Shown: positions 1 through 64,000 of the stretch, piece by piece | Layout: each line of letters starts with the position of its first letter | Position numbering within the stretch: position 1 is the first letter of the stretch | Source of the DNA: Candidatus Pacearchaeota archaeon | GTDB lineage: Archaea > Nanobdellota > Nanobdellia > Pacearchaeales > GW2011-AR1 | Direction of reading: 5' to 3' | NCBI GenBank assembly: GCA_018303845.1 | Contig: JAGVXH010000004.1 | Coordinates: 197,165-261,164, forward strand | DNA: 64,000 nt | Position numbers and translations under genes: made by a program | Notes under the pieces: generated by a model | The model's input: the letters and a program-made list of their open reading frames with translations, nothing else | Database searches by the model: none | What the model was told of the DNA's origin: nothing

Positions 1-166
1 CAACGAAATTTTTTAACTTCCCAACACTGCAATATCCAAATATTCCAGTAAACCACCCATTTGTACATTTTAATTTAGTTTTCCCATGAACTATTTCATT
101 CGGGAAAATATCTATTCGTCCATATAGCAATTGAGAAACCCCCGCTGCATATTCGTCAATATCCAT
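1..166 (-). CDS. hypothetical protein, N-terminal fragment (gene runs off the window start)
   Basis: ATG at 166-164 (minus strand) opens the frame MDIDEYAAGVSQLLYGRIDIFPNEIVHGK..., which stays open to position 1. It is shorter than the ORF-track cutoff. No motif recognised. Confidence 0.3.
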   Translation of the reverse strand, partial: MDIDEYAAGVSQLLYGRIDIFPNEIVHGKTKLKCTNGWFTGIFGYCSVGKLKNFV

Positions 167-216
167 AAAAAAGAAACCACCCTAGACTTTATAACAATTA
201 TTGTAATCAAAAACAA

Positions 217-834
217 CTAAAACTCGTTCTCGTCTTCTTCCTTCTTTTTCGCTAAATCCTTAATTCTCTTCAGTGCAGCTCGAACATTTTTATTCAACTG
301 AACCATCGAATCATCCAATTGCGCCTTGTTTTTCGTTCCAGTACAAACCAGCTTTCCATTACTAAACAACAAAAAAGTAGCTGTAGGATTATCTAATTTG
401 TAGACAAGTCCAGGAAACTGCTCAGGCTCATATTCAGTATTTTCTAGTTCTAAAGATAAAGTATTCAAATTCAAATCCAAATCAATAGCACCACTTGCAA
501 CAATATTTTGTACCGTAATCTTTGGGGTAATGGTAACATTCACGCCAATTTTCTTCAACTGTTTAATCACCTGTGAAACAACATCTCGAACCTGCGAAAC
601 CGATTTGGTCCCAGTACAAACCAAATTTCCACTACTAAAAACCAAAACCGCACTCTTTGGCTCCTTAACTCTCAAAACCAGCCCAGGAAATGTATCTGGA
701 TTATATTCAGTATTAGGTTGCGTCCGAGCAAGCTTAGTCAGACTAACTTCTTTCTCAAGCGAAGTAGTCGCAACAATGTTTTGTACCTTTAATTTGGTAT
801 CTTCTCTAGAAACAACTTTTGCCACTGCCATCAA
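217..834 (-). CDS. tbp: TATA-box binding protein
   Basis: Two internal TBP repeats: QNIVATTSL...FPGLVLRV...LVFSSGNLVCTGTKS and QNIVASGAI...FPGLVYKL...LLFSNGKLVCTGTKN. Acidic C-terminal tail. Confidence 0.95.
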   Translation of the reverse strand: MMAVAKVVSREDTKLKVQNIVATTSLEKEVSLTKLARTQPNTEYNPDTFPGLVLRVKEPKSAVLVFSSGNLVCTGTKSVSQVRDVVSQVIKQLKKIGVNVTITPKITVQNIVASGAIDLDLNLNTLSLELENTEYEPEQFPGLVYKLDNPTATFLLFSNGKLVCTGTKNKAQLDDSMVQLNKNVRAALKRIKDLAKKKEEDENEF

Positions 835-881
835 ATACTATAAATCATTTTCCTTTATAAAGGCTTTGATTTATGCGACGA

Positions 882-2576
882 TTAATTCTTTTCAACTTCC
901 GCCTCAATCTCATCAATAGTCGCAATATCCATAATCCCACGGTCAGGTCTAACTCTTAAAATTCTAGGGAATCTCAAAGCAAACCCAGAGGAATTAGTCG
1001 GACTCTTTTGCACATTTTGAAACTGCACCGAAACAACAATTTCAGGCTTAACCTCAACATGTCTTCCTTCCGCCTTCAAGACAACCTTCTCCAGCATATT
1101 CGTCATCTCCTCAAAAGACAAACCTTCATCTTTTAATTCTTTTAACCCAGTAGAAACTTTACCAATCCCGAGTAGCTCGCCATCTTCTCCGCTACAAGCA
1201 ACATCAAAACTAGTCAGCCATCCAGCCCTCTTCCCAGTTCCCCACTCAGCCCCCGTAATCACCAAATCAAAGTCATTATCCTCAGGCTTCAACTTAACAG
1301 CATAACCAATTCGCGCCCCAGGTTTATACGGAGAATCCAATCTTCGCCCCATCAAGCCTTCCTGATTATCGTCCAATGCCTCATCATAAAACCTCTCAAC
1401 CTCACCACTATTTCCAGTCACAATCTGCTTAGCCAAAACAATTTTCTTTTCCTCAGTTCTTACAATCCTTTCCAAAATCTTTCGCCTCTTCTCAAACGGA
1501 GCATCAATCAAGTTATCTCCATCCAAAAATACAACATCAAAAACGACCAACTCAACTGGGAGACTTTTCATCATCTCGCCGATTCCATGCTTCCGTCGGA
1601 TCCTTTGACTAATGGCCTGAAAATCTGTATACTCTCCCGTAGCCGAATCAAACCCAACAGCCTCACAATCTAAAATAAAATTATCACCCAAAACATGCGA
1701 TTCGGCATATTTAGACAATTCAGGAAATTGCTTAGTTACATTCTCTAAAGCCCTAGTAAAAATCTTAACATCCCCACTCTTAGCTTTATTTACCATAACC
1801 CGAAACCCATCATACTTATATTCGAAAGCAGCTGGTCGTCCCACAATCCTAAATGCATCTTCAACATCCTTCGCCTTCGGGAAAAGCATAACCTTCAACG
1901 GCTTCCCAGGCATCAATTTAATCTTTTCCAAACTATCGCTACACGCCCTCTCAAAAACTTCCTTAAAATCCGTAGCCTTATCATAAGCTTCCTGGACAGC
2001 CTTGACACAAGCCTTCTTATCATCCAAATCTTTAGGCTCAAAACAATAAACTGCAATCGCATCTCGCAAAGTCCCAATCCCAACACCAATCTTCAAATCA
2101 TTCAAAACAGTTCTAACGATATATTTCGCCTCAACAGTTGTCGCCGAATGCAACAAATCAACAATATACCCAATTTTCAAATCCACCGTCCCCGCGCCAT
2201 CAATCTCCGGCAATTTCCTTAAATTATCCAAAACTTTTTCAACACTTAATTTTTTCTCAAACAATCCTCGCTGTTTCTTCTTCTTCCCTAAAACTTTTTC
2301 GGCAACATCTCCCAAATCCCCAAGCTTTCGAAAATCATCAACAACCTCGTCCTCCAAAATCCCCGCTGCTCGAGCTATCGCCTTAATAATTAACTGAACC
2401 GAAATCCCAAGTTCCTTAGATTCATAGTCCGCAAATAACTGCCCTCGAAGCAAATAAATAAATTCAGGGTTGTCCCGAATCTTTCCTAAAAACCCAGCAA
2501 GAATATCAGTCTTCTCAAGTCCACTAGGGGTAGCTTCAAGTTCACTATAGACATCACACAATTTCGAATAATCCAT
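882..2576 (-). CDS. lig: ATP-dependent DNA ligase
   Basis: Adenylation motif EYKYDGFRV plus a ligase N-terminal domain and an OB-fold C-terminus. The ORF-track start at 2591 is TTG. The first ATG (2576) gives MDYSKLCDVYSELE, typical of archaeal ligases. Confidence 0.93.
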   Translation of the reverse strand: MDYSKLCDVYSELEATPSGLEKTDILAGFLGKIRDNPEFIYLLRGQLFADYESKELGISVQLIIKAIARAAGILEDEVVDDFRKLGDLGDVAEKVLGKKKKQRGLFEKKLSVEKVLDNLRKLPEIDGAGTVDLKIGYIVDLLHSATTVEAKYIVRTVLNDLKIGVGIGTLRDAIAVYCFEPKDLDDKKACVKAVQEAYDKATDFKEVFERACSDSLEKIKLMPGKPLKVMLFPKAKDVEDAFRIVGRPAAFEYKYDGFRVMVNKAKSGDVKIFTRALENVTKQFPELSKYAESHVLGDNFILDCEAVGFDSATGEYTDFQAISQRIRRKHGIGEMMKSLPVELVVFDVVFLDGDNLIDAPFEKRRKILERIVRTEEKKIVLAKQIVTGNSGEVERFYDEALDDNQEGLMGRRLDSPYKPGARIGYAVKLKPEDNDFDLVITGAEWGTGKRAGWLTSFDVACSGEDGELLGIGKVSTGLKELKDEGLSFEEMTNMLEKVVLKAEGRHVEVKPEIVVSVQFQNVQKSPTNSSGFALRFPRILRVRPDRGIMDIATIDEIEAEVEKN

Positions 2577-2710
2577 ACTATAAACTACCAATCGAGCTTT
2601 TTATATTTTTTATTATAGTGTTTTCTCTACTCCCTGCGAAAATGATTTATATCAAAAGAGAAAACTTATATAACGATTACAACATTTAATTTATTAAGGA
2701 GCCAGATAGT

Positions 2711-3181
2711 ATGAAAATTTTAACGAACGAAAAATTTTATGAAAAGTATGCGTGGGTAGTTTTCCTAATTATTGGAGTTATGGTTTTAGCGGGCGCAATT
2801 CCTCATACATTGGGCATTAATACTGACCCGACATTAGTACAAGCTATTAGCGGCAAAACAATAGACGAACTTAAAATCTCAAATCCAATGTTTTTTAATT
2901 TATACAATTTCTATTTTAGAGGCGGAGGTTTATCTGACTTAGGATTTGCCTTTTTCCTCATAGTCATTTCTCTATTCGCTTATAGGCAAGGACAAAAATG
3001 GGCTTGGTATGCTTTTTGGTTTATTCCAGTTTACTTTCTAACTTGGGTTGCCCTTAGCTTGAACCTACCACCCGCATCACAATCATCATTACTCCCACCA
3101 TTAATAGTGATTATAATTTTAAGTCTCACGGGATTGCTCTTGCCTTTTAGAAAGTTTTTCCCAAAAAATAAAATAAAATAA
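2711..3181 (+). CDS. hypothetical polytopic membrane protein
   Basis: Four hydrophobic segments. A GGAG-like sequence lies upstream of the ATG. No family motif recognised. Confidence 0.5.
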   Translation: MKILTNEKFYEKYAWVVFLIIGVMVLAGAIPHTLGINTDPTLVQAISGKTIDELKISNPMFFNLYNFYFRGGGLSDLGFAFFLIVISLFAYRQGQKWAWYAFWFIPVYFLTWVALSLNLPPASQSSLLPPLIVIIILSLTGLLLPFRKFFPKNKIK

Positions 3182-3311
3182 TGTCTTGCAACAAAAACTT
3201 CCAGCATTTCACACAAGTATTCACGACATACTAGTCAAAACTATCTACGTTAGCAGATTTTCAACCGCCAAATTTATAAACAAAACATTATAACAATCAT
3301 CAGGTGATACT

Positions 3312-5705
3312 ATGTTTAACAAAAAAGCTTTCGTGATACCATTCAAAGATTTAGGAATAAAAGATGTCCCAATAGCAGGAGGGAAAAACGCTTCCCTTGG
3401 AGAAATGTACCGAGAGTTAAAAAAGAAAGGAGTTGAAGTTCCCAATGGATTCGCGGTAACGGCATTAGCCTACCGATACTTCATGGAAAAAGCAAACCTC
3501 CAAGATAAAATAAAATCAATCCTCTCAGATTTGAATACACATGATACCAGAAACCTAATGGAGAGAGGGAAGAAAGTCAGGGACATAATTTTAAACGCAG
3601 AAGTTCCAAAAGAAATAGAAGAGGAAATAATTAACAGTTACAAAAAGTTATCTAGGGAATCCGGAGAAAAATATACCGACGTTGCAGTTCGGTCGTCAGC
3701 GACAGCAGAGGATTTGCCAGATGCTTCATTCGCGGGGCAACAAGAAACTTTCCTAAACATCGTAGGGGAAAAGGCAATCCTAGAAGCATGTAAAAAATGT
3801 TTCGCCTCTCTTTTTACAAACAGAGCAATCTCATATCGAGTAGACAAAGGCTTCGACCATTTCAGTATAGCATTATCAATTGGAGTCCAAAAAATGGTAA
3901 GAAGCGATATCTCATCAAGCGGAGTAATGTTCTCAATTGACACAGAATCTGGCTTCAAAGACGCCGTATTTATAACAGGAATCTACGGGCTAGGAGAAAA
4001 TATTGTACAAGGAGCAGTAAACCCTGATGAGTTTTACGTACACAAGCCAACGCTAAAACAAGGTTACAGTCCAATTATTTCAAAGAAAGTAGGCAACAAG
4101 TCACTAAGAATGATTTATAATTCAAAAGGTCCAAACCCAGTAAAAAATATACCAGTCCCAAAAGCCCAGCGAAATCAGTTCTGCATCACCGATATAGAAA
4201 TCTTAAAATTAGCAAAGTGGGCAGTAATAATCGAAGAGCATTACAACAAAGCAATGGATATTGAATGGGCAAAAGACGGCAAGACAGGAAAACTTTTCAT
4301 CGTCCAAGCCAGGCCAGAAACAGTCCAGAGTCAAAAAGACGTAAACAAACTAGAAGAATATGTATTAAATGAAAAAGGAAAAATATTAGTTTCAGGAAGT
4401 AGCGTAGGGTCAAAAATAGGAGCGGGGGCAGCTAAAGTGATAAAAAATGTTTCAGGAATTCATTCTTTCAAAAAAGGAGATGTTCTGGTAACAGAAATGA
4501 CCGATCCAGATTGGGAGCCAATTATGAAAATAGCTTCAGCAATTGTAACCGAAAAAGGTGGACGAACATGTCATGCGGCAATCATTTCTAGAGAACTAGG
4601 AATTCCTTGTATTGTTGGGACAAACGATGCAACAAAAAAATTAAAGACAGGCGACAAGATAACGGCAAGTTGTGCGGAAGGAGAAAATGGATATGTCTAT
4701 GAAGGAATATTAAAGTATTCAATTAAAACACACGACCTAAAATCAATACCAAGAACAAAAACCAAAATCATGATGAACATAGGCAATCCAGAATCTGCCT
4801 TTGAACAAAGTTTCATCCCTAATGATGGAGTTGGCCTAGCAAGAGAAGAATTCATAATAAATTCCCACATTAAGATTCATCCAAAAGCATTAATTGAATT
4901 CGATAAATTAAAAGACAAAAAAGTAATAAAGCAAATTGAAGAAATCACAATTGGATATAAGGACAAAAAACAATTCTTCATAGACAAATTAGCCGAAGGT
5001 ATCGGTATGATAGGGGCAGCGTTTTTTCCTAAAGACGTAATCGTAAGAATGTCTGATTTCAAATCTAACGAATATAGAAATCTAATTGGCGGAAAAGAAT
5101 ACGAGCCTTCAGAAGAAAATCCGATGATAGGATGGCGTGGTGCTTCAAGATATTACAAAGAACAATATCGACCAGCTTTCGAACTAGAATGCGAAGCAAT
5201 CAAAAAAGCAAGAAACGAATTCGGATTAAAAAATATTAAAGTCATGATACCATTTTGTCGAACAATCGAAGAAGGAATAAAAGTTCAAAAGATAATGGAG
5301 AAGAAAGGATTGAAGAGAGGTCGTGATGGATTAGAAATTTATGTAATGTGTGAGATTCCTTCTAATGTAATATTAGCAGACGAATTTTCAAAAATCTTCG
5401 ACGGATTTTCAATCGGTTCAAATGACCTAACCCAATTGACACTAGGTTTAGACAGAGATTCAGAAATTGTTTCAGATGTTTATGACGAGAGAAACGCAGC
5501 TGTAAAAATGTTGATTGCAACAGTTATAGCAAAAGCAAAAAAGAATGAAAAGAAAATAGGAATCTGTGGGCAAGCCCCTTCAGACTTTCCAGACTTTGCG
5601 CAATTCTTAGTCAGATGCGGGATAGATTCAATATCTCTAAACCCAGATACAGTAATTAAAACAACATTAAAGATAGCAGAACAAGAAAAAAAGCTAGAAA
5701 AGTAA
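3312..5705 (+). CDS. ppsA: phosphoenolpyruvate synthase (pyruvate, water dikinase)
   Basis: 797 aa. ATP-grasp N-terminus, phosphohistidine swivel motif GGRTCHAAIISRELGIPCIVG, and a PEP-utilising C-terminal TIM barrel (SIGSNDLTQL). Confidence 0.95.
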   Translation: MFNKKAFVIPFKDLGIKDVPIAGGKNASLGEMYRELKKKGVEVPNGFAVTALAYRYFMEKANLQDKIKSILSDLNTHDTRNLMERGKKVRDIILNAEVPKEIEEEIINSYKKLSRESGEKYTDVAVRSSATAEDLPDASFAGQQETFLNIVGEKAILEACKKCFASLFTNRAISYRVDKGFDHFSIALSIGVQKMVRSDISSSGVMFSIDTESGFKDAVFITGIYGLGENIVQGAVNPDEFYVHKPTLKQGYSPIISKKVGNKSLRMIYNSKGPNPVKNIPVPKAQRNQFCITDIEILKLAKWAVIIEEHYNKAMDIEWAKDGKTGKLFIVQARPETVQSQKDVNKLEEYVLNEKGKILVSGSSVGSKIGAGAAKVIKNVSGIHSFKKGDVLVTEMTDPDWEPIMKIASAIVTEKGGRTCHAAIISRELGIPCIVGTNDATKKLKTGDKITASCAEGENGYVYEGILKYSIKTHDLKSIPRTKTKIMMNIGNPESAFEQSFIPNDGVGLAREEFIINSHIKIHPKALIEFDKLKDKKVIKQIEEITIGYKDKKQFFIDKLAEGIGMIGAAFFPKDVIVRMSDFKSNEYRNLIGGKEYEPSEENPMIGWRGASRYYKEQYRPAFELECEAIKKARNEFGLKNIKVMIPFCRTIEEGIKVQKIMEKKGLKRGRDGLEIYVMCEIPSNVILADEFSKIFDGFSIGSNDLTQLTLGLDRDSEIVSDVYDERNAAVKMLIATVIAKAKKNEKKIGICGQAPSDFPDFAQFLVRCGIDSISLNPDTVIKTTLKIAEQEKKLEK

Positions 5706-5758
5706 TTTCGTTAACGCTGCTCCCAAACCTTTATAATAAATAAACAATTTGACATAAC

Positions 5759-6082
5759 ATGGAAATAGATGTAACAGACGCAAACTTCCAAAGAGAAGTA
5801 ATAGAAAAATCAAAAACAACTCCAGTTTTAGTAGATTTTTGGGCAAGCTGGTGTGGGCCTTGCATGATGTTAAAACCAACTCTGGAAAAAATTGCAAAAG
5901 AATATGAAGGCAAACTAATTTTAGCAAAGGCGTCTACAGACAAAAACCCAACTGCAGCATCCAAATTCGGAGTAATGTCAATCCCTTCAGTGAAGTTATT
6001 CAAAGGTGGGAAAATAGTCGACGAATTCGTAGGCGCGCAACCAGAAGCTACAATTAAGCGATGGCTAAACCAAAAGTTGTAA
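5759..6082 (+). CDS. trxA: thioredoxin
   Basis: WCGPC active site (FWASWCGPCMML). 107 aa thioredoxin fold pattern. Confidence 0.9.
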   Translation: MEIDVTDANFQREVIEKSKTTPVLVDFWASWCGPCMMLKPTLEKIAKEYEGKLILAKASTDKNPTAASKFGVMSIPSVKLFKGGKIVDEFVGAQPEATIKRWLNQKL

Positions 6083-6111
6083 TTTTATTTAAATAAATTT
6101 ATTGATATCTA

Positions 6112-6447
6112 ATGAAAAATTCATTTGCAAAAGTTGACAGAAGAAGTGTGGACTTCGAAGTAGACGTAAAAGATTCTACTCTAATTATTTTTAGTAACTA
6201 CTTATACTCTCATGAAAAATTTCAGACTTATCCAGCTAATCGAGGAAGCACACCAAATGACGATTATTCAGAGCTAGAACTAGAATTAGATAAAGAGTGG
6301 AGCTACAATTTCAAAGGAATTTTCGCAAAAGCGATGGAATATTCCGGGACACTAATGTTCTTTGAATTAAATAAAAAAATAGTAGATGGGAAACACTTAA
6401 CTATAGAAAATTTAATAATTAAATATAAAATGAGAACAAGACATTAA
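6112..6447 (+). CDS. hypothetical protein
   Basis: 111 aa ORF in a gap not covered by another gene. No motif recognised. Confidence 0.4.
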   Translation: MKNSFAKVDRRSVDFEVDVKDSTLIIFSNYLYSHEKFQTYPANRGSTPNDDYSELELELDKEWSYNFKGIFAKAMEYSGTLMFFELNKKIVDGKHLTIENLIIKYKMRTRH

Positions 6448-6450
6448 TAA

Positions 6451-6657
6451 TTAATTTCTTCTAGGCATAATAATCCACATAACAATATATCCAATAATCC
6501 CAGGTCCAAAAACGGTAAGCATAGTCATAACAACCCAAACCAATCTCACAACAGTCGGATCAACTTCAAAATAATCAGCAATGCCAGCACAAACTCCGCC
6601 AAGCATAGAATCTTTCTTGTCAGCCCGATACAATCTTTTAATGTTTTTCTTAGCCAT
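6451..6657 (-). CDS. PspC domain-containing membrane protein
   Basis: LYRADKKDSMLGGVCAGIADYFEVDPTVVRLVWVV followed by one TM segment. This is the classic PspC-domain pattern. Confidence 0.75.
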   Translation of the reverse strand: MAKKNIKRLYRADKKDSMLGGVCAGIADYFEVDPTVVRLVWVVMTMLTVFGPGIIGYIVMWIIMPRRN

Positions 6658-6718
6658 AATTATACCAATATCCTTTCCTTTATAAAATTACTCCAAAAAA
6701 TAAAATAGTAAACAAAAA

Positions 6719-7285
6719 TTAATTTCCACGCCTTCTATTAGCCCTTAAACTCGGGAAAGCCTTAGGAACTTTAACCCTAGAATTCATTTGCCCTCTCGCT
6801 TTCTTTCCAGCAGTAGTCAAGCCTCGCAAAGCTCTCTTCTTAGGCGCGGCAACAAATGGACCCAATTGCTTATCAACTAAAATACCAGGTTCATTTCGGT
6901 CAACCAAAATAACTTCGTAAAAATAATTCATACCATCCTTGCCAATCCAGTAACTTCCTAAAACTTCGCAGTTATCATATTTCCTAGCAACTCTAGTTTC
7001 AGCAATTTCTTTATAATTCATATTCAAATTTTTTCTGTTATGCAGTCTCTTAGTTCGCCGTGCCTTATTCGGTCTACTTCTGTGGTGTCCGCCTCTCTTA
7101 ATTTTAACACGAACTACAACAATACCTTTCTTTGCTTTATACCCTAAACTACGAGCCCTATCAAGCCTCAATGGTTTCTCAACCTGAGTAATAGCTCCAT
7201 CTTTCCTCCACAAAATCATACGCTCACGGAGCACTTTCACATCTGGCTTTCTCCAAGCTTCACGCAAAAATTTCATTAAACCCAT
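6719..7285 (-). CDS. rpl15e: 50S ribosomal protein L15e
   Basis: N-terminus FLREAWRKPD, basic core KRGGHHRSRPNKARRTKR, 188 aa. Family specific to archaea and eukaryotes. Confidence 0.9.
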   Translation of the reverse strand: MGLMKFLREAWRKPDVKVLRERMILWRKDGAITQVEKPLRLDRARSLGYKAKKGIVVVRVKIKRGGHHRSRPNKARRTKRLHNRKNLNMNYKEIAETRVARKYDNCEVLGSYWIGKDGMNYFYEVILVDRNEPGILVDKQLGPFVAAPKKRALRGLTTAGKKARGQMNSRVKVPKAFPSLRANRRRGN

Positions 7286-7418
7286 AACATCTCAACAAAA
7301 ATTTCCTTTTTAAAGTTTTAGTATGCCAAAATTTTCATCATCACAAAAATCTCAAATCTCAATCTTCCCATATTTTTAGGATATAAATAATTATAAAGAA
7401 ATAAGTCTAAACACAATT

Positions 7419-8063
7419 ATGAGTAAAGAGCAAAATCTTGATGTTGTTAGAATGGGCGGAACATTAATAGGAGCACAAATTTATGAAAATTGTAAATCGA
7501 AAAAGACAGGTATTCCTTTCGTTGGCATATTAGGAGTTGGAAGTCAACATGCAAGAAATGGTAAAAAAAGTATATGGATAAATGGACAAAACTTAAGTCC
7601 AAATATCAGGTTGAATAACAATTGTGCTGGACATGGGCAACTAGAAGGAATCGCAACAGAAGAAGGTGCAATAAGATTTCTTGAAACAATTTATGATTTC
7701 CCAGCAATTGAGGGCTCATGTGTAGAATATAATTTAGATTCAATCAAGAATGAAGGCGGAAGAATATTGCTAAAAGGAAATTCTACAAGGAGAGATTATC
7801 GCTCTAATCCAAAACAAGAAATAGGAGAAATTCATTTGACATTTGATCCAAACTGGGAAAGAGAATTAGAAGAAGTCTGGCAATTCGAAATACCGAGTTT
7901 ATCTTTCGGAAGACAACATAGAATCAACGGACTCTCCCTACCTAAATATTTCAAAATCTTTTTAGGGGGAATAGAAGAACAAGGTTTCGACCATCCATAT
8001 GGAGCAGTTACTGAAAGCTTACAAAAAGAAAGAGCTCAAAGCGAGTCAAAAATTAATTTCTAA
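7419..8063 (+). CDS. hypothetical protein
   Basis: 214 aa ORF with an ATG start in an otherwise empty interval. No motif recognised. Confidence 0.5.
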   Translation: MSKEQNLDVVRMGGTLIGAQIYENCKSKKTGIPFVGILGVGSQHARNGKKSIWINGQNLSPNIRLNNNCAGHGQLEGIATEEGAIRFLETIYDFPAIEGSCVEYNLDSIKNEGGRILLKGNSTRRDYRSNPKQEIGEIHLTFDPNWERELEEVWQFEIPSLSFGRQHRINGLSLPKYFKIFLGGIEEQGFDHPYGAVTESLQKERAQSESKINF

Positions 8064-8067
8064 ATGC

Positions 8068-8100
8068 TTATCCGTGCCAACCCGCGTAATCTGTGAGCTA
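8068..8100 (+). repeat. triple 9-10 nt repeat family, copy a (ttatccgtgccaacccgcgtaatctgtgagcta)
   Basis: Three tandem units of type AAYCYGYG(T) ending in GTGAGC, 5 nt after the stop of 7419..8063. Same + orientation as all other copies. Confidence 0.7.
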
Positions 8101-8164
8101 TTATCCATCCACCAAATCCTCTCTCCCAAAATCTTATAAACCAAAATCACACCCAATATTCTAT

Positions 8165-8238
8165 GAGGCTGTAGCGCAGCCAGGTAGCGCACTGCTCTGA
8201 TAAGGCAGGGGTCCCAGGTTCAAATCCTGGCAGCCTCA
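8165..8238 (+). tRNA. tRNA-Ile (anticodon GAT)
   Basis: Cloverleaf folded by hand. Acceptor GAGGCTG/CAGCCTC, D arm GCGC-AGCCAGGTA-GCGC, anticodon stem CTGCT/GGCAG with loop CTGATAA, T arm CCAGG-TTCAAAT-CCTGG, discriminator A. No encoded CCA. Confidence 0.85.
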
Positions 8239-8337
8239 TAAATGAAAATTTGAAACTGGGACATTGGTCCCTGGTTTAAAATTTCTTTAGAAATTTTAGA
8301 AACGAAGTTTCGTGTCCGAGCTTCTCCGAAGCGAAGG

Positions 8338-8357
8338 CAAATCCTGGCAGCCTCATA
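8338..8357 (+). repeat. perfect 20-bp duplicate of the tRNA-Ile 3' end (caaatcctggcagcctcata)
   Basis: Identical to 8221..8240 (T-loop, 3' T stem, 3' acceptor strand, discriminator). It lies 97 nt downstream of the first copy. Confidence 0.9.
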
Positions 8358-8491
8358 TTAATTTCAAAAAATAACCTAAATTAAAATATAAAATTTAACC
8401 AAGCCCCCACTTTAGTGAGCTTCTCCACGAAGTGAACTCCACCAATAAAGTTGAGCTATTCCATTCCAATGAGCTTTCCGCACGAAAGCGA

Positions 8492-9097
8492 CTATCCCCT
8501 CATCTCAACTGAAACCTTTTCCCTGTCAATCCTCATCCCTAAAATCTCAACTTTCATAGGAATTGTCTTAATATAACATTTGTCCCGAGCATATGCCCTA
8601 ATCTCAACCCCAGTTTCAAGTTCTGTTACAACAACATCTTCACTTTTTTGAATGCCAGGTGCCTCAATCTCATAAATAATCACATCCCCAAGTCTTTTAA
8701 CCCTAGACTCAGCATTAACTTTTTCCAAACTACTCCTTCTCTCTGCTTCTTCTCTAGAAACAACAATACTAGCCCTTCTTTTCTCAGAACCATTAGGAAC
8801 AACCTGTGGCCTCATAGGACCTCGCGCAATCTGAATCTTAAAATTCTTCGGCATCCCAGTCTTGCCATCAACCTCCATGTTTTCAAGTTGCTTCTCTAAT
8901 TGCTTAACTAAACTTCCCATAATCTTCTCAACACCAAATGGCAACCTCAACTCTTCTTCAACTCGACCAGAATCATCCATTCCCAACATCCCAAAATCCT
9001 CTTCGCTGCCAGCCTTCATGGACGCCCCACAGTGAGGACAATAGTTAAATTTCTTGTCAACTTTCTCCGCACAGCCTCGACACTTCTTAGCAAACAT
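8492..9097 (-). CDS. zinc-ribbon protein with Hsp20/alpha-crystallin-like C-terminal domain
   Basis: N-terminal CRGC...CPHC ribbon. The C-terminus GDVIIYEIEAPGIQKSEDVVVTELETGVEIRAY...IPMKVEI...VSVEMRG follows the alpha-crystallin-domain pattern. Confidence 0.6.
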   Translation of the reverse strand: MFAKKCRGCAEKVDKKFNYCPHCGASMKAGSEEDFGMLGMDDSGRVEEELRLPFGVEKIMGSLVKQLEKQLENMEVDGKTGMPKNFKIQIARGPMRPQVVPNGSEKRRASIVVSREEAERRSSLEKVNAESRVKRLGDVIIYEIEAPGIQKSEDVVVTELETGVEIRAYARDKCYIKTIPMKVEILGMRIDREKVSVEMRG

Positions 9098-9154
9098 TCA
9101 ATAGAAAAAAATTCTAACTACTTAAATCTTTGTAAACACAGTTAAAATTCCAAC

Positions 9155-10633
9155 TTATATCCTATGTTCTTTTTTTGCCAACTCAAATTCCGCCTTTTCC
9201 TTAGGAGAAACATAGTACTCAATCTTCTCAACTATGTGTTCCAAGTTATGAATCTCCCTAATAATTCCCTGTGCCGGAGCAAACTCCCTAACCCAAAACT
9301 GTGAAGAAAAATGTCTGACATTGCGAACTTCATGTAGACGCTTAGCCCCATAAATGGCAATTCCAAAACGACATACTCCAGAAACTACAAAGATGAACAA
9401 CATAGAAGAATTCATAAAAGAAATATCCATCCAAGCAATAATTGAACCAAGTCCAGCTCCGACAAATCCACCAATCCCAATCAACAAATTCATATATGAC
9501 AAACCAAATCCTCGTTTCCTATTACTGACCGCGTCATAAACATAATTATTCAAAGCCAAATTGTAGCCAGCCCAACCAAATCCAGCGACAGCCGACGGTA
9601 CAATCAACAAATAAATTTTAACCATTAAACTGTTTTCAATCAAAATAGACGCAACCCAAAGAAAAGGAACAGCTCCTAAGATAAGAGAACAAATTCTCAT
9701 CAATTTAATATTCCCATACTTATCACTAAATTTTCCAAGCAAAGGCAAAAAGACCAATTGAAAAATAACACTAGCAACCGTAATTGCCATAAACCAAACA
9801 TATGAAAATCCCAAATCCCGAATCATATAGACTGCCCAAAATGGACTCGAAATTCCAACCGCAAAAGTAAACGCAGCGGCGAATAAACTAAATCTTCCAA
9901 ATGGTGTGTCTTTGCATCGCTTCATAAAATCCGTAAAAGAAAAACAATCTTTCTTTCGAATCTTAATCTTGGGCTCATAAGACCTTCTAAGTAATTCCCA
10001 TGACCAAAGTCTAGACGCTCCACTAAGCACAAAAAGAATTCCAAATCCAAGCAGCGTGAACCCAACAACATTCCCATAAAGTCCACCAGCTTTCTCCATC
10101 CCATCTAGAATAAAAGCCCCAGCAATCATACTCACAACACCAAAAAGTCCCACAATGCGATTCCTCTTAGAGAAATATTTTCCCCTCTTCTCTTCAGGGA
10201 CTAGTGAGCCCATCCAAGAAAACCAAGCAGGATGAATAATCGCCTGAAAACAGTAATGCAAACCAACAATCCCAATGAAAGCCCAAACCATATGTGGCAC
10301 TCCAATCCAATGCAAATACCCAATCAACAGCAAAGGAAACACGAGAAAAATTTTCCACATCACTCCAGTCAAAACAATCCTTCTTCGCGAAAACCTCTCA
10401 ATCAAAGCAGCTGCCTTCAACTGCACGATATTCGGCAACAAGCTAATAACAGCATGTAAAATACCCATCTGAACAACACTAGCTCCCATAGCCAAAGCAG
10501 CCGGAGCAAAATATGACAAACTAAAACTTGAAGCAATGGAGGCCGCCGCGCCATCTTGAACACTTAATTTCAAACTCCGATCAATCTTCTTTTGCACAAT
10601 AGGATGATCAGCCTTGACAACACCACTCTTCAT
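9155..10633 (-). CDS. MFS transporter
   Basis: About 12 TM segments arranged in two halves. An internal ATG (MKSGVV...) is preferred over the ORF-track start at 10681, which abuts tRNA-Gly. A TATA-like box lies about 27 nt upstream of this ATG. Confidence 0.75.
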   Translation of the reverse strand: MKSGVVKADHPIVQKKIDRSLKLSVQDGAAASIASSFSLSYFAPAALAMGASVVQMGILHAVISLLPNIVQLKAAALIERFSRRRIVLTGVMWKIFLVFPLLLIGYLHWIGVPHMVWAFIGIVGLHYCFQAIIHPAWFSWMGSLVPEEKRGKYFSKRNRIVGLFGVVSMIAGAFILDGMEKAGGLYGNVVGFTLLGFGILFVLSGASRLWSWELLRRSYEPKIKIRKKDCFSFTDFMKRCKDTPFGRFSLFAAAFTFAVGISSPFWAVYMIRDLGFSYVWFMAITVASVIFQLVFLPLLGKFSDKYGNIKLMRICSLILGAVPFLWVASILIENSLMVKIYLLIVPSAVAGFGWAGYNLALNNYVYDAVSNRKRGFGLSYMNLLIGIGGFVGAGLGSIIAWMDISFMNSSMLFIFVVSGVCRFGIAIYGAKRLHEVRNVRHFSSQFWVREFAPAQGIIREIHNLEHIVEKIEYYVSPKEKAEFELAKKEHRI

Positions 10634-10652
10634 AAAACCTATCCGACAGAAG

Positions 10653-10667
10653 AATATAAAAATATAA
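10653..10667 (-). promoter_or_regulatory. candidate TATA box for a leaderless MFS transcript
   Basis: On the minus strand it reads ttatatttttatatt, centred about 27 nt upstream of the ATG at 10633. No SD-like sequence lies between them. Confidence 0.3.
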
Positions 10668-10685
10668 CTATCCCAAAACATTTAC

Positions 10686-10757
10686 GCGTGGATAGTATAA
10701 TGGTTCGCATGTGAGCTTCCCAAGCTCGAGATCCGGGTTCAATTCCCGGTCCGCGCA
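10686..10757 (+). tRNA. tRNA-Gly (anticodon CCC)
   Basis: Acceptor GCGTGGA/TCCGCGC (one G-T pair), anticodon stem TGAGC/GCTCG with loop TTCCCAA, T arm CCGGG-TTCAATT-CCCGG, discriminator A. I could not fold the D arm cleanly by eye. Confidence 0.72.
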
Positions 10758-10818
10758 TTTATGGGGAATCAAACCCTGTGTGAAATTTGACTCGAAGAGT
10801 CATGCAGTTCACTGCCGA

Positions 10819-10829
10819 GGTCCGCGCAT
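10819..10829 (+). repeat. 11-bp duplicate of the tRNA-Gly 3' end (ggtccgcgcat)
   Basis: Identical to 10748..10758. It lies 61 nt downstream of the tRNA, the same arrangement as at tRNA-Ile. Confidence 0.7.
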
Positions 10830-10866
10830 AAATCAATAGAACCCTTGGGTTTAAAGGAAAACCAAA

Positions 10867-11228
10867 ATGCCAAAACAAATTATAATCCCAAAAATAAAAA
10901 TTACAGACAGACATCTCAGATGGAATTGGGAGCAGTCTCCAGACAACGACGAAAAAGCAAGATATCATTTTATCATAGTTGACAACAAAAGAAGAGAGGA
11001 ACTCAATTCCAAAAATTCGGTTCAGTAGAAATAACGAGAACAACAGAAGGAAAAGTCGAAGGCTCGCCTCATAGATATTTATTCAATTCTTTCGACATAA
11101 ACGTAGCACCCAGGGAAATAGATTTAACAAAATTAAGTTACCCAATCATAAAAGATAAAAATTTATACGAAAGACAAATAGGCTCCGTGGAAGACTACGT
11201 AATGAAATTATATTCAAAAAATAGTTAG
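10867..11228 (+). pseudogene. frameshifted small ORF (about 120 codons in two frames), unknown function
   Basis: Frame 1 runs from ATG 10867 to TAG 11026-11028 (MPKQIIIPKIKITDRHLRWNWEQSPDND...). The -1 frame is open from 10983 to TAG 11226-11228 (..FGSVEITRTTEGKVEGSPHRYLFNSFDINVAPREIDL...) and has no ATG of its own. The frames overlap at an A5 run (11011-11015). Confidence 0.35.
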
Positions 11229-11258
11229 TCTTTTATATCAACTAAAACTCAATATATT

Positions 11259-13091
11259 ATGGCAGAAAAATTTTACATAACAACACCAATATACTACCCA
11301 AACGACGTCCCACACATAGGTCACGCCTATACAACAATTGCAGCTGACGTCATCGCTAGATGGAACAAGCTCCAAGGTAAAGAGGTATTTTTCCTAACTG
11401 GAACAGATGACCACGGGAAAAAAATTCTAGAAGCGGCAACAAAAGCAAACAAAATACCAAAACAATTCACAGATGACCTAATTCCAGAATTCAAATCGGC
11501 ATGGAAAAAATTAAACGTGAACTACGATAGATTCATCAGGACAACAGACCCAGATCATGAAGCAGTAGTCCAGCAAATTCTCCAAAAATGCTTCGATAAT
11601 GGCGACATCTACAAAGGAGAATATGAAGGATTTTATTGCACAGGTTGCGAAGCCTATTTCACGGAAAAAGATCTAGAAGACGGTTGCTGCCCAATTCATA
11701 AAAAGCCAATCGAATTATTAAAAGAAGAAACCTATATGTTCCGCCTCTCAAAATACCAAAACAAACTTCTAGAACTTTACGAGAAAACAAACTTCCTAGC
11801 GCCAAGACATCGAAAACAAGAAATCATAAACAGAGTAAAAGAAGGACTTAGAGATTTAAGCATCTCAAGAAATTCGTTCAATTGGGGAATCCCACTTCCA
11901 TTCGACAAAACCCACGTAACATACGTTTGGTTCGACGCACTCTTTAATTATTATTCGGCAACTCGAGAAAAAGGAAAAGAAGATTTTTGGCCAGCAAATG
12001 TCCACATAGTCGGTAAAGATATCTTCTGGTTCCACACAGTATACTGGCCGGCATTCCTAATGTCAGCAGGATTAGAACTCCCAAAGCAAGTTTTCGCGCA
12101 TGGTTGGTGGACTTTAGATAAAGAAAAAATTTCAAAGTCACGAGGAAAAGTAATAAGTATCGACGAACTAATCGGAATTGCAGGCCTAGACTCCGCCAGA
12201 TATTTTCTTTTTCGAGAAGCCTCATTTGGAGAAGATGGTGACTTTAGTAAAGAAGCCCTAATCGACCGCCACAACAACGAACTAGCAAACAAACTCGGAA
12301 ACCTAATCTCAAGAACCTCGAGCCTAGCAGAAAAATACGGCATAGAAAAAATAGCATGCCCCAACCAAGATGAATCTAATATTTGTGAGGGTACAGAAAA
12401 CAATTTATTAAAAAAATTAAACTTAAAACAAATAGAAGAATATTTCGAAGAATACAGGATTGACAAAGCCCTCTCCGAAATATTCGCATTCATAGACCAT
12501 TGCAACGAATTCGTTCAGCATGAGAAACCATGGGAAACCCACGACACCAAAGTCCTTTACCAGCTGGTAGAATCAATCAGACAAATCGCAAAACTCCTAT
12601 CCCCCTTCATTCCAGACACGGCAGAAAGAATCCAAGAAGTATTTGCCAAAGACCAAATCAAAAAAGCCCCAATCCTTTTCACAAAAATAGAAACATCAGA
12701 ATCAATTAGCCCAAAACTTAATAATACAGAAATCCCAAATAAAACAATGGAAAACGTAACCACAATCCAATTCGAAGACTTCGCAAAACTAGACCTTCGC
12801 GTAGCCGAAATAGAAAACATAGAAGACATCCCAGGTGCCGACAAATTATACAAACTAACACTAGGCGTAGGCGAACTAGGAGAAAGAACAATCTGCGCCG
12901 GAATAAAACAATTCTACAATCACGACGACCTAAAAGGAAAAAAAATAATAATCATAGCAAATCTAGAACCCAGAAAACTAAAAGGAATAACTTCACAAGG
13001 AATGCTTCTTGCCGCCTCGACCAAAGACAAAAAAACCGTCTCCTTAATATCTCCAGACTCTGACATTGCCCCAGGCTCAACAGTTGGCTAA
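11259..13091 (+). CDS. metG: methionine--tRNA ligase with C-terminal tRNA-binding (EMAP-like) domain
   Basis: HIGH motif (PHIGHAYT), KMSKS variant (KISKSRG), Zn knuckle CTGCEAYF...CCPIH. C-terminal DLRVAEI...KLYKLTL...GMLLAA domain. Confidence 0.95.
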   Translation: MAEKFYITTPIYYPNDVPHIGHAYTTIAADVIARWNKLQGKEVFFLTGTDDHGKKILEAATKANKIPKQFTDDLIPEFKSAWKKLNVNYDRFIRTTDPDHEAVVQQILQKCFDNGDIYKGEYEGFYCTGCEAYFTEKDLEDGCCPIHKKPIELLKEETYMFRLSKYQNKLLELYEKTNFLAPRHRKQEIINRVKEGLRDLSISRNSFNWGIPLPFDKTHVTYVWFDALFNYYSATREKGKEDFWPANVHIVGKDIFWFHTVYWPAFLMSAGLELPKQVFAHGWWTLDKEKISKSRGKVISIDELIGIAGLDSARYFLFREASFGEDGDFSKEALIDRHNNELANKLGNLISRTSSLAEKYGIEKIACPNQDESNICEGTENNLLKKLNLKQIEEYFEEYRIDKALSEIFAFIDHCNEFVQHEKPWETHDTKVLYQLVESIRQIAKLLSPFIPDTAERIQEVFAKDQIKKAPILFTKIETSESISPKLNNTEIPNKTMENVTTIQFEDFAKLDLRVAEIENIEDIPGADKLYKLTLGVGELGERTICAGIKQFYNHDDLKGKKIIIIANLEPRKLKGITSQGMLLAASTKDKKTVSLISPDSDIAPGSTVG

Positions 13092-13094
13092 AAA

Positions 13095-13463
13095 TTATTC
13101 TCTTAAAACAGCAATAAGATTACCACTTTCATCAACTTCCTCCACTCTGGAGTTATATTTTTCTGCAAATATTATAGCGTCTTTTCTGGTACAATTAGCT
13201 AATTTTTCTAAAACGTCTTTATTTCCATATTCATCAGGTCTGATGATACCCAATACAGTTTTAATCTCTTTCCCGAAATTGCTGACATGAATACGTTGTA
13301 CTAAACCATAATCATCATTTCGTTCAGTAAAATCAGGAATACTGGACACATGAAAATAAGAGTGAGTATTGTTCCCCTCCCCTTGTATTCTCCACATCCA
13401 ACATGTAAAAATATCGTAACCAGGAGGAGTCACTTCGATAGTAGGACCTTTTATCTTGTTCAT
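13095..13463 (-). CDS. hypothetical protein
   Basis: The ORF is open to 13511. The ATG giving MNKIKGPTIEV is preferred. No motif recognised. Confidence 0.4.
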   Translation of the reverse strand: MNKIKGPTIEVTPPGYDIFTCWMWRIQGEGNNTHSYFHVSSIPDFTERNDDYGLVQRIHVSNFGKEIKTVLGIIRPDEYGNKDVLEKLANCTRKDAIIFAEKYNSRVEEVDESGNLIAVLRE

Positions 13464-13517
13464 GGGATTATCAACCTTAAGATACTTTATAACAATTATT
13501 ATACTTAACAATTCAAA

Positions 13518-13545
13518 AATCCGTGTAATCTGTGTAATCTGTGGC
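13518..13545 (+). repeat. triple 9-nt repeat family, copy b (aatccgtgtaatctgtgtaatctgtggc)
   Basis: Three tandem 9-mers in the gap between the stop of minD-like 13552..14304 and the start of 13095..13463. Confidence 0.85.
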
Positions 13546-13551
13546 TAAAAA

Positions 13552-14304
13552 TCACCTTCCAAAAACCCTAGAAAAAAACCCAACCCTCTCAACAACCATC
13601 TCCCCATTCACCTTCCGCGCAATCTCCAAATACTTCCGTGCAACCCGACTTCTAGGATGCGTATGCGAAACAGCATCCCTCAAATTCAAAGCCTCTTTAA
13701 CAGCCTTATCCTCAGGAACAACACCAATAATTTGTGCCTCAAGCATCGACTTAATAGAACTTAAAGGCATCTCATATTTCGCATCAGCATGTCGAGTAAC
13801 AATCACTCCATTAATTTCCTTGCCCATTTCCCTCGCAACCTTAACAGCCTTAAGCGCGTCAGTAACAGCTGGCATCTCAGGATTTGTAACAATAATAATT
13901 TCATCAGCACATTCCAAGACAGCAATAACTTCTTCCCCGAAACCAGCAGCAGAATCAATAATTACATAATCGCAAAGTTTTCCCAAAGCCTGAGTAATCT
14001 CTGGCAACTTCTTAACATTAAATTTAGTCAATTCCTTAATCGATAAACTCGACGGAACAATCTTCGTTCCAGAATGATGCTCGTAAATAGCGTCTTCAAT
14101 CTCAGCCTTCCCTTTCAAAACGTGATTCAAAGTAATAGGAACAATCGGAGCACCAAGTTGCAAACCAATGTTTGGCGTGTTCAAATTAGCATCAACAATA
14201 ATAACTTCCATCTTCAGTTTATTCAAACTCACACCCAAATTAATCGCAGTAGTAGTCTTCCCGACGCCGCCCTTCCCCGAATTTATCACAATTATCCTTG
14301 CCAT
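13552..14304 (-). CDS. minD: MinD/ParA-family P-loop ATPase
   Basis: Deviant Walker A SGKGGVGKTT near the N-terminus. 250 aa, MinD-like layout. Confidence 0.88.
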   Translation of the reverse strand: MARIIVINSGKGGVGKTTTAINLGVSLNKLKMEVIIVDANLNTPNIGLQLGAPIVPITLNHVLKGKAEIEDAIYEHHSGTKIVPSSLSIKELTKFNVKKLPEITQALGKLCDYVIIDSAAGFGEEVIAVLECADEIIIVTNPEMPAVTDALKAVKVAREMGKEINGVIVTRHADAKYEMPLSSIKSMLEAQIIGVVPEDKAVKEALNLRDAVSHTHPRSRVARKYLEIARKVNGEMVVERVGFFSRVFGR

Positions 14305-14431
14305 CTATTTTATTTCTTGTTATCAACGGTGTTCCCTTTCCCGTTTCTAACAAATGTGTATCTACCAGAAAAGGTTGCTTTATAAATTTTGTTAACTCGA
14401 GGGCTAAGAGAAATATCCCGAAAATCAACAA

Positions 14432-14899
14432 TCACTTAGAAAGAATAGCCTTAACCCTTATCATAAAAGCTTCAACAACATCATAATATTCGCTCAACTT
14501 TTCCATATTAATATCAACATTTTTAGTGGGGGTAACAACAATCTTCAAATTTACATTTTTCCGAAATTCCCCACTCCGAACCTTCTTTAATTCCGGAACC
14601 CTCTTGAAAAAAACATAAAGCGGAACAACCTTCTGAATCGCATCATCCTTAGAAAAATACTTATTAATAAATTCAATTCTCTGTTTAGGCGTAGCATGCA
14701 TACAGGCAATTGACCCATCTTCACAACCTTTCTCTAAAATAGCATCAAAAGAAATCTCAATCAAACTTTTCCATCTAGCCAAAAGATTCAAAATTACATC
14801 ACAAGTCTTTGTGTACTTTAAGCTCACATACATCAAATGGTCTGCACTAGTTTTTTCCTTGATAATTTCTTCATCCATAATTTTGCCCTCCCTATGCAA
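14432..14899 (-). CDS. hypothetical helical protein (paralogue of 14915..15340)
   Basis: 155 aa. It shares its length and a loose pattern with its neighbour (N-terminal helix A.HL.VS.., later K.R/K..EF.K...L). Confidence 0.5.
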   Translation of the reverse strand: MHREGKIMDEEIIKEKTSADHLMYVSLKYTKTCDVILNLLARWKSLIEISFDAILEKGCEDGSIACMHATPKQRIEFINKYFSKDDAIQKVVPLYVFFKRVPELKKVRSGEFRKNVNLKIVVTPTKNVDINMEKLSEYYDVVEAFMIRVKAILSK

Positions 14900-14914
14900 C
14901 AGGAACGAACCGAA

Positions 14915-15340
14915 TTACCTTTTTATATCTGTCGGAAAACTGCTAACAATATCGCTAACAGACTCAACAAATTCTCGAAGTCGCGAAACCTTCAAAATCT
15001 TCCAATCCCCATTAACTTCCATCAGCACCTCATCTTTCCTAGCAAATTCAACTTTACAAATTCTCTGTGCCCTCTCCACTTCCAAAATATTTACCAAATT
15101 CAAAACAGCAATCTCATTCAAATACTTCGGAGCCACTTTATCCACAAACGTTTTCAAATTCCCTTTCACTCCTTCCCTGATTAAAAATGCCCGAACTAAT
15201 TTCCCAGCAGCCTTCGCCCCCTCACGAATCACCCCGACCAAAACCCGCTTTTCCGCATACTCTTCGTAAATCCCAAGCATCCGCTGTGCCACACTCAAAT
15301 GATACTTAGCCTCATAAAACTCAAGCAAATAATCCATCAA
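14915..15340 (-). CDS. hypothetical helical protein (paralogue of 14432..14899)
   Basis: 141 aa, in tandem with and on the same strand as 14432..14899. Confidence 0.5.
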   Translation of the reverse strand: MMDYLLEFYEAKYHLSVAQRMLGIYEEYAEKRVLVGVIREGAKAAGKLVRAFLIREGVKGNLKTFVDKVAPKYLNEIAVLNLVNILEVERAQRICKVEFARKDEVLMEVNGDWKILKVSRLREFVESVSDIVSSFPTDIKR

Positions 15341-15387
15341 CCATTAATTAAAAACTTCTTTATATTAATTATCGTGATAAGAAACAA

Positions 15388-15717
15388 CTAACTCTTCAAC
15401 TCCATTATCGCCTCAGCAATATCCCCATCAACTTTTTCCAAAGCTTCCCGAACCTCATCTTCACTCTTTCCGGTCTGCCCCATAACCATCTTCACGTCAT
15501 CCTCACTAAAACTTTCAGCCTCTTCCTCAACAACGTCCCCAGTCACCTGAAAACTTACCTGCCCTTGCATCTTAATCTTCATAACATTAGGATTCTCAAT
15601 AACCAAATTTCCATCCGCCATTTCAAAAACAACACGTCTCACCGGCAAATCCTCTTGGCTAATCCCCATCTTCTTCATCATTCCCTTCATCTGTGCTGGA
15701 TTCACTCCGCCAAACAT
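15388..15717 (-). CDS. nac: nascent polypeptide-associated complex protein (NAC + UBA)
   Basis: MFGGVNPAQMKGMMKKMGI N-terminus, NAC beta-barrel (VVFEMADGNLVIENPNVMKIKMQGQVSFQV), C-terminal UBA-like EDEVREALEKVDGDIAEAIMELK. Internal ATG chosen. Confidence 0.85.
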   Translation of the reverse strand: MFGGVNPAQMKGMMKKMGISQEDLPVRRVVFEMADGNLVIENPNVMKIKMQGQVSFQVTGDVVEEEAESFSEDDVKMVMGQTGKSEDEVREALEKVDGDIAEAIMELKS

Positions 15718-15718
15718 C

Positions 15719-15832
15719 TTATCCGTAAAACATACGAAGTCCAACAACCAAAATAATCGTCGCGATAATCATCCCGACAACAGCACCTGGTCCAAACTTC
15801 AATTTAGAATTATATTCTTCGTTATAACGCAT
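15719..15832 (-). CDS. possible 37-aa single-TM micro-protein
   Basis: MRYNEEYNSKLKFGPGAVVGMIIATIILVVGLRMFYG. Its stop codon ends 1 nt before the NAC ATG. Below the ORF-track cutoff and unverified. Confidence 0.25.
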   Translation of the reverse strand: MRYNEEYNSKLKFGPGAVVGMIIATIILVVGLRMFYG

Positions 15833-15955
15833 CAACCCACCAAAACCGGAGGGCATCGACATTGTATTATCAGCCATATTAAAAACAAACACATATAGTT
15901 TATAAGTTTTCCGAACGAATTTTCGTCTTCGACAAATAATCTCAAAACAAAAACA

Positions 15956-16003
15956 TTTAAATATAACATTCTCGACAATAAAACAACTAAGGGAGAAGGA
16001 GGT
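15956..16003 (+). promoter_or_regulatory. candidate TATA box (tttaaatata) plus strong SD (gggagaaggaggt) for the pilin gene
   Basis: TATA-like 15956-15965. The GGAGG-containing purine tract 15991-16003 ends 4 nt before ATG 16008. Confidence 0.4.
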
Positions 16004-16007
16004 AAAA

Positions 16008-16448
16008 ATGTATAAAAAAAGAGGACAAGCAGCTTTGGAATTCCTAATGACATACGGCTGGGCAATTCTATCAGCAATTATCGTTATTGGAGCACTCGGA
16101 TCATACTTCTACTTTAATCAAGGAGGTACTACTACCGTGGTAGTAAATGCACCATTCTACGGAGTATCAGCTGCAGCAACTACAACTACTCTAAGCCTAG
16201 AAATAGCAAATAAAGGCGGAGAAGACTTGAATACAGTATTAGTTAATGTAACTGGAAATGGACTTGGATGTACTCAACAGACTATAGCTAGTATGGCTGG
16301 AGCATCGCAAGAAGTTGTTGCAATACCTTGTGCTGGTTTAGGCGCATCTGGCTCTGCAGTTAAGGGAAACATTGAGATATCATATCTAAGAGCAGGTAGT
16401 ACGCTTCCATTAACAGTCACAGGATCGGTTTCAACATCTGTTGCATAA
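16008..16448 (+). CDS. archaeal type IV pilin-like protein (class III signal peptide)
   Basis: MYKKRGQAALEFLMTYGWAILSAIIVIGALG. This is a K/R-G-Q prepilin-peptidase-type site, a QxxxE pattern and a hydrophobic helix, followed by a Thr/Ala/Gly-rich beta region. Confidence 0.78.
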   Translation: MYKKRGQAALEFLMTYGWAILSAIIVIGALGSYFYFNQGGTTTVVVNAPFYGVSAAATTTTLSLEIANKGGEDLNTVLVNVTGNGLGCTQQTIASMAGASQEVVAIPCAGLGASGSAVKGNIEISYLRAGSTLPLTVTGSVSTSVA

Positions 16449-16451
16449 ATT

Positions 16452-16492
16452 GATTTTATTTAATTTTTACTTTATTATTTTTTATTTTTTAA
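16452..16492 (+). terminator. T-rich tract, candidate archaeal intrinsic terminator
   Basis: Several T5-T6 runs immediately after the pilin stop codon. Confidence 0.3.
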
Positions 16493-16574
16493 TCCTAAGT
16501 CGAGAGACTCAAAAATCAAAAACTAGAAAACAACGTACAATAATTTTTAATTTTTAAAATCCAATTTTCAATAT

Positions 16575-17441
16575 CTATTTCATCTGAAATCTATGCAAAC
16601 TTCCAGGATAAGGCCTACTGGAAACATTAATACCAGTCCCTTGACAAATTTTGTAAGAATAAATGCTTGTGGAATGATTTGTTCCTCTCATCTTGTAAAC
16701 CTCTAAAAATCTCTCTCTCTCTTTTTTAATCCTAGTAAAATAAAGCAGTATCAAAGAGTCCGCCTCAAACTCCAAAATTCTTGATGATTCTCTTTTGTCA
16801 ATTAGCGGATCCCTTTCATAAATTAAAAGCGAAGTGCAAGTCCAACTTCTCAAAAGTGAGAACAAAGCAAGTGTCTTTTCTCTCATTTCAACATCTCGAT
16901 CAAACAACATAACAAAAGCTGTAATACTATCAATTGCAATTCTTTTAATTTTCTTTGTCAAAACAATTGTCTCAATATCTCCGCCACCTTCTTCAAGCAT
17001 AGTTCTAATTTTTTCTGGCGTATATGATAAAAAGAAAAATTTCCCATTCTTTTCAGCTTCTTCTAAATCCCAGCCAAGTTCCGACATATTAATATAAAAT
17101 TCTTTCTTTTTCTCTTCAAAAGAAACATATAAAACATTTTCTCCTTTCTTCAGCCCTTCAATTAAAAATTGCGTGGCAAAAATAGACTTTCCATTCCCAC
17201 TTCCTCCGACGAGCAAATTAGTAGAATTTTTCTCGAAACCTCCCTCAATAACATTATCTAAATTGGCAATTCCAGTAGAAACTCTTTCAATATTATGCTT
17301 AGGTTTCTTTTTATTCAAACGACGGGATGTCCCAAGTTTACTTACTCCAATTTTTAAGTTCACTTTCTTTCCATCTTTAGCGATAACCCTCTTAGAAACC
17401 TTTTTCACAACCCTCTTAGAAACCTTTTTCTTAGTCACCAT
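16575..17441 (-). CDS. KaiC/RecA-superfamily ATPase (FlaH-like) with Lys-rich N-terminal extension
   Basis: GIANLDNVIEGGFEKNSTNLLVGGSGNGKSIFATQFLIEG (KaiC-type Walker A context). Walker B-like RIAIDSI. About 55 aa of K/V-rich N-terminus. Confidence 0.8.
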   Translation of the reverse strand: MVTKKKVSKRVVKKVSKRVIAKDGKKVNLKIGVSKLGTSRRLNKKKPKHNIERVSTGIANLDNVIEGGFEKNSTNLLVGGSGNGKSIFATQFLIEGLKKGENVLYVSFEEKKKEFYINMSELGWDLEEAEKNGKFFFLSYTPEKIRTMLEEGGGDIETIVLTKKIKRIAIDSITAFVMLFDRDVEMREKTLALFSLLRSWTCTSLLIYERDPLIDKRESSRILEFEADSLILLYFTRIKKERERFLEVYKMRGTNHSTSIYSYKICQGTGINVSSRPYPGSLHRFQMK

Positions 17442-17512
17442 ACATCATAATATTAAATCATATATAAAAACATTCCGCCAATAACCATATTTTAAAAATA
17501 ATTAGAGAATAA

Positions 17513-18415
17513 TTAAGCCAGTCCGCCCATAAGTACGCCCAATATTTTCCCCAAGGCAAAAAATATACCTAAGCTCAAAATCAACATGGCAGGCAGATAC
17601 CTTAATCCTTCTTTCTCGTCTCCTTTACTCACCAGGCCTAAGACAAGCGCAGCCATAACATCCATTACAATAATAAAAAAAAGTGAAAAATAAAAAATAA
17701 AAGTAGTAGAAATACTAATCGCAGAAAAAGAAATAGGAATATTTTGTGGCATAGAATCCGTATTAACATCAGCCATTAATTCCGTCATGGTTTCAACCAA
17801 AACTCCACTAAGCGAAAAAAGCCCAGGTGCAAAAACAGAAACTGCTAAGAAAATAAAAATCACATACATCAAAACTTGCGATGCCGCCTTCTTTTCAACA
17901 AATTCTCGTTGCCTCATATTTCGCGAAGTTTCCTCAAGCAAAATCGCTAAATCCCCTCCGGCACGAATCCCGGACAAAATAATTGAGAGCGTCTTATCAA
18001 TCTTTTCAGAATTAATTCTTTTAGACATAACTCTAAGCGCAATATCAACCGGCTTTCCCGTGGAGATATCTTTCCCGGCTTGCATAATTTCTTTATCAAG
18101 TGGGTCAAACTCAGGTCGAGCACTAAGTAACATGGCACGGTCAACAGTCATTCCAGCTCGTAAATTACTAGAAACCAAACTTAAAAAATCGGGGAAAACA
18201 TCCTCTATCCTTTTAATACGAGCAGTTTCTTTTAGCCCATTCATAAATCTTAAGCCAAAAAAGGTTACAGCCCCACCAATCCCAAATCCGATTCCAGTTT
18301 GAATAAATTCCCCATAAATAATATATGTAATCAGTCCAACTATCAAAGCAAGAATACCAGAAATTAAAATCCTTTTCCGATCTTCCAAAACTTTTTCTCT
18401 ATCCTTTCCTCTCAT
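17513..18415 (-). CDS. type II secretion system F-domain platform protein (TadC/EpdK/FlaJ-half-like)
   Basis: 300 aa. N-terminal TM pair, cytoplasmic helical T2SSF-like domain, C-terminal TM cluster. Adjacent to the secretion ATPase. Confidence 0.72.
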   Translation of the reverse strand: MRGKDREKVLEDRKRILISGILALIVGLITYIIYGEFIQTGIGFGIGGAVTFFGLRFMNGLKETARIKRIEDVFPDFLSLVSSNLRAGMTVDRAMLLSARPEFDPLDKEIMQAGKDISTGKPVDIALRVMSKRINSEKIDKTLSIILSGIRAGGDLAILLEETSRNMRQREFVEKKAASQVLMYVIFIFLAVSVFAPGLFSLSGVLVETMTELMADVNTDSMPQNIPISFSAISISTTFIFYFSLFFIIVMDVMAALVLGLVSKGDEKEGLRYLPAMLILSLGIFFALGKILGVLMGGLA

Positions 18416-18461
18416 GGTTTAACTCTCCAGATTGTCCAAAACTTCAGTCTTTTATGCGGCA

Positions 18462-19346
18462 TCATAGTAAGCTCGGACGTTTAGATTTAATCATTCCTAA
18501 AAACATGATTTGAAACAAAACAACAAAAACAAAAAATCCCAAAAACAAACCCATGGTCAAATTTTTTTCTAGCCCAATCATCGAAGCAACTACTGTCATA
18601 AAACTAACTGACAACGCAGGCACAATAACCGAAATCAACATATACATCATAATCAAAGGATTTAACTTGTTCCCATAATTCTGAATCTGAATCATCTGTT
18701 CTTCATTGAGCGTTCTAATATTTTCAACAATTATCATAGACATATCACTCCCCGCGTTAAGTCCATTACTAATCTGCCAAAGCGTCCTCTTTAAAAAAAC
18801 CGAATGACTCTTTGCGCTAATATCAGCCAAGACTTCAGCTTCGGGTTCGCCAGCTCCAATTTTCTTAACAGCATTCCGAAATTCAAGACTCAACTCTCCA
18901 TAATCTGACATTGAAATATTTGTCAAAATATCAAATAGCGGAATTCCAGAATTCAACTGAATCAAAATATCCTCTAAAGCAAAAATTAAATTCTTCTCAA
19001 TGTCTTTCTCCCGTTTAGATGCAAAAACCTTAGGGTAGGCCAACTGACTAAAAGCAATCGATATGGAAAAAATACCACTTAATCCTAAAGCATAGACCCA
19101 AAATCCAGGAATGCCTGCAACCATCAAAAGCGAAGCAAACACAATTAACAAGATCAAAAACGTATTAACAAAACTCCTGAAAACAATTCCTAAATATTCT
19201 TCTCGAGTTAATTTAATATTAATTTCTTCAAGATATTCCTTCAAAGAAGATTTTTTCTTATAATGAAACTTTGACGCAAAAAACTTTGATCTTGATTTTA
19301 ACTTCTCAATATTGGAATCAGCAAGCGGAATTCTAAAAACGACCAT
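18462..19346 (-). CDS. type II secretion system F-domain platform protein (TadB/EpdJ/FlaJ-half-like)
   Basis: 294 aa with the same architecture as 17513..18415. Overlaps the ATPase gene by 1 nt. Confidence 0.72.
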   Translation of the reverse strand: MVVFRIPLADSNIEKLKSRSKFFASKFHYKKKSSLKEYLEEINIKLTREEYLGIVFRSFVNTFLILLIVFASLLMVAGIPGFWVYALGLSGIFSISIAFSQLAYPKVFASKREKDIEKNLIFALEDILIQLNSGIPLFDILTNISMSDYGELSLEFRNAVKKIGAGEPEAEVLADISAKSHSVFLKRTLWQISNGLNAGSDMSMIIVENIRTLNEEQMIQIQNYGNKLNPLIMMYMLISVIVPALSVSFMTVVASMIGLEKNLTMGLFLGFFVFVVLFQIMFLGMIKSKRPSLL

Positions 19347-21112
19347 TAATTCCTCCTCATTTTTTTCTTTTTCTTTGAACTTTTCTTTGCAAAATTTTCT
19401 GCGGTCTTTTTCTTAACAGTCACATTAACGTCAACCGGCAATCGGTCTTCGGAAATCTTTTTATCAGTACTAGCAAACAACTTAACATTATTAGCTTGAA
19501 TCTCCTTTATCAATCTAGCCTTATCAGAATAATAATAATTCATAACTTTCCCAATCTCGGACAAACTCCGAATTTTGTGTTTAATCAACCAAGCTAAAAT
19601 CTTCTTTTTCTCTTCCAGATTCGCATCAATCTCCGTTTGTGTCATTCCAGTATTCCTAGAAATATCCTCGAAAAATCGAGAACTTTCCCCATGCCGGATA
19701 ATCTTATCCCCTTCAGGAATCCAACGATAAATAATATTCGCGTCAGCAGTATTCCCCTTGACATTAAATTCACCAACCTGCAAAATTCGCCTAATCCCAC
19801 GTCGCCTATCCCTAAACATAACAACATTCAAATTAACGGCATCAAGCAAATTGGCAGGAATACTCAAAGGCGGATTAATCAAACGCGAAACAGTTTCCGA
19901 AGCAGAATTCGCATGCATCGTAGCATAAACAGAATGTCCAGTATGCATAGCTTCAAACATAACCATTGCTTCTTCCTGTCGACGCATTTCACCTAAAACA
20001 ATCCTATCCGGTCTCATCCTAAGTGAGTTCACCAGCAAATCAAGCATCGTAATCGCACCCTTCCCCTCAGGATTAGCGCTCCTAGTCACAAGCGGAGTCC
20101 AATACAAAAAGTCAGGCAACATCAATTCTCTAGTATCCTCAACAGTCAAAATCCTATGGTTAGGCGGAATAAACGGCATGCATGCATTCAAAATAACAGT
20201 CTTCCCAGAAGCAGTCCCTCCAGAAACGATAACGTTCATTTCATATTCAACAGCCAGCCAGAGCAAAACTGTAACATCCAAATCCATCGTCTTGTTCCCA
20301 ATCAAATCTATAATCGTATACGGGTCACGTGCGAAACGTCTAATCGTAATAGTATTCCCCTTTGTAGAAATTGGATAAAGTACAGCATTAACTCTATCCC
20401 CAGAAACCAAATGCGCATCAAGTAAAGGACTAAGCACCGTAATTTGTCGACCGACACGCCGCGCAACAATATTAGAATAATTAATAATTTCATCTTCCCT
20501 TTTAATACTAAAACTAGTTCGAAGCCAACCATACTTTTTATGATAAACCCGAAGTGGCTCTTTCGCCGACGGAATCACAATCTCTTCTAAATTAGAATCA
20601 TTAACCAAAAACTCAATCTCGCCAAGTCCCAACATGTCCTGCATCAACTTATTCACCAAAACCTGCTTCGTGTCTTTCCCGATAGTTGGAATCTTTTTCA
20701 TCAACATCTCTCCAGCATTCTCGCTAAACTTTTTCCGAATCCCTTCAACCGCATCAGGGTCAACAATCTCTCTCATCCCAACCGTAGTCAAACTAATCAA
20801 CTCATTTCGAACATCTTCAAGCAAAACACTCGTGGCGTCATCTACTTCAGGAATTTCCAAATCATAAATAATCATCGTGCCCTTTTTCTTAATACGAACC
20901 GTAACATCCATATTCCCTTCGGATTTTATCTCATAACTTTCAAGGATTTTCTGGTCCTTTTCTTCTTTTTCCCCCTCAACAATTTTTGTTATAACATTTT
21001 CAACAACAGAATCAGCCACGCCCTTCCCATTGACGGCATCTTTAACTTTCTCTCCAAATGCAACCTCTTCGGATCCTTTCACTCCCTTTCTTATTTCATT
21101 TATCTTTTTCAT
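19346..21112 (-). CDS. type II/IV secretion-system ATPase (FlaI/PilB/VirB11 family)
   Basis: Walker A VSGGTASGKTV, TVEDTRELMLP, Walker B/His box DRIVLGEMRRQEEAMVMFEAMHTGHSVYATMHANS. Lys-rich C-terminal tail. Confidence 0.9.
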   Translation of the reverse strand: MKKINEIRKGVKGSEEVAFGEKVKDAVNGKGVADSVVENVITKIVEGEKEEKDQKILESYEIKSEGNMDVTVRIKKKGTMIIYDLEIPEVDDATSVLLEDVRNELISLTTVGMREIVDPDAVEGIRKKFSENAGEMLMKKIPTIGKDTKQVLVNKLMQDMLGLGEIEFLVNDSNLEEIVIPSAKEPLRVYHKKYGWLRTSFSIKREDEIINYSNIVARRVGRQITVLSPLLDAHLVSGDRVNAVLYPISTKGNTITIRRFARDPYTIIDLIGNKTMDLDVTVLLWLAVEYEMNVIVSGGTASGKTVILNACMPFIPPNHRILTVEDTRELMLPDFLYWTPLVTRSANPEGKGAITMLDLLVNSLRMRPDRIVLGEMRRQEEAMVMFEAMHTGHSVYATMHANSASETVSRLINPPLSIPANLLDAVNLNVVMFRDRRRGIRRILQVGEFNVKGNTADANIIYRWIPEGDKIIRHGESSRFFEDISRNTGMTQTEIDANLEEKKKILAWLIKHKIRSLSEIGKVMNYYYSDKARLIKEIQANNVKLFASTDKKISEDRLPVDVNVTVKKKTAENFAKKSSKKKKKMRRN

Positions 21113-21115
21113 TTA

Positions 21116-21778
21116 TCACCTTTTCTTTTTCATTCTATGCACAATCTTTTTCTTAGTAACTTTTTTCTTAGCCCCACTCTCTTTCCCCTTAACTTTCTCA
21201 TTGACAATCATTAACATTTTTTTCACAATAACCTCTTCTTTCTTCTTGGCGTAATCAATAATCTCTTCCCCTTCCTTCTTCTTCTCAAGCAATCTTAAAA
21301 CCGGCTTTCCAAATCTGGGATAATCAATTTCAGCAAGGTCTCCATTCTCAAAAACTTTAGCCCATCCAAGTGCAACTTCTGGATCAACCCGAAAAACTCC
21401 TTCGATATCCTCTAGGTCAATTTCCTTTTTCTTCTTTAGCATTTCATATAAAATATCAAGGTCAGTACGGGACCGCCGCGTTCCGTCTTTTATTAGATAA
21501 TCTCCTTTGGATAAAATTTCCTTTTTTCTAAATCTTCTAACAATAAAAAAAGCCGCGACAATAATAATCAATAACAACAAAACTTGAGATAAAATGAAAA
21601 TTCTTTGATTAATAGAACTAGTTTCATAAAAAATATTAACAGCCTCTCTTATGGAATTTCCAGTCAGTCCGTTGGCAGGACTATCTGCTAGATAAGACAA
21701 ATACGGCCAACTCGCGACAATCAAAAACAATCCAACCAAAAGCCCAAGCAAAGCCACGCCACTTCTCCTTATCACCAT
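21116..21778 (-). CDS. membrane protein, first gene of the pilus-machinery operon
   Basis: Two TM segments, then a soluble helical domain and a Lys-rich tail. Its stop lies 3 nt from the ATPase start. No family recognised. Confidence 0.5.
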   Translation of the reverse strand: MVIRRSGVALLGLLVGLFLIVASWPYLSYLADSPANGLTGNSIREAVNIFYETSSINQRIFILSQVLLLLIIIVAAFFIVRRFRKKEILSKGDYLIKDGTRRSRTDLDILYEMLKKKKEIDLEDIEGVFRVDPEVALGWAKVFENGDLAEIDYPRFGKPVLRLLEKKKEGEEIIDYAKKKEEVIVKKMLMIVNEKVKGKESGAKKKVTKKKIVHRMKKKR

Positions 21779-21877
21779 GTATCTAATTAATCTCCAAATC
21801 TTATAAACATATTGTTTAACGGCTCCCTATCTTTCAACAACTTTATTAACATAAATCTCCATTAAACAACAAAGAGG

Positions 21878-22351
21878 ATGGCATTAAAATTTACACTAAC
21901 ATTAGTTCACCAAGTAGTCCCAAATACTTTTAAGAAACGTGCGCAATCAAGTATGGAACTCTTAATTTTAATGGGCTTCCTAACTTTCGTAATAATTGGG
22001 ATCATGGGAGTTGGTTACTTTTACTCAAACACAATCAACGACAGAATCAAATCAAACGAAATCAATAACTTCGCAACAAAAATAACTTCAACAGCCGAAA
22101 CTGTTTTCTACTCCGGTGAACCATCAAAATCAACAATCTTAGCACATCTCCCAGAAAATGTTAAAGACATAGAAATAATAAACAACACTCTAATCATAAC
22201 ATATAACTTGGCAACAGGAGAAAATAAAGGAGCTTTCCAGAGTAACGTTCCAATTATAGAAAATTCTTTATCTCAACTCACAACATCTTCAGGAATAAAA
22301 AACATAGTAATTATTGCAAACCAAACCCATGCAATAATTTCCCAGAACTAA
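21878..22351 (+). CDS. class III signal-peptide (pilin-like) protein
   Basis: KKRAQSSMELLILMGFLTFVIIGIMGVGYF. Exact QxSxExxxL class III signal motif after a basic stretch. RBS agagg before the ATG. Confidence 0.62.
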   Translation: MALKFTLTLVHQVVPNTFKKRAQSSMELLILMGFLTFVIIGIMGVGYFYSNTINDRIKSNEINNFATKITSTAETVFYSGEPSKSTILAHLPENVKDIEIINNTLIITYNLATGENKGAFQSNVPIIENSLSQLTTSSGIKNIVIIANQTHAIISQN

Positions 22352-22352
22352 A

Positions 22353-22775
22353 ATGGGTCCCAATTATTTGCCATCTACCATCTACGTGAAGCGAGCACAA
22401 GTCGCCATAGAATTTCTAATAATAATAGGAGCGGTAGTTTTTTTCGTTTCTATTTTTTTATTAGCAATTCAAAATAGTCAACAAGAAAAAACATATCAAC
22501 AACAAAACATTCAACTAAAAGAAATTGCACTAACAGTCCAAAACGAAATCAACCTAGCCTCCGAATCAAGTGATGGATATGTGAGAGAATTCATCATTCC
22601 CAAAACAGCAGGAAGTCAAGAATACCAAATCACACTAGACTTGGGGATAGTATACATAAAAACTACAGATAACAAACACGCACTCACACTCCCAGTTCAA
22701 GAAGTGACAGGCAACATCAACAAAACCCAAAACACAATACAAAAAATAAATGGGCAAATCCTACTAAACCAATGA
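22353..22775 (+). CDS. class III signal-peptide (pilin-like) protein
   Basis: VKRAQVAIEFLIIIGAVVFFVSIFLLA. Confidence 0.65.
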   Translation: MGPNYLPSTIYVKRAQVAIEFLIIIGAVVFFVSIFLLAIQNSQQEKTYQQQNIQLKEIALTVQNEINLASESSDGYVREFIIPKTAGSQEYQITLDLGIVYIKTTDNKHALTLPVQEVTGNINKTQNTIQKINGQILLNQ

Positions 22776-23308
22776 AGTTGTATCTACAAACCACATCCCC
22801 AAAGCAAAATCGCAAAGCACAAATCTGGAGTCTCGACCTGATGACAGGGCTGGCTCTTTTTCTCGTAGGCATAATGATATTCTTTATCTATTCTTTAAAC
22901 CAGCCATCTCAAGCGAAAGAAACATTTGCCTTTCTAAACTACGATGGCAAAGTTATCGCAGACAATCTACTCTCACAGGGCTACCCAAATAATTGGAACC
23001 CAAGCAATGTAATAACAATCGGTATAATATCCGACAGCAAAATTAACCAATCAAAACTAGAAAACCTTTACCAAATGATTTACGTCCAAAATAACTACAC
23101 CAAAACGAAAAACATCTTCAACACTGAATACGATTACTATTTCTTTCTAAGTGAAAACATGACAGTTAGCTCAGGGAAAATAGAAGGAATAGGAAAGCCA
23201 GGGGCAACCCCAAATAACATCAACGCAAAAGACTTAATCAAAATAACTAGATTCACAATTTACGAAAATAAAACAACTCCACTTTATTTATACCTATGGC
23301 AAGAATAA
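22772..23308 (+). CDS. class III signal-peptide (pilin-like) protein
   Basis: NRKAQIWSLDLMTGLALFLVGIMIFFIY. ATGA overlap with the upstream gene. Confidence 0.6.
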   Translation: MKLYLQTTSPKQNRKAQIWSLDLMTGLALFLVGIMIFFIYSLNQPSQAKETFAFLNYDGKVIADNLLSQGYPNNWNPSNVITIGIISDSKINQSKLENLYQMIYVQNNYTKTKNIFNTEYDYYFFLSENMTVSSGKIEGIGKPGATPNNINAKDLIKITRFTIYENKTTPLYLYLWQE

Positions 23309-25938
23309 ACAGCTCATTCATCACCGCACGAAATGCCCAATTTTTCACCCTAGATGCACTTATTGCTCTAACTATAATAATCCTAACGGTAATCGCAATT
23401 TCGCCGGTTCTAAAACAATCCCGTCAAGAGCCGACAATAACTTCCGACATCTTAGAATCCCTAGGCTCAATATCAATAGGCGATTTCAACAATAGCTATG
23501 CAAAACAACTAATCGCCGAAGGAAAAATCACAGATACATCAAAATCTCTTCTAGAACAAATCGGAGAATTCTATGTAACGAATACAACCATTGCAACAAT
23601 CCTAGCCCAAGAAACATTGTCTACAATATCCCCAACAGAAAACATAGGGATATGGTACGGCTCAACACTTCTAGCTTCGAAAAACATAACTCCATTCGAA
23701 ACATCAGAGAACATTTTCGTAGATAGACAAACCATAAGCGGAGTCGGAGGAAATGGTAGTGTAACAGGGTTCTCAACACGAGCGTCCTTATCAAGCTCAT
23801 CGAGAACAGCTTATACCTATTTCGGCGGATATATCGGAGAAGGAAACACGACGCACATAATAGAATATCAAGGGACAATAAAATCAGCGAGTATAGAATT
23901 AGTAGTAAACAAAAACTTCCAACTAATAGTAAACGGTAACTCTCTAGGAATATTCACTGCGTCCCCAAATGATTTCATTCCAGTAAACTATAGTCTAAAC
24001 ACGACCCACTTTTCGTCAGGCACAAACACAATTCAAATCAAAGGAGAAAATCTACATATCGCAGGTGGTTTTATAAAAATAAGTTATGAAAGTAATGTTA
24101 CATATGAACAACCCGTACGATATTATTTCCCAGGAATTACCGGAATCATAAACCTCTACGACGGATTCTACGTGCCAGGTAACCTAACCGGACTTTCAAT
24201 CTCTCTCCACTTCAACAACTCACTAACAACATTCCTAACTCTCGGCAAAACCCAAGTCTTCAACGCATCCTCATCGGGAACCTCGTCAATCACAATCCCA
24301 AATGCAACTCTAGCCTCGCTCCTAAATTTTTCAGACCTAAGCAAAAAAACAATTCCTATAAGATTCGGAATGGAAGACATGAACTACGTAACAAATAACA
24401 CAAATGAAATAGATGTCTTTTCGGCAACCGACATCTCAGGAAGCATGGCGGCAGATTGTAGTGGAGAAAGTTCTATCTGTTGTAATACTTTCAACTGTGA
24501 TAAAAATAGGAATTCTTGTGAATCCTGTGGAGGAACACTAGTCAGTTGGTGGGGTTGGACATATTGCTCAGGAGAAAGTACCTCTTGTTGCGAAGCACTT
24601 CTTTGTAATGCCAACGAAACAAGCTGTACCACATGCTCAGGATCATTCGAAAATAAAATTCAAGATGCAAAAGATGCAAACGAACTTTTCATCGATATGA
24701 TACTAAACGAAACAGACAGCCGTGTTGGGCTAACTGCATATTCAACCTCAGCATTAACTTCAAATTACCACGCCCTATCAAATAATACAGCCTCGTTAAA
24801 AGCCGAAGTGGTCTCATGGAACGAAGGCGGCTCTACCTGCATATGTTGCGGAATAAACAAAGCGGTAGCTGGATTTCTAGCAGATTCTAATTCCTCAGAA
24901 AAATTCCAATCCATAGTAATGATGAGTGATGGAGATGCGAATGTGCGATGTGCACAGCAAGGAACAGGAACAGCAAATGGAGATGCAATAATGGCAGCAT
25001 GCGACGCCTATAATGATTATGGAATAAAAGTCTACACAATCGGCTTCGGCTCAGATGCAAACGTAGCAACTTTGACCAGCATGGCCGCTTGCGCCGACGG
25101 AAGCTTCTACTCAGCAATAGATGATCTAGAAGACATCTACGAAAAAATAGCCGAAGAGATAATTCAAACAGCATACTACGAACAAACAGTCGAAGTCTCA
25201 GGCGATTTCTTCTCAGAACTTTTCCCAGACTCCTACATAGAATTTAATTATACCAAAGAAGCCTCTCCAGTAGGACTCCTGGCAACACTAGAGCAACCTT
25301 TCACAGATTCAGAAAACGCGACATTCTCACTTCCACTAAACTCTAGCATATTAGAAGCAACCGCAATATCATACTCCGGACCAAAATGGACAGCACTCGT
25401 AAAGTTAAACAATAATTCAATCTACAATCTCAGCGAATACCAAACAGATTTTCTAAAACTCGGCGACCCATACTCAATCAATATCCCAGCCTCATCAGTC
25501 TTACAAAATAACAACGTCACATTAAAAGCCGGACTAGCGGCAGACAACATAAGCCAAGGTTCAATCTACAACAAAATAATTTACACAATATCAAAACCTC
25601 TAGCTTCATACACATCAGTCTCAGCAACGGCACAAGGATGCAATTGGACAGTTCATTTCAACACATACAATCTAACACTTCCAATCCCAGAAGATTACTC
25701 AGGATCTCAAGTATGCGAATACTCAAGCACGCCATACTGCGGAATTTATCCAAATTGTGCAGGTGCAACAGACTCTGCCCAAATAGCTACATACAATCTT
25801 TTCAAACTTCTAGACTTTGATACCAATGGCAAAGTAGACGTAGACCTTTCAGCTCAAGACATGCAAATATCGACATCAAATCTAGGCGGCGTCCCATTTC
25901 TATATTCAACAGAGGTACAAATAAGAAAATGGTATTAA
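23296..25938 (+). CDS. large pilin-like surface protein with von Willebrand factor A domain (candidate tip adhesin)
   Basis: N-terminus ARNAQFFTLDALIALTIIILTVIAI. vWA MIDAS DISGSM ... SIVMMSDGDAN ... VYTIGFGSDAN. Very many N-x-S/T sequons. Cys-rich insert at 24457-24642. Confidence 0.78.
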   Translation: MARINSSFITARNAQFFTLDALIALTIIILTVIAISPVLKQSRQEPTITSDILESLGSISIGDFNNSYAKQLIAEGKITDTSKSLLEQIGEFYVTNTTIATILAQETLSTISPTENIGIWYGSTLLASKNITPFETSENIFVDRQTISGVGGNGSVTGFSTRASLSSSSRTAYTYFGGYIGEGNTTHIIEYQGTIKSASIELVVNKNFQLIVNGNSLGIFTASPNDFIPVNYSLNTTHFSSGTNTIQIKGENLHIAGGFIKISYESNVTYEQPVRYYFPGITGIINLYDGFYVPGNLTGLSISLHFNNSLTTFLTLGKTQVFNASSSGTSSITIPNATLASLLNFSDLSKKTIPIRFGMEDMNYVTNNTNEIDVFSATDISGSMAADCSGESSICCNTFNCDKNRNSCESCGGTLVSWWGWTYCSGESTSCCEALLCNANETSCTTCSGSFENKIQDAKDANELFIDMILNETDSRVGLTAYSTSALTSNYHALSNNTASLKAEVVSWNEGGSTCICCGINKAVAGFLADSNSSEKFQSIVMMSDGDANVRCAQQGTGTANGDAIMAACDAYNDYGIKVYTIGFGSDANVATLTSMAACADGSFYSAIDDLEDIYEKIAEEIIQTAYYEQTVEVSGDFFSELFPDSYIEFNYTKEASPVGLLATLEQPFTDSENATFSLPLNSSILEATAISYSGPKWTALVKLNNNSIYNLSEYQTDFLKLGDPYSINIPASSVLQNNNVTLKAGLAADNISQGSIYNKIIYTISKPLASYTSVSATAQGCNWTVHFNTYNLTLPIPEDYSGSQVCEYSSTPYCGIYPNCAGATDSAQIATYNLFKLLDFDTNGKVDVDLSAQDMQISTSNLGGVPFLYSTEVQIRKWY

Positions 25939-26861
25939 ATAAAAAAGGAATCTTCTTCACGTTAATAACAATAACAATCCTAACACTCTTCGCAACAACT
26001 TACTCAACTTACACCCTCTTTCAAGATCGCGAACCAATCAACTCCAGAATCCAAACCTTAAACAACTTCGTCGCATCCGTAGAGCAAGACCTTCCAAGAC
26101 AAACCTACATCTCAGGCTACCGTTCCATTCTTCTCTTCAATAAATACATAGTAGAAACTGGAACTTACATTTCGGACCCACAAGCCTCACTCTCCGAATT
26201 ATTCTTTAACGCAACACTAAACGGAGTGCCCCAAGACCTAATGACCGATGCGACATTTTCAAACCTAGAATCCTTTCTGCAAGACAACGCCGAAAAAATC
26301 AACGCCAACCTAACCCTACAAAATCCAACAATAACAATTTCTCAAGACGACCCATGGAATCTAAAAATAACCCTAGTCACAACCCTAACAATTCAGGACA
26401 AAGGTGGACTAGCAACATGGAACAAAACGTCGATAACTTCTTCCTACATCCCAATCAAAAATTTCGACGACCCAATTTATTCAGTTAATACCGCAGGCAA
26501 AGTCCTCCTAAAAATAAACCAAACCCCATACACAAACTTCGTAGTTGGAGGAGACTACTCAAACTTAACCGACCACTTCCGAAACTCATTCTACAAAACC
26601 TCAACTTCAGGCCCGTCCTTTCTAATGCGACTAGAAGGAAACCTATCATCTGACCCAAACGGAATCGAATCCCTAGTAAACCCGCAAACCCTAGCAAACG
26701 CAGGAATATCTGCAAAATACAAATCCGTCGTCGACTACATCTACTTCTCTACCGACAATCCAACAAAATATTCAGTTCCAGCGGTTAGCAATTTGATTTT
26801 AGATGATGAGGATAATCACTTAACAACATATAATGTTTCAAGTGTCGCAGTTCCAATATAA
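25929..26861 (+). CDS. pilin-like/secreted protein with N-terminal hydrophobic helix
   Basis: MVLNKKGIFFTLITITILTLFATTY. 10-nt overlap with the vWA gene. Many N-x-S/T sequons. Confidence 0.55.
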   Translation: MVLNKKGIFFTLITITILTLFATTYSTYTLFQDREPINSRIQTLNNFVASVEQDLPRQTYISGYRSILLFNKYIVETGTYISDPQASLSELFFNATLNGVPQDLMTDATFSNLESFLQDNAEKINANLTLQNPTITISQDDPWNLKITLVTTLTIQDKGGLATWNKTSITSSYIPIKNFDDPIYSVNTAGKVLLKINQTPYTNFVVGGDYSNLTDHFRNSFYKTSTSGPSFLMRLEGNLSSDPNGIESLVNPQTLANAGISAKYKSVVDYIYFSTDNPTKYSVPAVSNLILDDEDNHLTTYNVSSVAVPI

Positions 26862-26938
26862 AATTATTTTATAAGAATATAGTTAAGATTAGAATCTATG
26901 ATGCAAAGTATTAAAAATAATTTTTGTAGAAAATAATT

Positions 26939-27283
26939 ATGAAACAAAAGCCCTTAGAAATCTTAGCGGGAAAATACTTTTCCCTCCAAGAAGCAATTGG
27001 GGTAGAAGAGTTCCATAACGTATACGATGAAATAAAAGAATATCAATCCGATGCAGTTTTCGATAGTTATATTCAAGCGTTGTCAAAAATGGCAGTGTAT
27101 TCAGAGGGGGTAATAAGAAGACAATACGACAAAACATTAGAAATATTAACACAGTTTCCTTCAAAACTGAGAATAATAAAAGGGGACGATGCCAAAAAAG
27201 ACAGCCTCTCCCAAGTGATATTAACATTAATAACACTCAACGCATTAATCCCCGCATTAGAAAAAGAAACCATGAATCGTTAG
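26939..27283 (+). CDS. hypothetical protein
   Basis: 114 aa, predicted helical. No motif recognised. Confidence 0.4.
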   Translation: MKQKPLEILAGKYFSLQEAIGVEEFHNVYDEIKEYQSDAVFDSYIQALSKMAVYSEGVIRRQYDKTLEILTQFPSKLRIIKGDDAKKDSLSQVILTLITLNALIPALEKETMNR

Positions 27284-27291
27284 GCTATCTA

Positions 27292-28587
27292 TCAATTTCT
27301 CTTCTTCGAGATAACTTTAACCCCACCCATATAAGACCTCAAAACCTCAGGCACGCTAACACTCCCATCCTTATTCTGAAAATTCTCCAAAATTGCAACC
27401 AAAGCTCTCGAGGTAGCAATCGCCGTATTATTCAAAGTATGAGGAACAACCCTCTCGCCCTTAACTCTAGTAAAAATCTTCAACTTCCTAGCCTGTGCCT
27501 CCGTCAAATTCGAACAACTCCCAACTTCAAACCAACCATTCTTCCGCGGACTCCAAGCCTCAATATCAACCTGCTCATATTTCAAATCTCCCAAATCTCC
27601 ACTACAAATCCTCAAAACCCTAACCGGAATCCCTAAGTTCTTAAAAATCTCAAGAGTAATATCCTGCATCTCCTTCCAATATTTCTCCGAAACTTTCAAA
27701 TCAGGCTCACAAATCACAACCATCTCAATCTTGTTAAACTGATGCGTCCGAAACAGCCCCTTCTCATCAATCCCGTGCGCTCCAATTTCCTTTCTAAAAC
27801 ACATCGAATAACTAGTCTGCTTAATAGGAAGCTTAGCAAAATCAATCTCAGTCCCAGCAAACCGCCCAATCAAAGAATGCTCACTCGTCCCAATCAAAGC
27901 CAACTTCGGCTCGTCATTAGTCAAGTAAATCTGCGCAACCTTGTCTCCTAAATCCGTAACTTCATCAATAATATTCTCTCTCAAAAGATAAGGCGTCTCA
28001 ACATAACGAAAACCCTTCGACCTCATAACATCCCTCGCATAACTAATCAAAGCAACATTAAGCATCGCAACCTCATCTTCCAAATAATAAAATCCAGTCC
28101 CACTAACTCTCGCCGAACTCTCAAAATCTGCCATCCCCAAATTTTCTAAAATCTCAACATGACTCTTCACTTCAAAATCAAACTTCTTCGGACTTCCAAC
28201 CCGTCTCTCCTCAACATTTTCGGCATCACTTTTCCCCAAAGGAACCTTACCAGACATAATATTTGGCAACTTCATCTGCAACTTCAAAATCTTTTCCTCG
28301 AGTTTCTTCCTCTTTTCACAAATCGCATCAATTTTCCCAGGAATCTCTTTCGCTCTCTTCATTTCGGCATCAGCATTTTCTTTCTTCTTCTTCTTAGCAC
28401 TAATCGCCTCACTAACTTTATTCCTCTCACTTCGAAGAGAATCTTCTTCATACTTCAACTTCCGCCATTCACCATCAAGCCTCACGACCTCGTCAACAAT
28501 TTCTAAATCCTTTCGATTCTTCCGCCTCATATTCTCGCAAACGACGTCACTATTCTCCTTTACAAACTTAATATCTAACATAATCAA
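27292..28587 (-). CDS. serS: serine--tRNA ligase
   Basis: N-terminal coiled-coil arm (MLDIKFVKEN...). Class II motifs: FRKEIGAHG.., TSEHSLIG, GSCSNLTEAQARKL, LNNTAIATSRALVAILENFQ. Confidence 0.95.
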   Translation of the reverse strand: MIMLDIKFVKENSDVVCENMRRKNRKDLEIVDEVVRLDGEWRKLKYEEDSLRSERNKVSEAISAKKKKKENADAEMKRAKEIPGKIDAICEKRKKLEEKILKLQMKLPNIMSGKVPLGKSDAENVEERRVGSPKKFDFEVKSHVEILENLGMADFESSARVSGTGFYYLEDEVAMLNVALISYARDVMRSKGFRYVETPYLLRENIIDEVTDLGDKVAQIYLTNDEPKLALIGTSEHSLIGRFAGTEIDFAKLPIKQTSYSMCFRKEIGAHGIDEKGLFRTHQFNKIEMVVICEPDLKVSEKYWKEMQDITLEIFKNLGIPVRVLRICSGDLGDLKYEQVDIEAWSPRKNGWFEVGSCSNLTEAQARKLKIFTRVKGERVVPHTLNNTAIATSRALVAILENFQNKDGSVSVPEVLRSYMGGVKVISKKRN

Positions 28588-28616
28588 CTACGCCCACCCA
28601 ATTACTTAAACTTTTC

Positions 28617-28640
28617 CGTAGCAAACCCGCGTAACCACTT
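28617..28640 (+). repeat. repeat family, degenerate copy c (ccgtagcaaacccgcgtaaccac)
   Basis: AACCCGCGTAACCAC closely resembles copy j (AATCCGCGACTAACCAC). It lies in the divergent serS / wHTH intergenic region. Confidence 0.5.
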
Positions 28641-28765
28641 CAAAATGTTCTGTCACCAAACCCAAATTATGTCTCTACTAAAAGTGGACGAAATTCCCCC
28701 ACAAAACTTATAAGCCAATACTACTCTAATATATACATTGGAACATATACTTCCAGAAAAACAAA

Positions 28766-29044
28766 ATGGCAGAAAATATAGCAGAAAATTTTGACCTCTT
28801 CTTCAGAAGAAAACCAGCTATGATGTTAATTGCTCTCGGGAAAGTTACTCGTGCGAAATACGGTTCTCAACTAGCAAAAGAAGTTGACTGCACATATTCC
28901 CACGCAGTTAAAATTCTCCAAACCCTAGAAGAGCTAGGACTTGTAAGCTTCGAAAAAAAAGGCCGAATCAAAGTAATAAAGCTAACAAAAAAAGGCTCCG
29001 AAGTTTCAGAACACATAGCAGCAATACGAAAACTGGTTGTTTAA
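28766..29044 (+). CDS. winged helix-turn-helix transcriptional regulator (ArsR/MarR-like)
   Basis: 92 aa. KYGSQLAKEVDCTYSHAVKILQTLEELGLVSFEKKGRIKVIKLTKKG is an HTH-plus-wing pattern. Confidence 0.7.
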   Translation: MAENIAENFDLFFRRKPAMMLIALGKVTRAKYGSQLAKEVDCTYSHAVKILQTLEELGLVSFEKKGRIKVIKLTKKGSEVSEHIAAIRKLVV

Positions 29045-29182
29045 ATTTTCAGAATGAATACTTTTTAAAATAAACCCAATCATTATATTTAAATTGCAAA
29101 TAAGGTTTAAATCTCCTATAATTTTTTTCAGAATAATCAACTCAGATACTTTTTTAAACCAAACTCCTCATAAACATTTATT

Positions 29183-29257
29183 GGCTTCGTAGCTCAGCCT
29201 GGTCAGAGCACTAGACTCTTAATCTAGGTGTCGGGGGTTCAAATCCCCTCGAGGCCA
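29183..29257 (+). tRNA. tRNA-Lys (anticodon CTT)
   Basis: Acceptor GGCTTCG/CGAGGCC, D arm AGCTCAGCCTGGTCAGAGC, anticodon stem CTAGA/TCTAG with loop CTCTTAA, T arm GGGGG-TTCAAAT-CCCCT, discriminator A. Confidence 0.9.
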
Positions 29258-29339
29258 TTTTATATTAATTCGGATATCATGTTTTCTATGCGCTCCAATA
29301 TATCCTTAATGACATCTTGCGATATTTCTCTTTCCATTT

Positions 29340-29744
29340 TTAGATTTTAGTAAAATGTTCTTTCATATCTTTTTTATTTGGGGAGGGCATTTTGTTAATT
29401 ATTTTTTCTAGCCTTTCAACATCTACTTTAAGGTCGTGTTTGTAAATTCCTTTTATTAAGCTTCCAATCTTAAAGATCCTGTCCCTTTCTTTTAATATTT
29501 TTATTTTTCTGAGGATTGAGGGAACAAGCCAACTAAGAAAGAAAAAGGCAAAGGATATAATAAAATTCTTAAATCCAAAAGTAAGATATACCGGGAAGGA
29601 AATTCCTATTATTAAAGCCATATAGATACCCGTGGAAGATATTTGGTTGGAGATTAAAATATCTAAATTTACTAATCTTGCCTCCGTTTTATTTTTTAAA
29701 AAAGAGATTTGATGTTCTATATTTTCTTTTGTTTCTTTATCCAT
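29340..29744 (-). CDS. hypothetical membrane protein
   Basis: Two central TM segments. Markedly AT-rich. No motif recognised. Confidence 0.45.
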   Translation of the reverse strand: MDKETKENIEHQISFLKNKTEARLVNLDILISNQISSTGIYMALIIGISFPVYLTFGFKNFIISFAFFFLSWLVPSILRKIKILKERDRIFKIGSLIKGIYKHDLKVDVERLEKIINKMPSPNKKDMKEHFTKI

Positions 29745-29905
29745 ACCTCAACCAAAGAATTAAACTATTAAAAACTTGGGTATTTTACGAAATATCAACT
29801 CATTTCTTAATCTATAAAACTTAAACTTCTGCTGTCCTCCATCTATCATCCCACCTCCAAATCCGCCCCATTAACATTTATAAAATCAAACACCTAAACA
29901 GAATT

Positions 29906-30772
29906 ATGAAAAGAGGACAAGTTATAACCTTGACAAGAGAATCCTTCTTAATAATCCTAGGTATATTAATCGCAGGCTTCGGGCTTGAAAGCTTCCTAAT
30001 TCCAAACGGCTTTATCGATGGAGGAATAACAGGAATTTCATTGTTAATTTCCTTTCTAACTCCAATATCAGTGTCGGCTCTAATCTTTATTCTAAATATT
30101 CCTTTCATGTTTCTAGCAAGAAAACAAATAGGAAAAACCTTCGCCATAAAAACCTTCCTAGCTATTTTCGGGCTTTCGCTGTGTCTTATATTCGTCCACT
30201 ATCCAATAATCACTTCAGATAAACTTCTCGTGGCAATTTTCGGAGGATTCCTTTTAGGTGCAGGAATTGGATTATCCGTCAGAGGTGGTGGCGTCCTAGA
30301 CGGAACCGAAGTCCTTTCAATCTACTTAAGCAAAAAAATCGGATTAAGTATGGGAGAAATAATATTTGTAATAAACATAGTTATATTTTCTTTCGCAGCA
30401 TTTTTATTAGGAATTGAAACCATGCTTTATTCCATTCTAACATATCTAGCAGCTTCAAGAACAGTAGACTTTTTCATTCAAGGAGTGGAGGAATATATCG
30501 GAATAACAATAATATCCAAAAAAAGCGAAGAAGTAAGAAAGAAATTAGTAAAGGATTTCGGAAAAGGAGTTACTATATACAGTGGCAAAAGTGGATATAC
30601 GGAAGACGCTAAAAAGGATATAGAAATATTATTCACGTTCGTAACAAGATTAGAAGTTACAAAGATAAAGAAGGGAATAATCTCAATAGATCCAGAAGTA
30701 GTAATAATAGAACAGGGAATAAAAGATGTTAGAGGCGGAATAATAAAAAAAAGACCTACAATAATTAATTAA
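29906..30772 (+). CDS. YitT-family membrane protein (DUF2179 C-terminal domain)
   Basis: Repeated FLIPNGFIDGGITG / GGGVLDGTEV motifs in the TM region. C-terminus GVTIYSGKSGYT...VTRLEV..IK..I..IDP..VI. Confidence 0.8.
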   Translation: MKRGQVITLTRESFLIILGILIAGFGLESFLIPNGFIDGGITGISLLISFLTPISVSALIFILNIPFMFLARKQIGKTFAIKTFLAIFGLSLCLIFVHYPIITSDKLLVAIFGGFLLGAGIGLSVRGGGVLDGTEVLSIYLSKKIGLSMGEIIFVINIVIFSFAAFLLGIETMLYSILTYLAASRTVDFFIQGVEEYIGITIISKKSEEVRKKLVKDFGKGVTIYSGKSGYTEDAKKDIEILFTFVTRLEVTKIKKGIISIDPEVVIIEQGIKDVRGGIIKKRPTIIN

Positions 30773-30774
30773 AT

Positions 30775-31089
30775 TTAATCATCAACCCTAACTGTCTTCC
30801 CACACTTCACGCACTTATAAAATTTCGACTCCGGTTCATCCCCAGACCTCATTTGCCTAATCCAAAATTCCGCCTTTTTCGAACCGCAAGCATGACAATC
30901 CCAATCAGTTACCGGGTTAACAGTCGCATCCTTACCACAAGCAACTCTAACATTATTCTTTTCATCAACTTCTTCCTTCATCTCCATGCAGACCTTCCCC
31001 TTCGCAACATAACTACACTTCGGACAACCAACTCGACTAGTTTTCATCATCAATATCGCACCACATTTCGGACAAAATTCCATAACCAA
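30775..31089 (-). CDS. tfs: transcription factor S / RNA polymerase subunit M-type zinc-ribbon protein
   Basis: N-terminal CPKC...CPKC ribbon. C-terminal TFIIS ribbon CHAC..(K)AEFWIRQMRSGDEPESKFYKCVKCG with the acidic DE hairpin. Confidence 0.85.
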   Translation of the reverse strand: MVMEFCPKCGAILMMKTSRVGCPKCSYVAKGKVCMEMKEEVDEKNNVRVACGKDATVNPVTDWDCHACGSKKAEFWIRQMRSGDEPESKFYKCVKCGKTVRVDD

Positions 31090-31191
31090 CCCTACATTCT
31101 CAACTTTAAAAAATTTGCCCTAACACATTCCTCCCTAAAGAATAACAAATCCCGCCAAGTTAGCTAACAGCTAAAGACTATCAGCTAAAGA

Positions 31192-31761
31192 CTATCGACA
31201 CATTCCCCTATCACTAGGAGAGCGTCCTATCTCAAAAAAAATCAACTTCGCCCATCCAATTCCAGGTACTTTAAACAATGCCCGACCAACCAACTGGTCC
31301 TCAGCAATATTTTTCTCGCTGTTCAATTGCAACGAATTAGTCTTATAATTATCTCCCTTAGTGGCATAACTATCCTCAGCCTTAACAACTCGATGAATCA
31401 AAGGATATTGCCGTCCCCCATCAAAAATAATCACATCCCCAACTTTAACATCTTTCGCCCCAATAACAAAAATCACATCACCCTTACTAAATCCATTCTG
31501 AAAATCCCAGCCCGTCGTGTCTTCTAACCCCAATCCATAGTCCTCATAAACTGAGCTTTCAAACGTTCTAGCAAATCCATCCTGATGATGATACATGCTG
31601 CAAGACTCAACAATAACCAAAGGCAAGCTCGTCCCAGTTAAAAAACTTAAACCAGGGAAAAACAAAAATTTAATCACAATAAAAGCTAAAACTAGTGTAA
31701 CAAAAAAAGACGGCCAACTATCCTCTTGCAAAAAATCCCACATCTTCTTAAAAAATTTCAT
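31192..31761 (-). CDS. signal peptidase I (archaeal/ER type)
   Basis: N-terminal TM. Candidate catalytic Ser box VESCSMYHH. GDVIIF and LIHRV boxes. Confidence 0.68.
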   Translation of the reverse strand: MKFFKKMWDFLQEDSWPSFFVTLVLAFIVIKFLFFPGLSFLTGTSLPLVIVESCSMYHHQDGFARTFESSVYEDYGLGLEDTTGWDFQNGFSKGDVIFVIGAKDVKVGDVIIFDGGRQYPLIHRVVKAEDSYATKGDNYKTNSLQLNSEKNIAEDQLVGRALFKVPGIGWAKLIFFEIGRSPSDRGMCR

Positions 31762-31835
31762 AACCTAAACAAATGCTTTCCATTTATAACCTTTGCCACC
31801 ACAATATTTAAATAATATACACTACTCGTATACAC

Positions 31836-32171
31836 ATGGAAGATATCTTTGAAAACACAATCCTTTGTAAGCACTGCAACAAAAAAATGCAGCCAGAACA
31901 AATTTCTAGGAAGGGCTTCATTCTTCGAACTCTAAAATGTGAACCTTGTAAAAATCTAATTGTTCATCCAGAAGACTTAAAAGAATACGAAAGTTTTCAA
32001 AATATCAAGAAAAAACAATTCAAAGTCAAACTTCGATACGTTGGAAATTCCTATGCGGTATCAATACCAAGAGAAATAATTGACTTCATGAATGAACAAG
32101 AAAAACAAATGGATAATATAGTAAATATGTGTATGGAGGATATGAGGAAACTTTCCTTAAGATTTAGATGA
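31836..32171 (+). CDS. zinc-ribbon + AbrB/SpoVT-like DNA-binding protein
   Basis: CKHC...CEPC ribbon, then [23 protein letters not shown] (AbrB swapped-hairpin pattern). ATGA overlap with cdc48. Confidence 0.6.
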
Positions 32172-34483
32172 AAGAAGACAAAGAACAAACATTAAAATTA
32201 AGAGTAGTTGAAGCACTCCAAGAAGATGCCTACAAGGGAATCGTAAGAATAGATCCAAATCTAATGAAAAAACTTTCCTTAGACAGAGGAGACATAGTCT
32301 CAATATCCGGAGGTAGAGAGACATACGTGATAGTAGACCAAGCATATCCAGCAGATCATGGAGAAGCAATAATCCGGATGGATGGGATAACAAGAAAAAA
32401 CGCAAAGACCGGAATTGGAGAGCATGTCCAAATAAAAAAAGGCAAAATTCTAGAGGCAAAAAAAATTACAATAGCTCCAGCCCAAGCAGGAATCATGGTC
32501 AAAGGAAATCCTGATAATTTTAGACGCGGGCTTCTAGGAAAACCTGTGAATAAAGGAGACATTGTAGTAATGGGAGGCGCACAACAGCGTCGAGACATTA
32601 TGTCAGAAGATCTAAACAATTTATTCGGTGGCGACATAAGTGAAGTCTTCAATCAAATGGGATTCGGTGGTATACCAGGCGGACTAACCCAAGTCAGATT
32701 CGTAATCGCTTCAACAACTCCAAGCAAACCTTGCATCATAACAGAAAACACCGAAATCATACTCTCTCCAAAAGCATTAGAAGTATCCGAAGAATCAATA
32801 CCGCAAATAACTTACGAAGATATCGGAGGACTAACTGATGAAGTAAAAAAAGTTCGAGAGATGGTGGAACTCCCATTGAAACGTCCAGAAATTTTCATGC
32901 GACTAGGAATCGAGCCACCAAAAGGAGTCCTGCTTTACGGTCCGCCAGGAACAGGAAAAACTCTCCTTGCAAAAGCCGTCGCAAATGAATCCGAAGCACA
33001 TTTTATTTTACTAAACGGCCCAGAAATTATGTCAAAGTTCTACGGAGAATCCGAAAAGAAAATCCGTTCAATATTTGAAGAAGCAGAAAAGAACGCACCG
33101 GCAATAATTTTTATAGACGAAATAGATTCACTTGCCCCGAAGCGAGAAGAGGCAGGTGGAGAAGTCGAAAGAAGAGTAGTCTCACAATTACTAACAATGA
33201 TGGACGGATTACAAGCAAGAGGAAAAGTCGTAGTCATCGGAGCGACAAACCGTCCAAATGCAATAGACCCAGCTCTTCGTCGTCCAGGAAGATTTGACAG
33301 AGAAGTAGAAATTTCCGTACCAGACAAAGCCGGCCGAATGCAAATATTACAAATTCACACAAGAAATATGCCACTTACAAAGTCCGTAAAACTAGATGAG
33401 CTAGCCAGAAAAACACACGGCTTCGTAGGTGCCGACATAAATTCCCTAGCAAAAGAAGCCGCAATGATAGTTATAAGAAAAAATCTAGATAAACTAAAAT
33501 TAGAAGAAGATAAAGAAATATCACAAGAAATCTTAGACCAGTTAAAAATTTCAGGCAAAGATTTTGAAGAAGCATTAAGAGTAGTAAGGCCTTCCGCAAT
33601 GAGAGAAGTCTTAGTAGAAACCCCGAACACAAAATGGGCAGACATCGGAGGAGTAGACGAAGTTAAGCGAGATCTTCGAGAGGCAGTAGAATGGCCATTG
33701 AAATTTCCAGACGCATTTTCAAGAATGGGAATCACTCCGCCAAAAGGAGTTTTGCTCTATGGTCCACCAGGTACGGGAAAAACTCTTCTCGCAAAAGCCG
33801 TCGCGAATGAATCCGAGGCAAACTTCATCCAAATCAAAGGACCAAGCCTACTAAGTATGTGGGTAGGAAAGTCCGAAGAGGGTGTCCGGAAAATATTTGA
33901 ACGAGCTCGTCAAGTTTCACCATGCATAGTATTTTTCGACGAGATAGATTCTCTAGCTGGTAAACGGGGAACAGGGATGAGCGGTGGCTCTAAAGTAACA
34001 GAAAACGTCCTAAACCAACTCTTAGCTGAAATGGACGGAATCGAAGACTTAACAAATGTCATAGTAATTGGAGCAACAAACCGACCAGACATTTTAGACC
34101 CCGCACTTCTAAGGCCAGGAAGATTCGACAGAATAGTCTATGTCCCAGTCCCAACAAAAGAAGGCAGATTAGAAATCTTAAAAATTCATACAAACAAAAT
34201 GCCAATTGAAAATAAAGAAAAACTAGTAGAAAGTTTATCGGAAGAAACAGAAGGATTCACAGGGGCAGACTTAGAAGCACTGGCAAGAGAAGCCGCAATG
34301 CTTTCCTTACGAGAGGATATATACGCCAAAAAAGTTAAAAAAGAACACTTCGTAAAAGCTATGGAAAAGGTCAGACCTTCCGTGTCAAAAAGCGACGAAG
34401 AGAGGTATAAACAAATCGAATCAAAATATCTAAAATCAGCAAAGGCGGCACTGCTGGATAAAAGTGCGAGCTACACAGGTTAA
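32168..34483 (+). CDS. cdc48: Cdc48/VCP-like AAA+ ATPase (N domain + D1 + D2)
   Basis: Double-psi N domain ([21 protein letters not shown]). Two [15 protein letters not shown] Walker A boxes. Walker [10 protein letters not shown] / IVFFDEIDS. Second region of homology in both rings. Confidence 0.95.
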
Positions 34484-34484
34484 A

Positions 34485-34844
34485 ATGTTCGGAGACGATT
34501 CATTCGCAGGAATCGAAGATTTATTCAACCAACTATCTGGCGCGAGAAGACAATCTTCTTACAGTTCAAGGATTCAAACTCAAACTCTTTTAGGCACAGT
34601 TGAATCAAAAAAAGAAACAAGATTAATTTTTGATTTATCAGGTAAAAAAATAATATCATTAGGAGTTAAAGATGGACTTGAAACAAACGAATATGGAGAA
34701 AGGGTTCACAACGGGCAAAAAACTTTAGAAATAAAACTCGAAGACAATGAAAGCCTAAAATATATTCTTCCAACAGCTCTCGCGAAAAGAAAAATCAGCC
34801 ATACATTTTCTAACGGAATACTGGAGGTTTCCATCCAAAAATGA
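34485..34844 (+). CDS. Hsp20/alpha-crystallin-like small protein
   Basis: The ATG lies 1 nt after the cdc48 stop. C-terminus ...LKYILPTALAKRKISHTFSNGILEVSIQK resembles the end of an alpha-crystallin domain. ATGA overlap with the next cdc48 paralogue. Confidence 0.5.
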   Translation: MFGDDSFAGIEDLFNQLSGARRQSSYSSRIQTQTLLGTVESKKETRLIFDLSGKKIISLGVKDGLETNEYGERVHNGQKTLEIKLEDNESLKYILPTALAKRKISHTFSNGILEVSIQK

Positions 34845-37054
34845 AAAGCAAAATAACTCTCGAAGTAATAGAAACAAATCAAAAATATGTTGGAAAAAAT
34901 TTAGTAACAATATCCAATGTTGATATGGAAGGCTTAGGAATCGTATCGGGAGATATCGTAAAAATAGGAATTAGAAAAGAGCTTTATCTTAGGGCGATAA
35001 GAGTAAGCGATGAGTTCAAAGGAAAACTAAGTATCGACGGAGAAGCCAGATCATTCTTGGGTTTATCAGTCGGAGAAAAAACAACAATATTAAAAGCAGA
35101 AGAAATGCCATTGTTAAAATCGGCAACACTTTCAATTTTACCTCACGAATCATTTTCTAACGAACAACTAAAATCCTACAACTCCCAGTTAAGAGAATCC
35201 GAAGAATTCCAAAAAATTTTAGTAGACTCTCCACTTTCAATCGGACAAAAAATCACAATTCCAACATCAGTGGGAAAGCTCGCATATTCCGTAACAAAAA
35301 TTTTGCCGAAGAAAACAAATTTCGGACTAGTGACAGATTCGAGTAAAATTGAAATTTCCGAAGATATAGGAGAAGGCTCCGGCGCAAACATCTACTACGA
35401 AGACATAGGCGGATTAAAAGAAGAAATCGAAAAAATAAGAGAAATGGTAGAATTTCCAATGAAGCATCCTGATATTTTCCAAAGACTAGGAATCTCTGCA
35501 CCAAAAGGAGTTCTAATGACAGGTCCGCCAGGCACAGGAAAAACTCTTCTAGCAAAAGCAGTCGCAACAGAAACCGACGCAAAATTCATCTCAATTGCCG
35601 GTCCAGAAATCATGTCTAAATATCACGGAGGCTCCGAAGAAAATTTAAGGGCAAAATTTGAAGAGGCAGAAAAAAACACGCCAGCAATAATCTTCATTGA
35701 CGAAATAGATGCAATCGCACCAAAGCGAGGCGAGTCACATGACCAAGCAGAAAAGCGAGTTGTAACTCAACTCCTAACACTAATGGATGGACTAAAGTCA
35801 AGGGGACAAGTAGTCGTAATGGCAGCGACAAACAGGCCAGAAGATTTAGACGAAGCATTGAGAAGACCAGGCAGATTCGACAGAGAACTAAGAATCAACC
35901 CACCAACAGAAGAAGGCAGAAAAGAAATCTTACAAATTCACACAAGAAACATGCCACTCGAAGACAAAGAAGCTTTACTAGAAGAATTTTCAAACAAAAC
36001 AATTGGATACACAGGAGCAGACTTAGAAGTCCTGTGCAAAGAAGCAGCACTTCATTCCGTAAAGCCTTTCTATAGTGCAATCATTTCAATTGGAGAACAA
36101 ATCGACGAACAAGACCAAGAAAAATTACAAGAGTTAGAAGCAAAGAAAAGAGAACTTCTAAACAAAATAATAATCTCAAGAGACGATTTCGTCTACGCGA
36201 TGAAAATGGTCGAGCCGTCGGCCATGAGAGAGGTTCTAATTAAAAAACCAAATGTAAGATGGACAGATGTGGCAGGATTAGAAGAAGCAAAAGAAAAACT
36301 TCGAGAGTTAGTTGAACTTCCATTATTAAGACCAGACTTATACCGAGCAGCCGGAATCAAACCAAGTAAGGGAATCCTTCTTTACGGCCCGCCAGGCACA
36401 GGAAAAACTCTCCTAGCAAAAGCCGTAGCAACGGAATCAAACGCAAATTTCATTTCAGTAAAAGGCCCAGAGTTAATTTCAAAATGGGTAGGCGAATCCG
36501 AAAAACATATAAGAGACATATTCAAAAAAGCAAACCAAGTTTCCCCTGCAATAATTTTCTTCGATGAATTCGACTCAATCTCAAAGTCCCGTGGTTCTGG
36601 AATCGGAAGCGACTCATCAGAAAAAGTAGTCAACCAACTCCTAACTGAACTGGATGGAATAGAAGAATTAGAAAACGTAATAATTATAGCGGCAACAAAC
36701 CGAAAAGACCTAATCGACCCAGCACTTCTAAGGCCAGGAAGAATCGAAGCCCATGTCGAACTAACCAACCCAGATGACGAAACAATAAAAGAAATCTTCA
36801 AAGTCCACACGCGAGAAATGCCACTAGAAAAATCCGTCTCACTAGAAGAACTAGGAAAAATGGCAAGAGGCTGGACGGGTGCAGAAATAGAAAGCGTTTG
36901 CAGAAGGGCAGGGCTAAATGCAATTAAGAGGAATTACAAAGAAACAGATTCCAAAAAACTAACAATCACAAAGGAAGATTTCAAAGAAGCAATGGAAGAA
37001 GTTTCTAAAACAATTGGCAAGTCATTAGAAGAAACAAAACCAAAGAAAAAATAA
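34841..37054 (+). CDS. second Cdc48/VCP-like AAA+ ATPase paralogue
   Basis: Divergent N domain. Two [17 protein letters not shown] Walker A boxes. Walker [10 protein letters not shown] / IIFFDEFDS. Extra linker (EQIDEQDQEKLQELEAKKREL). Ends in KPKKK. Confidence 0.9.
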   Translation: MKSKITLEVIETNQKYVGKNLVTISNVDMEGLGIVSGDIVKIGIRKELYLRAIRVSDEFKGKLSIDGEARSFLGLSVGEKTTILKAEEMPLLKSATLSILPHESFSNEQLKSYNSQLRESEEFQKILVDSPLSIGQKITIPTSVGKLAYSVTKILPKKTNFGLVTDSSKIEISEDIGEGSGANIYYEDIGGLKEEIEKIREMVEFPMKHPDIFQRLGISAPKGVLMTGPPGTGKTLLAKAVATETDAKFISIAGPEIMSKYHGGSEENLRAKFEEAEKNTPAIIFIDEIDAIAPKRGESHDQAEKRVVTQLLTLMDGLKSRGQVVVMAATNRPEDLDEALRRPGRFDRELRINPPTEEGRKEILQIHTRNMPLEDKEALLEEFSNKTIGYTGADLEVLCKEAALHSVKPFYSAIISIGEQIDEQDQEKLQELEAKKRELLNKIIISRDDFVYAMKMVEPSAMREVLIKKPNVRWTDVAGLEEAKEKLRELVELPLLRPDLYRAAGIKPSKGILLYGPPGTGKTLLAKAVATESNANFISVKGPELISKWVGESEKHIRDIFKKANQVSPAIIFFDEFDSISKSRGSGIGSDSSEKVVNQLLTELDGIEELENVIIIAATNRKDLIDPALLRPGRIEAHVELTNPDDETIKEIFKVHTREMPLEKSVSLEELGKMARGWTGAEIESVCRRAGLNAIKRNYKETDSKKLTITKEDFKEAMEEVSKTIGKSLEETKPKKK

Positions 37055-37057
37055 TAG

Positions 37058-37324
37058 TTATTTTTTCCTTTTCTCGCAATACTCCAAAACCTCTCGACAC
37101 ACACTTCGAAACGGCTCATCAACAGGATCTGCCTTCATAGTTACTCTCATATCCTTTCCACTTACTTCGGACCCGTCTATCATCCGCCTTAGACTCGACA
37201 AATCCGAAGACAAAACAACTAAAGAATTAGTCATCTTATCTAGCCCATCTTCACATATGGGAGACATGTTCTTCTTAACAATTTCGTAAATCTTCCCCCT
37301 TCTTATCTTTACATCGTCGTACAT
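37058..37324 (-). CDS. hypothetical protein
   Basis: 88 aa. Overlaps the 3' end of map by 16 nt. No motif recognised. Confidence 0.4.
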   Translation of the reverse strand: MYDDVKIRRGKIYEIVKKNMSPICEDGLDKMTNSLVVLSSDLSSLRRMIDGSEVSGKDMRVTMKADPVDEPFRSVCREVLEYCEKRKK

Positions 37325-38238
37325 ATAACTTCACCTCCCGCAATAACAAAAGTATTCTCAATCTGACTAACAGGCATCCGACTCTTCTCAACTAAAATCG
37401 GATACTCATAAAAAACTCCAGCCCGAACCAAATTTCCCAATATAAATTTAAGTTTAGTCTCCGAACCCCCGAACCCCAAAACCCCCGAACCCCCGTCTGC
37501 TTTCGCTAGCCAGCGAAGGCAGAATGGACGCGTTCCATATTCCCTTTTGACAAATTCCAAAACCTTCCTCGCATCCAAATCTCGAACCTGCCCTTCTCCC
37601 TTCAAAACATAAATCCCACCGCCTTTCCCTTCAATAACATCTCCAACTCCCATAGTCACAAACGGCTCGATCGCAAAAGCAACATTGTCCAAAATTTTCT
37701 TATTCTCATTTCGATAATTAGAAATCGTCAAACCAGCGTGAATATTATTTCGCCCCAATGCGTGTCCACACAAACTCTTAATCACAGCAAACCGCTTATC
37801 ATCCCACTTTTCAACAACTTTCTGCACAGCCTCTCCAACATCTTTAACCTTCATTCCAACTTTCACAATCTTACTAGCCTCAGCCAAAATTTCCTCATTG
37901 AATCTAATCATGTCATCAAATCTTCCATCGTCAGTCAAATCAAAACTAATTGCACAATCTGCAATAAACCCATCAACAGCAACTCCAATGTCAATTTTCA
38001 AAATCCCTTCAGCAACAATATCACAATCACTAGTCGGAGTAAAATGTGCCGCAATTTCATTCAACCCCAAATTAACAGGAAAGGCCCCCTCACCACCAAG
38101 CTCTAAAATCTTAGCGTCTATTAGATTAGCAATATCAATCAACTTCATCCCAGGCTTAACTATCTCACGCGCAAAAACTTTAATTTCCCGAGCAATTTTA
38201 CCAGCCTTAACATAAGAATCAATTTCATTTTTATCCAT
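37309..38238 (-). CDS. map: type 2 methionine aminopeptidase
   Basis: Aligns by eye with archaeal MetAP: AGKIAREI, AFPVNLGLNEIAAHFTP, IDIGVAVDGFIAD, LCGHAL, FAIEPF, PFCLRWL, YEYPILVE. Contains the in-frame G-run insert GGSGVLGFGGS. Confidence 0.95.
   Translation of the reverse strand: MDKNEIDSYVKAGKIAREIKVFAREIVKPGMKLIDIANLIDAKILELGGEGAFPVNLGLNEIAAHFTPTSDCDIVAEGILKIDIGVAVDGFIADCAISFDLTDDGRFDDMIRFNEEILAEASKIVKVGMKVKDVGEAVQKVVEKWDDKRFAVIKSLCGHALGRNNIHAGLTISNYRNENKKILDNVAFAIEPFVTMGVGDVIEGKGGGIYVLKGEGQVRDLDARKVLEFVKREYGTRPFCLRWLAKADGGSGVLGFGGSETKLKFILGNLVRAGVFYEYPILVEKSRMPVSQIENTFVIAGGEVICTTM
37461..37494 (+). repeat. C5-run repeat, variant unit CCCCCGAA (inside the map CDS)
   Basis: ccgaacccccgaaccccaaaacccccgaaccccc. 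On the coding (minus) strand this gives four G4-5 runs. Confidence 0.85.
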
Positions 38239-38338
38239 AAAATAACAAAGCCAAAATCCTATTTATGTATTTCTATACATTCTAACAACCATATTCGCCA
38301 CCATTTATTTAAACAAAATATCCGAAAAGCAACAAGGG

Positions 38339-38728
38339 ATGATAAAAAAAACCTGGATAATTTTGGGAATCTTAATCCTAATAATAGTATCAACAGCATT
38401 TTTTTACTTTCAAAAAGACAACTCGCGAATAGAAGGACAAGTGATACGATTAGAAGAAATACCGACAAAACCAGAAGAACCTTCACTCGTCCCAGAAATA
38501 ACCAAAACAGAATTCACGAAACATAATACTAAAGAAGATTGCTGGATAGCCTATGGAGAAAAAATCTACAATTTTTCAAATGCAGTAATGCACCCAAACA
38601 TGGAGAAAACATTTTTTTCCCATTGCGGAAAACTCACATTCCAAGAAGCTGCGATATCTAAACATGAAACAAAGTCAAGTGAATCAAGAGTAGAAAATTT
38701 CGGAGTTTACATAGGAGAAATGATATAA
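38339..38728 (+). CDS. membrane-anchored cytochrome b5-like heme/steroid-binding domain protein
   Basis: N-terminal TM. FTKHNTKEDCWIAYGEKIYNFSNAVMHPN follows the b5-domain pattern, but HPGG is replaced by HPNM. Confidence 0.55.
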   Translation: MIKKTWIILGILILIIVSTAFFYFQKDNSRIEGQVIRLEEIPTKPEEPSLVPEITKTEFTKHNTKEDCWIAYGEKIYNFSNAVMHPNMEKTFFSHCGKLTFQEAAISKHETKSSESRVENFGVYIGEMI

Positions 38729-38973
38729 TGGCACTCGACCCAACACTCGCGATAAGATTAGTCTACATATTCGGAATCACAAACATAATCAGTATACTCT
38801 TAGTCCTAACCTCTTGTCGTTGTATGGGCATAGCAACTATAACAAATAGATTTTTCGACTATCCATGGTATCAAAAATATTACAGCCATCACTGCAAATA
38901 TTGGTGGATATTCATAATTTCAGTTCTACTTCACACGTCATTAGCATTTTATATATTTGGAGTCCCAGTATAA
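38728..38973 (+). CDS. small membrane protein
   Basis: 81 aa, two or three TM segments. Its start overlaps the previous stop (TAATG). Confidence 0.4.
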   Translation: MALDPTLAIRLVYIFGITNIISILLVLTSCRCMGIATITNRFFDYPWYQKYYSHHCKYWWIFIISVLLHTSLAFYIFGVPV

Positions 38974-39059
38974 AAGGAATTCGCAAAATAAAATGTACCT
39001 ATTCTAAATTTCAACAAATACACAACATTTTCTAATCCCTAACATCTAATTTCTAGGCC

Positions 39060-39557
39060 CTAACTTATCCTCTCTTTCCTTCTTCTCTCCTTAGGCAAAA
39101 ACCCAAACAACTTCATCCCATCCGCCCCGACCTTCCCAATCCCAACAAAATCCTTCCCATCAAACGACTTAACGCAAACAAAACCTTCATCCATTTTTTG
39201 CTTCTCCTCTAATTCAATATCCCTTCCCAAAAACCATTCAATCTCCTGTTCCTCTGTCAAAACTAAAACCCGACCCTCAAGTTGCTCCTTCCAAACATGC
39301 ATCCCATCAAGCGAAAGCCTTACCTCACGAACCCCACTTCGATTAACCATATCTTTCCCAACATACAACCCAACACCTTCAATTGGCAACAATTTCCAAA
39401 GATCCATAATCTGCTCCCGGTCCAAATCTCCACTAAACGCCCGAATCCTTTCCTCCCCGCTTCGAACTAGCATCTCTGAAATCTTCGTTATCCCAAACTC
39501 ATTTAATCCATCAACAAACTTTTTCTTCTTCGTTCTGTCCAAAATTTGAATCTTCAT
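39060..39557 (-). CDS. NIP7-like pre-PUA/PUA RNA-binding protein
   Basis: 165 aa. The C-terminus GFVCVKSFDGKDFVGIGKVGADGMKLFGFLPKERR is PUA-like. Length and layout match archaeal NIP7 homologues. Assigned from memory only. Confidence 0.5.
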   Translation of the reverse strand: MKIQILDRTKKKKFVDGLNEFGITKISEMLVRSGEERIRAFSGDLDREQIMDLWKLLPIEGVGLYVGKDMVNRSGVREVRLSLDGMHVWKEQLEGRVLVLTEEQEIEWFLGRDIELEEKQKMDEGFVCVKSFDGKDFVGIGKVGADGMKLFGFLPKERRRKERIS

Positions 39558-39600
39558 TTCCCACCTCTCAATTCAAAATAATCACAATAGTCAAGTCTTC

Positions 39601-39652
39601 CCAAACCCCCAAACCCCCAAACCCCCAAACCCCCATGAAAATCTCCGATTTT
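39601..39652 (+). repeat. (CCCCCAAA)4 + hairpin element, copy 1
   Basis: cc(aaaccccc)x4-atgaaaatctccgatttt. 51/52 identical to copy 2. Confidence 0.95.
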
Positions 39653-39681
39653 AAAAGCCGCCAACTCGGGCGAAGCCCTAA

Positions 39682-39733
39682 CCAAACCCCCAAACCCCCA
39701 AACCCCCAAACCCCCATGAAAATCTCTGATTTT
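39682..39733 (+). repeat. (CCCCCAAA)4 + hairpin element, copy 2
   Basis: cc(aaaccccc)x4-atgaaaatctctgatttt. The flank atgaaaatc-tct-gattttcat (39716-39736) is a perfect 9-bp inverted repeat overlapping the GDPD stop codon. Confidence 0.95.
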
Positions 39734-40488
39734 CATCTCCCACCAGCATAAGCCATATCGTCCGCAATCAATATCGCCAAATTTAATTTCCTAACCTTTT
39801 CATAATCACTCTTAGAAGTCAAACTATAAACTCCAACATCACACCCAGCAAATTTCTTCAAATATTTCTCGCTAACTAAATCCTTCGGTAAAAAAACATA
39901 ATCAACATCAATCAAACGAAAACCAATAATCCCAGCAACCTTCTCAAAAAAACTCTCACTACTAATCAACAATCCAACTTTAACCCCATGAAGCATTCGC
40001 CCTATCTTCATAACAGCAAGAATATTAAAAGATTCAACAATCAAATAATCAAACAACTTTAATCTAGGATTTTTTAAATTAAAATCAATCAACTTCTCAG
40101 CCAATGCATCTTCCAACTTCCCACCAAAATAACCTTTCCTCTTAATCTCCAGCAAAAGATGTTTGGGAATCTTGCCATTTTTCCAATCCTCTAAAACATC
40201 ATCCAGCGTAGGAATAAAACCCTCCTTAAAACCCAAAGCCTTTCCAACATCAATCCTCTTTAAATCATTCATGCCCAAATCGCAAGCATAATTATTCCCG
40301 CCACCAAAACGCTCCAATTTCCTATCATGAAAAACAAAAAGCTTTCCGTCCCTAGACAGCTGAACATCAAATTCAATTCCATCAAACCCCTCTTTCTTCG
40401 CCAACCTAAAAGCCGCAAGTGTATTCTCACAAGCCTTCCCCCGAACACCCCGATGCCCAAATCTCAAACTCTTAAACTTCGCCATCAC
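39733..40488 (-). CDS. glycerophosphodiester phosphodiesterase
   Basis: GHRGVRG..ENTLAAF, GFDGIEFDVQLSRDGKLFVFHD. Typical GDPD motifs. Confidence 0.9.
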   Translation of the reverse strand: MMAKFKSLRFGHRGVRGKACENTLAAFRLAKKEGFDGIEFDVQLSRDGKLFVFHDRKLERFGGGNNYACDLGMNDLKRIDVGKALGFKEGFIPTLDDVLEDWKNGKIPKHLLLEIKRKGYFGGKLEDALAEKLIDFNLKNPRLKLFDYLIVESFNILAVMKIGRMLHGVKVGLLISSESFFEKVAGIIGFRLIDVDYVFLPKDLVSEKYLKKFAGCDVGVYSLTSKSDYEKVRKLNLAILIADDMAYAGGR

Positions 40489-40940
40489 AAAATCCTCTCC
40501 ATAGCAATCCGTCGTCCTTTATAATTTTTTATCATACTCTTCGGAAATAATTTTTTAGAAGGTTTTTCAATTTCAACAAATCCATTCTTCCCGTAAAACC
40601 GAATCGCATTTCCCATTTCAGAATATGTCGTTAAAAGAATTTTTTCAAAACCAGCTTTCTCACAAAAATCAAAACACTTCTTCATAAGCTTATCACCAAC
40701 TCCATTTTTCTGAAAGTCTTTTTGAACATACATCCTTTTCAAGCTCGCAACCTTATCATCAACTTTTTTAATCGCCGCACATCCAATTATTTTCCCATCT
40801 TCCTCGGCTACGAAAAAAACATCATAATAATTAAAATCTTCCCATTCAATTTTAATCGAACCATACATATCGCACAAAATACAACGAATCAATTCTCTAA
40901 TCTTAGCCATGTCCCCAGAATTATATTTCCGAATTTTCAT
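40485..40940 (-). CDS. GNAT-family N-acetyltransferase
   Basis: LKRMYVQKDFQKNGVGDKLMKKCFDFCEKAGFEKILLTT (motif A, Q/RxxGxG/A). Confidence 0.85.
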   Translation of the reverse strand: MKIRKYNSGDMAKIRELIRCILCDMYGSIKIEWEDFNYYDVFFVAEEDGKIIGCAAIKKVDDKVASLKRMYVQKDFQKNGVGDKLMKKCFDFCEKAGFEKILLTTYSEMGNAIRFYGKNGFVEIEKPSKKLFPKSMIKNYKGRRIAMERIL

Positions 40941-41517
40941 CTAAATGCCTCACACAGTTTAACAAAATTTCATTAAAGTTTTTATCTTCATCAATTTCAA
41001 AAATACTAATTGAAGTATTTCCCAAATTAGGAATATCTTTATGCTCACAATTCATTACATGTCTTAAAATATTCTTGCAGATTCCACTATGTCCAACCAA
41101 AAGAATATTTTCGAAATCCAAAGTCAAAATATAATTCAACAAATCTTTAGCTCTGGCAAGAATCTCTTCATGAGTTTCAACATCATCTCCCTTGATAACG
41201 TCAGCAATAAGCTTATCCTTTCCAATTCCCAAGTCTTCTTTTTCTCTTTTCCCTTGAAAACTTCCAAGATATCTTTCCCTCAATCTCTCATCAAACAAAA
41301 TTTCACAATCATGAAACCTCGCAACTTCTCTCGTCGTATCAACCGCTCGAGCCAAATCACTAGAAATAATCAAATCTATCTTTTCATCCTTTAATTTTTT
41401 CGCCAATCTCTGAGCCTGTTCCCTCCCTAAATCCGAAAGAACTCCAGGCAAATGTCCTTGAATAATTCCCGCCCGATTCTCTACTGTTTCTCCATGCCTA
41501 GTAATAATAAGCCTCAT
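40921..41517 (-). CDS. histidine phosphatase (phosphoglycerate mutase family)
   Basis: MRLIITRHGETVEN (RHG catalytic motif) and a later LLVGHSG. The internal ATG is preceded by GGAGG. Confidence 0.85.
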   Translation of the reverse strand: MRLIITRHGETVENRAGIIQGHLPGVLSDLGREQAQRLAKKLKDEKIDLIISSDLARAVDTTREVARFHDCEILFDERLRERYLGSFQGKREKEDLGIGKDKLIADVIKGDDVETHEEILARAKDLLNYILTLDFENILLVGHSGICKNILRHVMNCEHKDIPNLGNTSISIFEIDEDKNFNEILLNCVRHLDENSEI

Positions 41518-41540
41518 CCCAAAACCTCCCAACTCAAAAA

Positions 41541-41571
41541 GTCCGCGTTAGTCCGCGTTAGTCCGCGTGCC
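41541..41571 (+). repeat. triple 10-nt repeat family, copy d (gtccgcgtta x2 + gtccgcgtgcc)
   Basis: Three tandem 10-mers in the 55-nt gap between two minus-strand genes. Confidence 0.85.
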
Positions 41572-41572
41572 A

Positions 41573-42208
41573 TTATTTCCCTTCCCTCATCAATTTATTC
41601 ATCTCATCATAAGAAATCCTAAACCCATAAACTCTTTCAAACAAATCATAAAACTGATCCTCACTTTTAATAGAACCCAATCCTTTCAAAAGCTCCAATA
41701 CATTTTCTTTACCAAATTCTTCAACTAAAATCTTAACAACAAATCCAGATTCATTATAAACAAATTTTCCATATTCGCCATAAAAATCCAAAAAGTTAAC
41801 AAACTTTTCAGGACAAGTTCGAGTCTTGTATTGCCCAGCCAAATAAAGTGCCAATCCCTCACTTAACCAAACAGGAGTATGCGAATAATGAAAAAGATTC
41901 CAAAAGGAGTGCGTAAGTTCGTGTTTAATTAGCATAAAAAATCTTTCATCAGAATAGATATGACCATCAGCATCTTTCTCGTAAGCTTCAGGATCTAAAA
42001 GATAAATAGAGTCATTACATGCAAAAGCAATTTCCCAACCATCAGTTTCTTTATCTCTAATAGAGTTGTAAGTCTTTCTGTCAGGAACAAAAACAATTTT
42101 AGTCCTATTCATAATCCAATCTCTCTCAAAAAATTCATCTAATTCCTTCATTGCCCGCTCATAAAATTCATCAAATTTCTCATTCTTAATTTTCTCAATC
42201 TTAAACAT
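41573..42208 (-). CDS. putative HExxH zinc metallopeptidase (peptidase MA-like)
   Basis: LIKHELTHSFWNLF ... WLSEGLALYLAG (HExxH plus a downstream Glu). Internal ATG chosen just after the upstream stop. Confidence 0.6.
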   Translation of the reverse strand: MFKIEKIKNEKFDEFYERAMKELDEFFERDWIMNRTKIVFVPDRKTYNSIRDKETDGWEIAFACNDSIYLLDPEAYEKDADGHIYSDERFFMLIKHELTHSFWNLFHYSHTPVWLSEGLALYLAGQYKTRTCPEKFVNFLDFYGEYGKFVYNESGFVVKILVEEFGKENVLELLKGLGSIKSEDQFYDLFERVYGFRISYDEMNKLMREGK

Positions 42209-43208
42209 TTTTTCCCTCCTCCCCCAACTTCCGAATCCGCGCCACGAAAAATCCGTCGGTATCATTATCCTGCGGGTACAGCCTCAAACACTTACTAACT
42301 TCATCTGAAAACTTCTCTCCTTCCCATTCACAAACCCCGCTTCTAAACTTCAAAGGCAAACTCAATTTTTCAACCTCACAATCAAACTTCCTAAGTAAAG
42401 AATTAACCGTCATCTCATTTTCTTCCGGACTCAAAGTGCAAGTCGAATAAATCATAACCCCGCCAACTTTTAGCAAATTAAACGCAGCCCCAGCTAGCGC
42501 CCTTTGAGTCTTCGCAATCTTTCTAATCATATGTGGATTCCACATCTCAAAAGTCTTAGGACTCTTCCTCAAAGTCCCCTCCCCCGAACAAGGCGCGTCC
42601 ACCAAAATCTTATCAAACCTAAACTGCGACTTCTTAAACAGCCTATCACAAAGCGCAACGCCTTCCATCCGACAAACAATCGTATTCATGACCCCACACC
42701 TTTCCAAATTAGAATTCAAAATCCCAATCCTCCCCATGTTCAACTCATTTGCCAAAATAAACCCGCCATTCCCCATCATCGCTGCGGCTTGCGTAGTCTT
42801 ACTCCCAGGCGAAGCACACAAATCCAAAACATGGTCTCCCTCCTCAGGACGCAAAGCCATCATCGGAAGCATAGAAGAAATTTCCTGAACATAATAATAC
42901 CCAAGCAAATGCTCCCTAGTCTTCCCCAAATCCCCAGGAAGAGGCCCAGAATCCACAATCATTACCTCGGGAAAATCCTTAAACGGCTGTCGAACAACCC
43001 ATCCATAATTCTGCAATCTCTTAAGCAACTCCTTAGCATCCATCTTCAAAGTATTACACCGAATCGAGCTAGGACACTTAGTATAAGAAATATCAAAAAA
43101 TTCCTTCGCTCCAGCCTCACCTAAAAGCACCTCCATCTTTTTCACAAAACCTTCTTTCGGAGGAAACTTCTCTCTCAAGTACGCAGAATAACTCTTCCGT
43201 TCATCCAT
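42201..43208 (-). CDS. NOL1/NOP2/Sun-family RNA cytosine-C5 methyltransferase
   Basis: VLDLCASPGSKT (SAM site), ILVDAPCSGEGT (motif IV), MIYSTCTLSPEENE (motif VI), C-terminal TDGFFVARIRK. Confidence 0.9.
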   Translation of the reverse strand: MDERKSYSAYLREKFPPKEGFVKKMEVLLGEAGAKEFFDISYTKCPSSIRCNTLKMDAKELLKRLQNYGWVVRQPFKDFPEVMIVDSGPLPGDLGKTREHLLGYYYVQEISSMLPMMALRPEEGDHVLDLCASPGSKTTQAAAMMGNGGFILANELNMGRIGILNSNLERCGVMNTIVCRMEGVALCDRLFKKSQFRFDKILVDAPCSGEGTLRKSPKTFEMWNPHMIRKIAKTQRALAGAAFNLLKVGGVMIYSTCTLSPEENEMTVNSLLRKFDCEVEKLSLPLKFRSGVCEWEGEKFSDEVSKCLRLYPQDNDTDGFFVARIRKLGEEGKNV

Positions 43209-43248
43209 AAAAACAAAACATTTTCTCTGTATAAAAACCTAACCAACC

Positions 43249-45183
43249 CTACTCAAAAAACACCTGCGAAACTCCCCTCACTTTTCCAACCCTACCAACC
43301 ATCCAACAAACATCATCAAGCCCTCGAGGGATAACAACAAAATCACATTCAACATCCCCATTTCCAACAATTCGCGCATTCGCACTCCGAACAACAAACC
43401 CACCTCTCGAAATCGTATTCAACAAATCTGCCAAAATCCCACTCCTGTCTCCGCAAAGAGCTTTAAGTCTCAAAGGTCGATTAAACTTTTCCTTCCAAAA
43501 AACAGGAACAGCATTTTTCAAATTTCCAGCAAGTCGCGGACAATCACTTTTATGAACCAAAATCTTTTTCTGCGATTTCGCAACCCCAAGCAACTCGTCT
43601 TTCGGTAAAGGGTAACAACACTTCGCAAAAGAAAAATCACTTCGCAAAAAATCAGCAGATTCAACCAAGCTATCAAAATCCCTCTCGTCGCCAATCAAAA
43701 TATTCGGTTTCTTCGGAACAGGAATAGATTCATATCTTTTAATCCCCTGTCTAATCTTAGATTTCGCTCTAGATGAAACAACAAACTTCAACCAGTCCCT
43801 TCGTGGCCTCTGATTCTTATTGGTCAAAATCTCAACAACACATCCATTCTTCAAGACTTCCTTCAACGAAACAAATTTCCCATCAATCCTCCCGCCAATA
43901 GCCCGCTCTCCAATCTGCTGATGAATTGAATAAGCAAAATCCAAAAGCGTAGCGTCCTTAGGAAGTTCACGGACATCGCCCTTTGGAGTATAGCAATAAA
44001 TTTTATCCGCAAACAAATCAAGTTTCAAATTCTTCATAAATTCTTTATCAGTTGAATCCCTCTGCGACTCCATCAAAGCCTTCATCCATCCAACCTTCTT
44101 CTCAAAACCAGCATCTCCAGAAACACCCTTATAATTCCAATGAGAAGCAATCCCCTCCTCTGCCTCTTCGTCCATTTTCTCAGTCCTAATCTGCACTTCA
44201 ATTTCCTTAGCATTCTCGTCTCCTGCCTCCCGTTTCCCATCCGCATTTCCAACAGACACCCGCACGACCGTATGAAGCGACTGGTATCCACTAAGTTTTG
44301 GAGAATTAATATAATCTTTTAATCTCCCCTCAACCGGAATAAATCTTTCGTGCAAAATCCCAAGCACATCATAGCAATCTCGCTCTCCCTTAACGATAAT
44401 CCTAATCGCATAATGATCTTTCTGTTTGCTAAGCGGCTCGCCCCTTTTATGTATTTTATCAAAAATACTTTTAATCTGTTTATTTCTCCCCTTAATTTTC
44501 ACAACTCCAACTCGTGGTTTCAAAATCTCTCCAAGTTCCTCAATAAACTTCCTAAGAAATTCTTCTCGTTCACTTTTCGTCTCCTTAAAAAAATTAGAAA
44601 TCTCTTCGTACTTTCGCGGGTGAAGTGTCTTAAACGCAAGGTCTTCCAAATTATTTTTAATATAATCAAGCCCAAGCCTCATCGCCAAAGGAACATAAAT
44701 CTCCAAAATATCCTCGGCAATTCGCCTTTGCTCCTTTTCTTTTAACGCAGAAATAATTCTCAAATTCGCAAGCTTAACAGCAAGCTTAACAAAAACAACT
44801 CGAACATCATCAAGCCCAGTAAGCAAAATCTTCCTAACCATTTCCGCCTGAACCAAAGTATTATTCTTTTTTATTACCCGAAGTTGCAACTGCCCAAAAA
44901 CAATTTTAGCAATCTCTTCACCAAACTCCATAGCAATATCTTTGAAGGCAAGGTCCTTTTCAACGCCATACAAAATACCAGCGACTACAATTTCAGCAGA
45001 TAAACCACTCATGACCAAAATCTCTCCAACGTCAAGATTAAATTCAGAAAGCGGCGTCCTAGAAAATTCTTTTTCTCCAACCAGATTTAGCTCGACAAAT
45101 TCAATCGACTTATTTATCAATCGCAGATCCTTATTAGAATATTTTCTCTCGCAAAGTTCAAGAAATCTTTCCTTATTTTTCAT
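43249..45183 (-). CDS. long RelA/SpoT homologue ((p)ppGpp synthetase; hydrolase domain apparently degenerate)
   Basis: Synthetase motifs GRNKQIKSIFDKI, DHYAIRIIV, YINSPKLSGYQSLHT, EVQIRTEKMDEEAEEGIASHWNYKG. TGS domain (IYCYTPKGDVRELPKDATLLDFAYSIH). CC/zinc-finger region (AKCCYPLP). ACT/RRM-like C-terminus. The HD signature position reads GILYGVEKD instead of LLHDxxED. Confidence 0.88.
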   Translation of the reverse strand: MKNKERFLELCERKYSNKDLRLINKSIEFVELNLVGEKEFSRTPLSEFNLDVGEILVMSGLSAEIVVAGILYGVEKDLAFKDIAMEFGEEIAKIVFGQLQLRVIKKNNTLVQAEMVRKILLTGLDDVRVVFVKLAVKLANLRIISALKEKEQRRIAEDILEIYVPLAMRLGLDYIKNNLEDLAFKTLHPRKYEEISNFFKETKSEREEFLRKFIEELGEILKPRVGVVKIKGRNKQIKSIFDKIHKRGEPLSKQKDHYAIRIIVKGERDCYDVLGILHERFIPVEGRLKDYINSPKLSGYQSLHTVVRVSVGNADGKREAGDENAKEIEVQIRTEKMDEEAEEGIASHWNYKGVSGDAGFEKKVGWMKALMESQRDSTDKEFMKNLKLDLFADKIYCYTPKGDVRELPKDATLLDFAYSIHQQIGERAIGGRIDGKFVSLKEVLKNGCVVEILTNKNQRPRRDWLKFVVSSRAKSKIRQGIKRYESIPVPKKPNILIGDERDFDSLVESADFLRSDFSFAKCCYPLPKDELLGVAKSQKKILVHKSDCPRLAGNLKNAVPVFWKEKFNRPLRLKALCGDRSGILADLLNTISRGGFVVRSANARIVGNGDVECDFVVIPRGLDDVCWMVGRVGKVRGVSQVFFE

Positions 45184-45275
45184 AATAGTATAAAGAAGTC
45201 CAAATTAATAAATCTAACACAAAACATACTTTCAATCCCAATAATCCTTATTAACTAAAATCACCCTTCTCTCTT

Positions 45276-46406
45276 ATGCCATCAAAGAAAAGAGTAGTCC
45301 ACCTAATTATCACAAACCTAATTCGCTTCATCCTTTTCTTAACCTTTATTTACGCCATTACATCAAATCGAACTCTTGTTCAAACCATTTCTGCAATCGC
45401 TTTTGTAATAACCTTCATCCCAACAATCCTAAACAAAATCTTCAACATCCAAATCCCAGCGAGTGCTGAAATTCTCTACCTGATGTTTGTCTACGGACTT
45501 CTAATCCTAGGAGAACAAAGAGGTTTTTACCACGGCCTTTGGTGGTGGGACATATTAATGACATTCACCGCATCTCTCGCCCTAGGCTTCACGGCTCTTT
45601 CAATCATTCACGTCCTCCATAAAACAAACCGAATCAACACAAATCCATTTTTAGCAGCAATTCTAATATTCAGCCTAACTCTTTCTCTAGCAACACTATG
45701 GGAAGTATTCGAATTCACATTAGACACCTTAATCAGCTCAGGACTTCAAGCAAGTTTAATCGACACAATGCAAGACATTTCAATTAATGTTCTAGGCGCA
45801 GTCTTAATATCAATCGCAGGATACACATCTCTCAAGAAAGGAAATTCAATTTTTGCAAGCACATTTCTAACAAGCCTAATAGAAAAAACTCCTCTACTCT
45901 TAGGTCCAAAAAGGAAAGAAAAAGACCCCAAAAAAATAGCGCAAGAAATAATTCAGATTGGAGAGACTTCAAAAATAGAATTCAAGTCAACATTAAGAAC
46001 AAACCTTCACACAAATCAACCCGACAAAAAAATGGAACTAGCAGTAATAAAAACAATCGCAGCGTTCCTAAATACAAAAGGCGGAAATCTCATAGTTGGA
46101 ATCTCAGACGACAAAAGCATTTTAGGATTAGAACTAGACGGTTTTCAAAATGACGATAAAATAAATCTTCATTTAACAAATCTAATCAAGTCTCACATCG
46201 GAAACGAATTTCTCCCCTTCATAAAAACAGCAATAGTAGAAATAGAAAATAAAAAAATCCTCCTAATCTTATGCAGGGAATCCAAAAAAAGAGTATTTCT
46301 AAAATCAGATAACAAAGAAGAATTCTATATTAGAAACGGACCAGCAAGTGTGAAGCTAGAAGGCAACGCTCTAATCGATTACATTAATCACAAGTTCCAA
46401 AGTTAA
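45276..46406 (+). CDS. membrane-anchored AlbA_2 (Schlafen-type divergent AAA) domain protein
   Basis: About 6 N-terminal TM segments. The C-terminus GETSKIEFKSTLRTNL...ELAVIKTIAAFLNTKGGNLIVGISDDKSILGLE follows the AlbA_2 pattern. Confidence 0.68.
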   Translation: MPSKKRVVHLIITNLIRFILFLTFIYAITSNRTLVQTISAIAFVITFIPTILNKIFNIQIPASAEILYLMFVYGLLILGEQRGFYHGLWWWDILMTFTASLALGFTALSIIHVLHKTNRINTNPFLAAILIFSLTLSLATLWEVFEFTLDTLISSGLQASLIDTMQDISINVLGAVLISIAGYTSLKKGNSIFASTFLTSLIEKTPLLLGPKRKEKDPKKIAQEIIQIGETSKIEFKSTLRTNLHTNQPDKKMELAVIKTIAAFLNTKGGNLIVGISDDKSILGLELDGFQNDDKINLHLTNLIKSHIGNEFLPFIKTAIVEIENKKILLILCRESKKRVFLKSDNKEEFYIRNGPASVKLEGNALIDYINHKFQS

Positions 46407-46409
46407 ATT

Positions 46410-47036
46410 CTATTTGCCATCGTGCCAATGCCCACAACTCTCACAAGGCTTATTCAAAAACAAAATAGGAAAAACAATATCCGAAATACAACACGGAACA
46501 TAAACAGTCAAAAAGACTAGCCCAGAAATAAGCAAAATCCCTAAGGAATTAAGCTCAATTGAAAACGCCAAAATATAAAACAGACTAGCAAAGATAGACA
46601 AAAAAACATGCAACACATGACTCACACGAAACAAATCAGAATACATTCCAAGAACAGCTCCGAACAAAGCAACCCCCAAAATTAACAAAGGTTCTTCGAT
46701 AATAGGAAGATGAAAAGTCGTATCAAGCGACAATAAATTCCCAGCCAAAAAAGGAAAAACCACATCACTTAAACTTCCAATAGAAATTGCTCCAACTATC
46801 CCAATTAAAACACTTTCCCAAATAGATTTTTTATATTTCCAATAAAGAGCAGAAGTAGCAACTGCAGAAACTGCAACATGAGCAGGATGCGCAATTTCAA
46901 ATAACTCTTCACTCGGAACTCGTCCCAAATAATAAAAGACAGCAACCAAAATACCAGCAAATAAACTCGCACCCAAAGTAAATGGCAAATGATGTTTCAT
47001 TTCTCGCGAAATAGTTTGAATCTTTTTTTCTTTCAT
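46410..47036 (-). CDS. polytopic membrane protein with His/Cys-rich termini (possible metal-related)
   Basis: 6-7 TM segments. HHLPF, HPAHV, and C-terminal CC...CESCGHWHDGK. Family not recognised. Confidence 0.45.
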   Translation of the reverse strand: MKEKKIQTISREMKHHLPFTLGASLFAGILVAVFYYLGRVPSEELFEIAHPAHVAVSAVATSALYWKYKKSIWESVLIGIVGAISIGSLSDVVFPFLAGNLLSLDTTFHLPIIEEPLLILGVALFGAVLGMYSDLFRVSHVLHVFLSIFASLFYILAFSIELNSLGILLISGLVFLTVYVPCCISDIVFPILFLNKPCESCGHWHDGK

Positions 47037-47063
47037 GAAGCAACCAAAGAAATGTGTTTTAAA

Positions 47064-47918
47064 TTACTTTTCATCCAACAACAAACTCGCCCCAATAACC
47101 CCACCCATATCAACCTTCCCCCAAACAACCCTAATCTTCGTCGGCAAAAAAGAATACTTCGAAACACTCTTATTCACCATTTCTAAAAAGACCTTTCCAC
47201 TATCCCGAATCCCTCCTCCCAAAACAACAACCTCACTATCAAGCACACTAACAATACTCGCAATCCCCTCACCCAAATAATCCGCCGCCTCTTCCAGAAT
47301 TTCCCTAGCTTTCTCTCTTTTTCTAATGCCTAATTTCTTATTTCTTATTTCTCTAGTTAGATCTCTAACTAGCACTCCCTTCCCAAACTCTTTCTCAATT
47401 CTTCTTTTAGTCTCCTTCCACAAACTCTCAAAATCTTTACCTCGAACGAAAATATGCCCAAGCTCACTCCCATACCCACCAGCGCCACGATAAAGCTTCC
47501 CATCAATCACAACGCCTCCTCCAATCCCAGTCCCAAGCGCAATCACAAAAAAATTCCTCCTCTTAATCCCCATCTTCAACTCAGCCAAAGCAACACATCC
47601 AACATCATTAGCAACCTCAACCCGCTTTCCAAATTTTTTCTCTAGATACTTCTTCAAATTAAAATTCTTCAAATCAACATTTGGAGGATTCTTCACAACC
47701 CCATCCTTAACCGGAGCCGGAAATCCAACACCAATACCAACGACATCGTCCCTCATAAAATTCCCTGCAAGTTCACAAATCTTTTCCAAAAGTAATTTCC
47801 GACTCTTAGGCGTATCACAAGAAACAACTTTCAAAATCTTATTATTCAAAACCAATCCGCATCTAATACTAGTTCCCCCAATGTCAAACGCAATCACCGC
47901 TCTTTTATTTCCAAACAT
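47064..47918 (-). CDS. ROK-family glucokinase
   Basis: IAFDIGGTSIRCG (phosphate-1). ALGTGIGGGVVIDGKLYRGAGGYGSELGH (ROK signature). Confidence 0.85.
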   Translation of the reverse strand: MFGNKRAVIAFDIGGTSIRCGLVLNNKILKVVSCDTPKSRKLLLEKICELAGNFMRDDVVGIGVGFPAPVKDGVVKNPPNVDLKNFNLKKYLEKKFGKRVEVANDVGCVALAELKMGIKRRNFFVIALGTGIGGGVVIDGKLYRGAGGYGSELGHIFVRGKDFESLWKETKRRIEKEFGKGVLVRDLTREIRNKKLGIRKREKAREILEEAADYLGEGIASIVSVLDSEVVVLGGGIRDSGKVFLEMVNKSVSKYSFLPTKIRVVWGKVDMGGVIGASLLLDEK

Positions 47919-47953
47919 AAAAACAAAACATAAATCAACTTTATAATTCTTAC

Positions 47954-48169
47954 TTATTCAAAATACCCATAAACATAATCCCCCTTGGAAACAATCCGCC
48001 CCCCATCATCATGCTCCATCGAAACATTATCCCTCACCAAATCATAACTAACACTCCCACCGCAAACCATCGGCAACAATGTCATGCACAATAGAACCGC
48101 AAAAAAAATGCCCCGCCCCGAACCAAGAACGCTTTCTCTTTCAATTTTTTGTTTTGTTTGTTTTTTCAT
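47954..48169 (-). CDS. small secreted/anchored protein (third gene of the RHS module)
   Basis: Basic N-terminus, a hydrophobic segment ending ..LLPMVCGG, 71 aa. ATGA overlap with the upstream gene. Confidence 0.4.
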   Translation of the reverse strand: MKKQTKQKIERESVLGSGRGIFFAVLLCMTLLPMVCGGSVSYDLVRDNVSMEHDDGGRIVSKGDYVYGYFE

Positions 48170-48609
48170 AGGGCTAAAATGAGAAATACCATAGAGACTA
48201 TGAAAAGTATCATAGAGCTCAATATCACAATTTTATAAAATTTTAATTTTTTATCTTTTTCATTCAAATGTAAAATAAAGCTAAAAAATGCATAAGGATT
48301 ATATCTGGTATATTCCGGCATTTGTTTTGAGATAAAAGGGATTTCGGTCATATCTGTTAACTTATCTAGATATTTATGATTCTTGTTCTTTAAGTGTAAA
48401 TACATCTTAAAATTAAGATTATAAGATAAAAAGAGAAGAGCTATTGCTAATATATTAAAAAATATTTCAAGTAAATAAAAAGTAGACATCTCTCCTTTTA
48501 TCATTCCATAGATTATGGCTCCTTGTATTATTATGAATATCGGTAGGCCAAAAATGATGATTGCTATCAAAAAACCCCTCCACAAAGCATAGTTTTTTTT
48601 ATTCTTCAT
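48166..48609 (-). CDS. 4-TM membrane protein, candidate immunity protein for the RHS C-terminal domain
   Basis: Lies immediately downstream of the RHS ORF and overlaps it. Four hydrophobic segments. Visibly more AT-rich than its neighbours. Confidence 0.5.
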   Translation of the reverse strand: MKNKKNYALWRGFLIAIIIFGLPIFIIIQGAIIYGMIKGEMSTFYLLEIFFNILAIALLFLSYNLNFKMYLHLKNKNHKYLDKLTDMTEIPFISKQMPEYTRYNPYAFFSFILHLNEKDKKLKFYKIVILSSMILFIVSMVFLILAL

Positions 48610-50162
48610 TCTTTAGACTCTCCAAATATTTTATTATTAGAGCTAGTAAATACTGAGTTCATTGAACATGAAGGCTGGTTAGCATTGATGACATTATTTA
48701 AACCAGAAGTACTTTCTAAAGTTGTAGTGGATGTTGTGAGATATGCAGAGGCCGGAACTGGTGCATTAAAATCTGCAGACAAAGTCACTCCGATAGAAAA
48801 TCCACTCCACTCCACCTTATTATTCTTAATAGGGTAACTAAATCCGAAACCCGCACTATATCCTTCACCGAAATCTACACCACCTTCAGCAGTATCGCCC
48901 TGGAAATCCGCAATATTTGACCTAAAAGGAACAATACCGAATTCAGTACCAACACTTGTTGTTGGAGTCATTAAGCCAATACCTTCTCTATTGTAATTGT
49001 CAAACTCGAGTCCATTAGAGAAACTAATACTTGCAACTCTACCCCCAGCTCCAGAAACACCTGCTCCAGATCCAGCAGCGCCTTGTCCTCCCCAGTACAC
49101 CAAGACATGCCCCGAAGGATCAGTATAACTATAAGGATTCCCCTTCTCAAACATATACCTATTCAACTGCTGAGGATCATAAACATCAGGTAACATACTA
49201 TCAGCCTGAACAAAAATTCGCTTCGAGGGATCATAATACCTAAACCCATAATAATAAAGCCCAGTCTCATCCAACTCTTTATTTTCATAAAGCTTCTTAT
49301 CTGATTCTCCACCTTCCAAAACCCCACCAAACGGCAAATAACTAGTATCTTCAACAACCTCCCCACTTTCATCCGTAATCAAACTCGTACTCCCTAAATG
49401 GTCACTATGATAAAACCACTTACTACCATCTGGATTTATCCTAGCAACCAAAACATCTCCATCATAAACATAACTAAAATTAAACCTCCCGCTCTCATTA
49501 ACAATAACCATCACTTCTTTAAACGGCGTATACACAGTCTCATTCTTCACCATATTGTAAGTCTTAACTCTCACCCCCAAATGATCGTAACTATACTCTT
49601 CTAAAATATCACCACTTATATTATTACCGCTTCTAACCCGAACCAACTGCCCAAACTCATTCCACTCCCGATAATAACCATCTCCAGTCACCAAATTACC
49701 TCCTCCAAAAGTATGATTAACCAAATTCCCATTTCCATCATAACTAAAATTCACCCAACCAACATCAGGACTCTTCTCAGCTATCTTCCTTCCAAGAGAA
49801 TCAAACTCAAAAACCCAATCATTCCCCAAATCGTCCTCAATCCCAACCAAATTCCCAAGCGAATCATAACTATAAGAAGTAGTATAAGTCTCGTTATCAT
49901 TATACTCTCTAACCCCTAACACCTCTCCCCTAACACCTAGCGTTCGGTCAACCCGATTCCCATTCTCATCAAACAAACTAGCATCAAGCCCAGAATAATT
50001 AAAATTCTTTGACGTATTGTCTTGATTGGTTATCTTAGTAACCCTGTCAAGAATATCATACCCCACCTCAAAACAAAAAATTTGTGAGCATTCGTGTAAT
50101 TCGTGGATAAAAACCAACCTACCCAAAAACCAACCGTTTAAACTCAGGCTTCGCTCCACCAA
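48606..50162 (-). CDS. RHS/YD-repeat polymorphic-toxin fragment (5'-truncated, possibly a pseudogene) with unclassified Gly-rich C-terminal domain
   Basis: YD repeats (YSYDSLGNLVGIED, FEFDSLGRKIAE, FSYDGNGNLVNH, YSYDHLGVRV). RHS core end GLYYYGFRYYDPSKRIFVQADSMLP...YTDPSGH. Then about 190 aa of Gly-rich tail. The first about 30 codons read through the GxxExxY 3' end and repeat copy e. The start codon is TTG, and there is no ATG until about codon 205. Confidence 0.75.
   Translation of the reverse strand: MVERSLSLNGWFLGRLVFIHELHECSQIFCFEVGYDILDRVTKITNQDNTSKNFNYSGLDASLFDENGNRVDRTLGVRGEVLGVREYNDNETYTTSYSYDSLGNLVGIEDDLGNDWVFEFDSLGRKIAEKSPDVGWVNFSYDGNGNLVNHTFGGGNLVTGDGYYREWNEFGQLVRVRSGNNISGDILEEYSYDHLGVRVKTYNMVKNETVYTPFKEVMVIVNESGRFNFSYVYDGDVLVARINPDGSKWFYHSDHLGSTSLITDESGEVVEDTSYLPFGGVLEGGESDKKLYENKELDETGLYYYGFRYYDPSKRIFVQADSMLPDVYDPQQLNRYMFEKGNPYSYTDPSGHVLVYWGGQGAAGSGAGVSGAGGRVASISFSNGLEFDNYNREGIGLMTPTTSVGTEFGIVPFRSNIADFQGDTAEGGVDFGEGYSAGFGFSYPIKNNKVEWSGFSIGVTLSADFNAPVPASAYLTTSTTTLESTSGLNNVINANQPSCSMNSVFTSSNNKIFGESKE
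50081..50110 (+). repeat. triple repeat family, copy e (tttgtgagcattcgtgtaattcgtggataa)
   Basis: Lies 8 nt downstream of the GxxExxY stop codon. It contains AATTCGTGGATAA (50098-50110), identical to 50540-50552. Confidence 0.85.
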
Positions 50163-50481
50163 AATTAAAAATCAACCCAACCCTTTTTCCAGTCCCCCTC
50201 AAATAATTCAAAAGCTGAGCCTCATCAACCCCGTTCAAATTACTCTTAGCCTTAATTTCAACCACAACATTTCCCACGATAAAATCCGCAACATAGTCTC
50301 CAACCACCTTACTCTTGTAACAAACCTCAATAGGGACTTGGCTTCCAAAACCAATTCCCAAACTAGAAAATTCAACTTTCATAGCATTCTCATAAACCTT
50401 CTCTAAAAACCCAGACCCAACAACATTATAGACCTCATAATAAGCTCCGATAATATCCTTGGTGCCATCATCAAACTCCAT
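50119..50481 (-). CDS. GxxExxY protein (PD-(D/E)XK nuclease-superfamily small protein)
   Basis: KDIIGAYYEVYNVVGSGFLEKVYENAM (the G-x-x-E-x-x-Y signature), then DFIVGNVVVEIKA (D...E.K nuclease-like core) and QLLNYL. The first ATG gives MEFDDGTK. Confidence 0.85.
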   Translation of the reverse strand: MEFDDGTKDIIGAYYEVYNVVGSGFLEKVYENAMKVEFSSLGIGFGSQVPIEVCYKSKVVGDYVADFIVGNVVVEIKAKSNLNGVDEAQLLNYLRGTGKRVGLIFNFGGAKPEFKRLVFG

Positions 50482-50520
50482 AAAAATCAAAACACTTTGC
50501 AACTAATAAGCCTTATTGAA

Positions 50521-50552
50521 AATTCGTGACCATCCGCACAATTCGTGGATAA
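50521..50552 (+). repeat. triple repeat family, copy f (aattcgtgaccatccgcacaattcgtggataa)
   Basis: Lies 40-70 nt upstream of the GxxExxY start. It contains the second copy of AATTCGTGGATAA. Its GTG is the spurious ORF-track start of hydB. Confidence 0.85.
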
Positions 50553-50616
50553 TATTTTATCATCCCTCCCCAAAAACCTTATAACCAACCCCAACCTAAA
50601 AACAAAGAGGTGCCCA

Positions 50617-51561
50617 ATGCAAAAGATAATCCCTAAATCAGATTTCCCAAAATTCATAAACAACCTAATAAAATCAAACCTCGTCATAGCCCCAATATTC
50701 GCCCCCGACACAAAATTCCAAAAAGTAAAATCCTTCGACGAAATATATCTAGACAAAATAACTTGGATTCCAGCAAAACAACATTTCCAACCAGAGCAAG
50801 AAACCCTCCTAGAATTCAAGAAAAACAAGCCAACAGAACTAGAAGGACAGATCCCAAAAACAATCCTCTTCGGACTAAGGAAGTGCGACCTGAACGCAAT
50901 CCAAGTTCTAGACAAAGTAATGTATGATAAACAGTATCTAGCAAAAAGAAAAAACACTGTCCTAATAGGCATCCACTGCGAAACTCGGGACAAATTCTGT
51001 TTCTGCAATTCAATGGAGCTCCAAAACTTCCACGACCTCTACATATTCCCAAAAGGAAAAAACTACATAATAGACGTCCAAGGAGAAAAGGGAAAAGCCC
51101 TAGTAGAAAATCTTCAAACACTAGAAAAAGAACTTCCAATTCCAATTCCAAAGAACTCAAAAAAATTAAAAAATCTTAACATAGCAAAAAATTACAAAGA
51201 TTCAATCTGGGAAGCTGACACCTCCAACTGTTTATCTTGCTCAGCCTGCACCGTATACTGTCCAACCTGCAACTGTTTCGACATCAAAGATAACCTTAAC
51301 ATCGACCTAAAATCAGGAACAAGAACTCGTAGCTCCTCATCTTGCCAACTAAAATCCTTCTCCAAAGTCGCCGGAGGAAAGTCCTACAGAGACTCCCGCC
51401 TCTCCCGTTTCAAACATTTCGTCTACCACAAAATCTCATATTTCAAATCCCAACACGGTCGCCCAATGTGTGTCGGATGTGGAAGATGTCTTCGAGTCTG
51501 CCCAACAAAAATCGACTGGGTCAAAACAATAAATAAACTGCCAAAAAAGAAGAATGGATGA
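50617..51561 (+). CDS. hydB: sulfhydrogenase beta-type subunit (4Fe-4S ferredoxin-domain protein)
   Basis: ATG 50617 is preceded by agaggtg. Two ferredoxin-type cluster motifs, CLSCSACTVYCPTCNC and CVGCGRCLRVCP. It sits upstream of the gamma, delta and alpha subunits, as in Pyrococcus hydBGDA. Confidence 0.78.
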   Translation: MQKIIPKSDFPKFINNLIKSNLVIAPIFAPDTKFQKVKSFDEIYLDKITWIPAKQHFQPEQETLLEFKKNKPTELEGQIPKTILFGLRKCDLNAIQVLDKVMYDKQYLAKRKNTVLIGIHCETRDKFCFCNSMELQNFHDLYIFPKGKNYIIDVQGEKGKALVENLQTLEKELPIPIPKNSKKLKNLNIAKNYKDSIWEADTSNCLSCSACTVYCPTCNCFDIKDNLNIDLKSGTRTRSSSSCQLKSFSKVAGGKSYRDSRLSRFKHFVYHKISYFKSQHGRPMCVGCGRCLRVCPTKIDWVKTINKLPKKKNG

Positions 51562-52321
51562 AAAAATAAAAAACATAGTAGAAAAATTCCTTAAAAGTTG
51601 GAAAGAATTAGATAAAGTAAGTGCAGTAATTATTTGCGGAAGTTATGTAACGGGAAACCCAACAAAACATTCCGACATAGACGTCCAAATAATTCTTAAA
51701 AATGGAACAAAATGGAGAGAAAGAGGAAATAAAATAATAGATGGAATACTTTTAGAATATTTTGCAAATCCGAAAAGTGAAATATTGAGGTCTATGGAAA
51801 AAGAATTCTTAGAAAGAGATAGGGCTACTGCACATATGTTTTTTACAGGGGAAATTATAATGGATAAATTTAGCGAAGCAAAAGAATTAAAAAAATTGTC
51901 AAAAAAATATTTATCAAAAAATTATAAGTCAACAAATAAAGTAAAAATAGGTTCGGAGAAGTATTCATTATGGGATATGCAAGATAATTTAGAGGAAGTC
52001 TATGAAAAACAATTAGGAGATTTTAGATTTGTTTATTATAACTATATGTCAAATATTTTTTCAAATTATTGCGAATATATCGGATTCCCAGAAGTGCCAA
52101 ATAATAAAATTCTAAGATTTTTAACGGATAAAAATGATAGAAAAAAATATATAATTCCAGAATTTCCAGACAAGAAATTCATAAAAATATTTTCTAAGAT
52201 GATAAAATTAAAAGAAGAAGAGAAGATGGTGAATGAATATAAAAAAATAACAAAACATGTCATAGGTAAAATGGGGGGCTTCTCAATAAATGATTTTAAG
52301 CAGAGGTTGAAAATAAAATGA
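51554..52321 (+). CDS. Pol-beta-superfamily nucleotidyltransferase (KNTase-like), inserted within the hydrogenase operon
   Basis: SAVIICGSYVTGNPTKHSDIDVQII (G-S ... D-x-D NTase motif) plus a helical C-terminal half. 8-nt overlap with the hydB stop. Confidence 0.72.
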   Translation: MDEKIKNIVEKFLKSWKELDKVSAVIICGSYVTGNPTKHSDIDVQIILKNGTKWRERGNKIIDGILLEYFANPKSEILRSMEKEFLERDRATAHMFFTGEIIMDKFSEAKELKKLSKKYLSKNYKSTNKVKIGSEKYSLWDMQDNLEEVYEKQLGDFRFVYYNYMSNIFSNYCEYIGFPEVPNNKILRFLTDKNDRKKYIIPEFPDKKFIKIFSKMIKLKEEEKMVNEYKKITKHVIGKMGGFSINDFKQRLKIK

Positions 52322-52326
52322 AAAAT

Positions 52327-52356
52327 AAATTCGTATGCATTCACGTAAATTCGCGG
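52327..52356 (+). repeat. triple repeat family, copy g (aaattcgtatgcattcacgtaaattcgcgg)
   Basis: Three ATTCRYG-type units 6 nt after the NTase stop. Confidence 0.7.
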
Positions 52357-52387
52357 AAAGAAAAGAAAAATCCGAGACTAAATTATT

Positions 52388-52433
52388 CCAAACCCCCAAA
52401 CCCCCAAACCCCCAAACCCCCAAAATCGGAGGG
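52388..52433 (+). repeat. (CCCCCAAA)4 element, copy 3, ending in aaaatcggaggg
   Basis: cc(aaaccccc)x4 then aaaatcggaggg. The GGAGG lies 7 nt before the hydG ATG. Confidence 0.95.
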
Positions 52434-52439
52434 ACCCAA

Positions 52440-53243
52440 ATGAGCTATCTCCCTATTCCCCACAAAATAGAATCCATAAAATCCTACACCCCAGATGTAA
52501 AACTCTTCCGCATTAAATCCAATCTAAATCCTGCTCCAGGAACTTTCTTAGAAGTCTCAATTCCAGGAATCGGAGAATGTCCCTTGGCGTCATGCTCTCA
52601 TAATAAAGGATACATAGAACTCCTAACAAAAAACGCTGGCAATGTAACTCAAGCAATCTTCAACCTAAAAAAAGGCGACACAATCTTAATTCGAGGGCCC
52701 CACGGTCACGGCTTCCCCTTAGAAGAATTAAAAAACAAAAACCTAATCCTAATCGCAGGCGGAACAGGAATAGCCCCAATAACTTCCATGATAAATTACA
52801 TCGAACAAAACAAATCCCAATTCAAAAAAATATTCATCTACTTCGGCTTCCGCGACGAACAAAACATTCTCCTTAAAGAAAGAATAAAAAAATGGGAGAG
52901 TGTATTCCATCTACACATAGGCCTATCAAATGATCCAAATAATCATGACTACGAAAAAGGCTTCATTAATCAAATCATAGAACATCACAAACCTTCCGTC
53001 CAAGACACCGTAGCCCTTCTTTGCGGTCCAGAAATAATGATGGACTGTGCAACAAAAGAATTGAATTTTCTAGGAATCCCAAATTCACAAATCTATTGGT
53101 CGTTAGAGCGAAGAATGGAATGTGCCTTCGGCTCCTGCGGCAGGTGCCAAATCCAAGACCTCTACGTCTGCAAAGACGGACCCATATTCCAATATTCAAA
53201 AATTAAATCTAGGTTAGACAATGAAAATTCAAGCCAAGCCTAA
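52440..53243 (+). CDS. hydG: sulfhydrogenase gamma-type subunit (FAD/NAD(P)-binding, C-terminal 2Fe-2S)
   Basis: Ferredoxin-reductase-type fold (LIAGGTGIAPITSMI). C-terminus CAFGSCGRCQ...YVCKDGP. ATG 52440 is chosen because the ORF-track N-terminus is translated repeat sequence. Confidence 0.8.
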   Translation: MSYLPIPHKIESIKSYTPDVKLFRIKSNLNPAPGTFLEVSIPGIGECPLASCSHNKGYIELLTKNAGNVTQAIFNLKKGDTILIRGPHGHGFPLEELKNKNLILIAGGTGIAPITSMINYIEQNKSQFKKIFIYFGFRDEQNILLKERIKKWESVFHLHIGLSNDPNNHDYEKGFINQIIEHHKPSVQDTVALLCGPEIMMDCATKELNFLGIPNSQIYWSLERRMECAFGSCGRCQIQDLYVCKDGPIFQYSKIKSRLDNENSSQA

Positions 53244-53997
53244 AGTCGGTTTCTACGGAATCTCGGGTTGCTCAGGTTGCCTACTAACCGTTCTCTACGA
53301 AGATTGCTTCCTAGAACTGCTAAACTTAGTAGACATAAAATCCTTCCCTTTCATAAAAGAAAACAACTATGAAGGAAAGCTAGATTATTGTTTTATAGAA
53401 GGAACAGTTTGCTTCGACGAAGATATCCTAACAATAAACAAATTAAGAGAACGTTCAAATAAAATAATAGCCCTAGGTTCCTGTGCCTGCTTCGGTTGTG
53501 TCCCATCAATGGGAAACTTTCGAAACAAAGAAAAAATAATGAGCTTTGTCTATCCAAAGCACAACCACCTAAAAGAAACCCCACCAACTCCAATCAATCG
53601 CCATATCAAAGTAGACTACCACATTCCACAATGTCCGCCAGACAAAAAAGAAATTCTAGAATTCATAAAATGCATATTAACAGAAAGGGAATTCAACCCC
53701 ACAAAAAACCCAGTCTGTTTCGAATGCAGAAAAAAAGGAAATCATTGTTTACTTGAAGACAATAAAATTTGTTTAGGACCAGTAACTTCAGGTGGTTGCA
53801 ACGCCCTTTGCCCAACCAACAAAACAGTCTGTTACGGATGTCGAGGACCAAATCCAGATGCGAATTACGAAGCCTTTTTCAAAATGTTAAAAAAGTCAAA
53901 GCATACCAACAAAGAAATAAAAGACAAACTCGAAACATTTGCAGGATTAGCATTTAAAGAAAAAGAAGGAGATTCAAGTAAATGGCTAGAGAAATAA
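53221..53997 (+). CDS. hydD: [NiFe] hydrogenase small (delta-type) subunit
   Basis: KVGFYGISGCSGCLLTVL and later GSCACFGC. Further Cys clusters (CFECRKKGNHC, GGCNALCP, CYGCRGP). Confidence 0.85.
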   Translation: MKIQAKPKVGFYGISGCSGCLLTVLYEDCFLELLNLVDIKSFPFIKENNYEGKLDYCFIEGTVCFDEDILTINKLRERSNKIIALGSCACFGCVPSMGNFRNKEKIMSFVYPKHNHLKETPPTPINRHIKVDYHIPQCPPDKKEILEFIKCILTEREFNPTKNPVCFECRKKGNHCLLEDNKICLGPVTSGGCNALCPTNKTVCYGCRGPNPDANYEAFFKMLKKSKHTNKEIKDKLETFAGLAFKEKEGDSSKWLEK

Positions 53998-55262
53998 ACC
54001 TTAACCACATTTGTAAAATAGAAGGGCACGCAAGTTTAAATTTAAAGATAGAAAAAAATAGAGTCATAAAATGCGAACTTAAAGCTTCAGAAGGAGCAAG
54101 ATTCTTCGAAGCGTTAGTCCTCGGAAGAAACATCGAAGACATTCAAGAAATCGTCTCCAGAATTTGCGGCATCTGTTCCTGCTCTCATTCAGTCGCCTCA
54201 GTCCAAGGGTTAGAAGAGGCTTTAGGCATTAAACCTTCAGAGCAACAAAAATTCATAAGAGAAATTCTTCTTCTGGCAGAACGAATCCGAAGTCATGCAA
54301 CACATCTTTATTTCCTTTCTCTTCCAGATTATCTAGGAGCGTCCTCGGCGATAACATTAAAACAAGAACATAAATCAAAAGTTCTAGACGCTCTAAAAAT
54401 AGTGACGCTTGGAAATAAAATAGTAGAAAAATTCGGAGGCAGAGAAATGCACCCATTTTTAAAAATCCAAGAAGAGTTAAGAAAGGAAAACTTCGAAGAA
54501 TTAATCGCTCAATTAAAAGAAACAAAACCCCTAATCCTAAAAACAATAGAACTCTTTAATAATTTAGACTATCAAAAATTAGAAAGAAAATCAGAATATC
54601 TTTCTTTAAACGAAAAAGACAAATATGCCAACGTCTCAGGAAAAATCTATGCTGGAAAAGAAACCTTCGTAGATGACGACTATAAAACTCATCTTGCCGA
54701 AAATATCAAAGAATACGCAACGTCAAAATTCGTCCTTCATAACAAACACACATTTTCAGTAGGTGCAACTGCCAGGATTTCGAATAACCACAATCAACTA
54801 GATTTAGAAACAAAAAAAGAATTATCAAAAACAAAAATAACTTTCCCCATAACAAACCCACATCACAACTTAATCTGCCAAGCCTTAGAAATATTAAATG
54901 CAGTCAGCAGAATAACAGAATTGCTTCAGTCGCCCCCAACCCCCCAAACTTCAAACCCCCAAACCCCCAAACTTCCAAACCACCAAAACGGGACAGGAGT
55001 TTCCGCTGTTGAAGCCCCACGTGGCACTCTCTTTCACGAATACAAAATAAACAAATCTGGAATAATAGAATATTGCAACATAATAACTCCAACGGCGCAA
55101 AATCTCAATATAATGGAATCCGACATAACTCTTCTAGTAAACATTCTACTAGAACAAAAGACTTCACAAAAAGAAATCGTAGAACAAATAGAAAAATTAA
55201 TCCGTTCCTACGACCCATGTTTTAGTTGCTCAACACATTTTCTAAAAGTCAACTGGATATAA
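53982..55262 (+). CDS. hydA: [NiFe] hydrogenase large (alpha-type) subunit
   Basis: N-terminal RICGICSCSHS (RxCGxCxxxH). EAPRGTLFHEY. C-terminal DPCFSCSTH (DPCxxCxxH). Contains the repeat-derived insert PPTPQTSNPQTPKLPNHQ. Confidence 0.92.
   Translation: MAREINLNHICKIEGHASLNLKIEKNRVIKCELKASEGARFFEALVLGRNIEDIQEIVSRICGICSCSHSVASVQGLEEALGIKPSEQQKFIREILLLAERIRSHATHLYFLSLPDYLGASSAITLKQEHKSKVLDALKIVTLGNKIVEKFGGREMHPFLKIQEELRKENFEELIAQLKETKPLILKTIELFNNLDYQKLERKSEYLSLNEKDKYANVSGKIYAGKETFVDDDYKTHLAENIKEYATSKFVLHNKHTFSVGATARISNNHNQLDLETKKELSKTKITFPITNPHHNLICQALEILNAVSRITELLQSPPTPQTSNPQTPKLPNHQNGTGVSAVEAPRGTLFHEYKINKSGIIEYCNIITPTAQNLNIMESDITLLVNILLEQKTSQKEIVEQIEKLIRSYDPCFSCSTHFLKVNWI
54933..54993 (+). 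repeat. degenerate (CCCCCAAA)n element inside the hydA CDS
   Basis: cccccaaccccccaaacttcaaacccccaaacccccaaacttccaaaccaccaaaacggga. The tail aaaacggga resembles the aaaatcggaggga tail of copy 3. Confidence 0.8.
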
Positions 55263-55290
55263 TCTGTGTCAATCCGTGTAATCTGTGGCC
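55261..55290 (+). repeat. triple 9-10 nt repeat family, copy h (aatctgtgtcaatccgtgtaatctgtggcc)
   Basis: Lies between convergent hydA and the protease gene. The last codons of the protease ORF (ATDYTD) are read from it. Confidence 0.85.
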
Positions 55291-55637
55291 AATTTATTCT
55301 TTACATCTAACAATATTTTTTCTTTATTCCCAGTTCTAGGCATCCCAATAATCTTAACATCATTCCCCATCAAGCCCAAAACATATCCCGCATCAAAATC
55401 ATGCACCGACAAAATAGAATCAACCTTCAAATCTGTAACATCAATAAAACAAACTTCTTTTAGTCCATCGACAACATCCAAAATAACAAAATCCTCTCCA
55501 GAAGAAACAATGCCCATCAAACCAAAAGAATCCTTAACATTCACAACTTCAAACTCCCCACAAAGCAAAGCCCCAACTTCCTTGGCAAAACAATCCTCCT
55601 CAATAAACTCATTCCCCAAACAAACAATCTTCATCAC
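55269..55637 (-). CDS. hydrogenase maturation endopeptidase (HycI/HybD-like)
   Basis: MKIVCLGNEFIEEDCFA (GN..xxDD/E pattern), about 120 aa, next to hyp genes. The C-terminal residues derive from repeat copy h. Confidence 0.62.
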   Translation of the reverse strand: MMKIVCLGNEFIEEDCFAKEVGALLCGEFEVVNVKDSFGLMGIVSSGEDFVILDVVDGLKEVCFIDVTDLKVDSILSVHDFDAGYVLGLMGNDVKIIGMPRTGNKEKILLDVKNKLATDYTD

Positions 55638-56110
55638 AACTTCCTCACAATATGTCCTCGATGTATCCTAACCTCTTTTCCTTTTTTAATATCGAAACCA
55701 AGATATTCCCCAGACACAGCAGATCTTTCATTACTATATTCTACTACATACTTGTCCCCATCTAATTTTCTTAAAACAACAGCATCGCGGGAAACACATA
55801 ATTTACAAAAAGCTTCAGGGTAAAAAGAATAATCACCTTCCTTTTTATGAATTTTATGATTGTGTTCTCCCATAAAATAACTATCAACAGCTTCTCCATC
55901 AGCGCCATCTACAGAATCAACAACCAGCTTAAAGTGTTTCAGAATTAAATCATCTGGAATCTCATTTTCCCTTCCCAAATAAGAAAGAAGTTCATTATAT
56001 TCTTCTCGACTAACAGTCCCAAGTGAAACCCTATCCTTTACACACGGCATTCCATATCGAAATATTGCTTTCTTATAACTCCAATCTTCCAATTTATCTT
56101 CCAACATCAA
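55634..56110 (-). CDS. hypothetical protein embedded in the hyp cluster
   Basis: 158 aa. Overlaps both hypC (upstream) and the protease gene (downstream). No motif recognised. Confidence 0.45.
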   Translation of the reverse strand: MMLEDKLEDWSYKKAIFRYGMPCVKDRVSLGTVSREEYNELLSYLGRENEIPDDLILKHFKLVVDSVDGADGEAVDSYFMGEHNHKIHKKEGDYSFYPEAFCKLCVSRDAVVLRKLDGDKYVVEYSNERSAVSGEYLGFDIKKGKEVRIHRGHIVRKL

Positions 56111-56297
56111 TCACCTCTAAAAACTTTAATGCCCTCTCCTTATCAACCTTGTTCACAACAATCCCACCTGAAACAATCACAAAATCTCCAACAGCCAAAT
56201 CAATTAAACTCAAGTTCACAATACGTTTCCCACCAGGATACCTTAAAACAATTTTCTCTCCCAATTCAACAACCTCACCAGGCACGCTTAGACACAT
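56094..56297 (-). CDS. hypC: hydrogenase assembly chaperone HypC
   Basis: The ATG start gives MCLSVPGEVVEL, the invariant N-terminal Cys of HypC. About 67 aa. Confidence 0.87.
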   Translation of the reverse strand: MCLSVPGEVVELGEKIVLRYPGGKRIVNLSLIDLAVGDFVIVSGGIVVNKVDKERALKFLEVIDVGR

Positions 56298-56617
56298 CAA
56301 TTATAAATAATTTTCAGAATTTTTATATCCTTGCCTTCCAAGACTTCTGGTACCCACCCGCATTGTGCACATTCAAAAATAACAATATCATGCAACCTCT
56401 CAACTACCCTAGCTCGCCCTTCAAATCCACACTCACACTTAACCTTAGAGTCCTTATCAATAATCTCAACCACCCAATTAAACCTTCCCAAAATATGCTC
56501 CCTCAAATGTCTAGTCTCAATTCCAACCAACTCTCCAACCTCTAAAACAATTTCCTTTACATCATCCCGATTATTAACATCCTTCAATATCGCCTCAATA
56601 AAACTGTGTTCATGCAT
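56297..56617 (-). CDS. hypA: hydrogenase nickel-insertion protein HypA
   Basis: MHEHSFIEAIL N-terminus (MHE nickel site). CxC ... CxxC zinc site (CECG...CAQCG). 106 aa. Confidence 0.87.
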   Translation of the reverse strand: MHEHSFIEAILKDVNNRDDVKEIVLEVGELVGIETRHLREHILGRFNWVVEIIDKDSKVKCECGFEGRARVVERLHDIVIFECAQCGWVPEVLEGKDIKILKIIYN

Positions 56618-56676
56618 TACATATCAAGGATATTCAAAGTTAAAAACGTTCCTACCCAAGTTAAAATAAATTATAT

Positions 56677-57309
56677 TTATTTTTCTAACAACTTCCTTAA
56701 AACTTTCTCAGGATTTTTTGCCGTAGTCACTGCCGACGACAATGCAACCCCACTCGCACCAAACTTCATTGCCACTTCAATATCCTCGTGATTATGAATC
56801 CCAGCCCCAACCAGAAATTTACCTTTCAATTTCTTCCCAATCTCCGCAATCAACTCTGGGCGCGCCGTAGATACACTAACCTCTCCACCAACAAGCTCAG
56901 CCGGCTCAATACAAACATAATCCACACCAAGCTTCTCAATTCTTTTAGCATCTTTCAAACTCCCAGCAAACACAAGCGTCTTCAGCCCAACTTCCTTACA
57001 TCTCAAAACAGTCTTCTTCAAAACATCCCAAGTCAAAGGATGTTCACTATGATTCAAAAAAACCCCAACCGCTCCGTCACTTTTAACTCCTTCAACAGCA
57101 ACAAACCCAGTATTCCTGCCGGGCTCCACCGCATCAACATGCTGACAATAAACTTTCAAAGAAGTCTTGTGCGCGACCTCATAAACATCTCCAACCTGAA
57201 CCCCAACAACAATATCTTTAGAAACCTTCTCAATCTTTCTACAAAGTTTCAAAACTTCTTTACCCTGTTGATAAGTTTTCAAATTAACAACAATTAAAGG
57301 GTTCATCAT
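56677..57309 (-). CDS. tpiA: triosephosphate isomerase (archaeal short type)
   Basis: VVNLKTY, FLNHSEH, CIEPAELVGG, VGAGI. The ORF-track start is TTG; the ATG at 57309 is used. Confidence 0.9.
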   Translation of the reverse strand: MMNPLIVVNLKTYQQGKEVLKLCRKIEKVSKDIVVGVQVGDVYEVAHKTSLKVYCQHVDAVEPGRNTGFVAVEGVKSDGAVGVFLNHSEHPLTWDVLKKTVLRCKEVGLKTLVFAGSLKDAKRIEKLGVDYVCIEPAELVGGEVSVSTARPELIAEIGKKLKGKFLVGAGIHNHEDIEVAMKFGASGVALSSAVTTAKNPEKVLRKLLEK

Positions 57310-57311
57310 CT

Positions 57312-57788
57312 TCAAAGTCCCCACATGCCCCAACTTTCGGGAAATTTTAAATCCAGTACCCTAATATAAACAACCAACTCTCCGTGATGAAGAATCTCAT
57401 GTTCAATCAAAGAATTCAAATGCTCTTCCAAATTCAATTTCTCTCCAAACCAATCAATCTTCACATCCTCTTTTTCTTCAATTAACTTAAGCATCTCCAT
57501 ATTAACTTCTTCCAAAAATTCCAAAAGTTTCATCTTCGAAGTTTCAACCGAATAATCCCTTCGATATTTCCCAAAATCAACCTTTCCAGTTTTAATCGCT
57601 TCATTATAACAAATCTGAACATCCCCAATATGTCGATACTGCTTACCAATGGTCCCCATATTTTTCCCAACACTAAAAGACAAATTTTCCTCAGGGAGTT
57701 CACTTAACAAATCAAGAGTTAACTGCCTCAAGTCTTTCCATTTTTCTAATAAGTGCTTCAGCTCCTCTCTCATAATAAATACAATCAT
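57312..57788 (-). CDS. DinB-superfamily protein
   Basis: Four-helix pattern with widely spaced His residues (..QYRHIGD.., ..LIEHEILHHGELVVY). Confidence 0.55.
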   Translation of the reverse strand: MIVFIMREELKHLLEKWKDLRQLTLDLLSELPEENLSFSVGKNMGTIGKQYRHIGDVQICYNEAIKTGKVDFGKYRRDYSVETSKMKLLEFLEEVNMEMLKLIEEKEDVKIDWFGEKLNLEEHLNSLIEHEILHHGELVVYIRVLDLKFPESWGMWGL

Positions 57789-57803
57789 CTAACAATTAAA
57801 AAC

Positions 57804-58733
57804 CTATCCCAAGCAAGAACCCTTATTGTATACATCATCAAAAACATTACTCAACTGATGAACCACAACCTTACCATTATTAAAATCCTCATTATTAAAA
57901 ACAATCTCAGGGCAATCCCATCCAGTTCGAAATCCATTCAACTTCTCAATATCACTACTCCTCATCTTAAAATCCAAAGCCCCAAGATTCTCATCAATAT
58001 GCTTCAAATTACTAGATTTAGTTAATGGTAAAAATCCACGAGAAATAAGCCAATTAAAAATAATCTGATTCTGTGTCTTCCCATACTTCTCACTCAACTC
58101 CACTAACAACGGCCAATTTCTAGCAATAGTTTTATTTCTCCGAATAGGCTGATAAATAACATTCAAAATATTATTTTCATCCGCAAACTCAATAATACCC
58201 ATATGCTCATTTTCTCTAATCTCAAAATTAAAATTCAACTCATGACAAAACATCTTGTCTCCAAAAATTTCTTTAAACTTTTTCAAATACTTCAAATCAG
58301 AATTAGTAATACTAACAAACTTAGTTTCTCCAGACTCCAAAACATCCTTCAAGAATTGAGCAACATTATCAAAACCATATTTTTCAATACCAGTAACATC
58401 AAACTCAACAGAATCCATATAATTAGTATCCAAGATTTCTCTAACCTTTTTCATTTCCTTCCTAACATCCTCCAATGTCTCATTCTTATAACAATAAAGA
58501 GCCTGATGTAAAAACAACTTCTCCCTATCAACTCCAGATTTCTCAATAGCTTCAGCCAAAAGCTCCACATTATGCCCCTCGGAATTCCAATAATTGACCT
58601 CAATAAAATTCATCCCCTTCTTCAAAGAATAAACCAAAGCCTCAATATCTTTCTTATCATTTCCAGAATCTTTCTTAGCGAACCCACCAATACCCCATCC
58701 ACCAATACCAATTGGAAAAATATTTTTATCCAT
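57804..58733 (-). CDS. aldo/keto reductase
   Basis: IGIGGWGIGG N-terminus. (beta/alpha)8 AKR-like length and layout (..FIEVNYWNSEGH.., ..QPIRRN..). Confidence 0.72.
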   Translation of the reverse strand: MDKNIFPIGIGGWGIGGFAKKDSGNDKKDIEALVYSLKKGMNFIEVNYWNSEGHNVELLAEAIEKSGVDREKLFLHQALYCYKNETLEDVRKEMKKVREILDTNYMDSVEFDVTGIEKYGFDNVAQFLKDVLESGETKFVSITNSDLKYLKKFKEIFGDKMFCHELNFNFEIRENEHMGIIEFADENNILNVIYQPIRRNKTIARNWPLLVELSEKYGKTQNQIIFNWLISRGFLPLTKSSNLKHIDENLGALDFKMRSSDIEKLNGFRTGWDCPEIVFNNEDFNNGKVVVHQLSNVFDDVYNKGSCLG

Positions 58734-58808
58734 ATAAGATATTTAAATAAAAACATTAAATACTTTCGGGCTCACTTTGAGCTCATACCATGCGTATACC
58801 AAAACAAA

Positions 58809-58837
58809 AATCTGTGTAATCTGTGTAATCTGTGGCC
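58809..58837 (+). repeat. triple 9-nt repeat family, copy i (aatctgtgtaatctgtgtaatctgtggcc)
   Basis: Three tandem 9-mers 10 nt downstream of the second GxxExxY stop. Confidence 0.9.
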
Positions 58838-58847
58838 AATTTTTTCC

Positions 58848-59230
58848 TCACCCAAAAACCATTCTTTTAATCCCAGCCTCTTTACCAAAGTTTAACAACA
58901 ACCCAACTTCAATTCCAGTAGCCTTCAAATAATTAATCAATTGCGCTTCTTCGGACCCACAAAAATTATTCAAGGCCTTAACTTCAACAATTACTTTCCC
59001 GTCAACAATAAAGTCTGCAAAATAATCTCCCATAATCTTATTCTTATAAAAAACTCTAACAGGAGCTTGCTTAATAAAACTCAAACCAGCTTCAGAAAAT
59101 TCTAAAGCCAAAGCGTTCTCATAAATTTTTTCCAAAAATCCAGAACCCAAAGTATTATACACACGATAAAAACATCCAATAATTTCTCAGTCAATTCCTT
59201 ATGTTTGTATTCTTCCATTTCAAAATCCAT
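58848..59230 (-). pseudogene. GxxExxY protein, second copy, with an N-terminal frameshift
   Basis: The body YRVYNTLGSGFLEKIYENAL...DFIVDGKVIVEVKA...QLINYL is intact from 59162 (GTG). ATG 59230 opens MDFEMEEYKHKELTEK in another frame. The frames meet at the A3 run at 59183-59185; one extra A would restore ..KELTEKIIGCFYRVYN.. as in copy 1. Confidence 0.7.
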
Positions 59231-59237
59231 ATCGATT

Positions 59238-59259
59238 CACATAATCCGCGACTAACCAC
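59238..59259 (+). repeat. repeat family, degenerate copy j (cacataatccgcgactaaccac)
   Basis: Lies 8 nt upstream of the second GxxExxY ATG. Closely resembles copy c. Confidence 0.5.
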
Positions 59260-60026
59260 TACTTAGCCCAAACAATATCCCGAATCTTCCCAGCCAACTC
59301 CAACGGCTCCTTCGCCTGCCAAACATTTCGCCCAATCGCCATCCCACTCGCCCCATTCTCCATATACCCTTTAATCTTCTCCAAAAGCTTCCCCTCACTA
59401 ACCTTACCCCCTCCAGCACAAATCACCTTCACCCTTCCAGCCGACTTAACCGCCCAAGCAAAATCTTTCATGTTCCCCTCCGGATGAATCTTAACAATAT
59501 CAGCCCCAATACTCAATGCAACCTGAGTAGCATACGACATCAATTCATTCTTAGGAATATCTTCCAACCCAGCCCCTCGTGGATAAACCCAAACAATCAA
59601 AGGCAAACCCCGTCGATGCGCCTCCGCCTGAATCTTCGAAACTTCACTCAGCATCTCCTCCTCATGAAAACTCCCAATGTAAATTGTATATCCAACAGCA
59701 CAAGCACCCAAATCAACAGCCTCGTCAATTGTCGCAATCTGTCGCGAAATCGGGTCACCCTTAACTAGACTAGTCTTTCCGTTCAACTTCAAAACAAGCG
59801 GAACCTTAGCTTTCTTAATCTCATCATAATATTTCTCCGCAACCCCCTTGTGCAAAACCAGTCCAGTAAACCCGCCTTTAGCCGCAATGTCAATCACATA
59901 AGCCGGATCAACATTTCTATCATCAAAATCCGTCGGGCCATGTTCAATGCCCTGATCATAAGCAAGCAAAAGAATTTTCCCCTTTCGAACAATTCGCCTC
60001 AAATTAAAAAATTTCTTCAACCTCAT
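59259..60026 (-). CDS. fba: class I fructose-bisphosphate aldolase (archaeal DhnA type)
   Basis: LLLAYDQGIEHGPTDF, PLVLKLNG, ADIVKIHPEG (Schiff-base Lys context), GMAIGRNVWQ. Confidence 0.85.
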   Translation of the reverse strand: MRLKKFFNLRRIVRKGKILLLAYDQGIEHGPTDFDDRNVDPAYVIDIAAKGGFTGLVLHKGVAEKYYDEIKKAKVPLVLKLNGKTSLVKGDPISRQIATIDEAVDLGACAVGYTIYIGSFHEEEMLSEVSKIQAEAHRRGLPLIVWVYPRGAGLEDIPKNELMSYATQVALSIGADIVKIHPEGNMKDFAWAVKSAGRVKVICAGGGKVSEGKLLEKIKGYMENGASGMAIGRNVWQAKEPLELAGKIRDIVWAK

Positions 60027-61273
60027 TTCTTTTTCACCTTCTTCTGAATCTTCTTAACAATCTTTTCTTTAATAACCTTCTTCTTAACTTTCTTTGTAGC
60101 TCTCTTCACTCTATTTTTAGTCTCCTTATACTTTTCAATCCTAGTCGAACCAGTCCTTCCCAAACCGCCAGACTTCCGAACTTCCGAACCACCTTGCGAA
60201 TCTTTGATTCGCATATGCATATGATTAACATTGTAAACCGCCGTAATAAAAAGCGATTCGCTCCAACCCAAAGGCATATTCTCATTTGGCTTATTCGAAT
60301 TAGAATAATAAAGTTCAGGAACCTCTCCACTTTTACTAACCGTTCCCAAAACTTTCGCTAAAAATTCCTTCGCCTTCTTCTCTTTTCCAAGCTTCTCATA
60401 AATAATCGCAAGCCACGCTAACCCAAATGTCCACTCAGCCTCCTCGGAAAAATTATCCAAATTCTTATTATAATAAGCGTCCCCCTTATACCGAATCACA
60501 CCCTTCTTCTTCAAAAGATGATACTCAACATTTTCCAAAATCTCTTTAGTCTGCCGAGCATTAACAACATCATAAGGCCAAATCAGTGAAAGCAATGCCA
60601 AATCAACAAATTTCTTCTCGCTCTCCCTAGGCAAAAGTTTAGCAAGAGCAGCGTAGCCTTTCTTAATTAAATCTTCATTAACCTCAATCCCATCAAGCCC
60701 TTTAACCATTTCTAAGCCCGCAACACAAGCCCCAATACTTGAAGCGTGAACCTCTTGCGCCTCTTCCCACATTCCAGAATCCGCGTCATGCCAATATTCC
60801 AAAGTCGACAAATAATCAACTAACTTTTGAACAATTCGCCTATCATCATCCTTCAAAATTTTAACCCCAGCTTTTTCGAGTTCACCAATTTTAAACAAAA
60901 TACAACCTATCGAATCATTCTGCTTATTCCCCCATTCCTCCCAAAACTCCTCAAAAGTCTCAGGATTATATCGAGCATGAATAAACTGGTGAGTATACTC
61001 AGGCTTCTGTGAAATCGCATAATCAATTTTAAATTCATGTTTCTTAAAAATATCCAAAAGCGCGCGATAAGTTTCCTCAACAGTTTTCCAATCCTGCACA
61101 ACTTCAAACGCAATACATTCATAAAAATTATCTCGAAGCCATGCCTTATCATAACCAGTCGAAACCGTAGGCTTACTAGCCGAAAACAACCCAGACTTAA
61201 ACCTCAGACCTCCAAGAATTTCTAAATGTTGCTTAACAAGTTTAGTATAATTAATCTTCTTCATCTTCACCAT
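60023..61273 (-). CDS. glycoside hydrolase family 15-like (glucoamylase-type) protein with Lys-rich C-terminal tail
   Basis: YDKAWLRDNFYE, GMWEE, (alpha/alpha)6-like length. The last about 45 aa are K/V-rich. The ORF-track start is TTG; the first ATG (61273) is used. Confidence 0.65.
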   Translation of the reverse strand: MVKMKKINYTKLVKQHLEILGGLRFKSGLFSASKPTVSTGYDKAWLRDNFYECIAFEVVQDWKTVEETYRALLDIFKKHEFKIDYAISQKPEYTHQFIHARYNPETFEEFWEEWGNKQNDSIGCILFKIGELEKAGVKILKDDDRRIVQKLVDYLSTLEYWHDADSGMWEEAQEVHASSIGACVAGLEMVKGLDGIEVNEDLIKKGYAALAKLLPRESEKKFVDLALLSLIWPYDVVNARQTKEILENVEYHLLKKKGVIRYKGDAYYNKNLDNFSEEAEWTFGLAWLAIIYEKLGKEKKAKEFLAKVLGTVSKSGEVPELYYSNSNKPNENMPLGWSESLFITAVYNVNHMHMRIKDSQGGSEVRKSGGLGRTGSTRIEKYKETKNRVKRATKKVKKKVIKEKIVKKIQKKVKKK

Positions 61274-61337
61274 CTTTAAACCAAGAGGAGAATCCACTTT
61301 ATTAACTTTGCCAAGACAAAATAATAAATCCCACAAG

Positions 61338-62246
61338 TTATTTTAGTTTTCTCTTTAGCAAATTATTCTTCGCCCCAAAATACCCAAGCACAGCCTCGCT
61401 CTCCTCAACGCCAAGTTTCAAACAATCTTCCAAAGAATATCCAACAAGTAAACCCGCAACAAAACCAGCAGCAAAAGCGTCTCCAGCTCCAGTCCTCTCA
61501 ACCACCTTCTTCCCCTTATGCGGCACAACAGAATAAATACTCCCCTCAAAATAACACTTCACTTCCTTATCCTTATCCGTCACAACAACAATCCTCGGCC
61601 CCAAGCTGTTCAGCCCCTCAAGTATAGTCCCCTTTGTCTTATATCTTTTACAAAGCATTTCTCCTTCTTCCTTATTCAAAATCAAAACATAACAAAGCTT
61701 CAACAACTTCCTAATATCCTGCTTCTCAATCGAATACGAACTCGGATTAAACGCCAATCTCCCTCCGCCCTCAACAAACTTCTCCGCCAAAATCTTCTGC
61801 GTCTCAAAACTTTTTCCCAAGAGCGACGAATAATAAAGCCACTTAGACTTAAATTTCTTAACATCACCAACACCAATCTCATTACTCTCACCCTTGTAAG
61901 TCAAAACAGTCCTATCGTGTTGGTCGCTATCAATAATCATAGAATACCCAGTTTTCCCCAAACCAACCTTCCCCAAAAATTTAACCTTCTCACGTTTCAA
62001 ACAATCAAGCACTTCTTTCCCATTAGAATCATTCCCGACACCACAAACGCACCCCGTCTTCAATCCAAACCGAGCAAAAGCAACCGCAACATTAGTCCCA
62101 CCTCCCCCGATATCAAACCTCAAACCATCAATCAAATATTTCCCACCAACTTCCAAATCAAGCCGACCATTTTTCTCCCCAACTCCAGTAGAAGCAAAAA
62201 CGTCAACTACCCCACTACCAAAACTAACCACATCAAACTTCACCAT
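61338..62246 (-). CDS. PfkB-family carbohydrate kinase
   Basis: GGGGTNVAVAFARFG (N-terminal GG motif) and TGAGDAFAAGF (C-terminal PfkB signature). Confidence 0.85.
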   Translation of the reverse strand: MVKFDVVSFGSGVVDVFASTGVGEKNGRLDLEVGGKYLIDGLRFDIGGGGTNVAVAFARFGLKTGCVCGVGNDSNGKEVLDCLKREKVKFLGKVGLGKTGYSMIIDSDQHDRTVLTYKGESNEIGVGDVKKFKSKWLYYSSLLGKSFETQKILAEKFVEGGGRLAFNPSSYSIEKQDIRKLLKLCYVLILNKEEGEMLCKRYKTKGTILEGLNSLGPRIVVVTDKDKEVKCYFEGSIYSVVPHKGKKVVERTGAGDAFAAGFVAGLLVGYSLEDCLKLGVEESEAVLGYFGAKNNLLKRKLK

Positions 62247-62319
62247 CTTAAGCTAACCAAAAGCATTCGAAGTTAAAAATGTTGTTATGTAAATCCCTAA
62301 TCCCAAAAGACAAAGTATC

Positions 62320-63504
62320 TTATTTTCTATTGCCTCGCGAAGTGTAATACCCAAGCGCCTTCAGCCCAGCCAACTTCTCTCCAGCGATATAAGATAGACA
62401 TGCCCCGCCCGACAAACTAACATGCCCAAACTTCTTCCTTCTTAAGAACAAGCTCTTCCGAATCACTTCCGACAACTGTCCTCCTCCAACAAGCGAAAAT
62501 CCCTTGCATCTAGAAACAGCCTTTAATATTTCAACCGTCCCTTTTCTAAACCGCCGATCCTCAGCCCATCCCGCCGGCCCCTTAACATAAACACTCTCCG
62601 CGTCCTCAATCATCCGACAAAATCTCTTAATACTCTCCTCTCCAATATCCTCAATTTCAAACTCCATCGGAAAATCATCCAACCCAAACTCTCTTCTCTT
62701 TCCATTGAAATTCACAGCAAAATCAATCGGCAACTCAATCCTTTTCAGTTTACTCTTAAGCTTCTTTAAAAATCCAGCCCAACTACCTTTTGTTAAAAGC
62801 GTCTTCTTCAAAAAAGCATCCTGATACCCAAACTTAAAACCCTTCGCCGCCAAACACACCTGTCCAAACAAGCCACAAGCAATCACCTTATTCCCTCGAC
62901 CAAGTAATTTAATATCACTTTCACCTTTCGCCCCACCCAAAACAAACAAACAATTTTTCATCCGAACTTTTTCCAAAGCCCTAATCTCTTTCTCAAACAA
63001 AAGCCCAATCCCAGACTCTCTGTGAGAAGCAAATCCAACAAGTGAAGTATGGTCCCGATGCGACACCGAAAAAGCATCATTAACATAAATATCAATCAAC
63101 GGCAAAAGCACTTTCAACAAAACATTTCCCTTCTTCCTCGGCTTAAACTCATCCCCAACTCCTCGAACATTATCAAGCAAGACAACATCGCCCTTCTTCA
63201 TTCCCTTAATCGCCTTAACAGCCTTCTCTCCAACGACATCATCCACAAACTTCACATGCCTCCCAAGCAACCTAGCGTGCATCTCTAAGCTCAAAAAATC
63301 TTTTTTACCAGGATTCCCCTGATGCGCCAAAATAACGACACGAGCACCTTTCTTTACAAGCCAATCAATCGTCTTCCCACTTTCAATAATTCGCTCTCCT
63401 TTCAAAACTCGCCCATTAACAACGTCACTATTCAAATCACTCCTAAGCAAAACAGTCAGCCCATGAACATCCAAATCCTTTAGAGTTTTAAGTTTCATAA
63501 TCAC
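62320..63504 (-). CDS. pgk: phosphoglycerate kinase
   Basis: VLLRSDLNSDV (RxDxN region), ILAHQGNPG, FVLGGAK, C-terminal HVSLSGGACLSYIAGEKLAGLKAL. Confidence 0.85.
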   Translation of the reverse strand: MIMKLKTLKDLDVHGLTVLLRSDLNSDVVNGRVLKGERIIESGKTIDWLVKKGARVVILAHQGNPGKKDFLSLEMHARLLGRHVKFVDDVVGEKAVKAIKGMKKGDVVLLDNVRGVGDEFKPRKKGNVLLKVLLPLIDIYVNDAFSVSHRDHTSLVGFASHRESGIGLLFEKEIRALEKVRMKNCLFVLGGAKGESDIKLLGRGNKVIACGLFGQVCLAAKGFKFGYQDAFLKKTLLTKGSWAGFLKKLKSKLKRIELPIDFAVNFNGKRREFGLDDFPMEFEIEDIGEESIKRFCRMIEDAESVYVKGPAGWAEDRRFRKGTVEILKAVSRCKGFSLVGGGQLSEVIRKSLFLRRKKFGHVSLSGGACLSYIAGEKLAGLKALGYYTSRGNRK

Positions 63505-63552
63505 CTTAGATTAGAGAGAGGGGATGTTATTAAATTTAACTCAGAATAATTT

Positions 63553-63675
63553 TTACAAGCCAAGGATTTTCTTAGCTTCTGCCTCTGTATAGAATTCACC
63601 TTTCTTAATTCTTTCTCTGGCTTCTTTAATTTCAAGAATTGTTTTTTGGCTTATCTCTGGTTTTTTCTCGCACAT
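63553..63675 (-). CDS. possible 40-aa protein
   Basis: MCEKKPEISQKTILEIKEARERIKKGEFYTEAEAKKILGL. The longer ORF-track version upstream is a translated 21-bp tandem repeat in another register. Confidence 0.3.
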   Translation of the reverse strand: MCEKKPEISQKTILEIKEARERIKKGEFYTEAEAKKILGL

Positions 63676-63907
63676 TTTCGCTAGATGGATCAATTTTTTC
63701 AAAACCAAAATAATCACGAAGCCAATCAACAAACCCCTCCCAATCTTCTTTTGCTTTCTCCTTGGCAATTTTTTCTTTCTCCTTGGCAATTTTTGCTTTC
63801 TTCTTGGCAAGAATGTTGGCAATGATACATAAAATTATAGCAATCATCAAAATCATTACAGGGGGCAAGGAAATATATATCAAGGTAGGTATATGCAATT
63901 TCACCAA
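63632..63907 (-). CDS. possible single-TM protein with KEKAK-repeat region
   Basis: A TM segment, then AKKKAKIAKEKEKIAKEKAKE encoded by the 21-bp tandem repeat at 63759-63800. It overlaps the previous ORF in another frame, so at most one arrangement is real. Confidence 0.3.
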   Translation of the reverse strand: MVKLHIPTLIYISLPPVMILMIAIILCIIANILAKKKAKIAKEKEKIAKEKAKEDWEGFVDWLRDYFGFEKIDPSSENVREKTRDKPKNNS

Positions 63908-64000
63908 TAAATCTATTATGTGAGGTATTAAAGTGGTTAAAGTAGGCGTATTAGAAATTTCATAAAACGCTACAAAATAACAAAACCCTATAAAAATTAA

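Follow-up and report, generated by a model that had tools for sequence, protein, structure and literature searches.

Repeats and GxxExxY genes in the window

The window, that is, the whole 64-kb stretch of DNA that was analyzed, carries two genes of the GxxExxY family (PF13366/TIGR04256) along with a short dispersed repeat that consists of three tandem units and is hereafter called the arm (Table 1). As noticed in the sequence-only reading, two pairs of arms bracket the two genes: in each case, one arm lies within 10 nt of the stop codon, and the second one is located upstream. The last codons of gene #1 form a box, GGTTTTTGGG. Alignment of gene #2 with the homologue from locus L207 reveals a 1-nt deletion that puts the first ~12 codons out of frame. 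The family is large and is represented across Bacteria, Archaea and some viruses. The catalytic residues E27, D66 and K77 show no variation, and the conservation of E75 is at least 90%. The AlphaFold2 model of protein #1 is confident (pLDDT 92.8) and finds its best fold matches in Cas4 SSO0001 and lambda exonuclease; the protein comprises the nuclease core alone, and a distinct DNA-binding domain is lacking. Sequence searches retrieved no solved structure for the GxxExxY protein, and the defence-system and phage-family libraries produced no match; in a survey of the superfamily, the function of PF13366/TIGR04256 is listed as unknown (PMC3424549).

Table 1. Arms and GxxExxY genes in the window
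Feature	Position	Strand	Sequence and context
Solo arm, degenerate	8068..8098	+	TTATCCGTGCC AACCCGCGT AATCTGTGAGC; ~65 nt upstream of tRNA-Ile; both neighbours on + strand
Solo arm	13518..13545	+	AATCCGTGT AATCTGTGT AATCTGTGG; on - strand: stop of ParA/MinD-type gene, arm, T-run, next - strand gene
Weak copy, ~1.5 units	28617..28647	+	AAACCCGCGTAACC; resembles 8068; missed by every three-unit criterion
Solo arm, three perfect 10-nt units	41541..41571	+	AGTCCGCGTT; 56-nt gap between - strand Peptidase_MA-like and His_Phos_1 genes
3' arm, cassette #1	50081..50108	+	units ATTCGTG; - strand order: stop codon, 10 nt, arm, T6; orthologous arm in L206
GxxExxY gene #1	50119..50481	-	120-aa PD-(D/E)XK nuclease; ends ...RLVFG*; PF13366 E=5.5e-34, TIGR04256 E=5e-34
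5' arm, cassette #1	50521..50549	+	AATTCGTGACC ATCCGCAC AATTCGTGG; divergent gap between GxxExxY gene and sulfhydrogenase operon; orthologous copy in L206
Solo arm, degenerate	52327..52356	+	in + strand hydrogenase operon, between NTP_transf_2 and gamma-subunit genes; followed by (CCAAACCC)x4.6 tract
Solo arm	55261..55290	+	AATCTGTGTC AATCCGTGT AATCTGTGG; between convergent genes; overlaps stops of hydrogenase large subunit (+) and 121-aa gene (-)
3' arm, cassette #2	58809..58837	+	AATCTGTGT x3, perfect; on - strand: stop codon, 10 nt, arm, T-run, TATA-like box of aldo/keto reductase gene
GxxExxY gene #2	58848..59201	-	intact ORF 58848-59162 (104 aa); PF13366 E=1.3e-35; TIGR04256
5' arm, cassette #2, degenerate	59238..59268	+	- strand: GTTAGTCGCGGATTATGTGAATCGATATGGATTTTG; one good unit and two decayed; adjoins DeoC stop codon

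The ten copies listed in the sequence-only reading were all found in place; eight of these are credible, and those at 28617 and 59238 are degenerate, although the latter occupies the position where the 5' arm of gene #2 is expected. Four credible copies (13518, 41541, 55261 and 58809) are clean tandem arrays detected by TRF, and the other four (8068, 50081, 50521 and 52327) are degenerate but recognizable three-unit arrays. Each copy is intergenic or clips the end of an ORF, and the eight credible ones share the same orientation on the + strand, as originally described. The best copies, with the sequence AATCTGTGT, do not conform to the unit consensus given initially, WAYYCGYG; the units are better captured by ATYNGYG with a period of 9-10 nt, the last unit ending in GTGG and being followed by an A/T-rich run.

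Some of the arms are accompanied by a box (GGTTTTTGG) that matches the last codons of the GxxExxY genes. At 13558-13565, this relic is separated from solo arm 13518 by the same distance as in complete cassettes; a box at a similar distance from arm 50521 is found at 50569-50576. Near arm 8068, a TTTTGGG box (CCCAAAAT on the + strand) lies farther out, at 8125-8132, and together with the spacer resembles the 3' module of the GxxExxY gene of L207. The solo arms at 41541, 52327 and 55261 lack such a box. Arm 41541 is missing, together with the Peptidase_MA-like and His_Phos_1 genes, in a strain variant (L003), and a related genome (L206) has a solo arm with a nearly identical unit type (ACGCGGATTA x3) at 17089-17115, within its hydrogenase operon.

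Motif counts were compared with those expected from 100 dinucleotide-preserving shuffles of the window. The + strand contains 6 clusters of at least three YYGYG units within 34 nt, compared with 0.05 expected, and the - strand contains 3, compared with 2.6 expected; three consecutive ATYYGYG units occur 4 times on the + strand and 0 times on the - strand (0.00 expected), and AATCYGTG occurs 11 times and once, respectively, even though the + strand is G-poor, with a GC skew of -0.2 to -0.57. Thus, in this window, the motif is present far above chance and on one strand only. The extreme strand asymmetry, combined with the fact that G-containing repeats are easier to notice when reading the + strand, could raise the suspicion that the repeat is a chance or compositional by-product of a skewed, AT-rich genome. 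However, given the excess over the shuffles, the chance-level counts on the G-rich - strand and the recurrence of the motif beside homologous genes in unrelated genomes, the probability of this explanation is practically nil, and the corresponding concern voiced in the sequence-only reading can be put aside.

Extension of the contig by 15 kb (79 kb in total) revealed neither further arms nor a skew switch. A search of the window and 18 loci against Rfam identified only tRNAs and one TPP riboswitch, with no family matching the repeat, and five window arms folded as single-stranded DNA gave energies of 0 to -3.6 kcal/mol (z-scores -1.5 to +1.3) and no hairpin. Apparent '<-' arms at 28101 on the + strand and 56863 on the - strand turned out to be chance matches within coding DNA. 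A likeness to the DnaA box (TGTGGATAA at some arm ends) was discarded as well, being limited to a few copies in a host that is an archaeon. The motif had been considered undescribed, in agreement with our literature searches, which turned up no paper describing the repeat, its sequence strings or the repeat-gene-repeat design; the three papers found to name GxxExxY and the two that name PF13366 do not deal with repeats or mobility.

Arms and GxxExxY genes across genomes

A scan of 185,579 species genomes with a two-unit pattern produced matches in many bacterial phyla, and arrays of at least three units accounted for 54% of the 152 matches, compared to 4% by chance. The prevailing layout in these loci is '<-', short spacer, '->', with 48 such pairs within 200 nt. 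Gene-less inverted arm pairs of this kind are common in bacteria; they are dispersed, sometimes arrayed, and resemble MITEs, and in two loci, L013 and L075, the gene-less elements are present in multiple copies, those in L075 forming an array. When inverted arms 0.25-1 kb apart were examined for larger autonomous elements lying between them, GxxExxY was the sole real case, all other candidates being false positives of a loose detector.

The GxxExxY gene itself was found in only 2 of 120 scan loci, in both cases precisely bracketed by arms. Taken alone, this rarity would seem to refute a general link between the arms and the gene, but an analysis that started from the genes showed these to be bracketed by arms almost without exception. 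Among 75 evaluable metagenomic loci out of 80, which are those closest to the query (46-59% identity) rather than a sample of the whole PF13366 family, 43 contain significant inverted flanking arms (score exceeding by at least 3 that of the best among 30 shuffled controls) composed of about three tandem 8-10-nt units, a further 18 have direct or nested arms, and 14 have no significant arms. The density of arms within 160 nt of the gene is 2.7 per kb, about 15-fold greater than elsewhere (0.18 per kb). The enrichment next to GxxExxY genes that was proposed for testing is too weak a description of this link; the arms belong to the cassette of the gene itself.

In bacteria, the cassette consists of an inverted arm, the gene and another inverted arm, with the units spaced by roughly one helical turn and the outer ends reading ..GGMCAC / GTGKCC...; upstream arms are oriented '<-' in 20 cases and '->' in 7, and downstream arms '->' in 34 and '<-' in 11. 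Direct rather than inverted arms are found in some bacteria too, for example, in L216. The span bounded by terminal inverted repeats (TIRs) has a median of ~500 bp for a gene of ~370 bp. No target-site duplication is visible at the outer ends of 48 TIR-bounded elements, the boundaries of which are fuzzy. The type of arm unit tracks the protein clade, with a mean identity of 0.59 within the same unit class versus 0.52 between different classes, and up to 0.70 within the GAC class. In annotated plasmid records, the gene is labelled only "GxxExxY protein", with no mobile-element feature.

The direct-repeat form in archaea

In the lineage of the window (Nanoarchaeota/Pacearchaeota-like), the gene lies between arms that point in the same direction and carry a T-run. 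The same '<- gene <-' layout was identified in L126, L206, L212, L213 and L214, the last of which contains two genes; neither the window nor any of these five loci has inverted arms of the bacterial type. An apparent opposite-strand arm in L126 (4054) is a chance match within coding DNA. The archaeal gene is flanked on each side by a copy of a 50-75-nt module, the two copies being in direct orientation. Read on the gene strand, this module comprises the last codons (GGTTTTTGGG and stop), a 10-25-nt spacer, the arm, the T-run and, in many cases, a TATA-like box that belongs to the next gene. A promoter-like TTTAATTAG and a leader are part of the duplicated module in L213, and in L206, a truncated second 3' module follows the complete cassette.

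The sequence-only reading called for a comparison of occupied and empty sites in related genomes. The gene was indeed found at different intergenic sites: gene #2 of the window lies between the DeoC and aldo/keto reductase genes, in L207, L208 and L214 the GxxExxY gene is located between TIM and HypA, and in L206 it is absent between DeoC and TIM. However, no clean occupied/empty pair with identical flanks was recovered, and this positional polymorphism spans genomes in which the DeoC proteins are only ~80% identical.

Interpretation as a probable selfish cassette

Taken together, these observations make it likely that the triple repeat is an arm, that is, the module found at the ends of a compact selfish cassette in which the sole gene encodes a 120-130-aa GxxExxY PD-(D/E)XK nuclease. 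Of the three options put forward in the sequence-only reading, a site belonging to the GxxExxY PD-(D/E)XK cassette was essentially right, the repeat probably being the terminal module of this cassette both here and in bacteria, and the cassette is apparently mobile. The module may act either as an att or homing target or as a transposon end.

The option of a replication- or chromosome-polar signal similar to KOPS or Chi, with the orientation set by the replichore, draws on the uniform direction of the eight credible copies, on the shared orientation, relative to the G-rich strand, of all 6 arms in 33 kb of a related genome, and on the 3 of 14 arms (8068, 52327 and L206:17089) for which both neighbour genes are on the opposite strand. 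The independence of polarity from transcription claimed previously is, in the window, carried only by the two degenerate copies 8068 and 52327, whereas each of the remaining six directly adjoins the 3' or 5' end of a - strand gene. Moreover, the copies are sparse (~1 per 8 kb, 8 in 64 kb), confined to intergenic regions and variable in unit sequence, rather than a short fixed oligomer that is frequent in coding DNA as well; bacterial arms mainly form inverted pairs; and in a DPANN locus, L209, a '->' arm lies on the G-rich strand. The uniform polarity is probably mostly due to the direct-repeat design of the arms and the location of every cassette seen on the G-rich strand, so that a polar signal becomes superfluous, and we consider it highly unlikely. 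The arms could also be host transcription signals, such as a terminator, a promoter insulator or a host-factor site, that coincide with GxxExxY genes through shared short intergenic gaps. Indeed, on the gene strand, a T-run, which serves as the termination signal in archaea, follows every arm of the archaeal lineage, often together with the TATA-like box of the next gene; the duplicated module of L213 fits this explanation too; and bacterial arms favour gene 3' ends, with 115 neighbours ending toward the arm and 75 starting toward it. It is nevertheless unlikely, because the same three-unit architecture is found at GxxExxY genes in phyla with unrelated transcription machinery, the unit sequence follows the protein clade and not the host, and the inverted pairs and arrays into which the gene-less copies are organized are characteristic of mobile repeats. 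This reading does not conflict with that of a cassette, which may bring its own terminator and promoter.

The ends of Mu, Tn7 and IS21 are terminal inverted repeats with subterminal repeats. The arms have a similar appearance, the nuclease lacks an obvious DNA-binding domain, and the gene-less copies are many, all of which would suit MITE or transposon ends that are moved in trans by a conventional transposase, with the GxxExxY gene as a passenger. We regard this as quite unlikely: no transposase turned up in the window, nor did any appear in the Pfam tables of the loci retrieved, GxxExxY is the only gene family found to be precisely bracketed by arms, and a ~500-bp span containing a ~370-bp gene leaves no room for another gene.

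The bacterial form resembles IS elements and MITEs, particularly those with Mu, Tn7 or IS21 ends, in having a single small gene between terminal inverted repeats, several tandem sites per end and gene-less miniature derivatives in multiple copies; however, the cassette encodes just a 120-aa nuclease core rather than a recombinase of the DDE, serine or tyrosine type, a search for target-site duplications detected none, and the arms of the archaeal form are direct, with terminal inverted repeats present in bacterial relatives but not in the window. With REP/RAYT/BIME systems, the shared features are a short dispersed intergenic repeat tied to the small single-domain nuclease gene that it flanks, most repeat copies lacking an adjoining gene, and the occurrence of arrays (L075). 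The RAYT (TnpA_REP) is, however, an HUH/Y1 enzyme (PF01797) and not a PD-(D/E)XK nuclease (PF13366), and each REP is one imperfect palindrome containing a conserved GTAG, whereas the arms are three tandem direct units without a fold of their own. IS200/IS605 elements are likewise very small, and the strand-biased orientation in the window recalls their dependence on single-stranded DNA for insertion, but these elements employ the HUH enzyme TnpA, TnpB and subterminal hairpins rather than tandem repeats, and the strand bias has a simpler explanation. The ORFs of the window that were scanned and the Pfam table of L001 contained no match to Y1_Tnp and no genes for TnpA (Y1) or TnpB, and no transposase, integrase or HUH gene was found in the window. 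Accordingly, of the REP/RAYT- or IS200/IS605-like option raised earlier, only the analogy of a dispersed repeat with a small nuclease gene stands.

Free-standing homing endonuclease genes, including that of the PD-(D/E)XK enzyme I-Ssp6803I, are similarly minimal selfish nuclease genes with a patchy distribution over different sites in related genomes; solo arms could be the recognition or landing site, and the flanking repeats could provide homology for copying. Homing genes, however, normally reside in one conserved target (an intron, an intein or a specific gene), whereas the cassettes occupy many unrelated intergenic sites and have their own repeated ends. The archaeal gene between direct copies of the module, with solos that look like a recombination product, also recalls solo LTRs or Campbell-type attL/attR sites, but there is no integrase or reverse transcriptase associated with the cassette.

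The nuclease would, probably in oligomeric form, bind the tandem units in the arms of its own cassette and cut at or near them; the correspondence between unit type and protein clade provides indirect support for recognition of the arms. In bacteria, the predicted cutting would drive transposition; in the archaeal form, it would lead to homing, gene conversion or Campbell-type insertion into an existing arm. Solo arms would be left over from recombination between direct repeats, like a solo LTR, or, equally, may serve new insertions as docking sites. That all arms of the window share one orientation would follow from all cassettes being located on the G-rich strand, which carries most genes, with both arms pointing the same way.

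Tentatively, GxxExxY cassettes might represent an unrecognized class of autonomous mobile DNA, ~500 bp in size, in which the sole protein is a 120-aa PD-(D/E)XK nuclease that recognizes the arms, with MITE-like derivatives in many bacterial phyla and a direct-repeat variant in DPANN that possesses its own terminator and promoter. If so, these would be among the smallest self-mobilizing elements known, and a very large family of "unknown function" would gain one. Provided that the repeat-gene-repeat unit holds, PF13366/TIGR04256 acquires a testable role, that of the nuclease of a minimal selfish element, with a defined biochemical substrate, and widespread intergenic tandem and inverted repeats in Bacteroidota, Planctomycetota, Verrucomicrobiota, Acidobacteriota, Cyanobacteria and other phyla would be explained. 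As a reader of short tandem repeats, such a nuclease could also be a useful tool. As for the archaeal variant, the cassette fits into a tightly packed, strand-biased DPANN genome, apparently, by bringing along its own T-run and promoter-like box.

Triple repeats of the window and their composition

Ten copies of a triple tandem 9-10-nt repeat (arms, named by their start on the + strand) had been listed in the sequence-only reading, and the sequence of each is present where it was placed. Eight copies hold, with clean arrays detected by Tandem Repeats Finder at 13518, 41541, 55261 and 58809, and degenerate arrays of three units at 8068, 50081, 50521 and 52327, whereas 28617 and 59238 are weak. 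The uniform orientation stands for the eight credible copies, and the intergenic placement for all of them, each lying between genes or clipping the ends of ORFs. Compared with 100 dinucleotide-preserving shuffles of the window, used as the null model for motif counts, at least three YYGYG units within 34 nt occur 6 times on the + strand (0.05 expected) and 3 times on the - strand (2.6 expected); ATYYGYG x3 occurs 4 times on the + strand (0.00 expected) and never on the - strand. Composition works against the motif because, although containing G, it is placed on the G-poor strand.

The G+C content of the window is 37.5%, and the GC skew of its C-rich + strand ranges from -0.2 to -0.57 in stretches with - strand genes and from about 0 to +0.1 in stretches with + strand genes; in related Nanoarchaeota-like contigs, the skew is +0.33 to +0.6 on the gene strand. 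This dependence on gene strand implies that the extreme skew of the window results from a strong bias towards G in coding strands, on top of a bias of the replichore type. Most window genes are on the - strand, so the arms are read there, as "<-", with the sequence GGCCACAGATTACACAGATTACACAGATT and then a T-run. Five of the arms come 0-35 nt after a - strand stop codon, and two of the five genes concerned encode small PD-(D/E)XK nucleases of the GxxExxY family (PF13366/TIGR04256). The unit types linked to the GxxExxY proteins of the window are the ATTCGTG-type and the AATCTGTGT-type.

Terminal repeats of GxxExxY cassettes

We scanned one genome per species (185,579 species, 596 Gb) for AATCYGTG-N(1-3)-AATCYGTG and matched at least 120 stretches; the chance expectation for a 16-base pattern in 596 Gb is a few thousand matches. 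The matches listed come from Bacteroidota, Verrucomicrobiota, Planctomycetota, Acidobacteriota, Cyanobacteria, Chloroflexota, Spirochaetota, Desulfobacterota and other phyla, and include one Methanoperedens. Among them, arrays of at least three units hold 54% of 152 matches (4% expected) and many show the window-type ending, ...GTGG followed by an A-run, so that these matches are not due to chance. Their main layout is an inverted pair, "<-", a spacer of 3-200 nt and "->", with CCAC/GTGG at the outer ends, and 48 such pairs within 200 nt are found among the matches listed. MITE-like gene-less elements are present in multiple copies in L013, a Prevotella contig, and in L075, where six of them form an array. 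No Rfam family matches the arms of the window or of 18 loci.

Among the matches listed, 2 of the 120 arm loci contain a GxxExxY gene, in both cases exactly enclosed by inverted three-unit arms, one pair having a different unit, TTTGCGC. Starting from the gene, we used four aligned GxxExxY proteins to scan JGI metagenomes and took the 80 loci closest to the query. By eye, "<-" precedes nearly all genes of these loci, 10-40 nt ahead of the start codon, and "->" lies at the stop codon or just past it. The association of the repeat with GxxExxY genes, one of the possibilities raised in the sequence-only reading, is borne out by the 75 evaluable loci: inverted flanking arms are significant (exceeding the best of 30 shuffled controls by a score of at least 3) in 43, direct or nested arms are found in 18, and arms are absent by this threshold in 14, several of which have sub-threshold inverted arms. 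The density of three-unit arms is 2.7 per kb within 160 nt of a GxxExxY gene vs 0.18 per kb elsewhere (about 15-fold), and, in the metagenomic loci, arm orientation agrees with expectation, upstream arms being 20 "<-" vs 7 "->", and downstream arms 34 "->" vs 11 "<-". The median span between outer ends is about 500 bp. Units vary among elements (CACAGAT, CGCAGAT, CACGGAT, CACGAAT, CACAGAC, CGCAAAT and others) and are the same in both arms of one element, the unit type tracking the clade of the GxxExxY protein. Together, these findings identify the triple repeat as the terminal repeat of a compact GxxExxY cassette.

Archaeal form, relics and a possible strand preference

In high-skew Nanoarchaeota-like contigs, the GxxExxY gene occupies the G-rich strand and has "<-" instead of "->" as its downstream arm, so that both arms are direct repeats. 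This "<- gene <-" layout is shared by both window cassettes, L126, L206, L212, L213 and both genes of L214. A module of 50-75 nt is duplicated in L126 and L213, in the latter taking in the T-run, a TATA-like TTTAATTAG and the leader as far as the next start codon; in L206, a second, truncated module past the complete cassette consists of the last codons, the spacer, one unit and the T-run. The inverted arm is not missing from all these high-skew genomes, because L209 has "<- gene <-", 45 nt and "->", and L215 has canonical inverted arms. A Fusobacteria plasmid (L216, CP102406.1, 1300-2000) carries a GxxExxY gene with "->" arms on both sides, AATCRGTGAAAAT...CAGATTTAATCCGTGTACCTAT; thus, direct-repeat variants exist outside archaea, too.

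The sequence GGTTTTTGGG codes for the C-terminal ...VFG* of both GxxExxY proteins of the window. This box also occurs 5' of the solo arm 13518, at the same distance as in the GxxExxY genes but non-coding, after the ParA stop codon; it is slightly farther from arm 50521 and farther still from the solo arm 8068. Its presence beside solo arms (13518 and, farther out, 8068) shows that these retain a relic of a GxxExxY gene, namely of its 3' end. Comparison of related genomes for site occupancy, anticipated in the sequence-only reading, places the gene at differing intergenic positions (see the table), which is insertion polymorphism among genomes with DeoC about 80% identical; a copy by the hydrogenase operon is common to the window and L206.

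The one-way orientation of the arms is mostly explained by the co-orientation of both arms of a cassette and by the location of all approximately 12 archaeal-form cassettes seen on the G-rich strand. Only the arms 8068, 52327 and L206 17089-17115 (inside a reversed hydrogenase operon) have no co-oriented neighbor gene to account for their orientation. These are suggestive of insertion or retention favoring one strand, but three arms are too few for a replication-linked rule, and no skew switch was found in 79 kb (the window plus extension).

Two further differences between genomes were noted. In a strain 94-99% identical to the window (L003, 9046-9340 vs window 40941-42227), the His_Phos_1 gene, arm 41541 and the Peptidase_MA-like gene are missing, and a 92-aa ORF lies at that site. 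Relative to its L207 homologue, GxxExxY gene #2 carries a deletion of 1 nt following about codon 12 (GAGAAA-TTATTGG; window 59163-59201, - strand), which puts the conserved N-terminus MEEYKHKELTEK out of frame, so that this gene is either truncated or a young pseudogene.

Nuclease, proposed mobility and neighboring genes

The GxxExxY protein has invariant residues E27, D66 and K77, and its E75 is conserved to at least 90%, which is the E...D...ExK signature of PD-(D/E)XK nucleases. The confident AlphaFold2 model (pLDDT 92.8) has Cas4 SSO0001 (E = 1e-4, TM 0.6) and lambda exonuclease as top PDB fold matches, and the protein is a bare nuclease core; a search by sequence found no solved structure. 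In a superfamily survey (PMC3424549), the family is given no known function, and multiple transfers of it between Bacteria and Archaea are listed; the family was not found in PADLOC or PHROGs.

To the observed architecture, breadth, gene-less derivatives, relics and positional polymorphism of the cassette, a tentative mechanism can be added. The nuclease would bind the three units of an arm, about one helical turn apart, and cut at the arms, mobilizing the element. The archaeal "<- gene <-" layout might arise when the element inserts into an arm already present or next to one, and recombination between direct copies could leave solo arms behind. With its T-run and promoter-like box, the cassette could fit between genes without disturbing them. 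No transposase, integrase or HUH gene was found in the window, single arms formed no structure upon folding, and no target duplication was seen at element ends. We class the element among small selfish nuclease cassettes that have dispersed repeat derivatives. As the sequence-only reading supposed, the repeat appears to be undescribed, its strings not being found in the open-access literature; three open-access papers mentioning GxxExxY and two mentioning PF13366 contain nothing on repeats or mobility, and annotated plasmid records label the gene only as "GxxExxY protein". There is a substantial chance that the cassette represents a new class of mobile element.

Small PF05635 genes (23S_rRNA_IVP / bAvd-like four-helix bundle) also recur in the DPANN genomes listed for them in the table. 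Those of L207 and L212 are preceded by a different repeat, GGGTGGCTC, in three or four copies about 20 nt apart, and may belong to a second family of small repeat-associated cassettes.

Coordinates and positions of features in the window and in fetched loci
Feature	Locus	Coordinates	Remark
GxxExxY gene	window		between DeoC and aldo/keto reductase gene
GxxExxY gene	L206		none between DeoC and TIM
GxxExxY gene	L207, L208, L214		between TIM and HypA
PF05635 gene	L207	4330-4695	
PF05635 gene	L212	5526-5891	
PF05635 gene	L209	6365-6724	
PF05635 gene	L214	18626-19009	
PF05635 gene	L219	5813-6178	~4.7 kb past right end of window
RelA/SpoT-family (p)ppGpp synthetase/hydrolase	window	43249-45183	with TGS domain
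RHS/YD-repeat protein gene	window	48606-50162	directly downstream of GxxExxY cassette #1
NTP_transf_2 nucleotidyltransferase gene	window	51554-52321	weakly MntA-antitoxin-like
(CCCAAACC)n or (CCGAACCC)n tracts	window	37461-37495, 39600-39635, 39682-39716, 52388-52424, 54933-54987	4-7 copies
21-nt tandem repeat x3	window	63749-63810	TTTTGCTTTCTCCTTGGCAAT, 92% match
24-nt tandem repeat x1.9	window	17385-17430	perfect

Archaeal genes of the window include TBP, ribosomal protein L15e, ATP-dependent DNA ligase and FlaI/T2SSE with T2SSF (pilus or archaellum), along with two CDC48 genes, PEP synthase and a sulfhydrogenase operon. Homologues of the aldolase are labeled Nanoarchaeota or Pacearchaeota archaeon at source, and the window sequence is also contained in a 206-kb metagenome contig (ENA ERZ27254746 k141_33989). 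The RelA/SpoT-family and RHS/YD-repeat genes are of bacterial type in this DPANN archaeon. The nucleotidyltransferase gene lies between the beta and gamma subunit genes of the sulfhydrogenase operon, and is present in L206 as well. The (CCCAAACC)n/(CCGAACCC)n tracts, some within predicted ORFs, are all C-rich on the + strand; one adjoins arm 52327, and two are separated by 47 nt. The corresponding GGGTTTGG repeats of the - strand could form G-quadruplexes.

Follow-up and report, generated by a model that had tools for sequence, protein, structure and literature searches.

Rickettsia palindromic elements (RPEs) measure approximately 100-150 bp, are palindromic throughout and form families that can be recognised by sequence. 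Among mobile DNAs, IS200/IS605-type single-stranded DNA (ssDNA) transposons target the lagging-strand template and keep a strict strand orientation, whereas REPs are not known to include G-run arrays. At the level of mutation, quasi-palindrome template switching has been described in bacteria and yeast and, to our knowledge, not as a systematic companion of G-run arrays. Canonical G-quadruplex (G4) motifs of the form (G3+N1-7)x4 have been surveyed in Archaea (Brazda et al. 2020, PMC7565180). Full-text literature searching found no description of hairpin-coupled, strand-bound, translated G-run arrays such as the one considered here, which lies in frame within an archaeal methionine aminopeptidase (MetAP) gene.

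Like RPEs, these arrays place non-coding-type repeat DNA in frame in essential genes, at surface regions, in many genes and in a reduced genome. The parallel drawn in the original prediction holds for the in-frame retention of a repeat at a surface position of a functional housekeeping gene, and in one relative (L021) the MetAP loop does contain a dispersed repeat copy. The parallel stops short of family membership. The insert measures 33-35 nt, is a tandem octamer and not a long palindrome of RPE-like length, and the palindrome lies outside it, in an adjacent 11-bp hairpin formed by host codons; with the four other arrays of the window the MetAP copy has GGGGGTTY alone in common, sequence shared beyond the simple unit being found only in L021. 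Like coding microsatellites and contingency loci, the array repeats a short unit in tandem within a reading frame and is a local hot spot of mutation. Unlike in contingency loci, no copy-number polymorphism that would switch the frame was seen among about five strains (strain L002 aligns to the window over 7662 nt with no indels, and all full-length MetAPs of the strain cluster have 309 aa), the unit is not a multiple of three, yet array length is fixed, and on/off frameshifting would be intolerable in an essential gene. Such an unvarying copy number is unexpected for an actively slipping microsatellite. With canonical G4 motifs the array shares at least four tracts of 4-5 G, loops of 3-4 nt and predicted folding as RNA and DNA; it departs from them in being derived from a tandem repeat, confined to one replication-type strand, coupled to a 5' hairpin and translated. 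Short hairpins and strand-specific orientation also recall REP/BIME-RAYT and IS200/IS605 elements, unlike which the hairpins are not conserved in sequence, no GTAG-type guide motif accompanies them and a Pfam scan of window ORFs revealed no gene for an HUH transposase (64 kb and about 20 kb of genome covered).

An in-frame array in the MetAP gene

The window, that is, the whole 64-kb stretch of DNA that was analysed, belongs to a Woesearchaeota/Pacearchaeota-type DPANN archaeon with extreme strand asymmetry. Its features are collected in Table 1.

Table 1. Coordinates of the MetAP gene, the G-run arrays and their hairpins (positions of the window)
Feature	Position	Strand	Remarks
Type-2 (archaeal) methionine aminopeptidase CDS	37309..38238	-	309 aa; Pfam, P. 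furiosus match, AF2 model
G-run octanucleotide array, GGGGGTTC type, 4.4 units	37461..37495	-	encodes G249-S259, +11 residues
Hairpin CTGCCTTCGCT-GGCT-AGCGAAAGCAG	37496..37523	-	directly 5' of the MetAP array; codons C-L-R-W-L-A-K-A
Intergenic copy B: hairpin AAAATC-gga-GATTTT, then (GGGGGTTT)4.5	39600..39655	-	array 39600-39635; hairpin coordinates approximate
Intergenic copy A: 9-bp hairpin ATGAAAATC-aga-GATTTTCAT, then (GGGGGTTT)4.4	39682..39736	-	array 39682-39716; hairpin 39716-39736, overlapping the GDPD stop codon
(GGGGGTTT)4.6 array	52388..52424	-	upstream of the hydrogenase gamma-subunit start (52437, Pfam), antisense to that gene
Degenerate G5T3 array in the NiFe hydrogenase large subunit (53982-55262, +)	54933..54987	-	antisense, in frame; read as PPTPQTSNPQTPKLPNHQ

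The ORF that carries the array is a type-2 methionine aminopeptidase (M24A). It matches Peptidase_M24 (Pfam PF00557, 5e-26) and P. furiosus MetAP (HMMER, 4e-57), and its AF2 model (mean pLDDT 90.4) gives Foldseek TM-scores of 0.88/0.92 with rmsd of 2.0-2.1 A against P. furiosus 1XGS/6LVH, so that the M24 pita-bread fold and the type-2 helical insert subdomain are both recognised. Invariant columns of a 39-sequence MetAP alignment include D83, D94, H159, E191, E284 and H65, which we take, from PfMAP, to be the M24 metal ligands and the active-site histidine.

Within this gene, Tandem Repeats Finder reports a period of 8, 4.4 copies and 85% matches (37461-37495), and the minus-strand letters at 37461-37494 are GGGGGTTCGGGGGTTTTGGGGTTCGGGGGTTCGG. 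The array is in frame and translated as D-GGSGVLGFGGS-E, as had been claimed. A chance origin of the G-run arrays of the window is ruled out by shuffling, since GGGGN4GGGGN4GGGG occurs 17 times against 0.12 expected and none of 100 shuffles contained as many. Independent assemblies of strain relatives (L002 and cluster members) carry the MetAP array, which is therefore real and not an assembly artefact. A spliced-out BHB-type intron is unlikely: the host ORF stays open in over 15 cases of arrays whose units measure 7 or 8 nt, each coding array keeping the frame, which argues that the arrays are translated and not spliced out. An Rfam search of the window for known RNA families found three tRNAs only.

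The Pyrococcus sequence at the loop, a stretch of 27 residues given in the original prediction, agrees with the actual one in the alignment, and the predicted excess of about 9-11 residues amounts to 9 when the protein is compared with Pyrococcus MetAP and to 11 when it is compared with DPANN orthologues that have no insert. In the HMMER alignment, the P. furiosus protein (1XGS and others) has a 9-residue gap at M244/P245, opposite the array; the span PFC..EYP comprises 43 aa in the window MetAP and 32 aa in 33 of the 51 spans recovered from DPANN and other orthologues. In the AF2 model the array maps to a low-confidence coil (pLDDT 57-73, and below 50 at residues 249-252) predicted to lie between helices 241-246 and 260-272 of an otherwise confidently modelled protein. 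The idea of an ancestral Gly-rich loop encoded by unrelated codons in relatives stands in so far as a G/S/V/L-rich loop does occur in many relatives, with other repeat units. As an ancestral state, such a loop is ruled out: the insert is present in some orthologues and absent from the distant and many of the close ones, the 32-aa spans including those of distant orthologues, and one orthologue of another clade (L001, 62% identity) shares the GGGGGTTC codons with the window.

Among strain alleles the insert differs at 5 of 13 residues, compared with approximately 4% elsewhere in MetAP, and in the L002 allele a G-tract is interrupted (GTGGG). The excess of strain differences in the array (Poisson p=0.001) carries little weight because differences cluster elsewhere too, in CDC48 paralogues. 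Being a low-pLDDT coil and variable among strains at fixed length, the site tolerates insertions.

The array contains the four-tract motif GGGGG-TTC-GGGGG-TTTT-GGGG-TTC-GGGGG and conforms to the canonical G4 definition of at least four G-tracts of at least three G separated by loops of 1-7 nt. The expectation of a potential RNA G-quadruplex in the MetAP mRNA agrees with the modelling, in which a four-tract G4 forms part of the predicted minimum free energy structure (ViennaRNA gquad) and is predicted with both RNA and DNA parameters. The modelled RNA is a hairpin stacked on the G4, with -45.9 kcal/mol when G4 is allowed and -30.0 kcal/mol when it is not.

The adjacent hairpin and the strand rule

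The hairpin is the most informative part of the finding. It had been regarded as possibly coincidental on account of its overlap with conserved codons, a view that the data contradict. Its stability with DNA parameters is -10.0 kcal/mol, a value reached by 0.015% of 20000 synonymous recodings drawn with the window's own codon usage (p about 1.5e-4), and it is spelled with rare codons, namely CGC (1.3% of Arg), CTA (3% of Leu) and TTC (8% of Phe). A hairpin is present in all MetAP orthologues with repeat-type inserts and absent in 44 others (Mann-Whitney p=4e-6), and across orthologues the stems covary (TGC:GCA versus TGT:ACA; CTTCGC/GCGAAG versus CTCGA/TCGAG). The synonymous recodings and the 44 orthologues without hairpin rule out a by-product of a conserved peptide. 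Over all arrays, a perfect stem of 6 bp or longer ends at most 6 nt 5' of the array in 11 of 20 cases, compared with 1.5% of random positions (binomial 2e-15), and no such stem of at least 6 bp was found on the 3' side (0/20). In high-GC contigs, no 5' hairpin was found beside arrays of this type (0/67), which rules out that hairpins go with such arrays in general or stem from the detector. Hairpins may even come with altered residues: the PolB of L010 has C in place of M, and a 165-aa protein of L024 has N in place of V and Y in place of E/T.

The remaining arrays of the window lie between genes or antisense to them. Strain L002 carries the array of intergenic copy B too, and the site upstream of the hydrogenase gamma subunit is identical in L135, L187 and L201. 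The loop encoded at the degenerate array of the hydrogenase large subunit is about 4 residues longer than the loops of the closest relatives and hypervariable among these. An ORF at 39.6 kb had been said to use the same reading register as the MetAP array; this agreement has little weight because (GGGGGTTY)n has no stop in any of the six frames. The ORF in question (39554-39736, 60 aa) consists almost wholly of the two intergenic arrays, their hairpins and short spacers, and probably does not represent a gene, an example of the spurious ORFs that a stop-free repeat can yield.

The third-codon-position GC skew, taken on each gene's own coding strand, is +0.68 for minus-strand genes and -0.44 for plus-strand genes, so the minus strand is G/T-rich whatever the direction of transcription. 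The G-rich strand carries all five window arrays (5/5) as well as all 17 strict arrays of the window and 82 further loci; at L066, where the G-rich strand is opposite to MetAP, the array still lies on the G-rich strand. Array orientation follows the DNA strand and not gene direction. The asymmetry would reflect replication, judging from the skew rather than from a located origin or terminus.

Recurrence among relatives and a proposed origin

At the MetAP loop, relatives carry arrays built from different G/T-rich units of 7, 8 or 14 nt: GTTGGTAGTGAG in L006 and L009, GGTAGTGGG in L198, GGGGATTC in L199, GGGTCGG in L021, and GGTGTCA x4 in L197, the last predicted from the protein and then confirmed. 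In-frame arrays were also found in enolase (one site, two different units), LeuRS, PolB (inserts absent in 13 orthologues), Cbf5, the 165-aa protein (one site, three different units) and the NiFe hydrogenase of relatives. The unit itself is not specific to the lineage, since over 113 metagenome contigs contain (GGGGGTTY)3GG, for the most part in high-GC bacteria and at telomere-like contig ends. A special 'ruler' that would set array length at about four tracts was dropped, given that the distribution of tract number has the same mode in high-GC organisms.

The explanation we prefer, and to which we give an even chance, is that a lineage-wide process linked to the replication strand makes arrays and that selection keeps the in-frame ones in tolerant loops. 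Short G/T-rich tandem arrays, with units of 7, 8 or 14 nt and usually about four G-tracts, would form a class present throughout the lineage, of which the MetAP repeat would be a translated member. Such arrays would originate in the DNA itself, on the G+T-rich strand, putatively the leading strand and therefore the lagging-strand template. Survival inside genes would need three conditions: an added length that is a multiple of three, a stop-free unit and a disordered surface loop. The likely seed would be ancestral Gly-Phe-Gly/Glu codons (GGN TTY GGN) at the insertion point, which already spell most of a GGGTTYGG unit; insert-free MetAP orthologues have GGT TTT GGA, GGA TTT GGA, GGG TTT AGC or GGT TTC GAT there. 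Reiterative slippage, or a microhomology-guided template switch to another array, may then have written about 33 nt at the seed.

In the preferred reading the hairpin comes from the same process. The G4-prone array would stall forks or polymerases and provoke intramolecular template switches by which a neighbouring quasi-palindrome is perfected; quasi-palindrome template switching would explain clustered, even nonsynonymous, changes that perfect an inverted repeat beside a replication obstacle. Alternatively, the hairpin may be selected as a companion of the G4. We infer this succession of seed, slippage or template switching, and array-hairpin order of events.

Several observations bear on the origin by slippage or template switching. 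The insert of about 33 nt must have come in one event because stepwise growth by 8 nt in an essential gene passes through frameshifts, and a single event of that size is not obviously delivered by simple slippage, which counts against the preferred reading. The seed state of the immediate ancestor is uncertain because in the nearest relative free of an array (L196/P0002) the loop is a different one, 14 aa long, of the IRDKELDIVES type and not G-F-G. The argument for independent gains is based on a rough neighbour-joining MetAP tree without support values.

Competing explanations and biological meaning

It is unlikely, in our judgement, that the MetAP insert derives from a small RPE- or MITE-like repeat, mobile or dispersed, which arrived by ssDNA transposition or gene conversion and landed in frame. 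Evidence for such copying comes from L021, where a family with the conserved hairpin TTATCAGCTTCGCTGATAGTTGGGGG.. has five copies in 21 kb and the alignment of the MetAP insert with one intergenic copy extends over about 110 nt and takes in the unique blocks CGGACGCT, ACCCTCACAGAT and GTTGGGGCA; unique sequence held in common with intergenic copies points to transposition or conversion of that insert and not to in-situ growth. The MetAP copy of the window, in contrast, differs from the other copies in hairpin, flanks and unit (TTC versus TTT). Although the hairpin GATTTTCAT is common to the two intergenic copies of the window and a related contig (L153), almost every locus has a different hairpin, in many cases made of the host gene's own conserved codons. 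Favoured units differ genome by genome, and one unit occurs twice in the MetAP gene of L199, as dispersal would allow, but arrays of the window type are also common in unrelated high-GC organisms. The strict orientation of the arrays is reminiscent of ssDNA transposons that target the lagging-strand template; nevertheless, inspection of the flanks of the window arrays revealed no terminal inverted repeats or target-site duplications, and the roughly 60 ORFs of 100 aa or more that were scanned in the 64-kb window include no transposase, reverse transcriptase or integrase.

Quite unlikely is that hairpin and G4 form a selected cis-acting DNA element operating on ssDNA of one replication strand and accommodated by the genes, for instance a polar translocase or helicase signal, a site of priming or fork pausing, or a signal for recombination. 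An element of this kind would account for an orientation tied to the DNA strand and not to transcription, for hairpins kept by rare codons and covarying changes, some of them nonsynonymous (PolB of L010, 165-aa protein of L024), for orthologous sites with different sequences and the same hairpin-array architecture, for the missing hairpin coupling in high-GC organisms with the same arrays, and for an array length constant across strains. Against it, about half of the arrays have no hairpin, most close relatives have no array at all at these sites, and strain alleles break the G-tracts, as GTGGG does in L002. Moreover, neither regular spacing nor a positional rule is apparent in 64 kb, and there is no known binding protein or phenotype.

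A role at the RNA or protein level is very improbable, whether hairpin and G4 would tune MetAP translation or the Gly/Ser-rich loop would be an adaptive extension of the insert domain. In eukaryotic MetAP2 and Ebp1 the helical insert subdomain faces the ribosome, and by analogy the loop, which lies in this subdomain, might do so as well; coding arrays are also mostly sense-oriented and the predicted RNA stacks the hairpin on a four-tract G4. However, the same arrays run antisense in the hydrogenase large subunit and occur in intergenic DNA, the insert is the part of MetAP that varies most among strains, different lineages have unrelated peptides at the loop, and many relatives lack any insert. 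Three further candidates were dropped: origin recognition boxes (dyad plus G-string), as the hairpins differ and no orc1/cdc6 was present among the window ORFs scanned, and both ectopic CRISPR spacer integration and diversity-generating retroelements, whose architecture does not fit and for which the same ORFs include no Cas gene and no reverse transcriptase, respectively.

Next to the preferred reading of a strand-linked process with selection in tolerant loops, it is a tentative possibility that DPANN archaea of the Woesearchaeota/Pacearchaeota type have a dedicated strand-specific process or signal that pairs a hairpin with a one-G4-sized array on the lagging-strand template and rewrites the pair at orthologous sites. 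If this were true, essential genes would have to encode the module with rare codons and even altered residues, and the arrays would represent either a class of genomic element or a mutational mechanism not described before, shaping proteins of reduced archaeal genomes. Should the coupling of hairpin and array prove genome-wide, a DNA-level force, mutational or functional, would be editing the proteins of very small archaeal genomes; those touched by arrays comprise MetAP, enolase, LeuRS, PolB, Cbf5 and a hydrogenase. The same cells, poor in repair genes, would then offer a natural system for the study of replication, transcription and translation through stable G4 motifs. Loop-length variation in DPANN marker proteins is partly driven by repeats, which matters for their alignment and phylogeny.

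The repeat in the methionine aminopeptidase gene

The minus-strand sequence of positions 37461-37494, GGGGGTTCGGGGGTTTTGGGGTTCGGGGGTTCGG, belongs to an array of 4.4 copies with a period of 8 nt and 85% matches in Tandem Repeats Finder (TRF). As the original prediction held, this G-run repeat lies in frame inside a 309-aa ORF and is read as D-GGSGVLGFGGS-E; the ORF is assigned to the type-2 methionine aminopeptidases (MetAP) by its matches to Pfam Peptidase_M24 (5e-26) and to the Pyrococcus furiosus enzyme (HMMER, 4e-57). The Pyrococcus sequence first quoted is the same in the HMMER alignment, and the 9 to 11 extra residues ascribed to the repeat are borne out by a gap of 9 residues that the Pyrococcus chain shows precisely opposite GGSGVLGFG (M244/P245 junction) and by a PFC..EYP span of 43 aa versus 32 aa in 33 of 51 delimitable orthologue spans. 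Since distant orthologues at 35-45% identity are among those 33, the alignments indicate that the ancestral MetAP had no insert. An ancestral Gly-rich loop encoded by unrelated codons in relatives had been named as the opposing case; its ancestry does not hold, and other repeat units are indeed found in relatives. In an AlphaFold2 model built from 39 homologues (mean pLDDT 90.4), helices 241-246 and 260-272 enclose residues 247-259, which are predicted as coil (block pLDDT 73 and 57, under 50 at 249-252); this agrees with the surface location proposed for the insert and describes it as a putatively disordered loop of the type-2 helical subdomain. The enzyme looks intact, since the model superposes on P. 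furiosus MetAP (TM-score 0.88/0.92, rmsd about 2 Å) and the presumed metal ligands and catalytic His do not vary across the alignment.

DPANN metagenome-assembled genomes under the labels Woesearchaeota, Pacearchaeota or Nanoarchaeota are the source of the best MetAP matches and of 80 genomic loci. Among closer relatives the loop is highly variable in length, and its DNA consists of G/T-rich tandem repeats that differ lineage by lineage; that of L197 was forecast from the peptide VSGVRCQVSG and confirmed afterwards in the DNA. The L199 gene carries its (GGGGATTC)-type array twice, in the 245-loop and near residue 150. In a rough neighbour-joining tree, insert-bearing MetAPs are intermingled with insert-free ones: the window lineage adjoins P0002, the protein of its nearest array-free relative (loop IRDKELDIVES), and L001 falls in a different clade.

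MetAP loop repeats and folding energies (33 nt encoding F-C-x-R-W-L-x-K-x, DNA parameters)
Source	Loop unit	Fold (kcal/mol)	Remark
Window	GGGGGTTC type	-10.0	
L002	GGGGGTTC x3, perfect	-7.4	strain, 98.9% identical
L001 (protein P0045)	GGGGGTTC	-7.0	62% identical, reading frame as in window
L006	GTTGGTAGTGAGnn x2	-3.3	
L009	GTTGGTAGTGAGnn x2	-4.4	
L010, L011		-13.4	
L021	GGGTCGG type		
L197	GGTGTCA x4	-5.9	
L198	GGTAGTGGG type	-8.8	
L199	GGGGATTC type	-3.6	
44 orthologues without repeat-type inserts		0 to -3.8	

All five full-length members of the 90%-identity MetAP cluster have 309 aa. Their three insert alleles (DGGSGVLGFGGSE, NVGSGVRGFGGSE, DGGSGARGFWGSE) vary at 5 of 13 positions, versus about 4% elsewhere. 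The 7662-nt alignment of the strain locus L002 with the window has 98.93% identity and zero indels, and four of the 11 MetAP differences lie inside the 42-nt array. With substitutions in an insert of fixed length, the array is a substitution hot spot or weakly constrained, and a copy-number-variable contingency locus is rejected. Most window-L002 differences are clustered in patches inside two paralogous CDC48/VCP-type AAA ATPase genes, whose DNA is about 66% identical; the pattern suggests gene conversion or recombination.

Related arrays and the G-rich strand

The window holds five such arrays. The pattern GGGGN4GGGGN4GGGG occurs in it 17 times, where 0.12 occurrences are expected, far from chance. 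The array in the NiFe hydrogenase large subunit (group-3-like sulfhydrogenase) is antisense, yet read in frame as PPTPQTSNPQTPKLPNHQ, in a loop that exceeds those of the nearest relatives by about 4 residues; relatives' loops at this position are shorter, hypervariable and P/K/N/T-rich. Some 10 kb past the start of the window, the Cbf5/TruB pseudouridine synthase gene of the same genome contains (TGGTGGTT)4.4 in frame, DGGLVVWWFGGLAG; an MCM gene lies just past it. In-frame arrays also occur in LeuRS, in enolase (two lineages at a single site, units and hairpins both different), in PolB (four lineages, with 13 aligned orthologues lacking the insert) and at one site of a 165-aa protein in three lineages (units GGGGGTTC, a G-run variant and GAAGGCG); an array is missing from seven orthologues of this protein, the window's among them. 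Every coding array keeps the reading frame despite its 7- or 8-nt unit, which speaks for translation of the arrays and for selection acting as a filter on their length. The repeat (GGGGGTTY)n is stop-free in all six frames, so that a 60-aa ORF between the GDPD and 165-aa genes, consisting of little else than two hairpin-plus-(GGGGGTTT)4 copies and short spacers, is probably spurious. Three intergenic copies represent another small family of dispersed tandem repeats, (AATCTGTGT)3 with GGCCAAT/GGCTAAA after it. Arrays of (GGGGGTTY)n are also common in unrelated high-GC bacterial contigs and telomere-like contig ends (metagenome contigs L083-L195), and common flanks in some soil-bacterial contigs (e.g. 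L107, L120, L162) hint at separate repeat families there.

Coordinates of arrays and other features (window positions unless a locus is named)
Feature	Position	Strand
MetAP ORF	37309-38238	-
Array in MetAP	37461-37495	G-rich on -
Hairpin adjoining the MetAP array	37496-37523	
Other window arrays	39600-39635, 39682-39716, 52388-52424	G-rich on -
Array in NiFe hydrogenase large subunit	54933-54987	G-rich on -
NiFe hydrogenase large subunit	53982-55262	+
60-aa ORF, probably spurious	39554-39736	-
Array in Cbf5/TruB	L200 20176-20210	
Second MetAP array of L199	L199 10449-10479	
Dispersed repeat families of L021	L021 1596-1660, 4008-4072, 9022-9086, 16243-16307 and 1-200 / 3000-3130	
CDC48/VCP paralogues	32168-34483, 34841-37054	+
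Patches of window-L002 differences	33.7-34.0 kb, 35.3-35.65 kb	
Second tandem family	13518-13543, 55260-55287, 58809-58834	+
Nucleotidyltransferase-domain gene, against skew rule	51554-52321	+
Other genes against skew rule	13095-13463, 29340-29744, 48166-48609	
Hydrogenase beta-like subunit	50617-51561	
Hydrogenase gamma subunit	52437-53243	
RelA/SpoT-type protein	43249-45183	-

The two strands of the window are extremely asymmetric in composition, with a plus-strand GC skew of -0.25 to -0.5 across most of its length. On their own coding strands, minus-strand genes have a third-codon-position GC skew of +0.68 and plus-strand genes one of -0.44, and third-position AT skews are likewise of opposite sign. 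The minus strand is therefore G+T-rich irrespective of transcription, a mark that is commonly ascribed to replication. The G-rich strand of the locus carries every window array, each of the 17 strict arrays in 82 loci and almost all of the G-rich 6-16-nt repeats that TRF detects, and the rule holds in L066, where that strand is opposite to MetAP. Four genes against the skew rule may be recent arrivals or inversions; one of them, a nucleotidyltransferase-domain gene (NTP_transf_2/Polbeta) with reversed GC3 skew, directly precedes the 52.4-kb array and is flanked by hydrogenase beta-like and gamma subunit genes.

Hairpins at the 5' side of the arrays

The hairpin beside the MetAP array, first considered possibly coincidental, is not a coincidence. 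A perfect 5' stem of 6 bp or more, with a loop of 3-10 nt and its end no further than 6 nt from the array, adjoins 11 of 20 non-redundant arrays taken from the window and from low-GC DPANN-type loci, compared with 1.5% of 20000 random positions (binomial 2e-15). Nine have stems of 7 bp or more (background 0.5%), and none of the 20 has such a hairpin on its 3' side. The MetAP hairpin is left out of the 11 because it ends 7 nt from its array. Further such hairpins occur in L010 (7 bp), L015 (12 bp), L021 (7 bp), L024 (8 bp) and L196 (6 bp). Upstream hairpins of at least 6 bp are absent from all 67 (GGGGGTTY)n arrays in high-GC metagenome contigs (background 3.3%); the coupling is thus specific to the window's lineage and neither a property of the repeat nor a detector artefact.

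Within MetAP, folding energies differ significantly between genes with repeat-type inserts and the 44 without (Mann-Whitney p=4e-6), and the nearest relative, L196, is among the latter at -0.8 kcal/mol. The stem covaries, with TGC:GCA in the window versus TGT:ACA in L198, and CTTCGC/GCGAAG versus CTCGA/TCGAG in L006. Only 0.015% of 20000 recodings of FCLRWLAKADG under the window's own codon usage attain -10.0 kcal/mol, and the hairpin includes the rare codons CGC (1.3% of Arg), CTA (3% of Leu) and TTC (8% of Phe). Nonsynonymous changes complete the palindrome in PolB of L010 (EILMIS to EILCIS) and in the 165-aa protein of L024 (HVWKEQLE to HNWRSQLY), and in L015 the ancestral codons at the hairpin have been replaced outright. 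A hairpin alone is insufficient, since most hairpins have no array: of 9223 stems of 7 bp or more in these genomes, 17 precede G/T-rich sequence. Directly adjoining the hairpin, structure prediction places a four- to five-tier G-quadruplex (G4) in both DNA and RNA, and the array conforms to the canonical G4 motif, in agreement with the potential RNA G-quadruplex first proposed for the mRNA.

Origin of the arrays

Insert-free orthologues read G-F-G/E/S at the insertion point, and their codons (e.g. GGT TTT GGA, GGA TTT GGA, GGT TTC GAT) supply most of the GGGTTYGG unit. These codons are a plausible seed or microhomology from which reiterative slippage, or template switching to another array, could have proceeded, and this would explain how one unit arose at one site in two clades. 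Against a purely in-situ origin stand the 8-nt unit, which permits no stepwise growth in an essential gene, the different loop of the closest array-free relative, and the MetAP insert of L021, which aligns over about 110 nt, unique blocks included, with an intergenic member of a dispersed family. Judging from this alignment, copying from elsewhere clearly happens in the clade. Dispersed G/T-rich repeat families are abundant in L021, where a conserved hairpin, TTATCAGCTTCGCTGATA, flanked by G-runs has five copies in 21 kb and a 27-nt unit, GGGACACGAGCTAGGTATTTGGGATTT, forms arrays.

We give about an even chance to replication-linked mutation as the origin of the arrays on the G/T-rich strand, filtered by selection. 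The hairpin would be part of the same process: the order 5' to 3' on the G-rich strand (hairpin, 0-9 nt, array) fits a nascent G-rich strand that would stall on entering the array and fold back on the adjoining quasi-palindrome, making it perfect. A single template switch would explain clustered, even nonsynonymous, hairpin changes. Alternatively, the order may be the reverse: the hairpin would stall synthesis on the G-rich template and promote slippage of the just-copied sequence.

A small mobile or dispersed element, which has its support in L021, is a considerably less probable source. The parallel originally drawn with Rickettsia palindromic elements has support in the L021 MetAP insert, which matches a dispersed intergenic copy, but not in the window copy, which has neither unique sequence common to other copies nor a palindromic body; unlike REP/RAYT, the window case has no conserved hairpin or cognate enzyme. 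About 60 scanned window ORFs of at least 100 aa have ordinary archaeal housekeeping functions, with no transposase, reverse transcriptase or integrase among them, and Rfam finds three tRNAs and nothing else in the window. A RelA/SpoT-type protein (HD, RelA_SpoT and TGS domains) is also encoded in this archaeal genome. Slightly less probable again is a hairpin-G4 DNA module maintained by selection, a reading that covariation, rare codons and lineage specificity favour. A role of the RNA or protein is improbable, since some copies are antisense or intergenic and the peptide is variable.

A full-text literature search returned no account of in-frame G-run arrays in DPANN archaea that are strand-locked and coupled to hairpins; this is no proof of novelty. 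Unlike contingency loci or coding microsatellites, the window array shows no copy-number switching. The nearest analogues of the MetAP finding are Rickettsia palindromic elements, coding microsatellites, canonical G4 motifs and REP-type hairpin elements, and it would belong with in-frame repeat insertions and G4-forming tandem repeats. The hairpin coupling nevertheless has a non-negligible chance of reflecting a new mechanism.

Follow-up and report, generated by a model that had tools for sequence, protein, structure and literature searches.

What are two nearly identical hairpin elements with long G tracts doing between two genes of a Candidatus Pacearchaeota (DPANN) archaeon? In the stretch of 64,000 nucleotides analysed here (the window), the 176-nt gap between two co-directional genes, encoding a glycerophosphodiester phosphodiesterase (GDPD) and a 165-aa protein, is occupied by these two units. 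The question is what they are, how far the family is spread and how it could have arisen.

The tandem pair at the operon junction

An earlier note, made from the sequence alone, had described the units as almost identical, each with a canonical G-quadruplex (G4) motif on the minus strand; repeat identity, TRF and a motif scan all agree with this description. Positions 39601-39652 and 39682-39733 are direct repeats (51/52 identical, 98%) lying 81 nt apart, and each consists of (C5A3)4 and a hairpin. TRF finds perfect 8-nt arrays at 39600-39635 and 39682-39716, which read (GGGGGTTT)4GG(G) on the minus strand. The junction is composed as follows:

39733..40488, minus strand: GDPD gene, upstream neighbour of the pair
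39716..39736, minus strand: module H, perfect palindrome ATGAAAATC-AGA-GATTTTCAT with a 9-bp stem and a 3-nt loop
39682..39715, minus strand: G-array 2, (GGGGGTTT)4GG, canonical G4 motif
39653..39681, minus strand: module S (spacer), TTAGGGCTTCGCCCGAGTTGGCGGCTTTT, containing a GGGC-TTC-GCCC mini-hairpin
39635..39652, minus strand: hairpin h' of the second unit, AAAATC-GGA-GATTTT (6-bp), followed by CAT
39600..39634, minus strand: G-array 1, (GGGGGTTT)4GGG
39554..39736, minus strand: 60-aa bridging ORF, the repeat in translation
39060..39557, minus strand: gene for the 165-aa protein (without Pfam family), downstream neighbour of the pair

The perfect 9-bp inverted repeat that had been reported across the GDPD stop codon is indeed there. 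Module H, whose predicted DNA fold has an energy of -5.9 kcal/mol (z -5.2), contains both the GDPD stop codon TGA (39733-39735) and the ATG of the 60-aa ORF (39734-39736). This ATG overlaps the GDPD stop (ATGA), and the ORF's own TGA overlaps the ATG of the 165-aa gene at 39557; as stop and start codons overlap by 4 nt on either side of the element, the site lies inside an operon junction.

A hairpin at the 3' end of the GDPD gene recalls an intrinsic transcription terminator, and termination was among the roles proposed earlier. This proposal failed: the AT-rich stem runs into G5T3 repeats and not into a T-run, the scan revealed neither a terminator nor a promoter at the site, and the element is placed within an operon with overlapping stop and start codons. 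The concern that the region might be an assembly error is also settled, since the same sequence is present in independent ENA, JGI and NCBI assemblies (24 contigs carrying the flanking 165-aa gene were read). A terminator or an artefact can thus practically be dismissed as an explanation. Furthermore, Rfam 15 at gathering threshold returned only three tRNAs in the window, and permissive Rfam scans of the element regions gave no relevant match.

The minus strand conforms to the G4 rule (four or more G3+ runs with loops of 1-7 nt) at 39600-39634 and 39682-39715; a regex scan of the window finds six canonical G4 motifs on the minus strand and none on the plus strand. With G4 energies, ViennaRNA folds each array into a predicted five-layer quadruplex, and the predicted energy of the two-unit transcript is -125.8 versus -39.3 kcal/mol (ViennaRNA, gquad). 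The G4 potential is real in silico, and the G4 predicted for the G strand, with its four G5 tracts, is very stable.

The 60-aa bridging ORF had been regarded as a mere translation of the repeat, and we agree. One could see in it a real micro-protein family (MKIRxFH-GGLGVWGFGG-LVRASPEL) translationally coupled in operons: gene callers predict it, the ORF is open and bridging in every allele (5/5 junction alleles from three loci, where frame retention by chance would be roughly (1/3)^4-5), and similar N-termini occur on a 598-aa protein in L076 and a 315-aa protein in L085. However, 11 nt differences between the L076 and L048 elements translate into 10 aa differences, with flanking genes ~99% identical in these close strains, which is not the pattern of purifying selection on a micro-protein. 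The peptide is not conserved. A search of 5.8 billion proteins revealed only five related ORFs at E <= 0.01, the remaining matches at E <= 10 being spurious ORFs over G5T3-type repeats in other organisms. As all three frames of a period-8 array encode the identical peptide, and the same DNA stands antisense in plus-strand genes, a genuine micro-protein is most improbable.

A dispersed family in Pacearchaeota

Related copies had been pointed out at 37461, 52388 and 54933, all with the C-rich strand on plus, and they are real. A search of the window with CCCCCAAACCCCC, allowing one mismatch at most, gives 13 matches (0.14 expected), all of them C-rich on the plus strand. The notion that the density of G5 is conspicuous survives in part: C5 runs are not in excess (46 versus 54 expected under a first-order model), and it is their clustering that is non-random, 19 of the 46 falling in arrays. 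Arrays outside the junction, including an older one in a GH15 gene, are:

37461..37494, minus strand: array GGGGGTTC GGGGGTTT TGGGGTTC GGGGGTTC GG, in frame in the methionine aminopeptidase (MetAP) gene
52388..52431, minus strand: (G5T3)4GG array with a half-palindrome (AAAATC on the plus strand)
54933..54989, minus strand: degenerate array of 8-nt period in the plus-strand NiFe-hydrogenase alpha gene
60160..60211, minus strand: old, decayed H-G copy in the GH15 gene, with its own hairpin

In MetAP, the array corresponds to a 9-aa insertion (GGSGVLGFG) relative to solved archaeal MetAPs, namely that of P. furiosus (PDB 1wkm/1xgs), and the same nine residues are extra relative to most homologs. 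The array at 54933 falls in a variable surface loop of the hydrogenase (PPTPQTSNPQTPKLPNHQ), whereas that at 52388 lies 5' of the plus-strand hydrogenase gamma gene, with the C-rich strand as the sense strand. Gene callers label such cassettes as hypothetical small proteins and stretch real genes over them, e.g., a 302-aa hydrogenase gamma. The GH15 copy reads ATG-CGAATC-AAA-GATTCG-CAA, then GGTGGTTC GGAAGTTC GGAAGTCT GGCGGTTT GG; it encodes MRIKDSQGG... (compare MKIRDFHGG...), and its stem differs from module H in two pairs, both compensatory. No further array is present in ~15 kb of added sequence past both window ends.

The pair is a member of a small, lineage-specific dispersed family of short inserted repeats in Pacearchaeota genomes. 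Its G-strand consensus is ATGAAAATY-NNN-RATTTTCAT, followed by (G5T3)4GG and then often, above all in junction copies, by the GC mini-hairpin module TTAGGGCTTCGCCCGA; the module S motif is also found 3' of arrays at other loci and in another genome. Members occur at other operon junctions, in a second Pacearchaeota genome, and in frame in MetAP, enolase, hydrogenase and GH15. The H-G(-S) architecture recurs at a second and third locus of the same organism (L076 10001-10153 and 15111-15172) as well as in GCA_053534935.1 (L085). At least five loci lie in ~79 kb of contiguous sequence, with other loci in addition; this is the only contiguous unbiased sample, most additional loci coming from called ORFs or exact-pattern scans, so that the family sample is biased.

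In enolase, the array is a +13 aa insertion, and homologs without any insert exist. A single enolase site carries a hairpin with (G5T3)4, (G5T2)4 or (GGTGGTC)4 in four lineages and nothing in others. Both MetAP and enolase are thus conserved genes with in-frame insertions that homologs lack.

An exact 29-nt pattern searched in 185,579 species-representative genomes gave 28 loci, none of them archaeal and none from this organism. These 28 loci and most of 41 metagenome loci were rejected as family members, being either arrays of variable length from GC-rich bacteria or eukaryotic repeats that resemble telomeres. A viral link was likewise discarded: the 21-nt version in three viral contigs and the S-module 17-mer in five are chance matches in unrelated GC-rich DNA. 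The literature on DPANN G-quadruplexes, Pacearchaeota tandem repeats and archaeal in-frame palindromic elements yielded no description of the family.

Hairpin linkage, unit number and strand

Of 16 arrays, 12 have a perfect stem of 6 bp or longer whose end lies no more than 5 nt 5' of the array, compared with 1.0% of 20,000 random positions; two further arrays also have such a stem (14/18 in total). The array begins 0-5 nt after the hairpin and is built from G/T-rich units of 7-8 nt, G5T3 in this organism; in 150 kb, 8-11 repeat arrays were found at lag 8 versus 0-5 at other lags. The linkage is general across loci and lineages, although unit sequences differ, and at least five unrelated stem sequences are represented among the array-linked hairpins. 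Equally general is the number of units: four plus GG for every unit type (G5T3, G6T2, G5T2, G5TTC, GGTGGTC). Compensatory changes are seen within stems (C-G, T-A or G-C at the apical pair; AAAATC to CGAATC).

In the coding copies, one hairpin arm is an inverted copy of the native flank. The left arm in L039, L094 and L105 consists of native coding sequence for (K/R)LL, to which the right arm, itself additional sequence, is complementary. In L094, a perfect 17-bp hairpin stands 5' of a (GGGTCGGT) array, and each of its arms falls in conserved coding sequence (QEDF/KSLLD). Three other enolases are complementary at only 5-7/15 positions in the 15-nt register tested, and the right arm of L094 has AGT for Ser and CTT for Leu in place of TCN and TTG.

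The cassettes change quickly and as a whole. The 81-nt tandem unit is present in one or two copies in natural populations: at locus A, the window, L030 and L031 carry two units against one in L029 and L095-97, and at locus B, L076 and L048 carry two against one in L098 and L100, with unit indels of 81 nt and 54 nt at the two loci. The second 81-nt unit of the window is thus a duplication of the cassette that is polymorphic in the population. The flanking genes of L076 and L048 share 98.6-99% identity but their elements only 92.8%, and one array has changed wholesale from (G5T3)4 to (G6T2)4. Furthermore, L095 carries (GGGGGTTTGGGGTTAT)x2, and the MetAP array is built with GGGGGTTC. In these comparisons, evolution of the element is fast and concerted.

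In every array of the last census (13 rows, two of which are pieces of longer arrays), the G strand is the locally G-rich strand (skew +0.12 to +0.53), and this holds for the arrays in the two plus-strand hydrogenase genes too; replication orientation was read from skew alone. A replication-polar DNA signal (for example a G4/hairpin at which the lagging strand is primed or synthesis pauses, or an orienting sequence of the Chi/KOPS kind) would account for this orientation, which is independent of gene direction, and for the six canonical G4 motifs of the window all being on one strand. Nevertheless, such a role is highly doubtful: the copies are few (about one per 16-20 kb), vary in number and decay within genes, and strong compositional skew by itself would bias the places at which G-rich repeats emerge and survive.

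Could the cassette be a functional cis-element on the operon mRNA? A start/stop-sequestering hairpin with one or two stable RNA G4s, translated through, would then set translation or mRNA stability in passing from GDPD to the downstream gene, tuned by unit number. The predicted five-layer RNA G4 of each array, the retention of exactly four G tracts despite concerted unit changes, the covarying stem pairs, and the ATGA overlaps at both ends with the frame kept in all junction alleles speak for this possibility. On the other hand, 52388 and 54933 lie in plus-strand genes whose mRNA carries the C-rich strand, so that no RNA G4 can form there. Moreover, (GGTGGTC)4 and GGNNGTTC arrays are devoid of G3 tracts, one-unit and two-unit alleles coexist, arrays also reside within essential coding sequences, and the element evolves faster than its flanks. 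We therefore regard an mRNA function as possible but unlikely.

Origin and meaning of the cassettes

The earlier suggestion of a MITE-like element fits loosely, in that short repeats are dispersed over non-homologous loci and a second genome, in multiple copies with filled and empty sites (one- and two-unit alleles; variable presence of the array at the enolase site). It does not fit the structure: there are no terminal inverted repeats, the sole inverted repeat being the hairpin at one end with no partner at the other, and no transposase in the window or its fetched flanks. More broadly, the cassette could be a non-autonomous element of the MITE, REP or PATE type that an enzyme specific for single strands mobilises in trans (for instance an HUH/Y1 transposase, or a retroelement that targets hairpins) and inserts beside hairpins in the lagging-strand template. 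In line with this, modules H, G and S are conserved between loci that are not homologous, in two genomes, the orientation is strand-locked and the arrays are associated with hairpins. Some copies are also flanked by imperfect direct repeats of the SD-ATG junction (GGTGGGAGATGAAAATC / GGTGGGAAATGAAGATT; locus A, 14/17, and L085), although locus B is not, and a putative target duplication is not consistent among the loci. The hairpin that would define a REP or PATE is present, but its sequence is variable; the arms of coding copies are local native sequence, and arrays of one genome differ in their units. Pfam searches of the window and the fetched flanks, together with the annotated flanks, revealed no autonomous IS with matching ends, no transposase and no reverse transcriptase; no RAYT, TnpA or TnpB is encoded nearby, and no Y1/HUH gene in the ~190 kb examined. 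Mobilization in trans is accordingly an unlikely explanation.

The cassettes are best read, with a probability of about one half, as strand-asymmetric template-switch or insertion footprints whose tolerance is limited to sites at which neither the reading frame nor translational coupling is lost. They would have originated in strand-asymmetric copying tied to replication or repair. A nascent strand may snap back at or near a hairpin, so that an inverted copy of the flank is written; the short G-rich unit would then be amplified from one to two to four, and ectopic copying and unequal recombination could subsequently spread and duplicate whole cassettes. The cassettes sit only where they are harmless, i.e., in frame in enzyme surface loops and at operon junctions. 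At the junction, the insert is open all the way between the stop of the upstream gene (ATGA) and the start of the downstream gene, and translational coupling could therefore be preserved. The G4 would probably be a by-product, at most a secondary modulator, and not the reason for the element's existence. Altogether, the cassette has more the look of a trace left by a copying process not yet described than of a proven regulatory switch.

Several observations count against template switching. We found no enzyme or template for the proposed copying process, and H and S modules common to non-homologous loci require copy-paste dispersal, for which local template switching alone is insufficient. Selection for an intramolecular G4 would lead to precisely such a constancy of four G tracts while the units change in concert (G5T3, G6T2, G5T2), compensatory changes in the stem are likewise expected of a functional hairpin, and frame retention of the bridging ORF could also mean a translational role of the element. 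A tentative proposal, which we hold to be rather improbable, joins both sides: Pacearchaeota would possess an undescribed strand-specific DNA-writing process that installs cassettes of a hairpin and exactly four G tracts in the lagging-strand template, both within genes and at the junctions of operons, and the cassettes would be kept for a hairpin-G4 function. The writing could be due to the behaviour of a replication or repair polymerase/primase or to a new kind of hairpin-targeting element, and the function might be replication priming or pausing, or translational coupling between genes.

Known repeat systems share some of these features. Rickettsia palindromic elements (RPE) are also short dispersed repeats without their own transposase, found in intergenic regions and in frame in surface loops of conserved genes. 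RPE ("selfish DNA in protein-coding genes") are palindromic units of 100-150 bp with no tandem micro-array. In contrast, the Pacearchaeota core is a 7-8-nt unit repeated four times beside a short hairpin, with units varying by array and lineage and a strand-locked orientation. Cyanobacterial STRR heptamers form dispersed, lineage-specific tandem arrays of a 7-8-nt unit as well; these arrays are mainly intergenic and, to our knowledge, neither fixed at four units nor tied to a hairpin, whereas the Pacearchaeota arrays are fixed at four plus GG, directly follow a perfect hairpin and are also present in coding sequences.

REP/BIME and the IS200/IS605-derived PATEs (HUH/Y1-mobilised) are short hairpin repeats that often lie between co-transcribed genes, and single-strand, strand-biased biology is plausible for them and for the Pacearchaeota family alike. 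The latter, however, lacks a conserved flanking tetranucleotide, and its hairpin varies and is local sequence in genes. Quasipalindrome template-switch or snap-back insertions produce perfect inverted repeats by reverse copying, which fits the 17-bp hairpin of L094 and the enolase hairpins; such events are not known to add a four-unit G-rich array or to give rise to a family that recurs with modules in common. Mobile G+C clusters of yeast mitochondria are GC-rich structured inserts in an AT-rich genome, both intergenic and in frame, and polymorphic between strains; they are palindromic and not composed of a hairpin and tandem units, and differ in host and sequence organisation. Finally, canonical (G3+N1-7)x4 G4s, which include regulatory or recombination-initiating ones in bacteria and have been surveyed in archaea (PMC7565180), are matched by the arrays with their four G5 tracts and 3-nt loops, but no evidence for a function of the arrays emerged, related arrays of sister lineages have no G3 tracts and transcripts of plus-strand genes carry the C strand.

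DPANN genomes are tiny and streamlined, and recurrent insertions in essential enzymes and operon junctions are therefore unexpected. The family has a testable signature: a 5' hairpin, a fixed number of four units with lineage-specific sequence, concerted change of the array, strict strand orientation and preserved reading frames. If the cause is mutational, the cassettes would reveal an unusual way of replicating or repairing DNA in organisms that are not yet culturable alone, and would explain some of the "lineage-specific loops" in Pacearchaeota proteins. If the cause is functional, they would be among the clearest natural hairpin-G4 modules in archaea.

The element and its setting in the window

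The element occupies the 176-nt gap from the minus-strand GDPD gene (39733..40488) to a minus-strand gene for a 165-aa protein (39060..39557), a junction designated here locus A. An earlier note, made from the sequence alone, had described a tandem 52-nt repeat pair with a minus-strand G-quadruplex (G4) motif and strand-consistent copies elsewhere. This was borne out, as the repeat identity, the arrays, the strand-locked motif copies and the G4 motifs were all recovered. The direct repeats (39601-39652 and 39682-39733; 51/52 identity, spacing 81 nt) contain two perfect 8-nt arrays detected by TRF. The motif CCCCCAAACCCCC occurs 13 times in the window at ≤1 mismatch (0.14 expected), every time with the plus strand as the C-rich strand, and all canonical G4 motifs (6/6) lie on the minus strand. 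C5 runs per se are not enriched in the window (46 seen, 54 expected); 19 of these 46 are grouped in arrays. The modules are a palindrome/hairpin (H), a four-unit G-rich array (G) and, 3' of arrays, a spacer with a GC mini-hairpin (S).

Components of the tandem pair (window 39600-39736)
39736-39716, minus strand: hairpin, first unit, ATGAAAATC-AGA-GATTTTCAT
39715-39682, minus strand: array, first unit, (GGGGGTTT)4GG
39681-39653, minus strand: spacer, TTAGGGCTTCGCCCGAGTTGGCGGCTTTT
39652-39635, minus strand: hairpin, second unit, AAAATC-GGA-GATTTT-CAT
39634-39600, minus strand: array, second unit, (GGGGGTTT)4GGG

With G-quadruplex energies included in folding, each array is predicted to form a five-layer G4, and the predicted minimum free energy of the two-unit transcript changes from -39.3 to -125.8 kcal/mol; the predicted fold of the C strand is the hairpin only. 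The element is not described in a published survey of archaeal G4 motifs (PMC7565180), and neither a description in the literature nor an Rfam match was found. In other phyla, the octamer forms arrays that are variable and not related to this family.

The gene content of the window (GC ~37%) is archaeal, with two CDC48 paralogs, TFIIS, an archaeal-type MetAP and a group-3 NiFe hydrogenase, as well as DNA ligase, PPDK, aminoacyl-tRNA synthetases, type-IV-pilus-like ATPase genes and glycolytic enzymes. One cluster with a related small ORF carries the NCBI organism name Candidatus Pacearchaeota archaeon, and the relatives of the enolase are Pacearchaeota/Nanoarchaeota. The plus strand is C- and A-rich throughout and cumulative GC skew is monotonic, which places the whole window in a single compositional arm. 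Plus-strand GC skew reaches -0.57 under minus-strand genes and stays close to 0 or below it even where genes lie on the plus strand, and AT skew is positive across 1-64000, a pattern therefore attributed to coding-strand bias plus chromosome-strand bias of about 0.2 each.

The CDC48/VCP-like AAA+ ATPase paralogs stand in tandem (771 and 737 aa, with a 126-aa ORF between them; 32168-37054) and give rise to the long internal DNA repeats D1-D6. A RelA/SpoT-family protein (HD_4, RelA_SpoT, TGS) and an RHS/YD-repeat protein (43249-45183 and 48606-50162), both unusual in archaea, are encoded in this DPANN archaeon. A second short repeat family (13506-13548, 55259-55304, 58797-58851; related 50077-50110 and 50519-50552) reads GGCCACAGATTACACAGATTACAC(A/G)GATTTTTG on the minus strand, i.e. 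about three 9-nt units of CACAGATTA, with a diverged form ATCCACGAATTACACGAATG...; all copies are intergenic and uniformly oriented, and may represent either a binding site for a regulator or a further tandem-unit element. Furthermore, a perfect 10-nt tandem repeat (AGTCCGCGTT x2.9; 41540-41568) lies in the short interval that separates minus-strand genes 40921..41532 and 41573..42265, and a 21-nt tandem repeat x3 (TTTTGCTTTCTCCTTGGCAAT; 63749-63810), at the window edge, encodes a repeated KIAKEKA-type heptad on the minus strand.

Copy-number polymorphism and the bridging frame

The tandem pair is a copy-number polymorphism. Among locus A alleles from independent assemblies, two have two units (L030, GCA_036829675.1; L031, JGI 3300025111), and one on a 206-kb ENA contig (L029) has a single unit with an AGA loop and is shorter by exactly 81 nt. 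A more divergent strain (L095-97) has one unit, in which a GGA loop is combined with the array (GGGGGTTTGGGGTTAT)x2. Judging from these alleles, the two-unit form can yield either one-unit form through recombination of its 52-nt repeats. There is no terminator-like site at the element, and a terminator or an artefact is a less likely explanation.

The gap is bridged by a 60-aa ORF (39554..39736), whose start ATG overlaps the GDPD stop (ATGA) and whose terminal TGA overlaps the ATG of the following gene. An ORF from upstream stop to downstream start is kept in 5/5 junction alleles from three loci, with 4-nt overlaps annotated at both ends in 4/5; those of L029, a 33-aa ORF lacking a gene call, were taken from the sequence. 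Both junction indel lengths, 81 and 54 nt, are divisible by three. The chance of such frame preservation is about (1/3)^4-5, for loci partly discovered via called ORFs. The encoded peptide behaves differently from the frame. At a second junction, locus B, two alleles (L076 and L048) share 98.6-99% identity across both flanking genes on the upstream side and 95.8% across the IVP gene downstream, versus only 92.8% in the element, where 11 nucleotide changes cause 10 amino acid changes and one array is switched wholesale from (G5T3)4 to (G6T2)4. Only five related ORFs at E ≤ 0.01 were found among 5.8 billion proteins. By these comparisons the encoded peptide is not conserved, and a micro-protein is one of the less likely explanations; we read the preserved frame as selection against breaking translational coupling rather than for the peptide.

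In another Pacearchaeota genome (L105, GCA_030605415.1; 6772-6927), a 51-aa bridging ORF stands between the genes for the exosome proteins Rrp4 and Rrp41; relatives L091 and L093 have these two genes directly adjacent. The ORF opens with an H-like palindrome (ATGAAAT-CGGAA-ATTTCAT) that overlaps the stop upstream of it and contains a GAGAGG-CTTTA-CCTCTC hairpin; a G5 array is absent.

A dispersed family of hairpin-array cassettes

The cassettes are a real family, population-variable, dispersed and fast-evolving. Further loci were reached through a metagenome scan and protein searches. In the same organism, L076 carries modules in the order H, G, diverged S, G, S between a 254-aa gene and a 23S-rRNA-IVP gene (10001-10153), and a 13-bp hairpin with (G5T3)4GG that encodes the N-terminus (MKIENFHKWGFGGLGVWGFG) of a 598-aa protein (15111-15172). 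A relative (L098) has locus B in one-unit form with the stem GAAAATG/CATTTTC. In another genome (L085, GCA_053534935.1), H-G', next the hairpin AGAAGC-AGA-GCTTCT and then G-S lie 3' of a giant 8189-aa gene, and the gene 3' of the element itself begins ATGAAAATTAGACATTTTCATGTGGGGGTTTGGG; the giant ORF (1-10004) terminates precisely at the element's ATGA. The S motif TTAGGGCTTCGCCC was found again only in the H-G-S family loci. A decayed copy within the window's GH15 gene (60160-60211; ATG-CGAATC-AAA-GATTCG-CAA + GGTGGTTC GGAAGTTC GGAAGTCT GGCGGTTT GG) differs from module H by compensatory alteration of two stem pairs. Array loci occur at ~1 per 16-20 kb (window plus 15 kb beyond its ends, where those 15 kb hold no arrays). 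Searches of the window and its flanks revealed neither a transposase nor an RT gene, and viral relatives of the element were likewise not found; a trans-mobilised MITE-like element is less likely.

Cassettes are also tolerated in frame inside conserved genes. The MetAP array (GGGGGTTC GGGGGTTT TGGGGTTC GGGGGTTC GG) inserts 9 aa when compared with the solved P. furiosus MetAP (PDB 1wkm/1xgs) and with most homologs, and another strain has (GGGGGTTC)~4 at the same site. A 57% identical MetAP (P0160) has a different ~40-aa insertion in this loop, which appears from the alignments to be an insertion hot spot. The plus-strand hydrogenase alpha gene holds a degenerate array in a variable loop (peptide PPTPQTSNPQTPK). 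Within the hydrogenase operon, an NTP_transf_2/Polbeta nucleotidyltransferase gene (51554-52321) is flanked by the genes for the Fe-S beta (50545-51561) and gamma subunits; the 52388 array follows directly, and gene callers stretch the gamma subunit over it, to 302 aa. In the organism's own enolase (L039), which matches a protein on a 206-kb ENA contig at 100% identity, a 13-aa insertion contains (G5T3)4. Since 3 x 8 = 24, the array peptide is identical in all frames (GGLGVWGF or PPNPQTPK), and whole-codon insertions are therefore all equally tolerated. The same enolase loop carries differing cassettes by lineage.

Cassettes in one enolase loop
L039: hairpin GACTTTTG-GCG-CAAAAGTC; array (G5T3)4
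L105: hairpin GGTTTTG-GTT-CAAAACC; array (GGGGGTT)4
L094: hairpin GAAGAAGC-TTTTG-GCTTCTTC; array (GGTGGTC)4GG
L091: hairpin GAAGAA-ACTACTTGC-TTCTTC, 6 bp (the L094 8-bp stem with one mismatch); array of ~4 GGTGGTC units, the last GGTAGTC
L093 and others: no hairpin; no array

The L094 enolase (GCA_018901375.1; locus 76-1377) has three lineage-specific insertions, two of them hairpin plus array and the third an S-like GC mini-hairpin (GCCCC...GCCTTCGGC...GGGGC).

Hairpin linkage, strand rule and proposed origin

Hairpin and array are tightly linked. A perfect stem of ≥6 bp (loop 3-9 nt) ends ≤5 nt 5' of 12/16 arrays versus 1.0% of 20,000 random positions, and two arrays beyond these 16 also fit. 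The stems represent at least five unrelated sequences; folding z-scores are -2.5 to -7.3 for 5/7 hairpins, and -1.7 and -2.0 for the remaining two. Lag-8 arrays number 8-11 versus 0-5 at other lags (150 kb of Pacearchaeota sequence). Nearly all arrays consist of four units plus GG, with units of 8 nt (G5T3, G6T2, G5TTC, GGNNGTTC) or 7 nt (G5T2, GGTGGTC) alike, and therefore the count is conserved and the length is not; exceptions are the longer hydrogenase array and the shorter first L085 and second L094 arrays. The strand is locked: the G strand is the locally G-rich strand in all arrays of the last census (skew +0.12 to +0.53), including both arrays in plus-strand hydrogenase genes, where the mRNA is the C strand. 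A replication-polar signal is among the less likely readings.

The main rival is that the hairpin-G4 pair is itself under selection, e.g. as a translational-coupling or stability module. The four-G-tract count and the covarying stems speak for it, but units lacking G3 tracts, fast turnover and the plus-strand genes with C-strand copies speak against it, and we regard it as unlikely.

Arrays are homogeneous within, differ from one another and change concertedly, which fits homogenisation or local amplification (1 to 2 to 4); the (16-mer)x2 array of L095 would fit as an intermediate pattern. Where a hairpin lies in a coding gene, its 5' arm consists of native coding sequence, to which an additional stretch, the 3' arm, is complementary. 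In L094, which shows this most clearly, the arms of the 17-bp perfect hairpin 5' of the (GGGTCGGT) array encode conserved QEDF and KSLLD; three other enolases are only 5-7/15 complementary at this position (15-nt register), and the 3' arm codons are AGT and CTT versus TCN and TTG in these others. Reverse copying of the flank (snap-back or template switch) would produce this pattern, which point mutation could hardly reach.

We favour, with a probability of about 0.5, the view that template switching or amplification at hairpins, asymmetric between the strands, gives rise to the cassettes, which would spread by ectopic copying and unequal recombination and survive only at sites where they are harmless.
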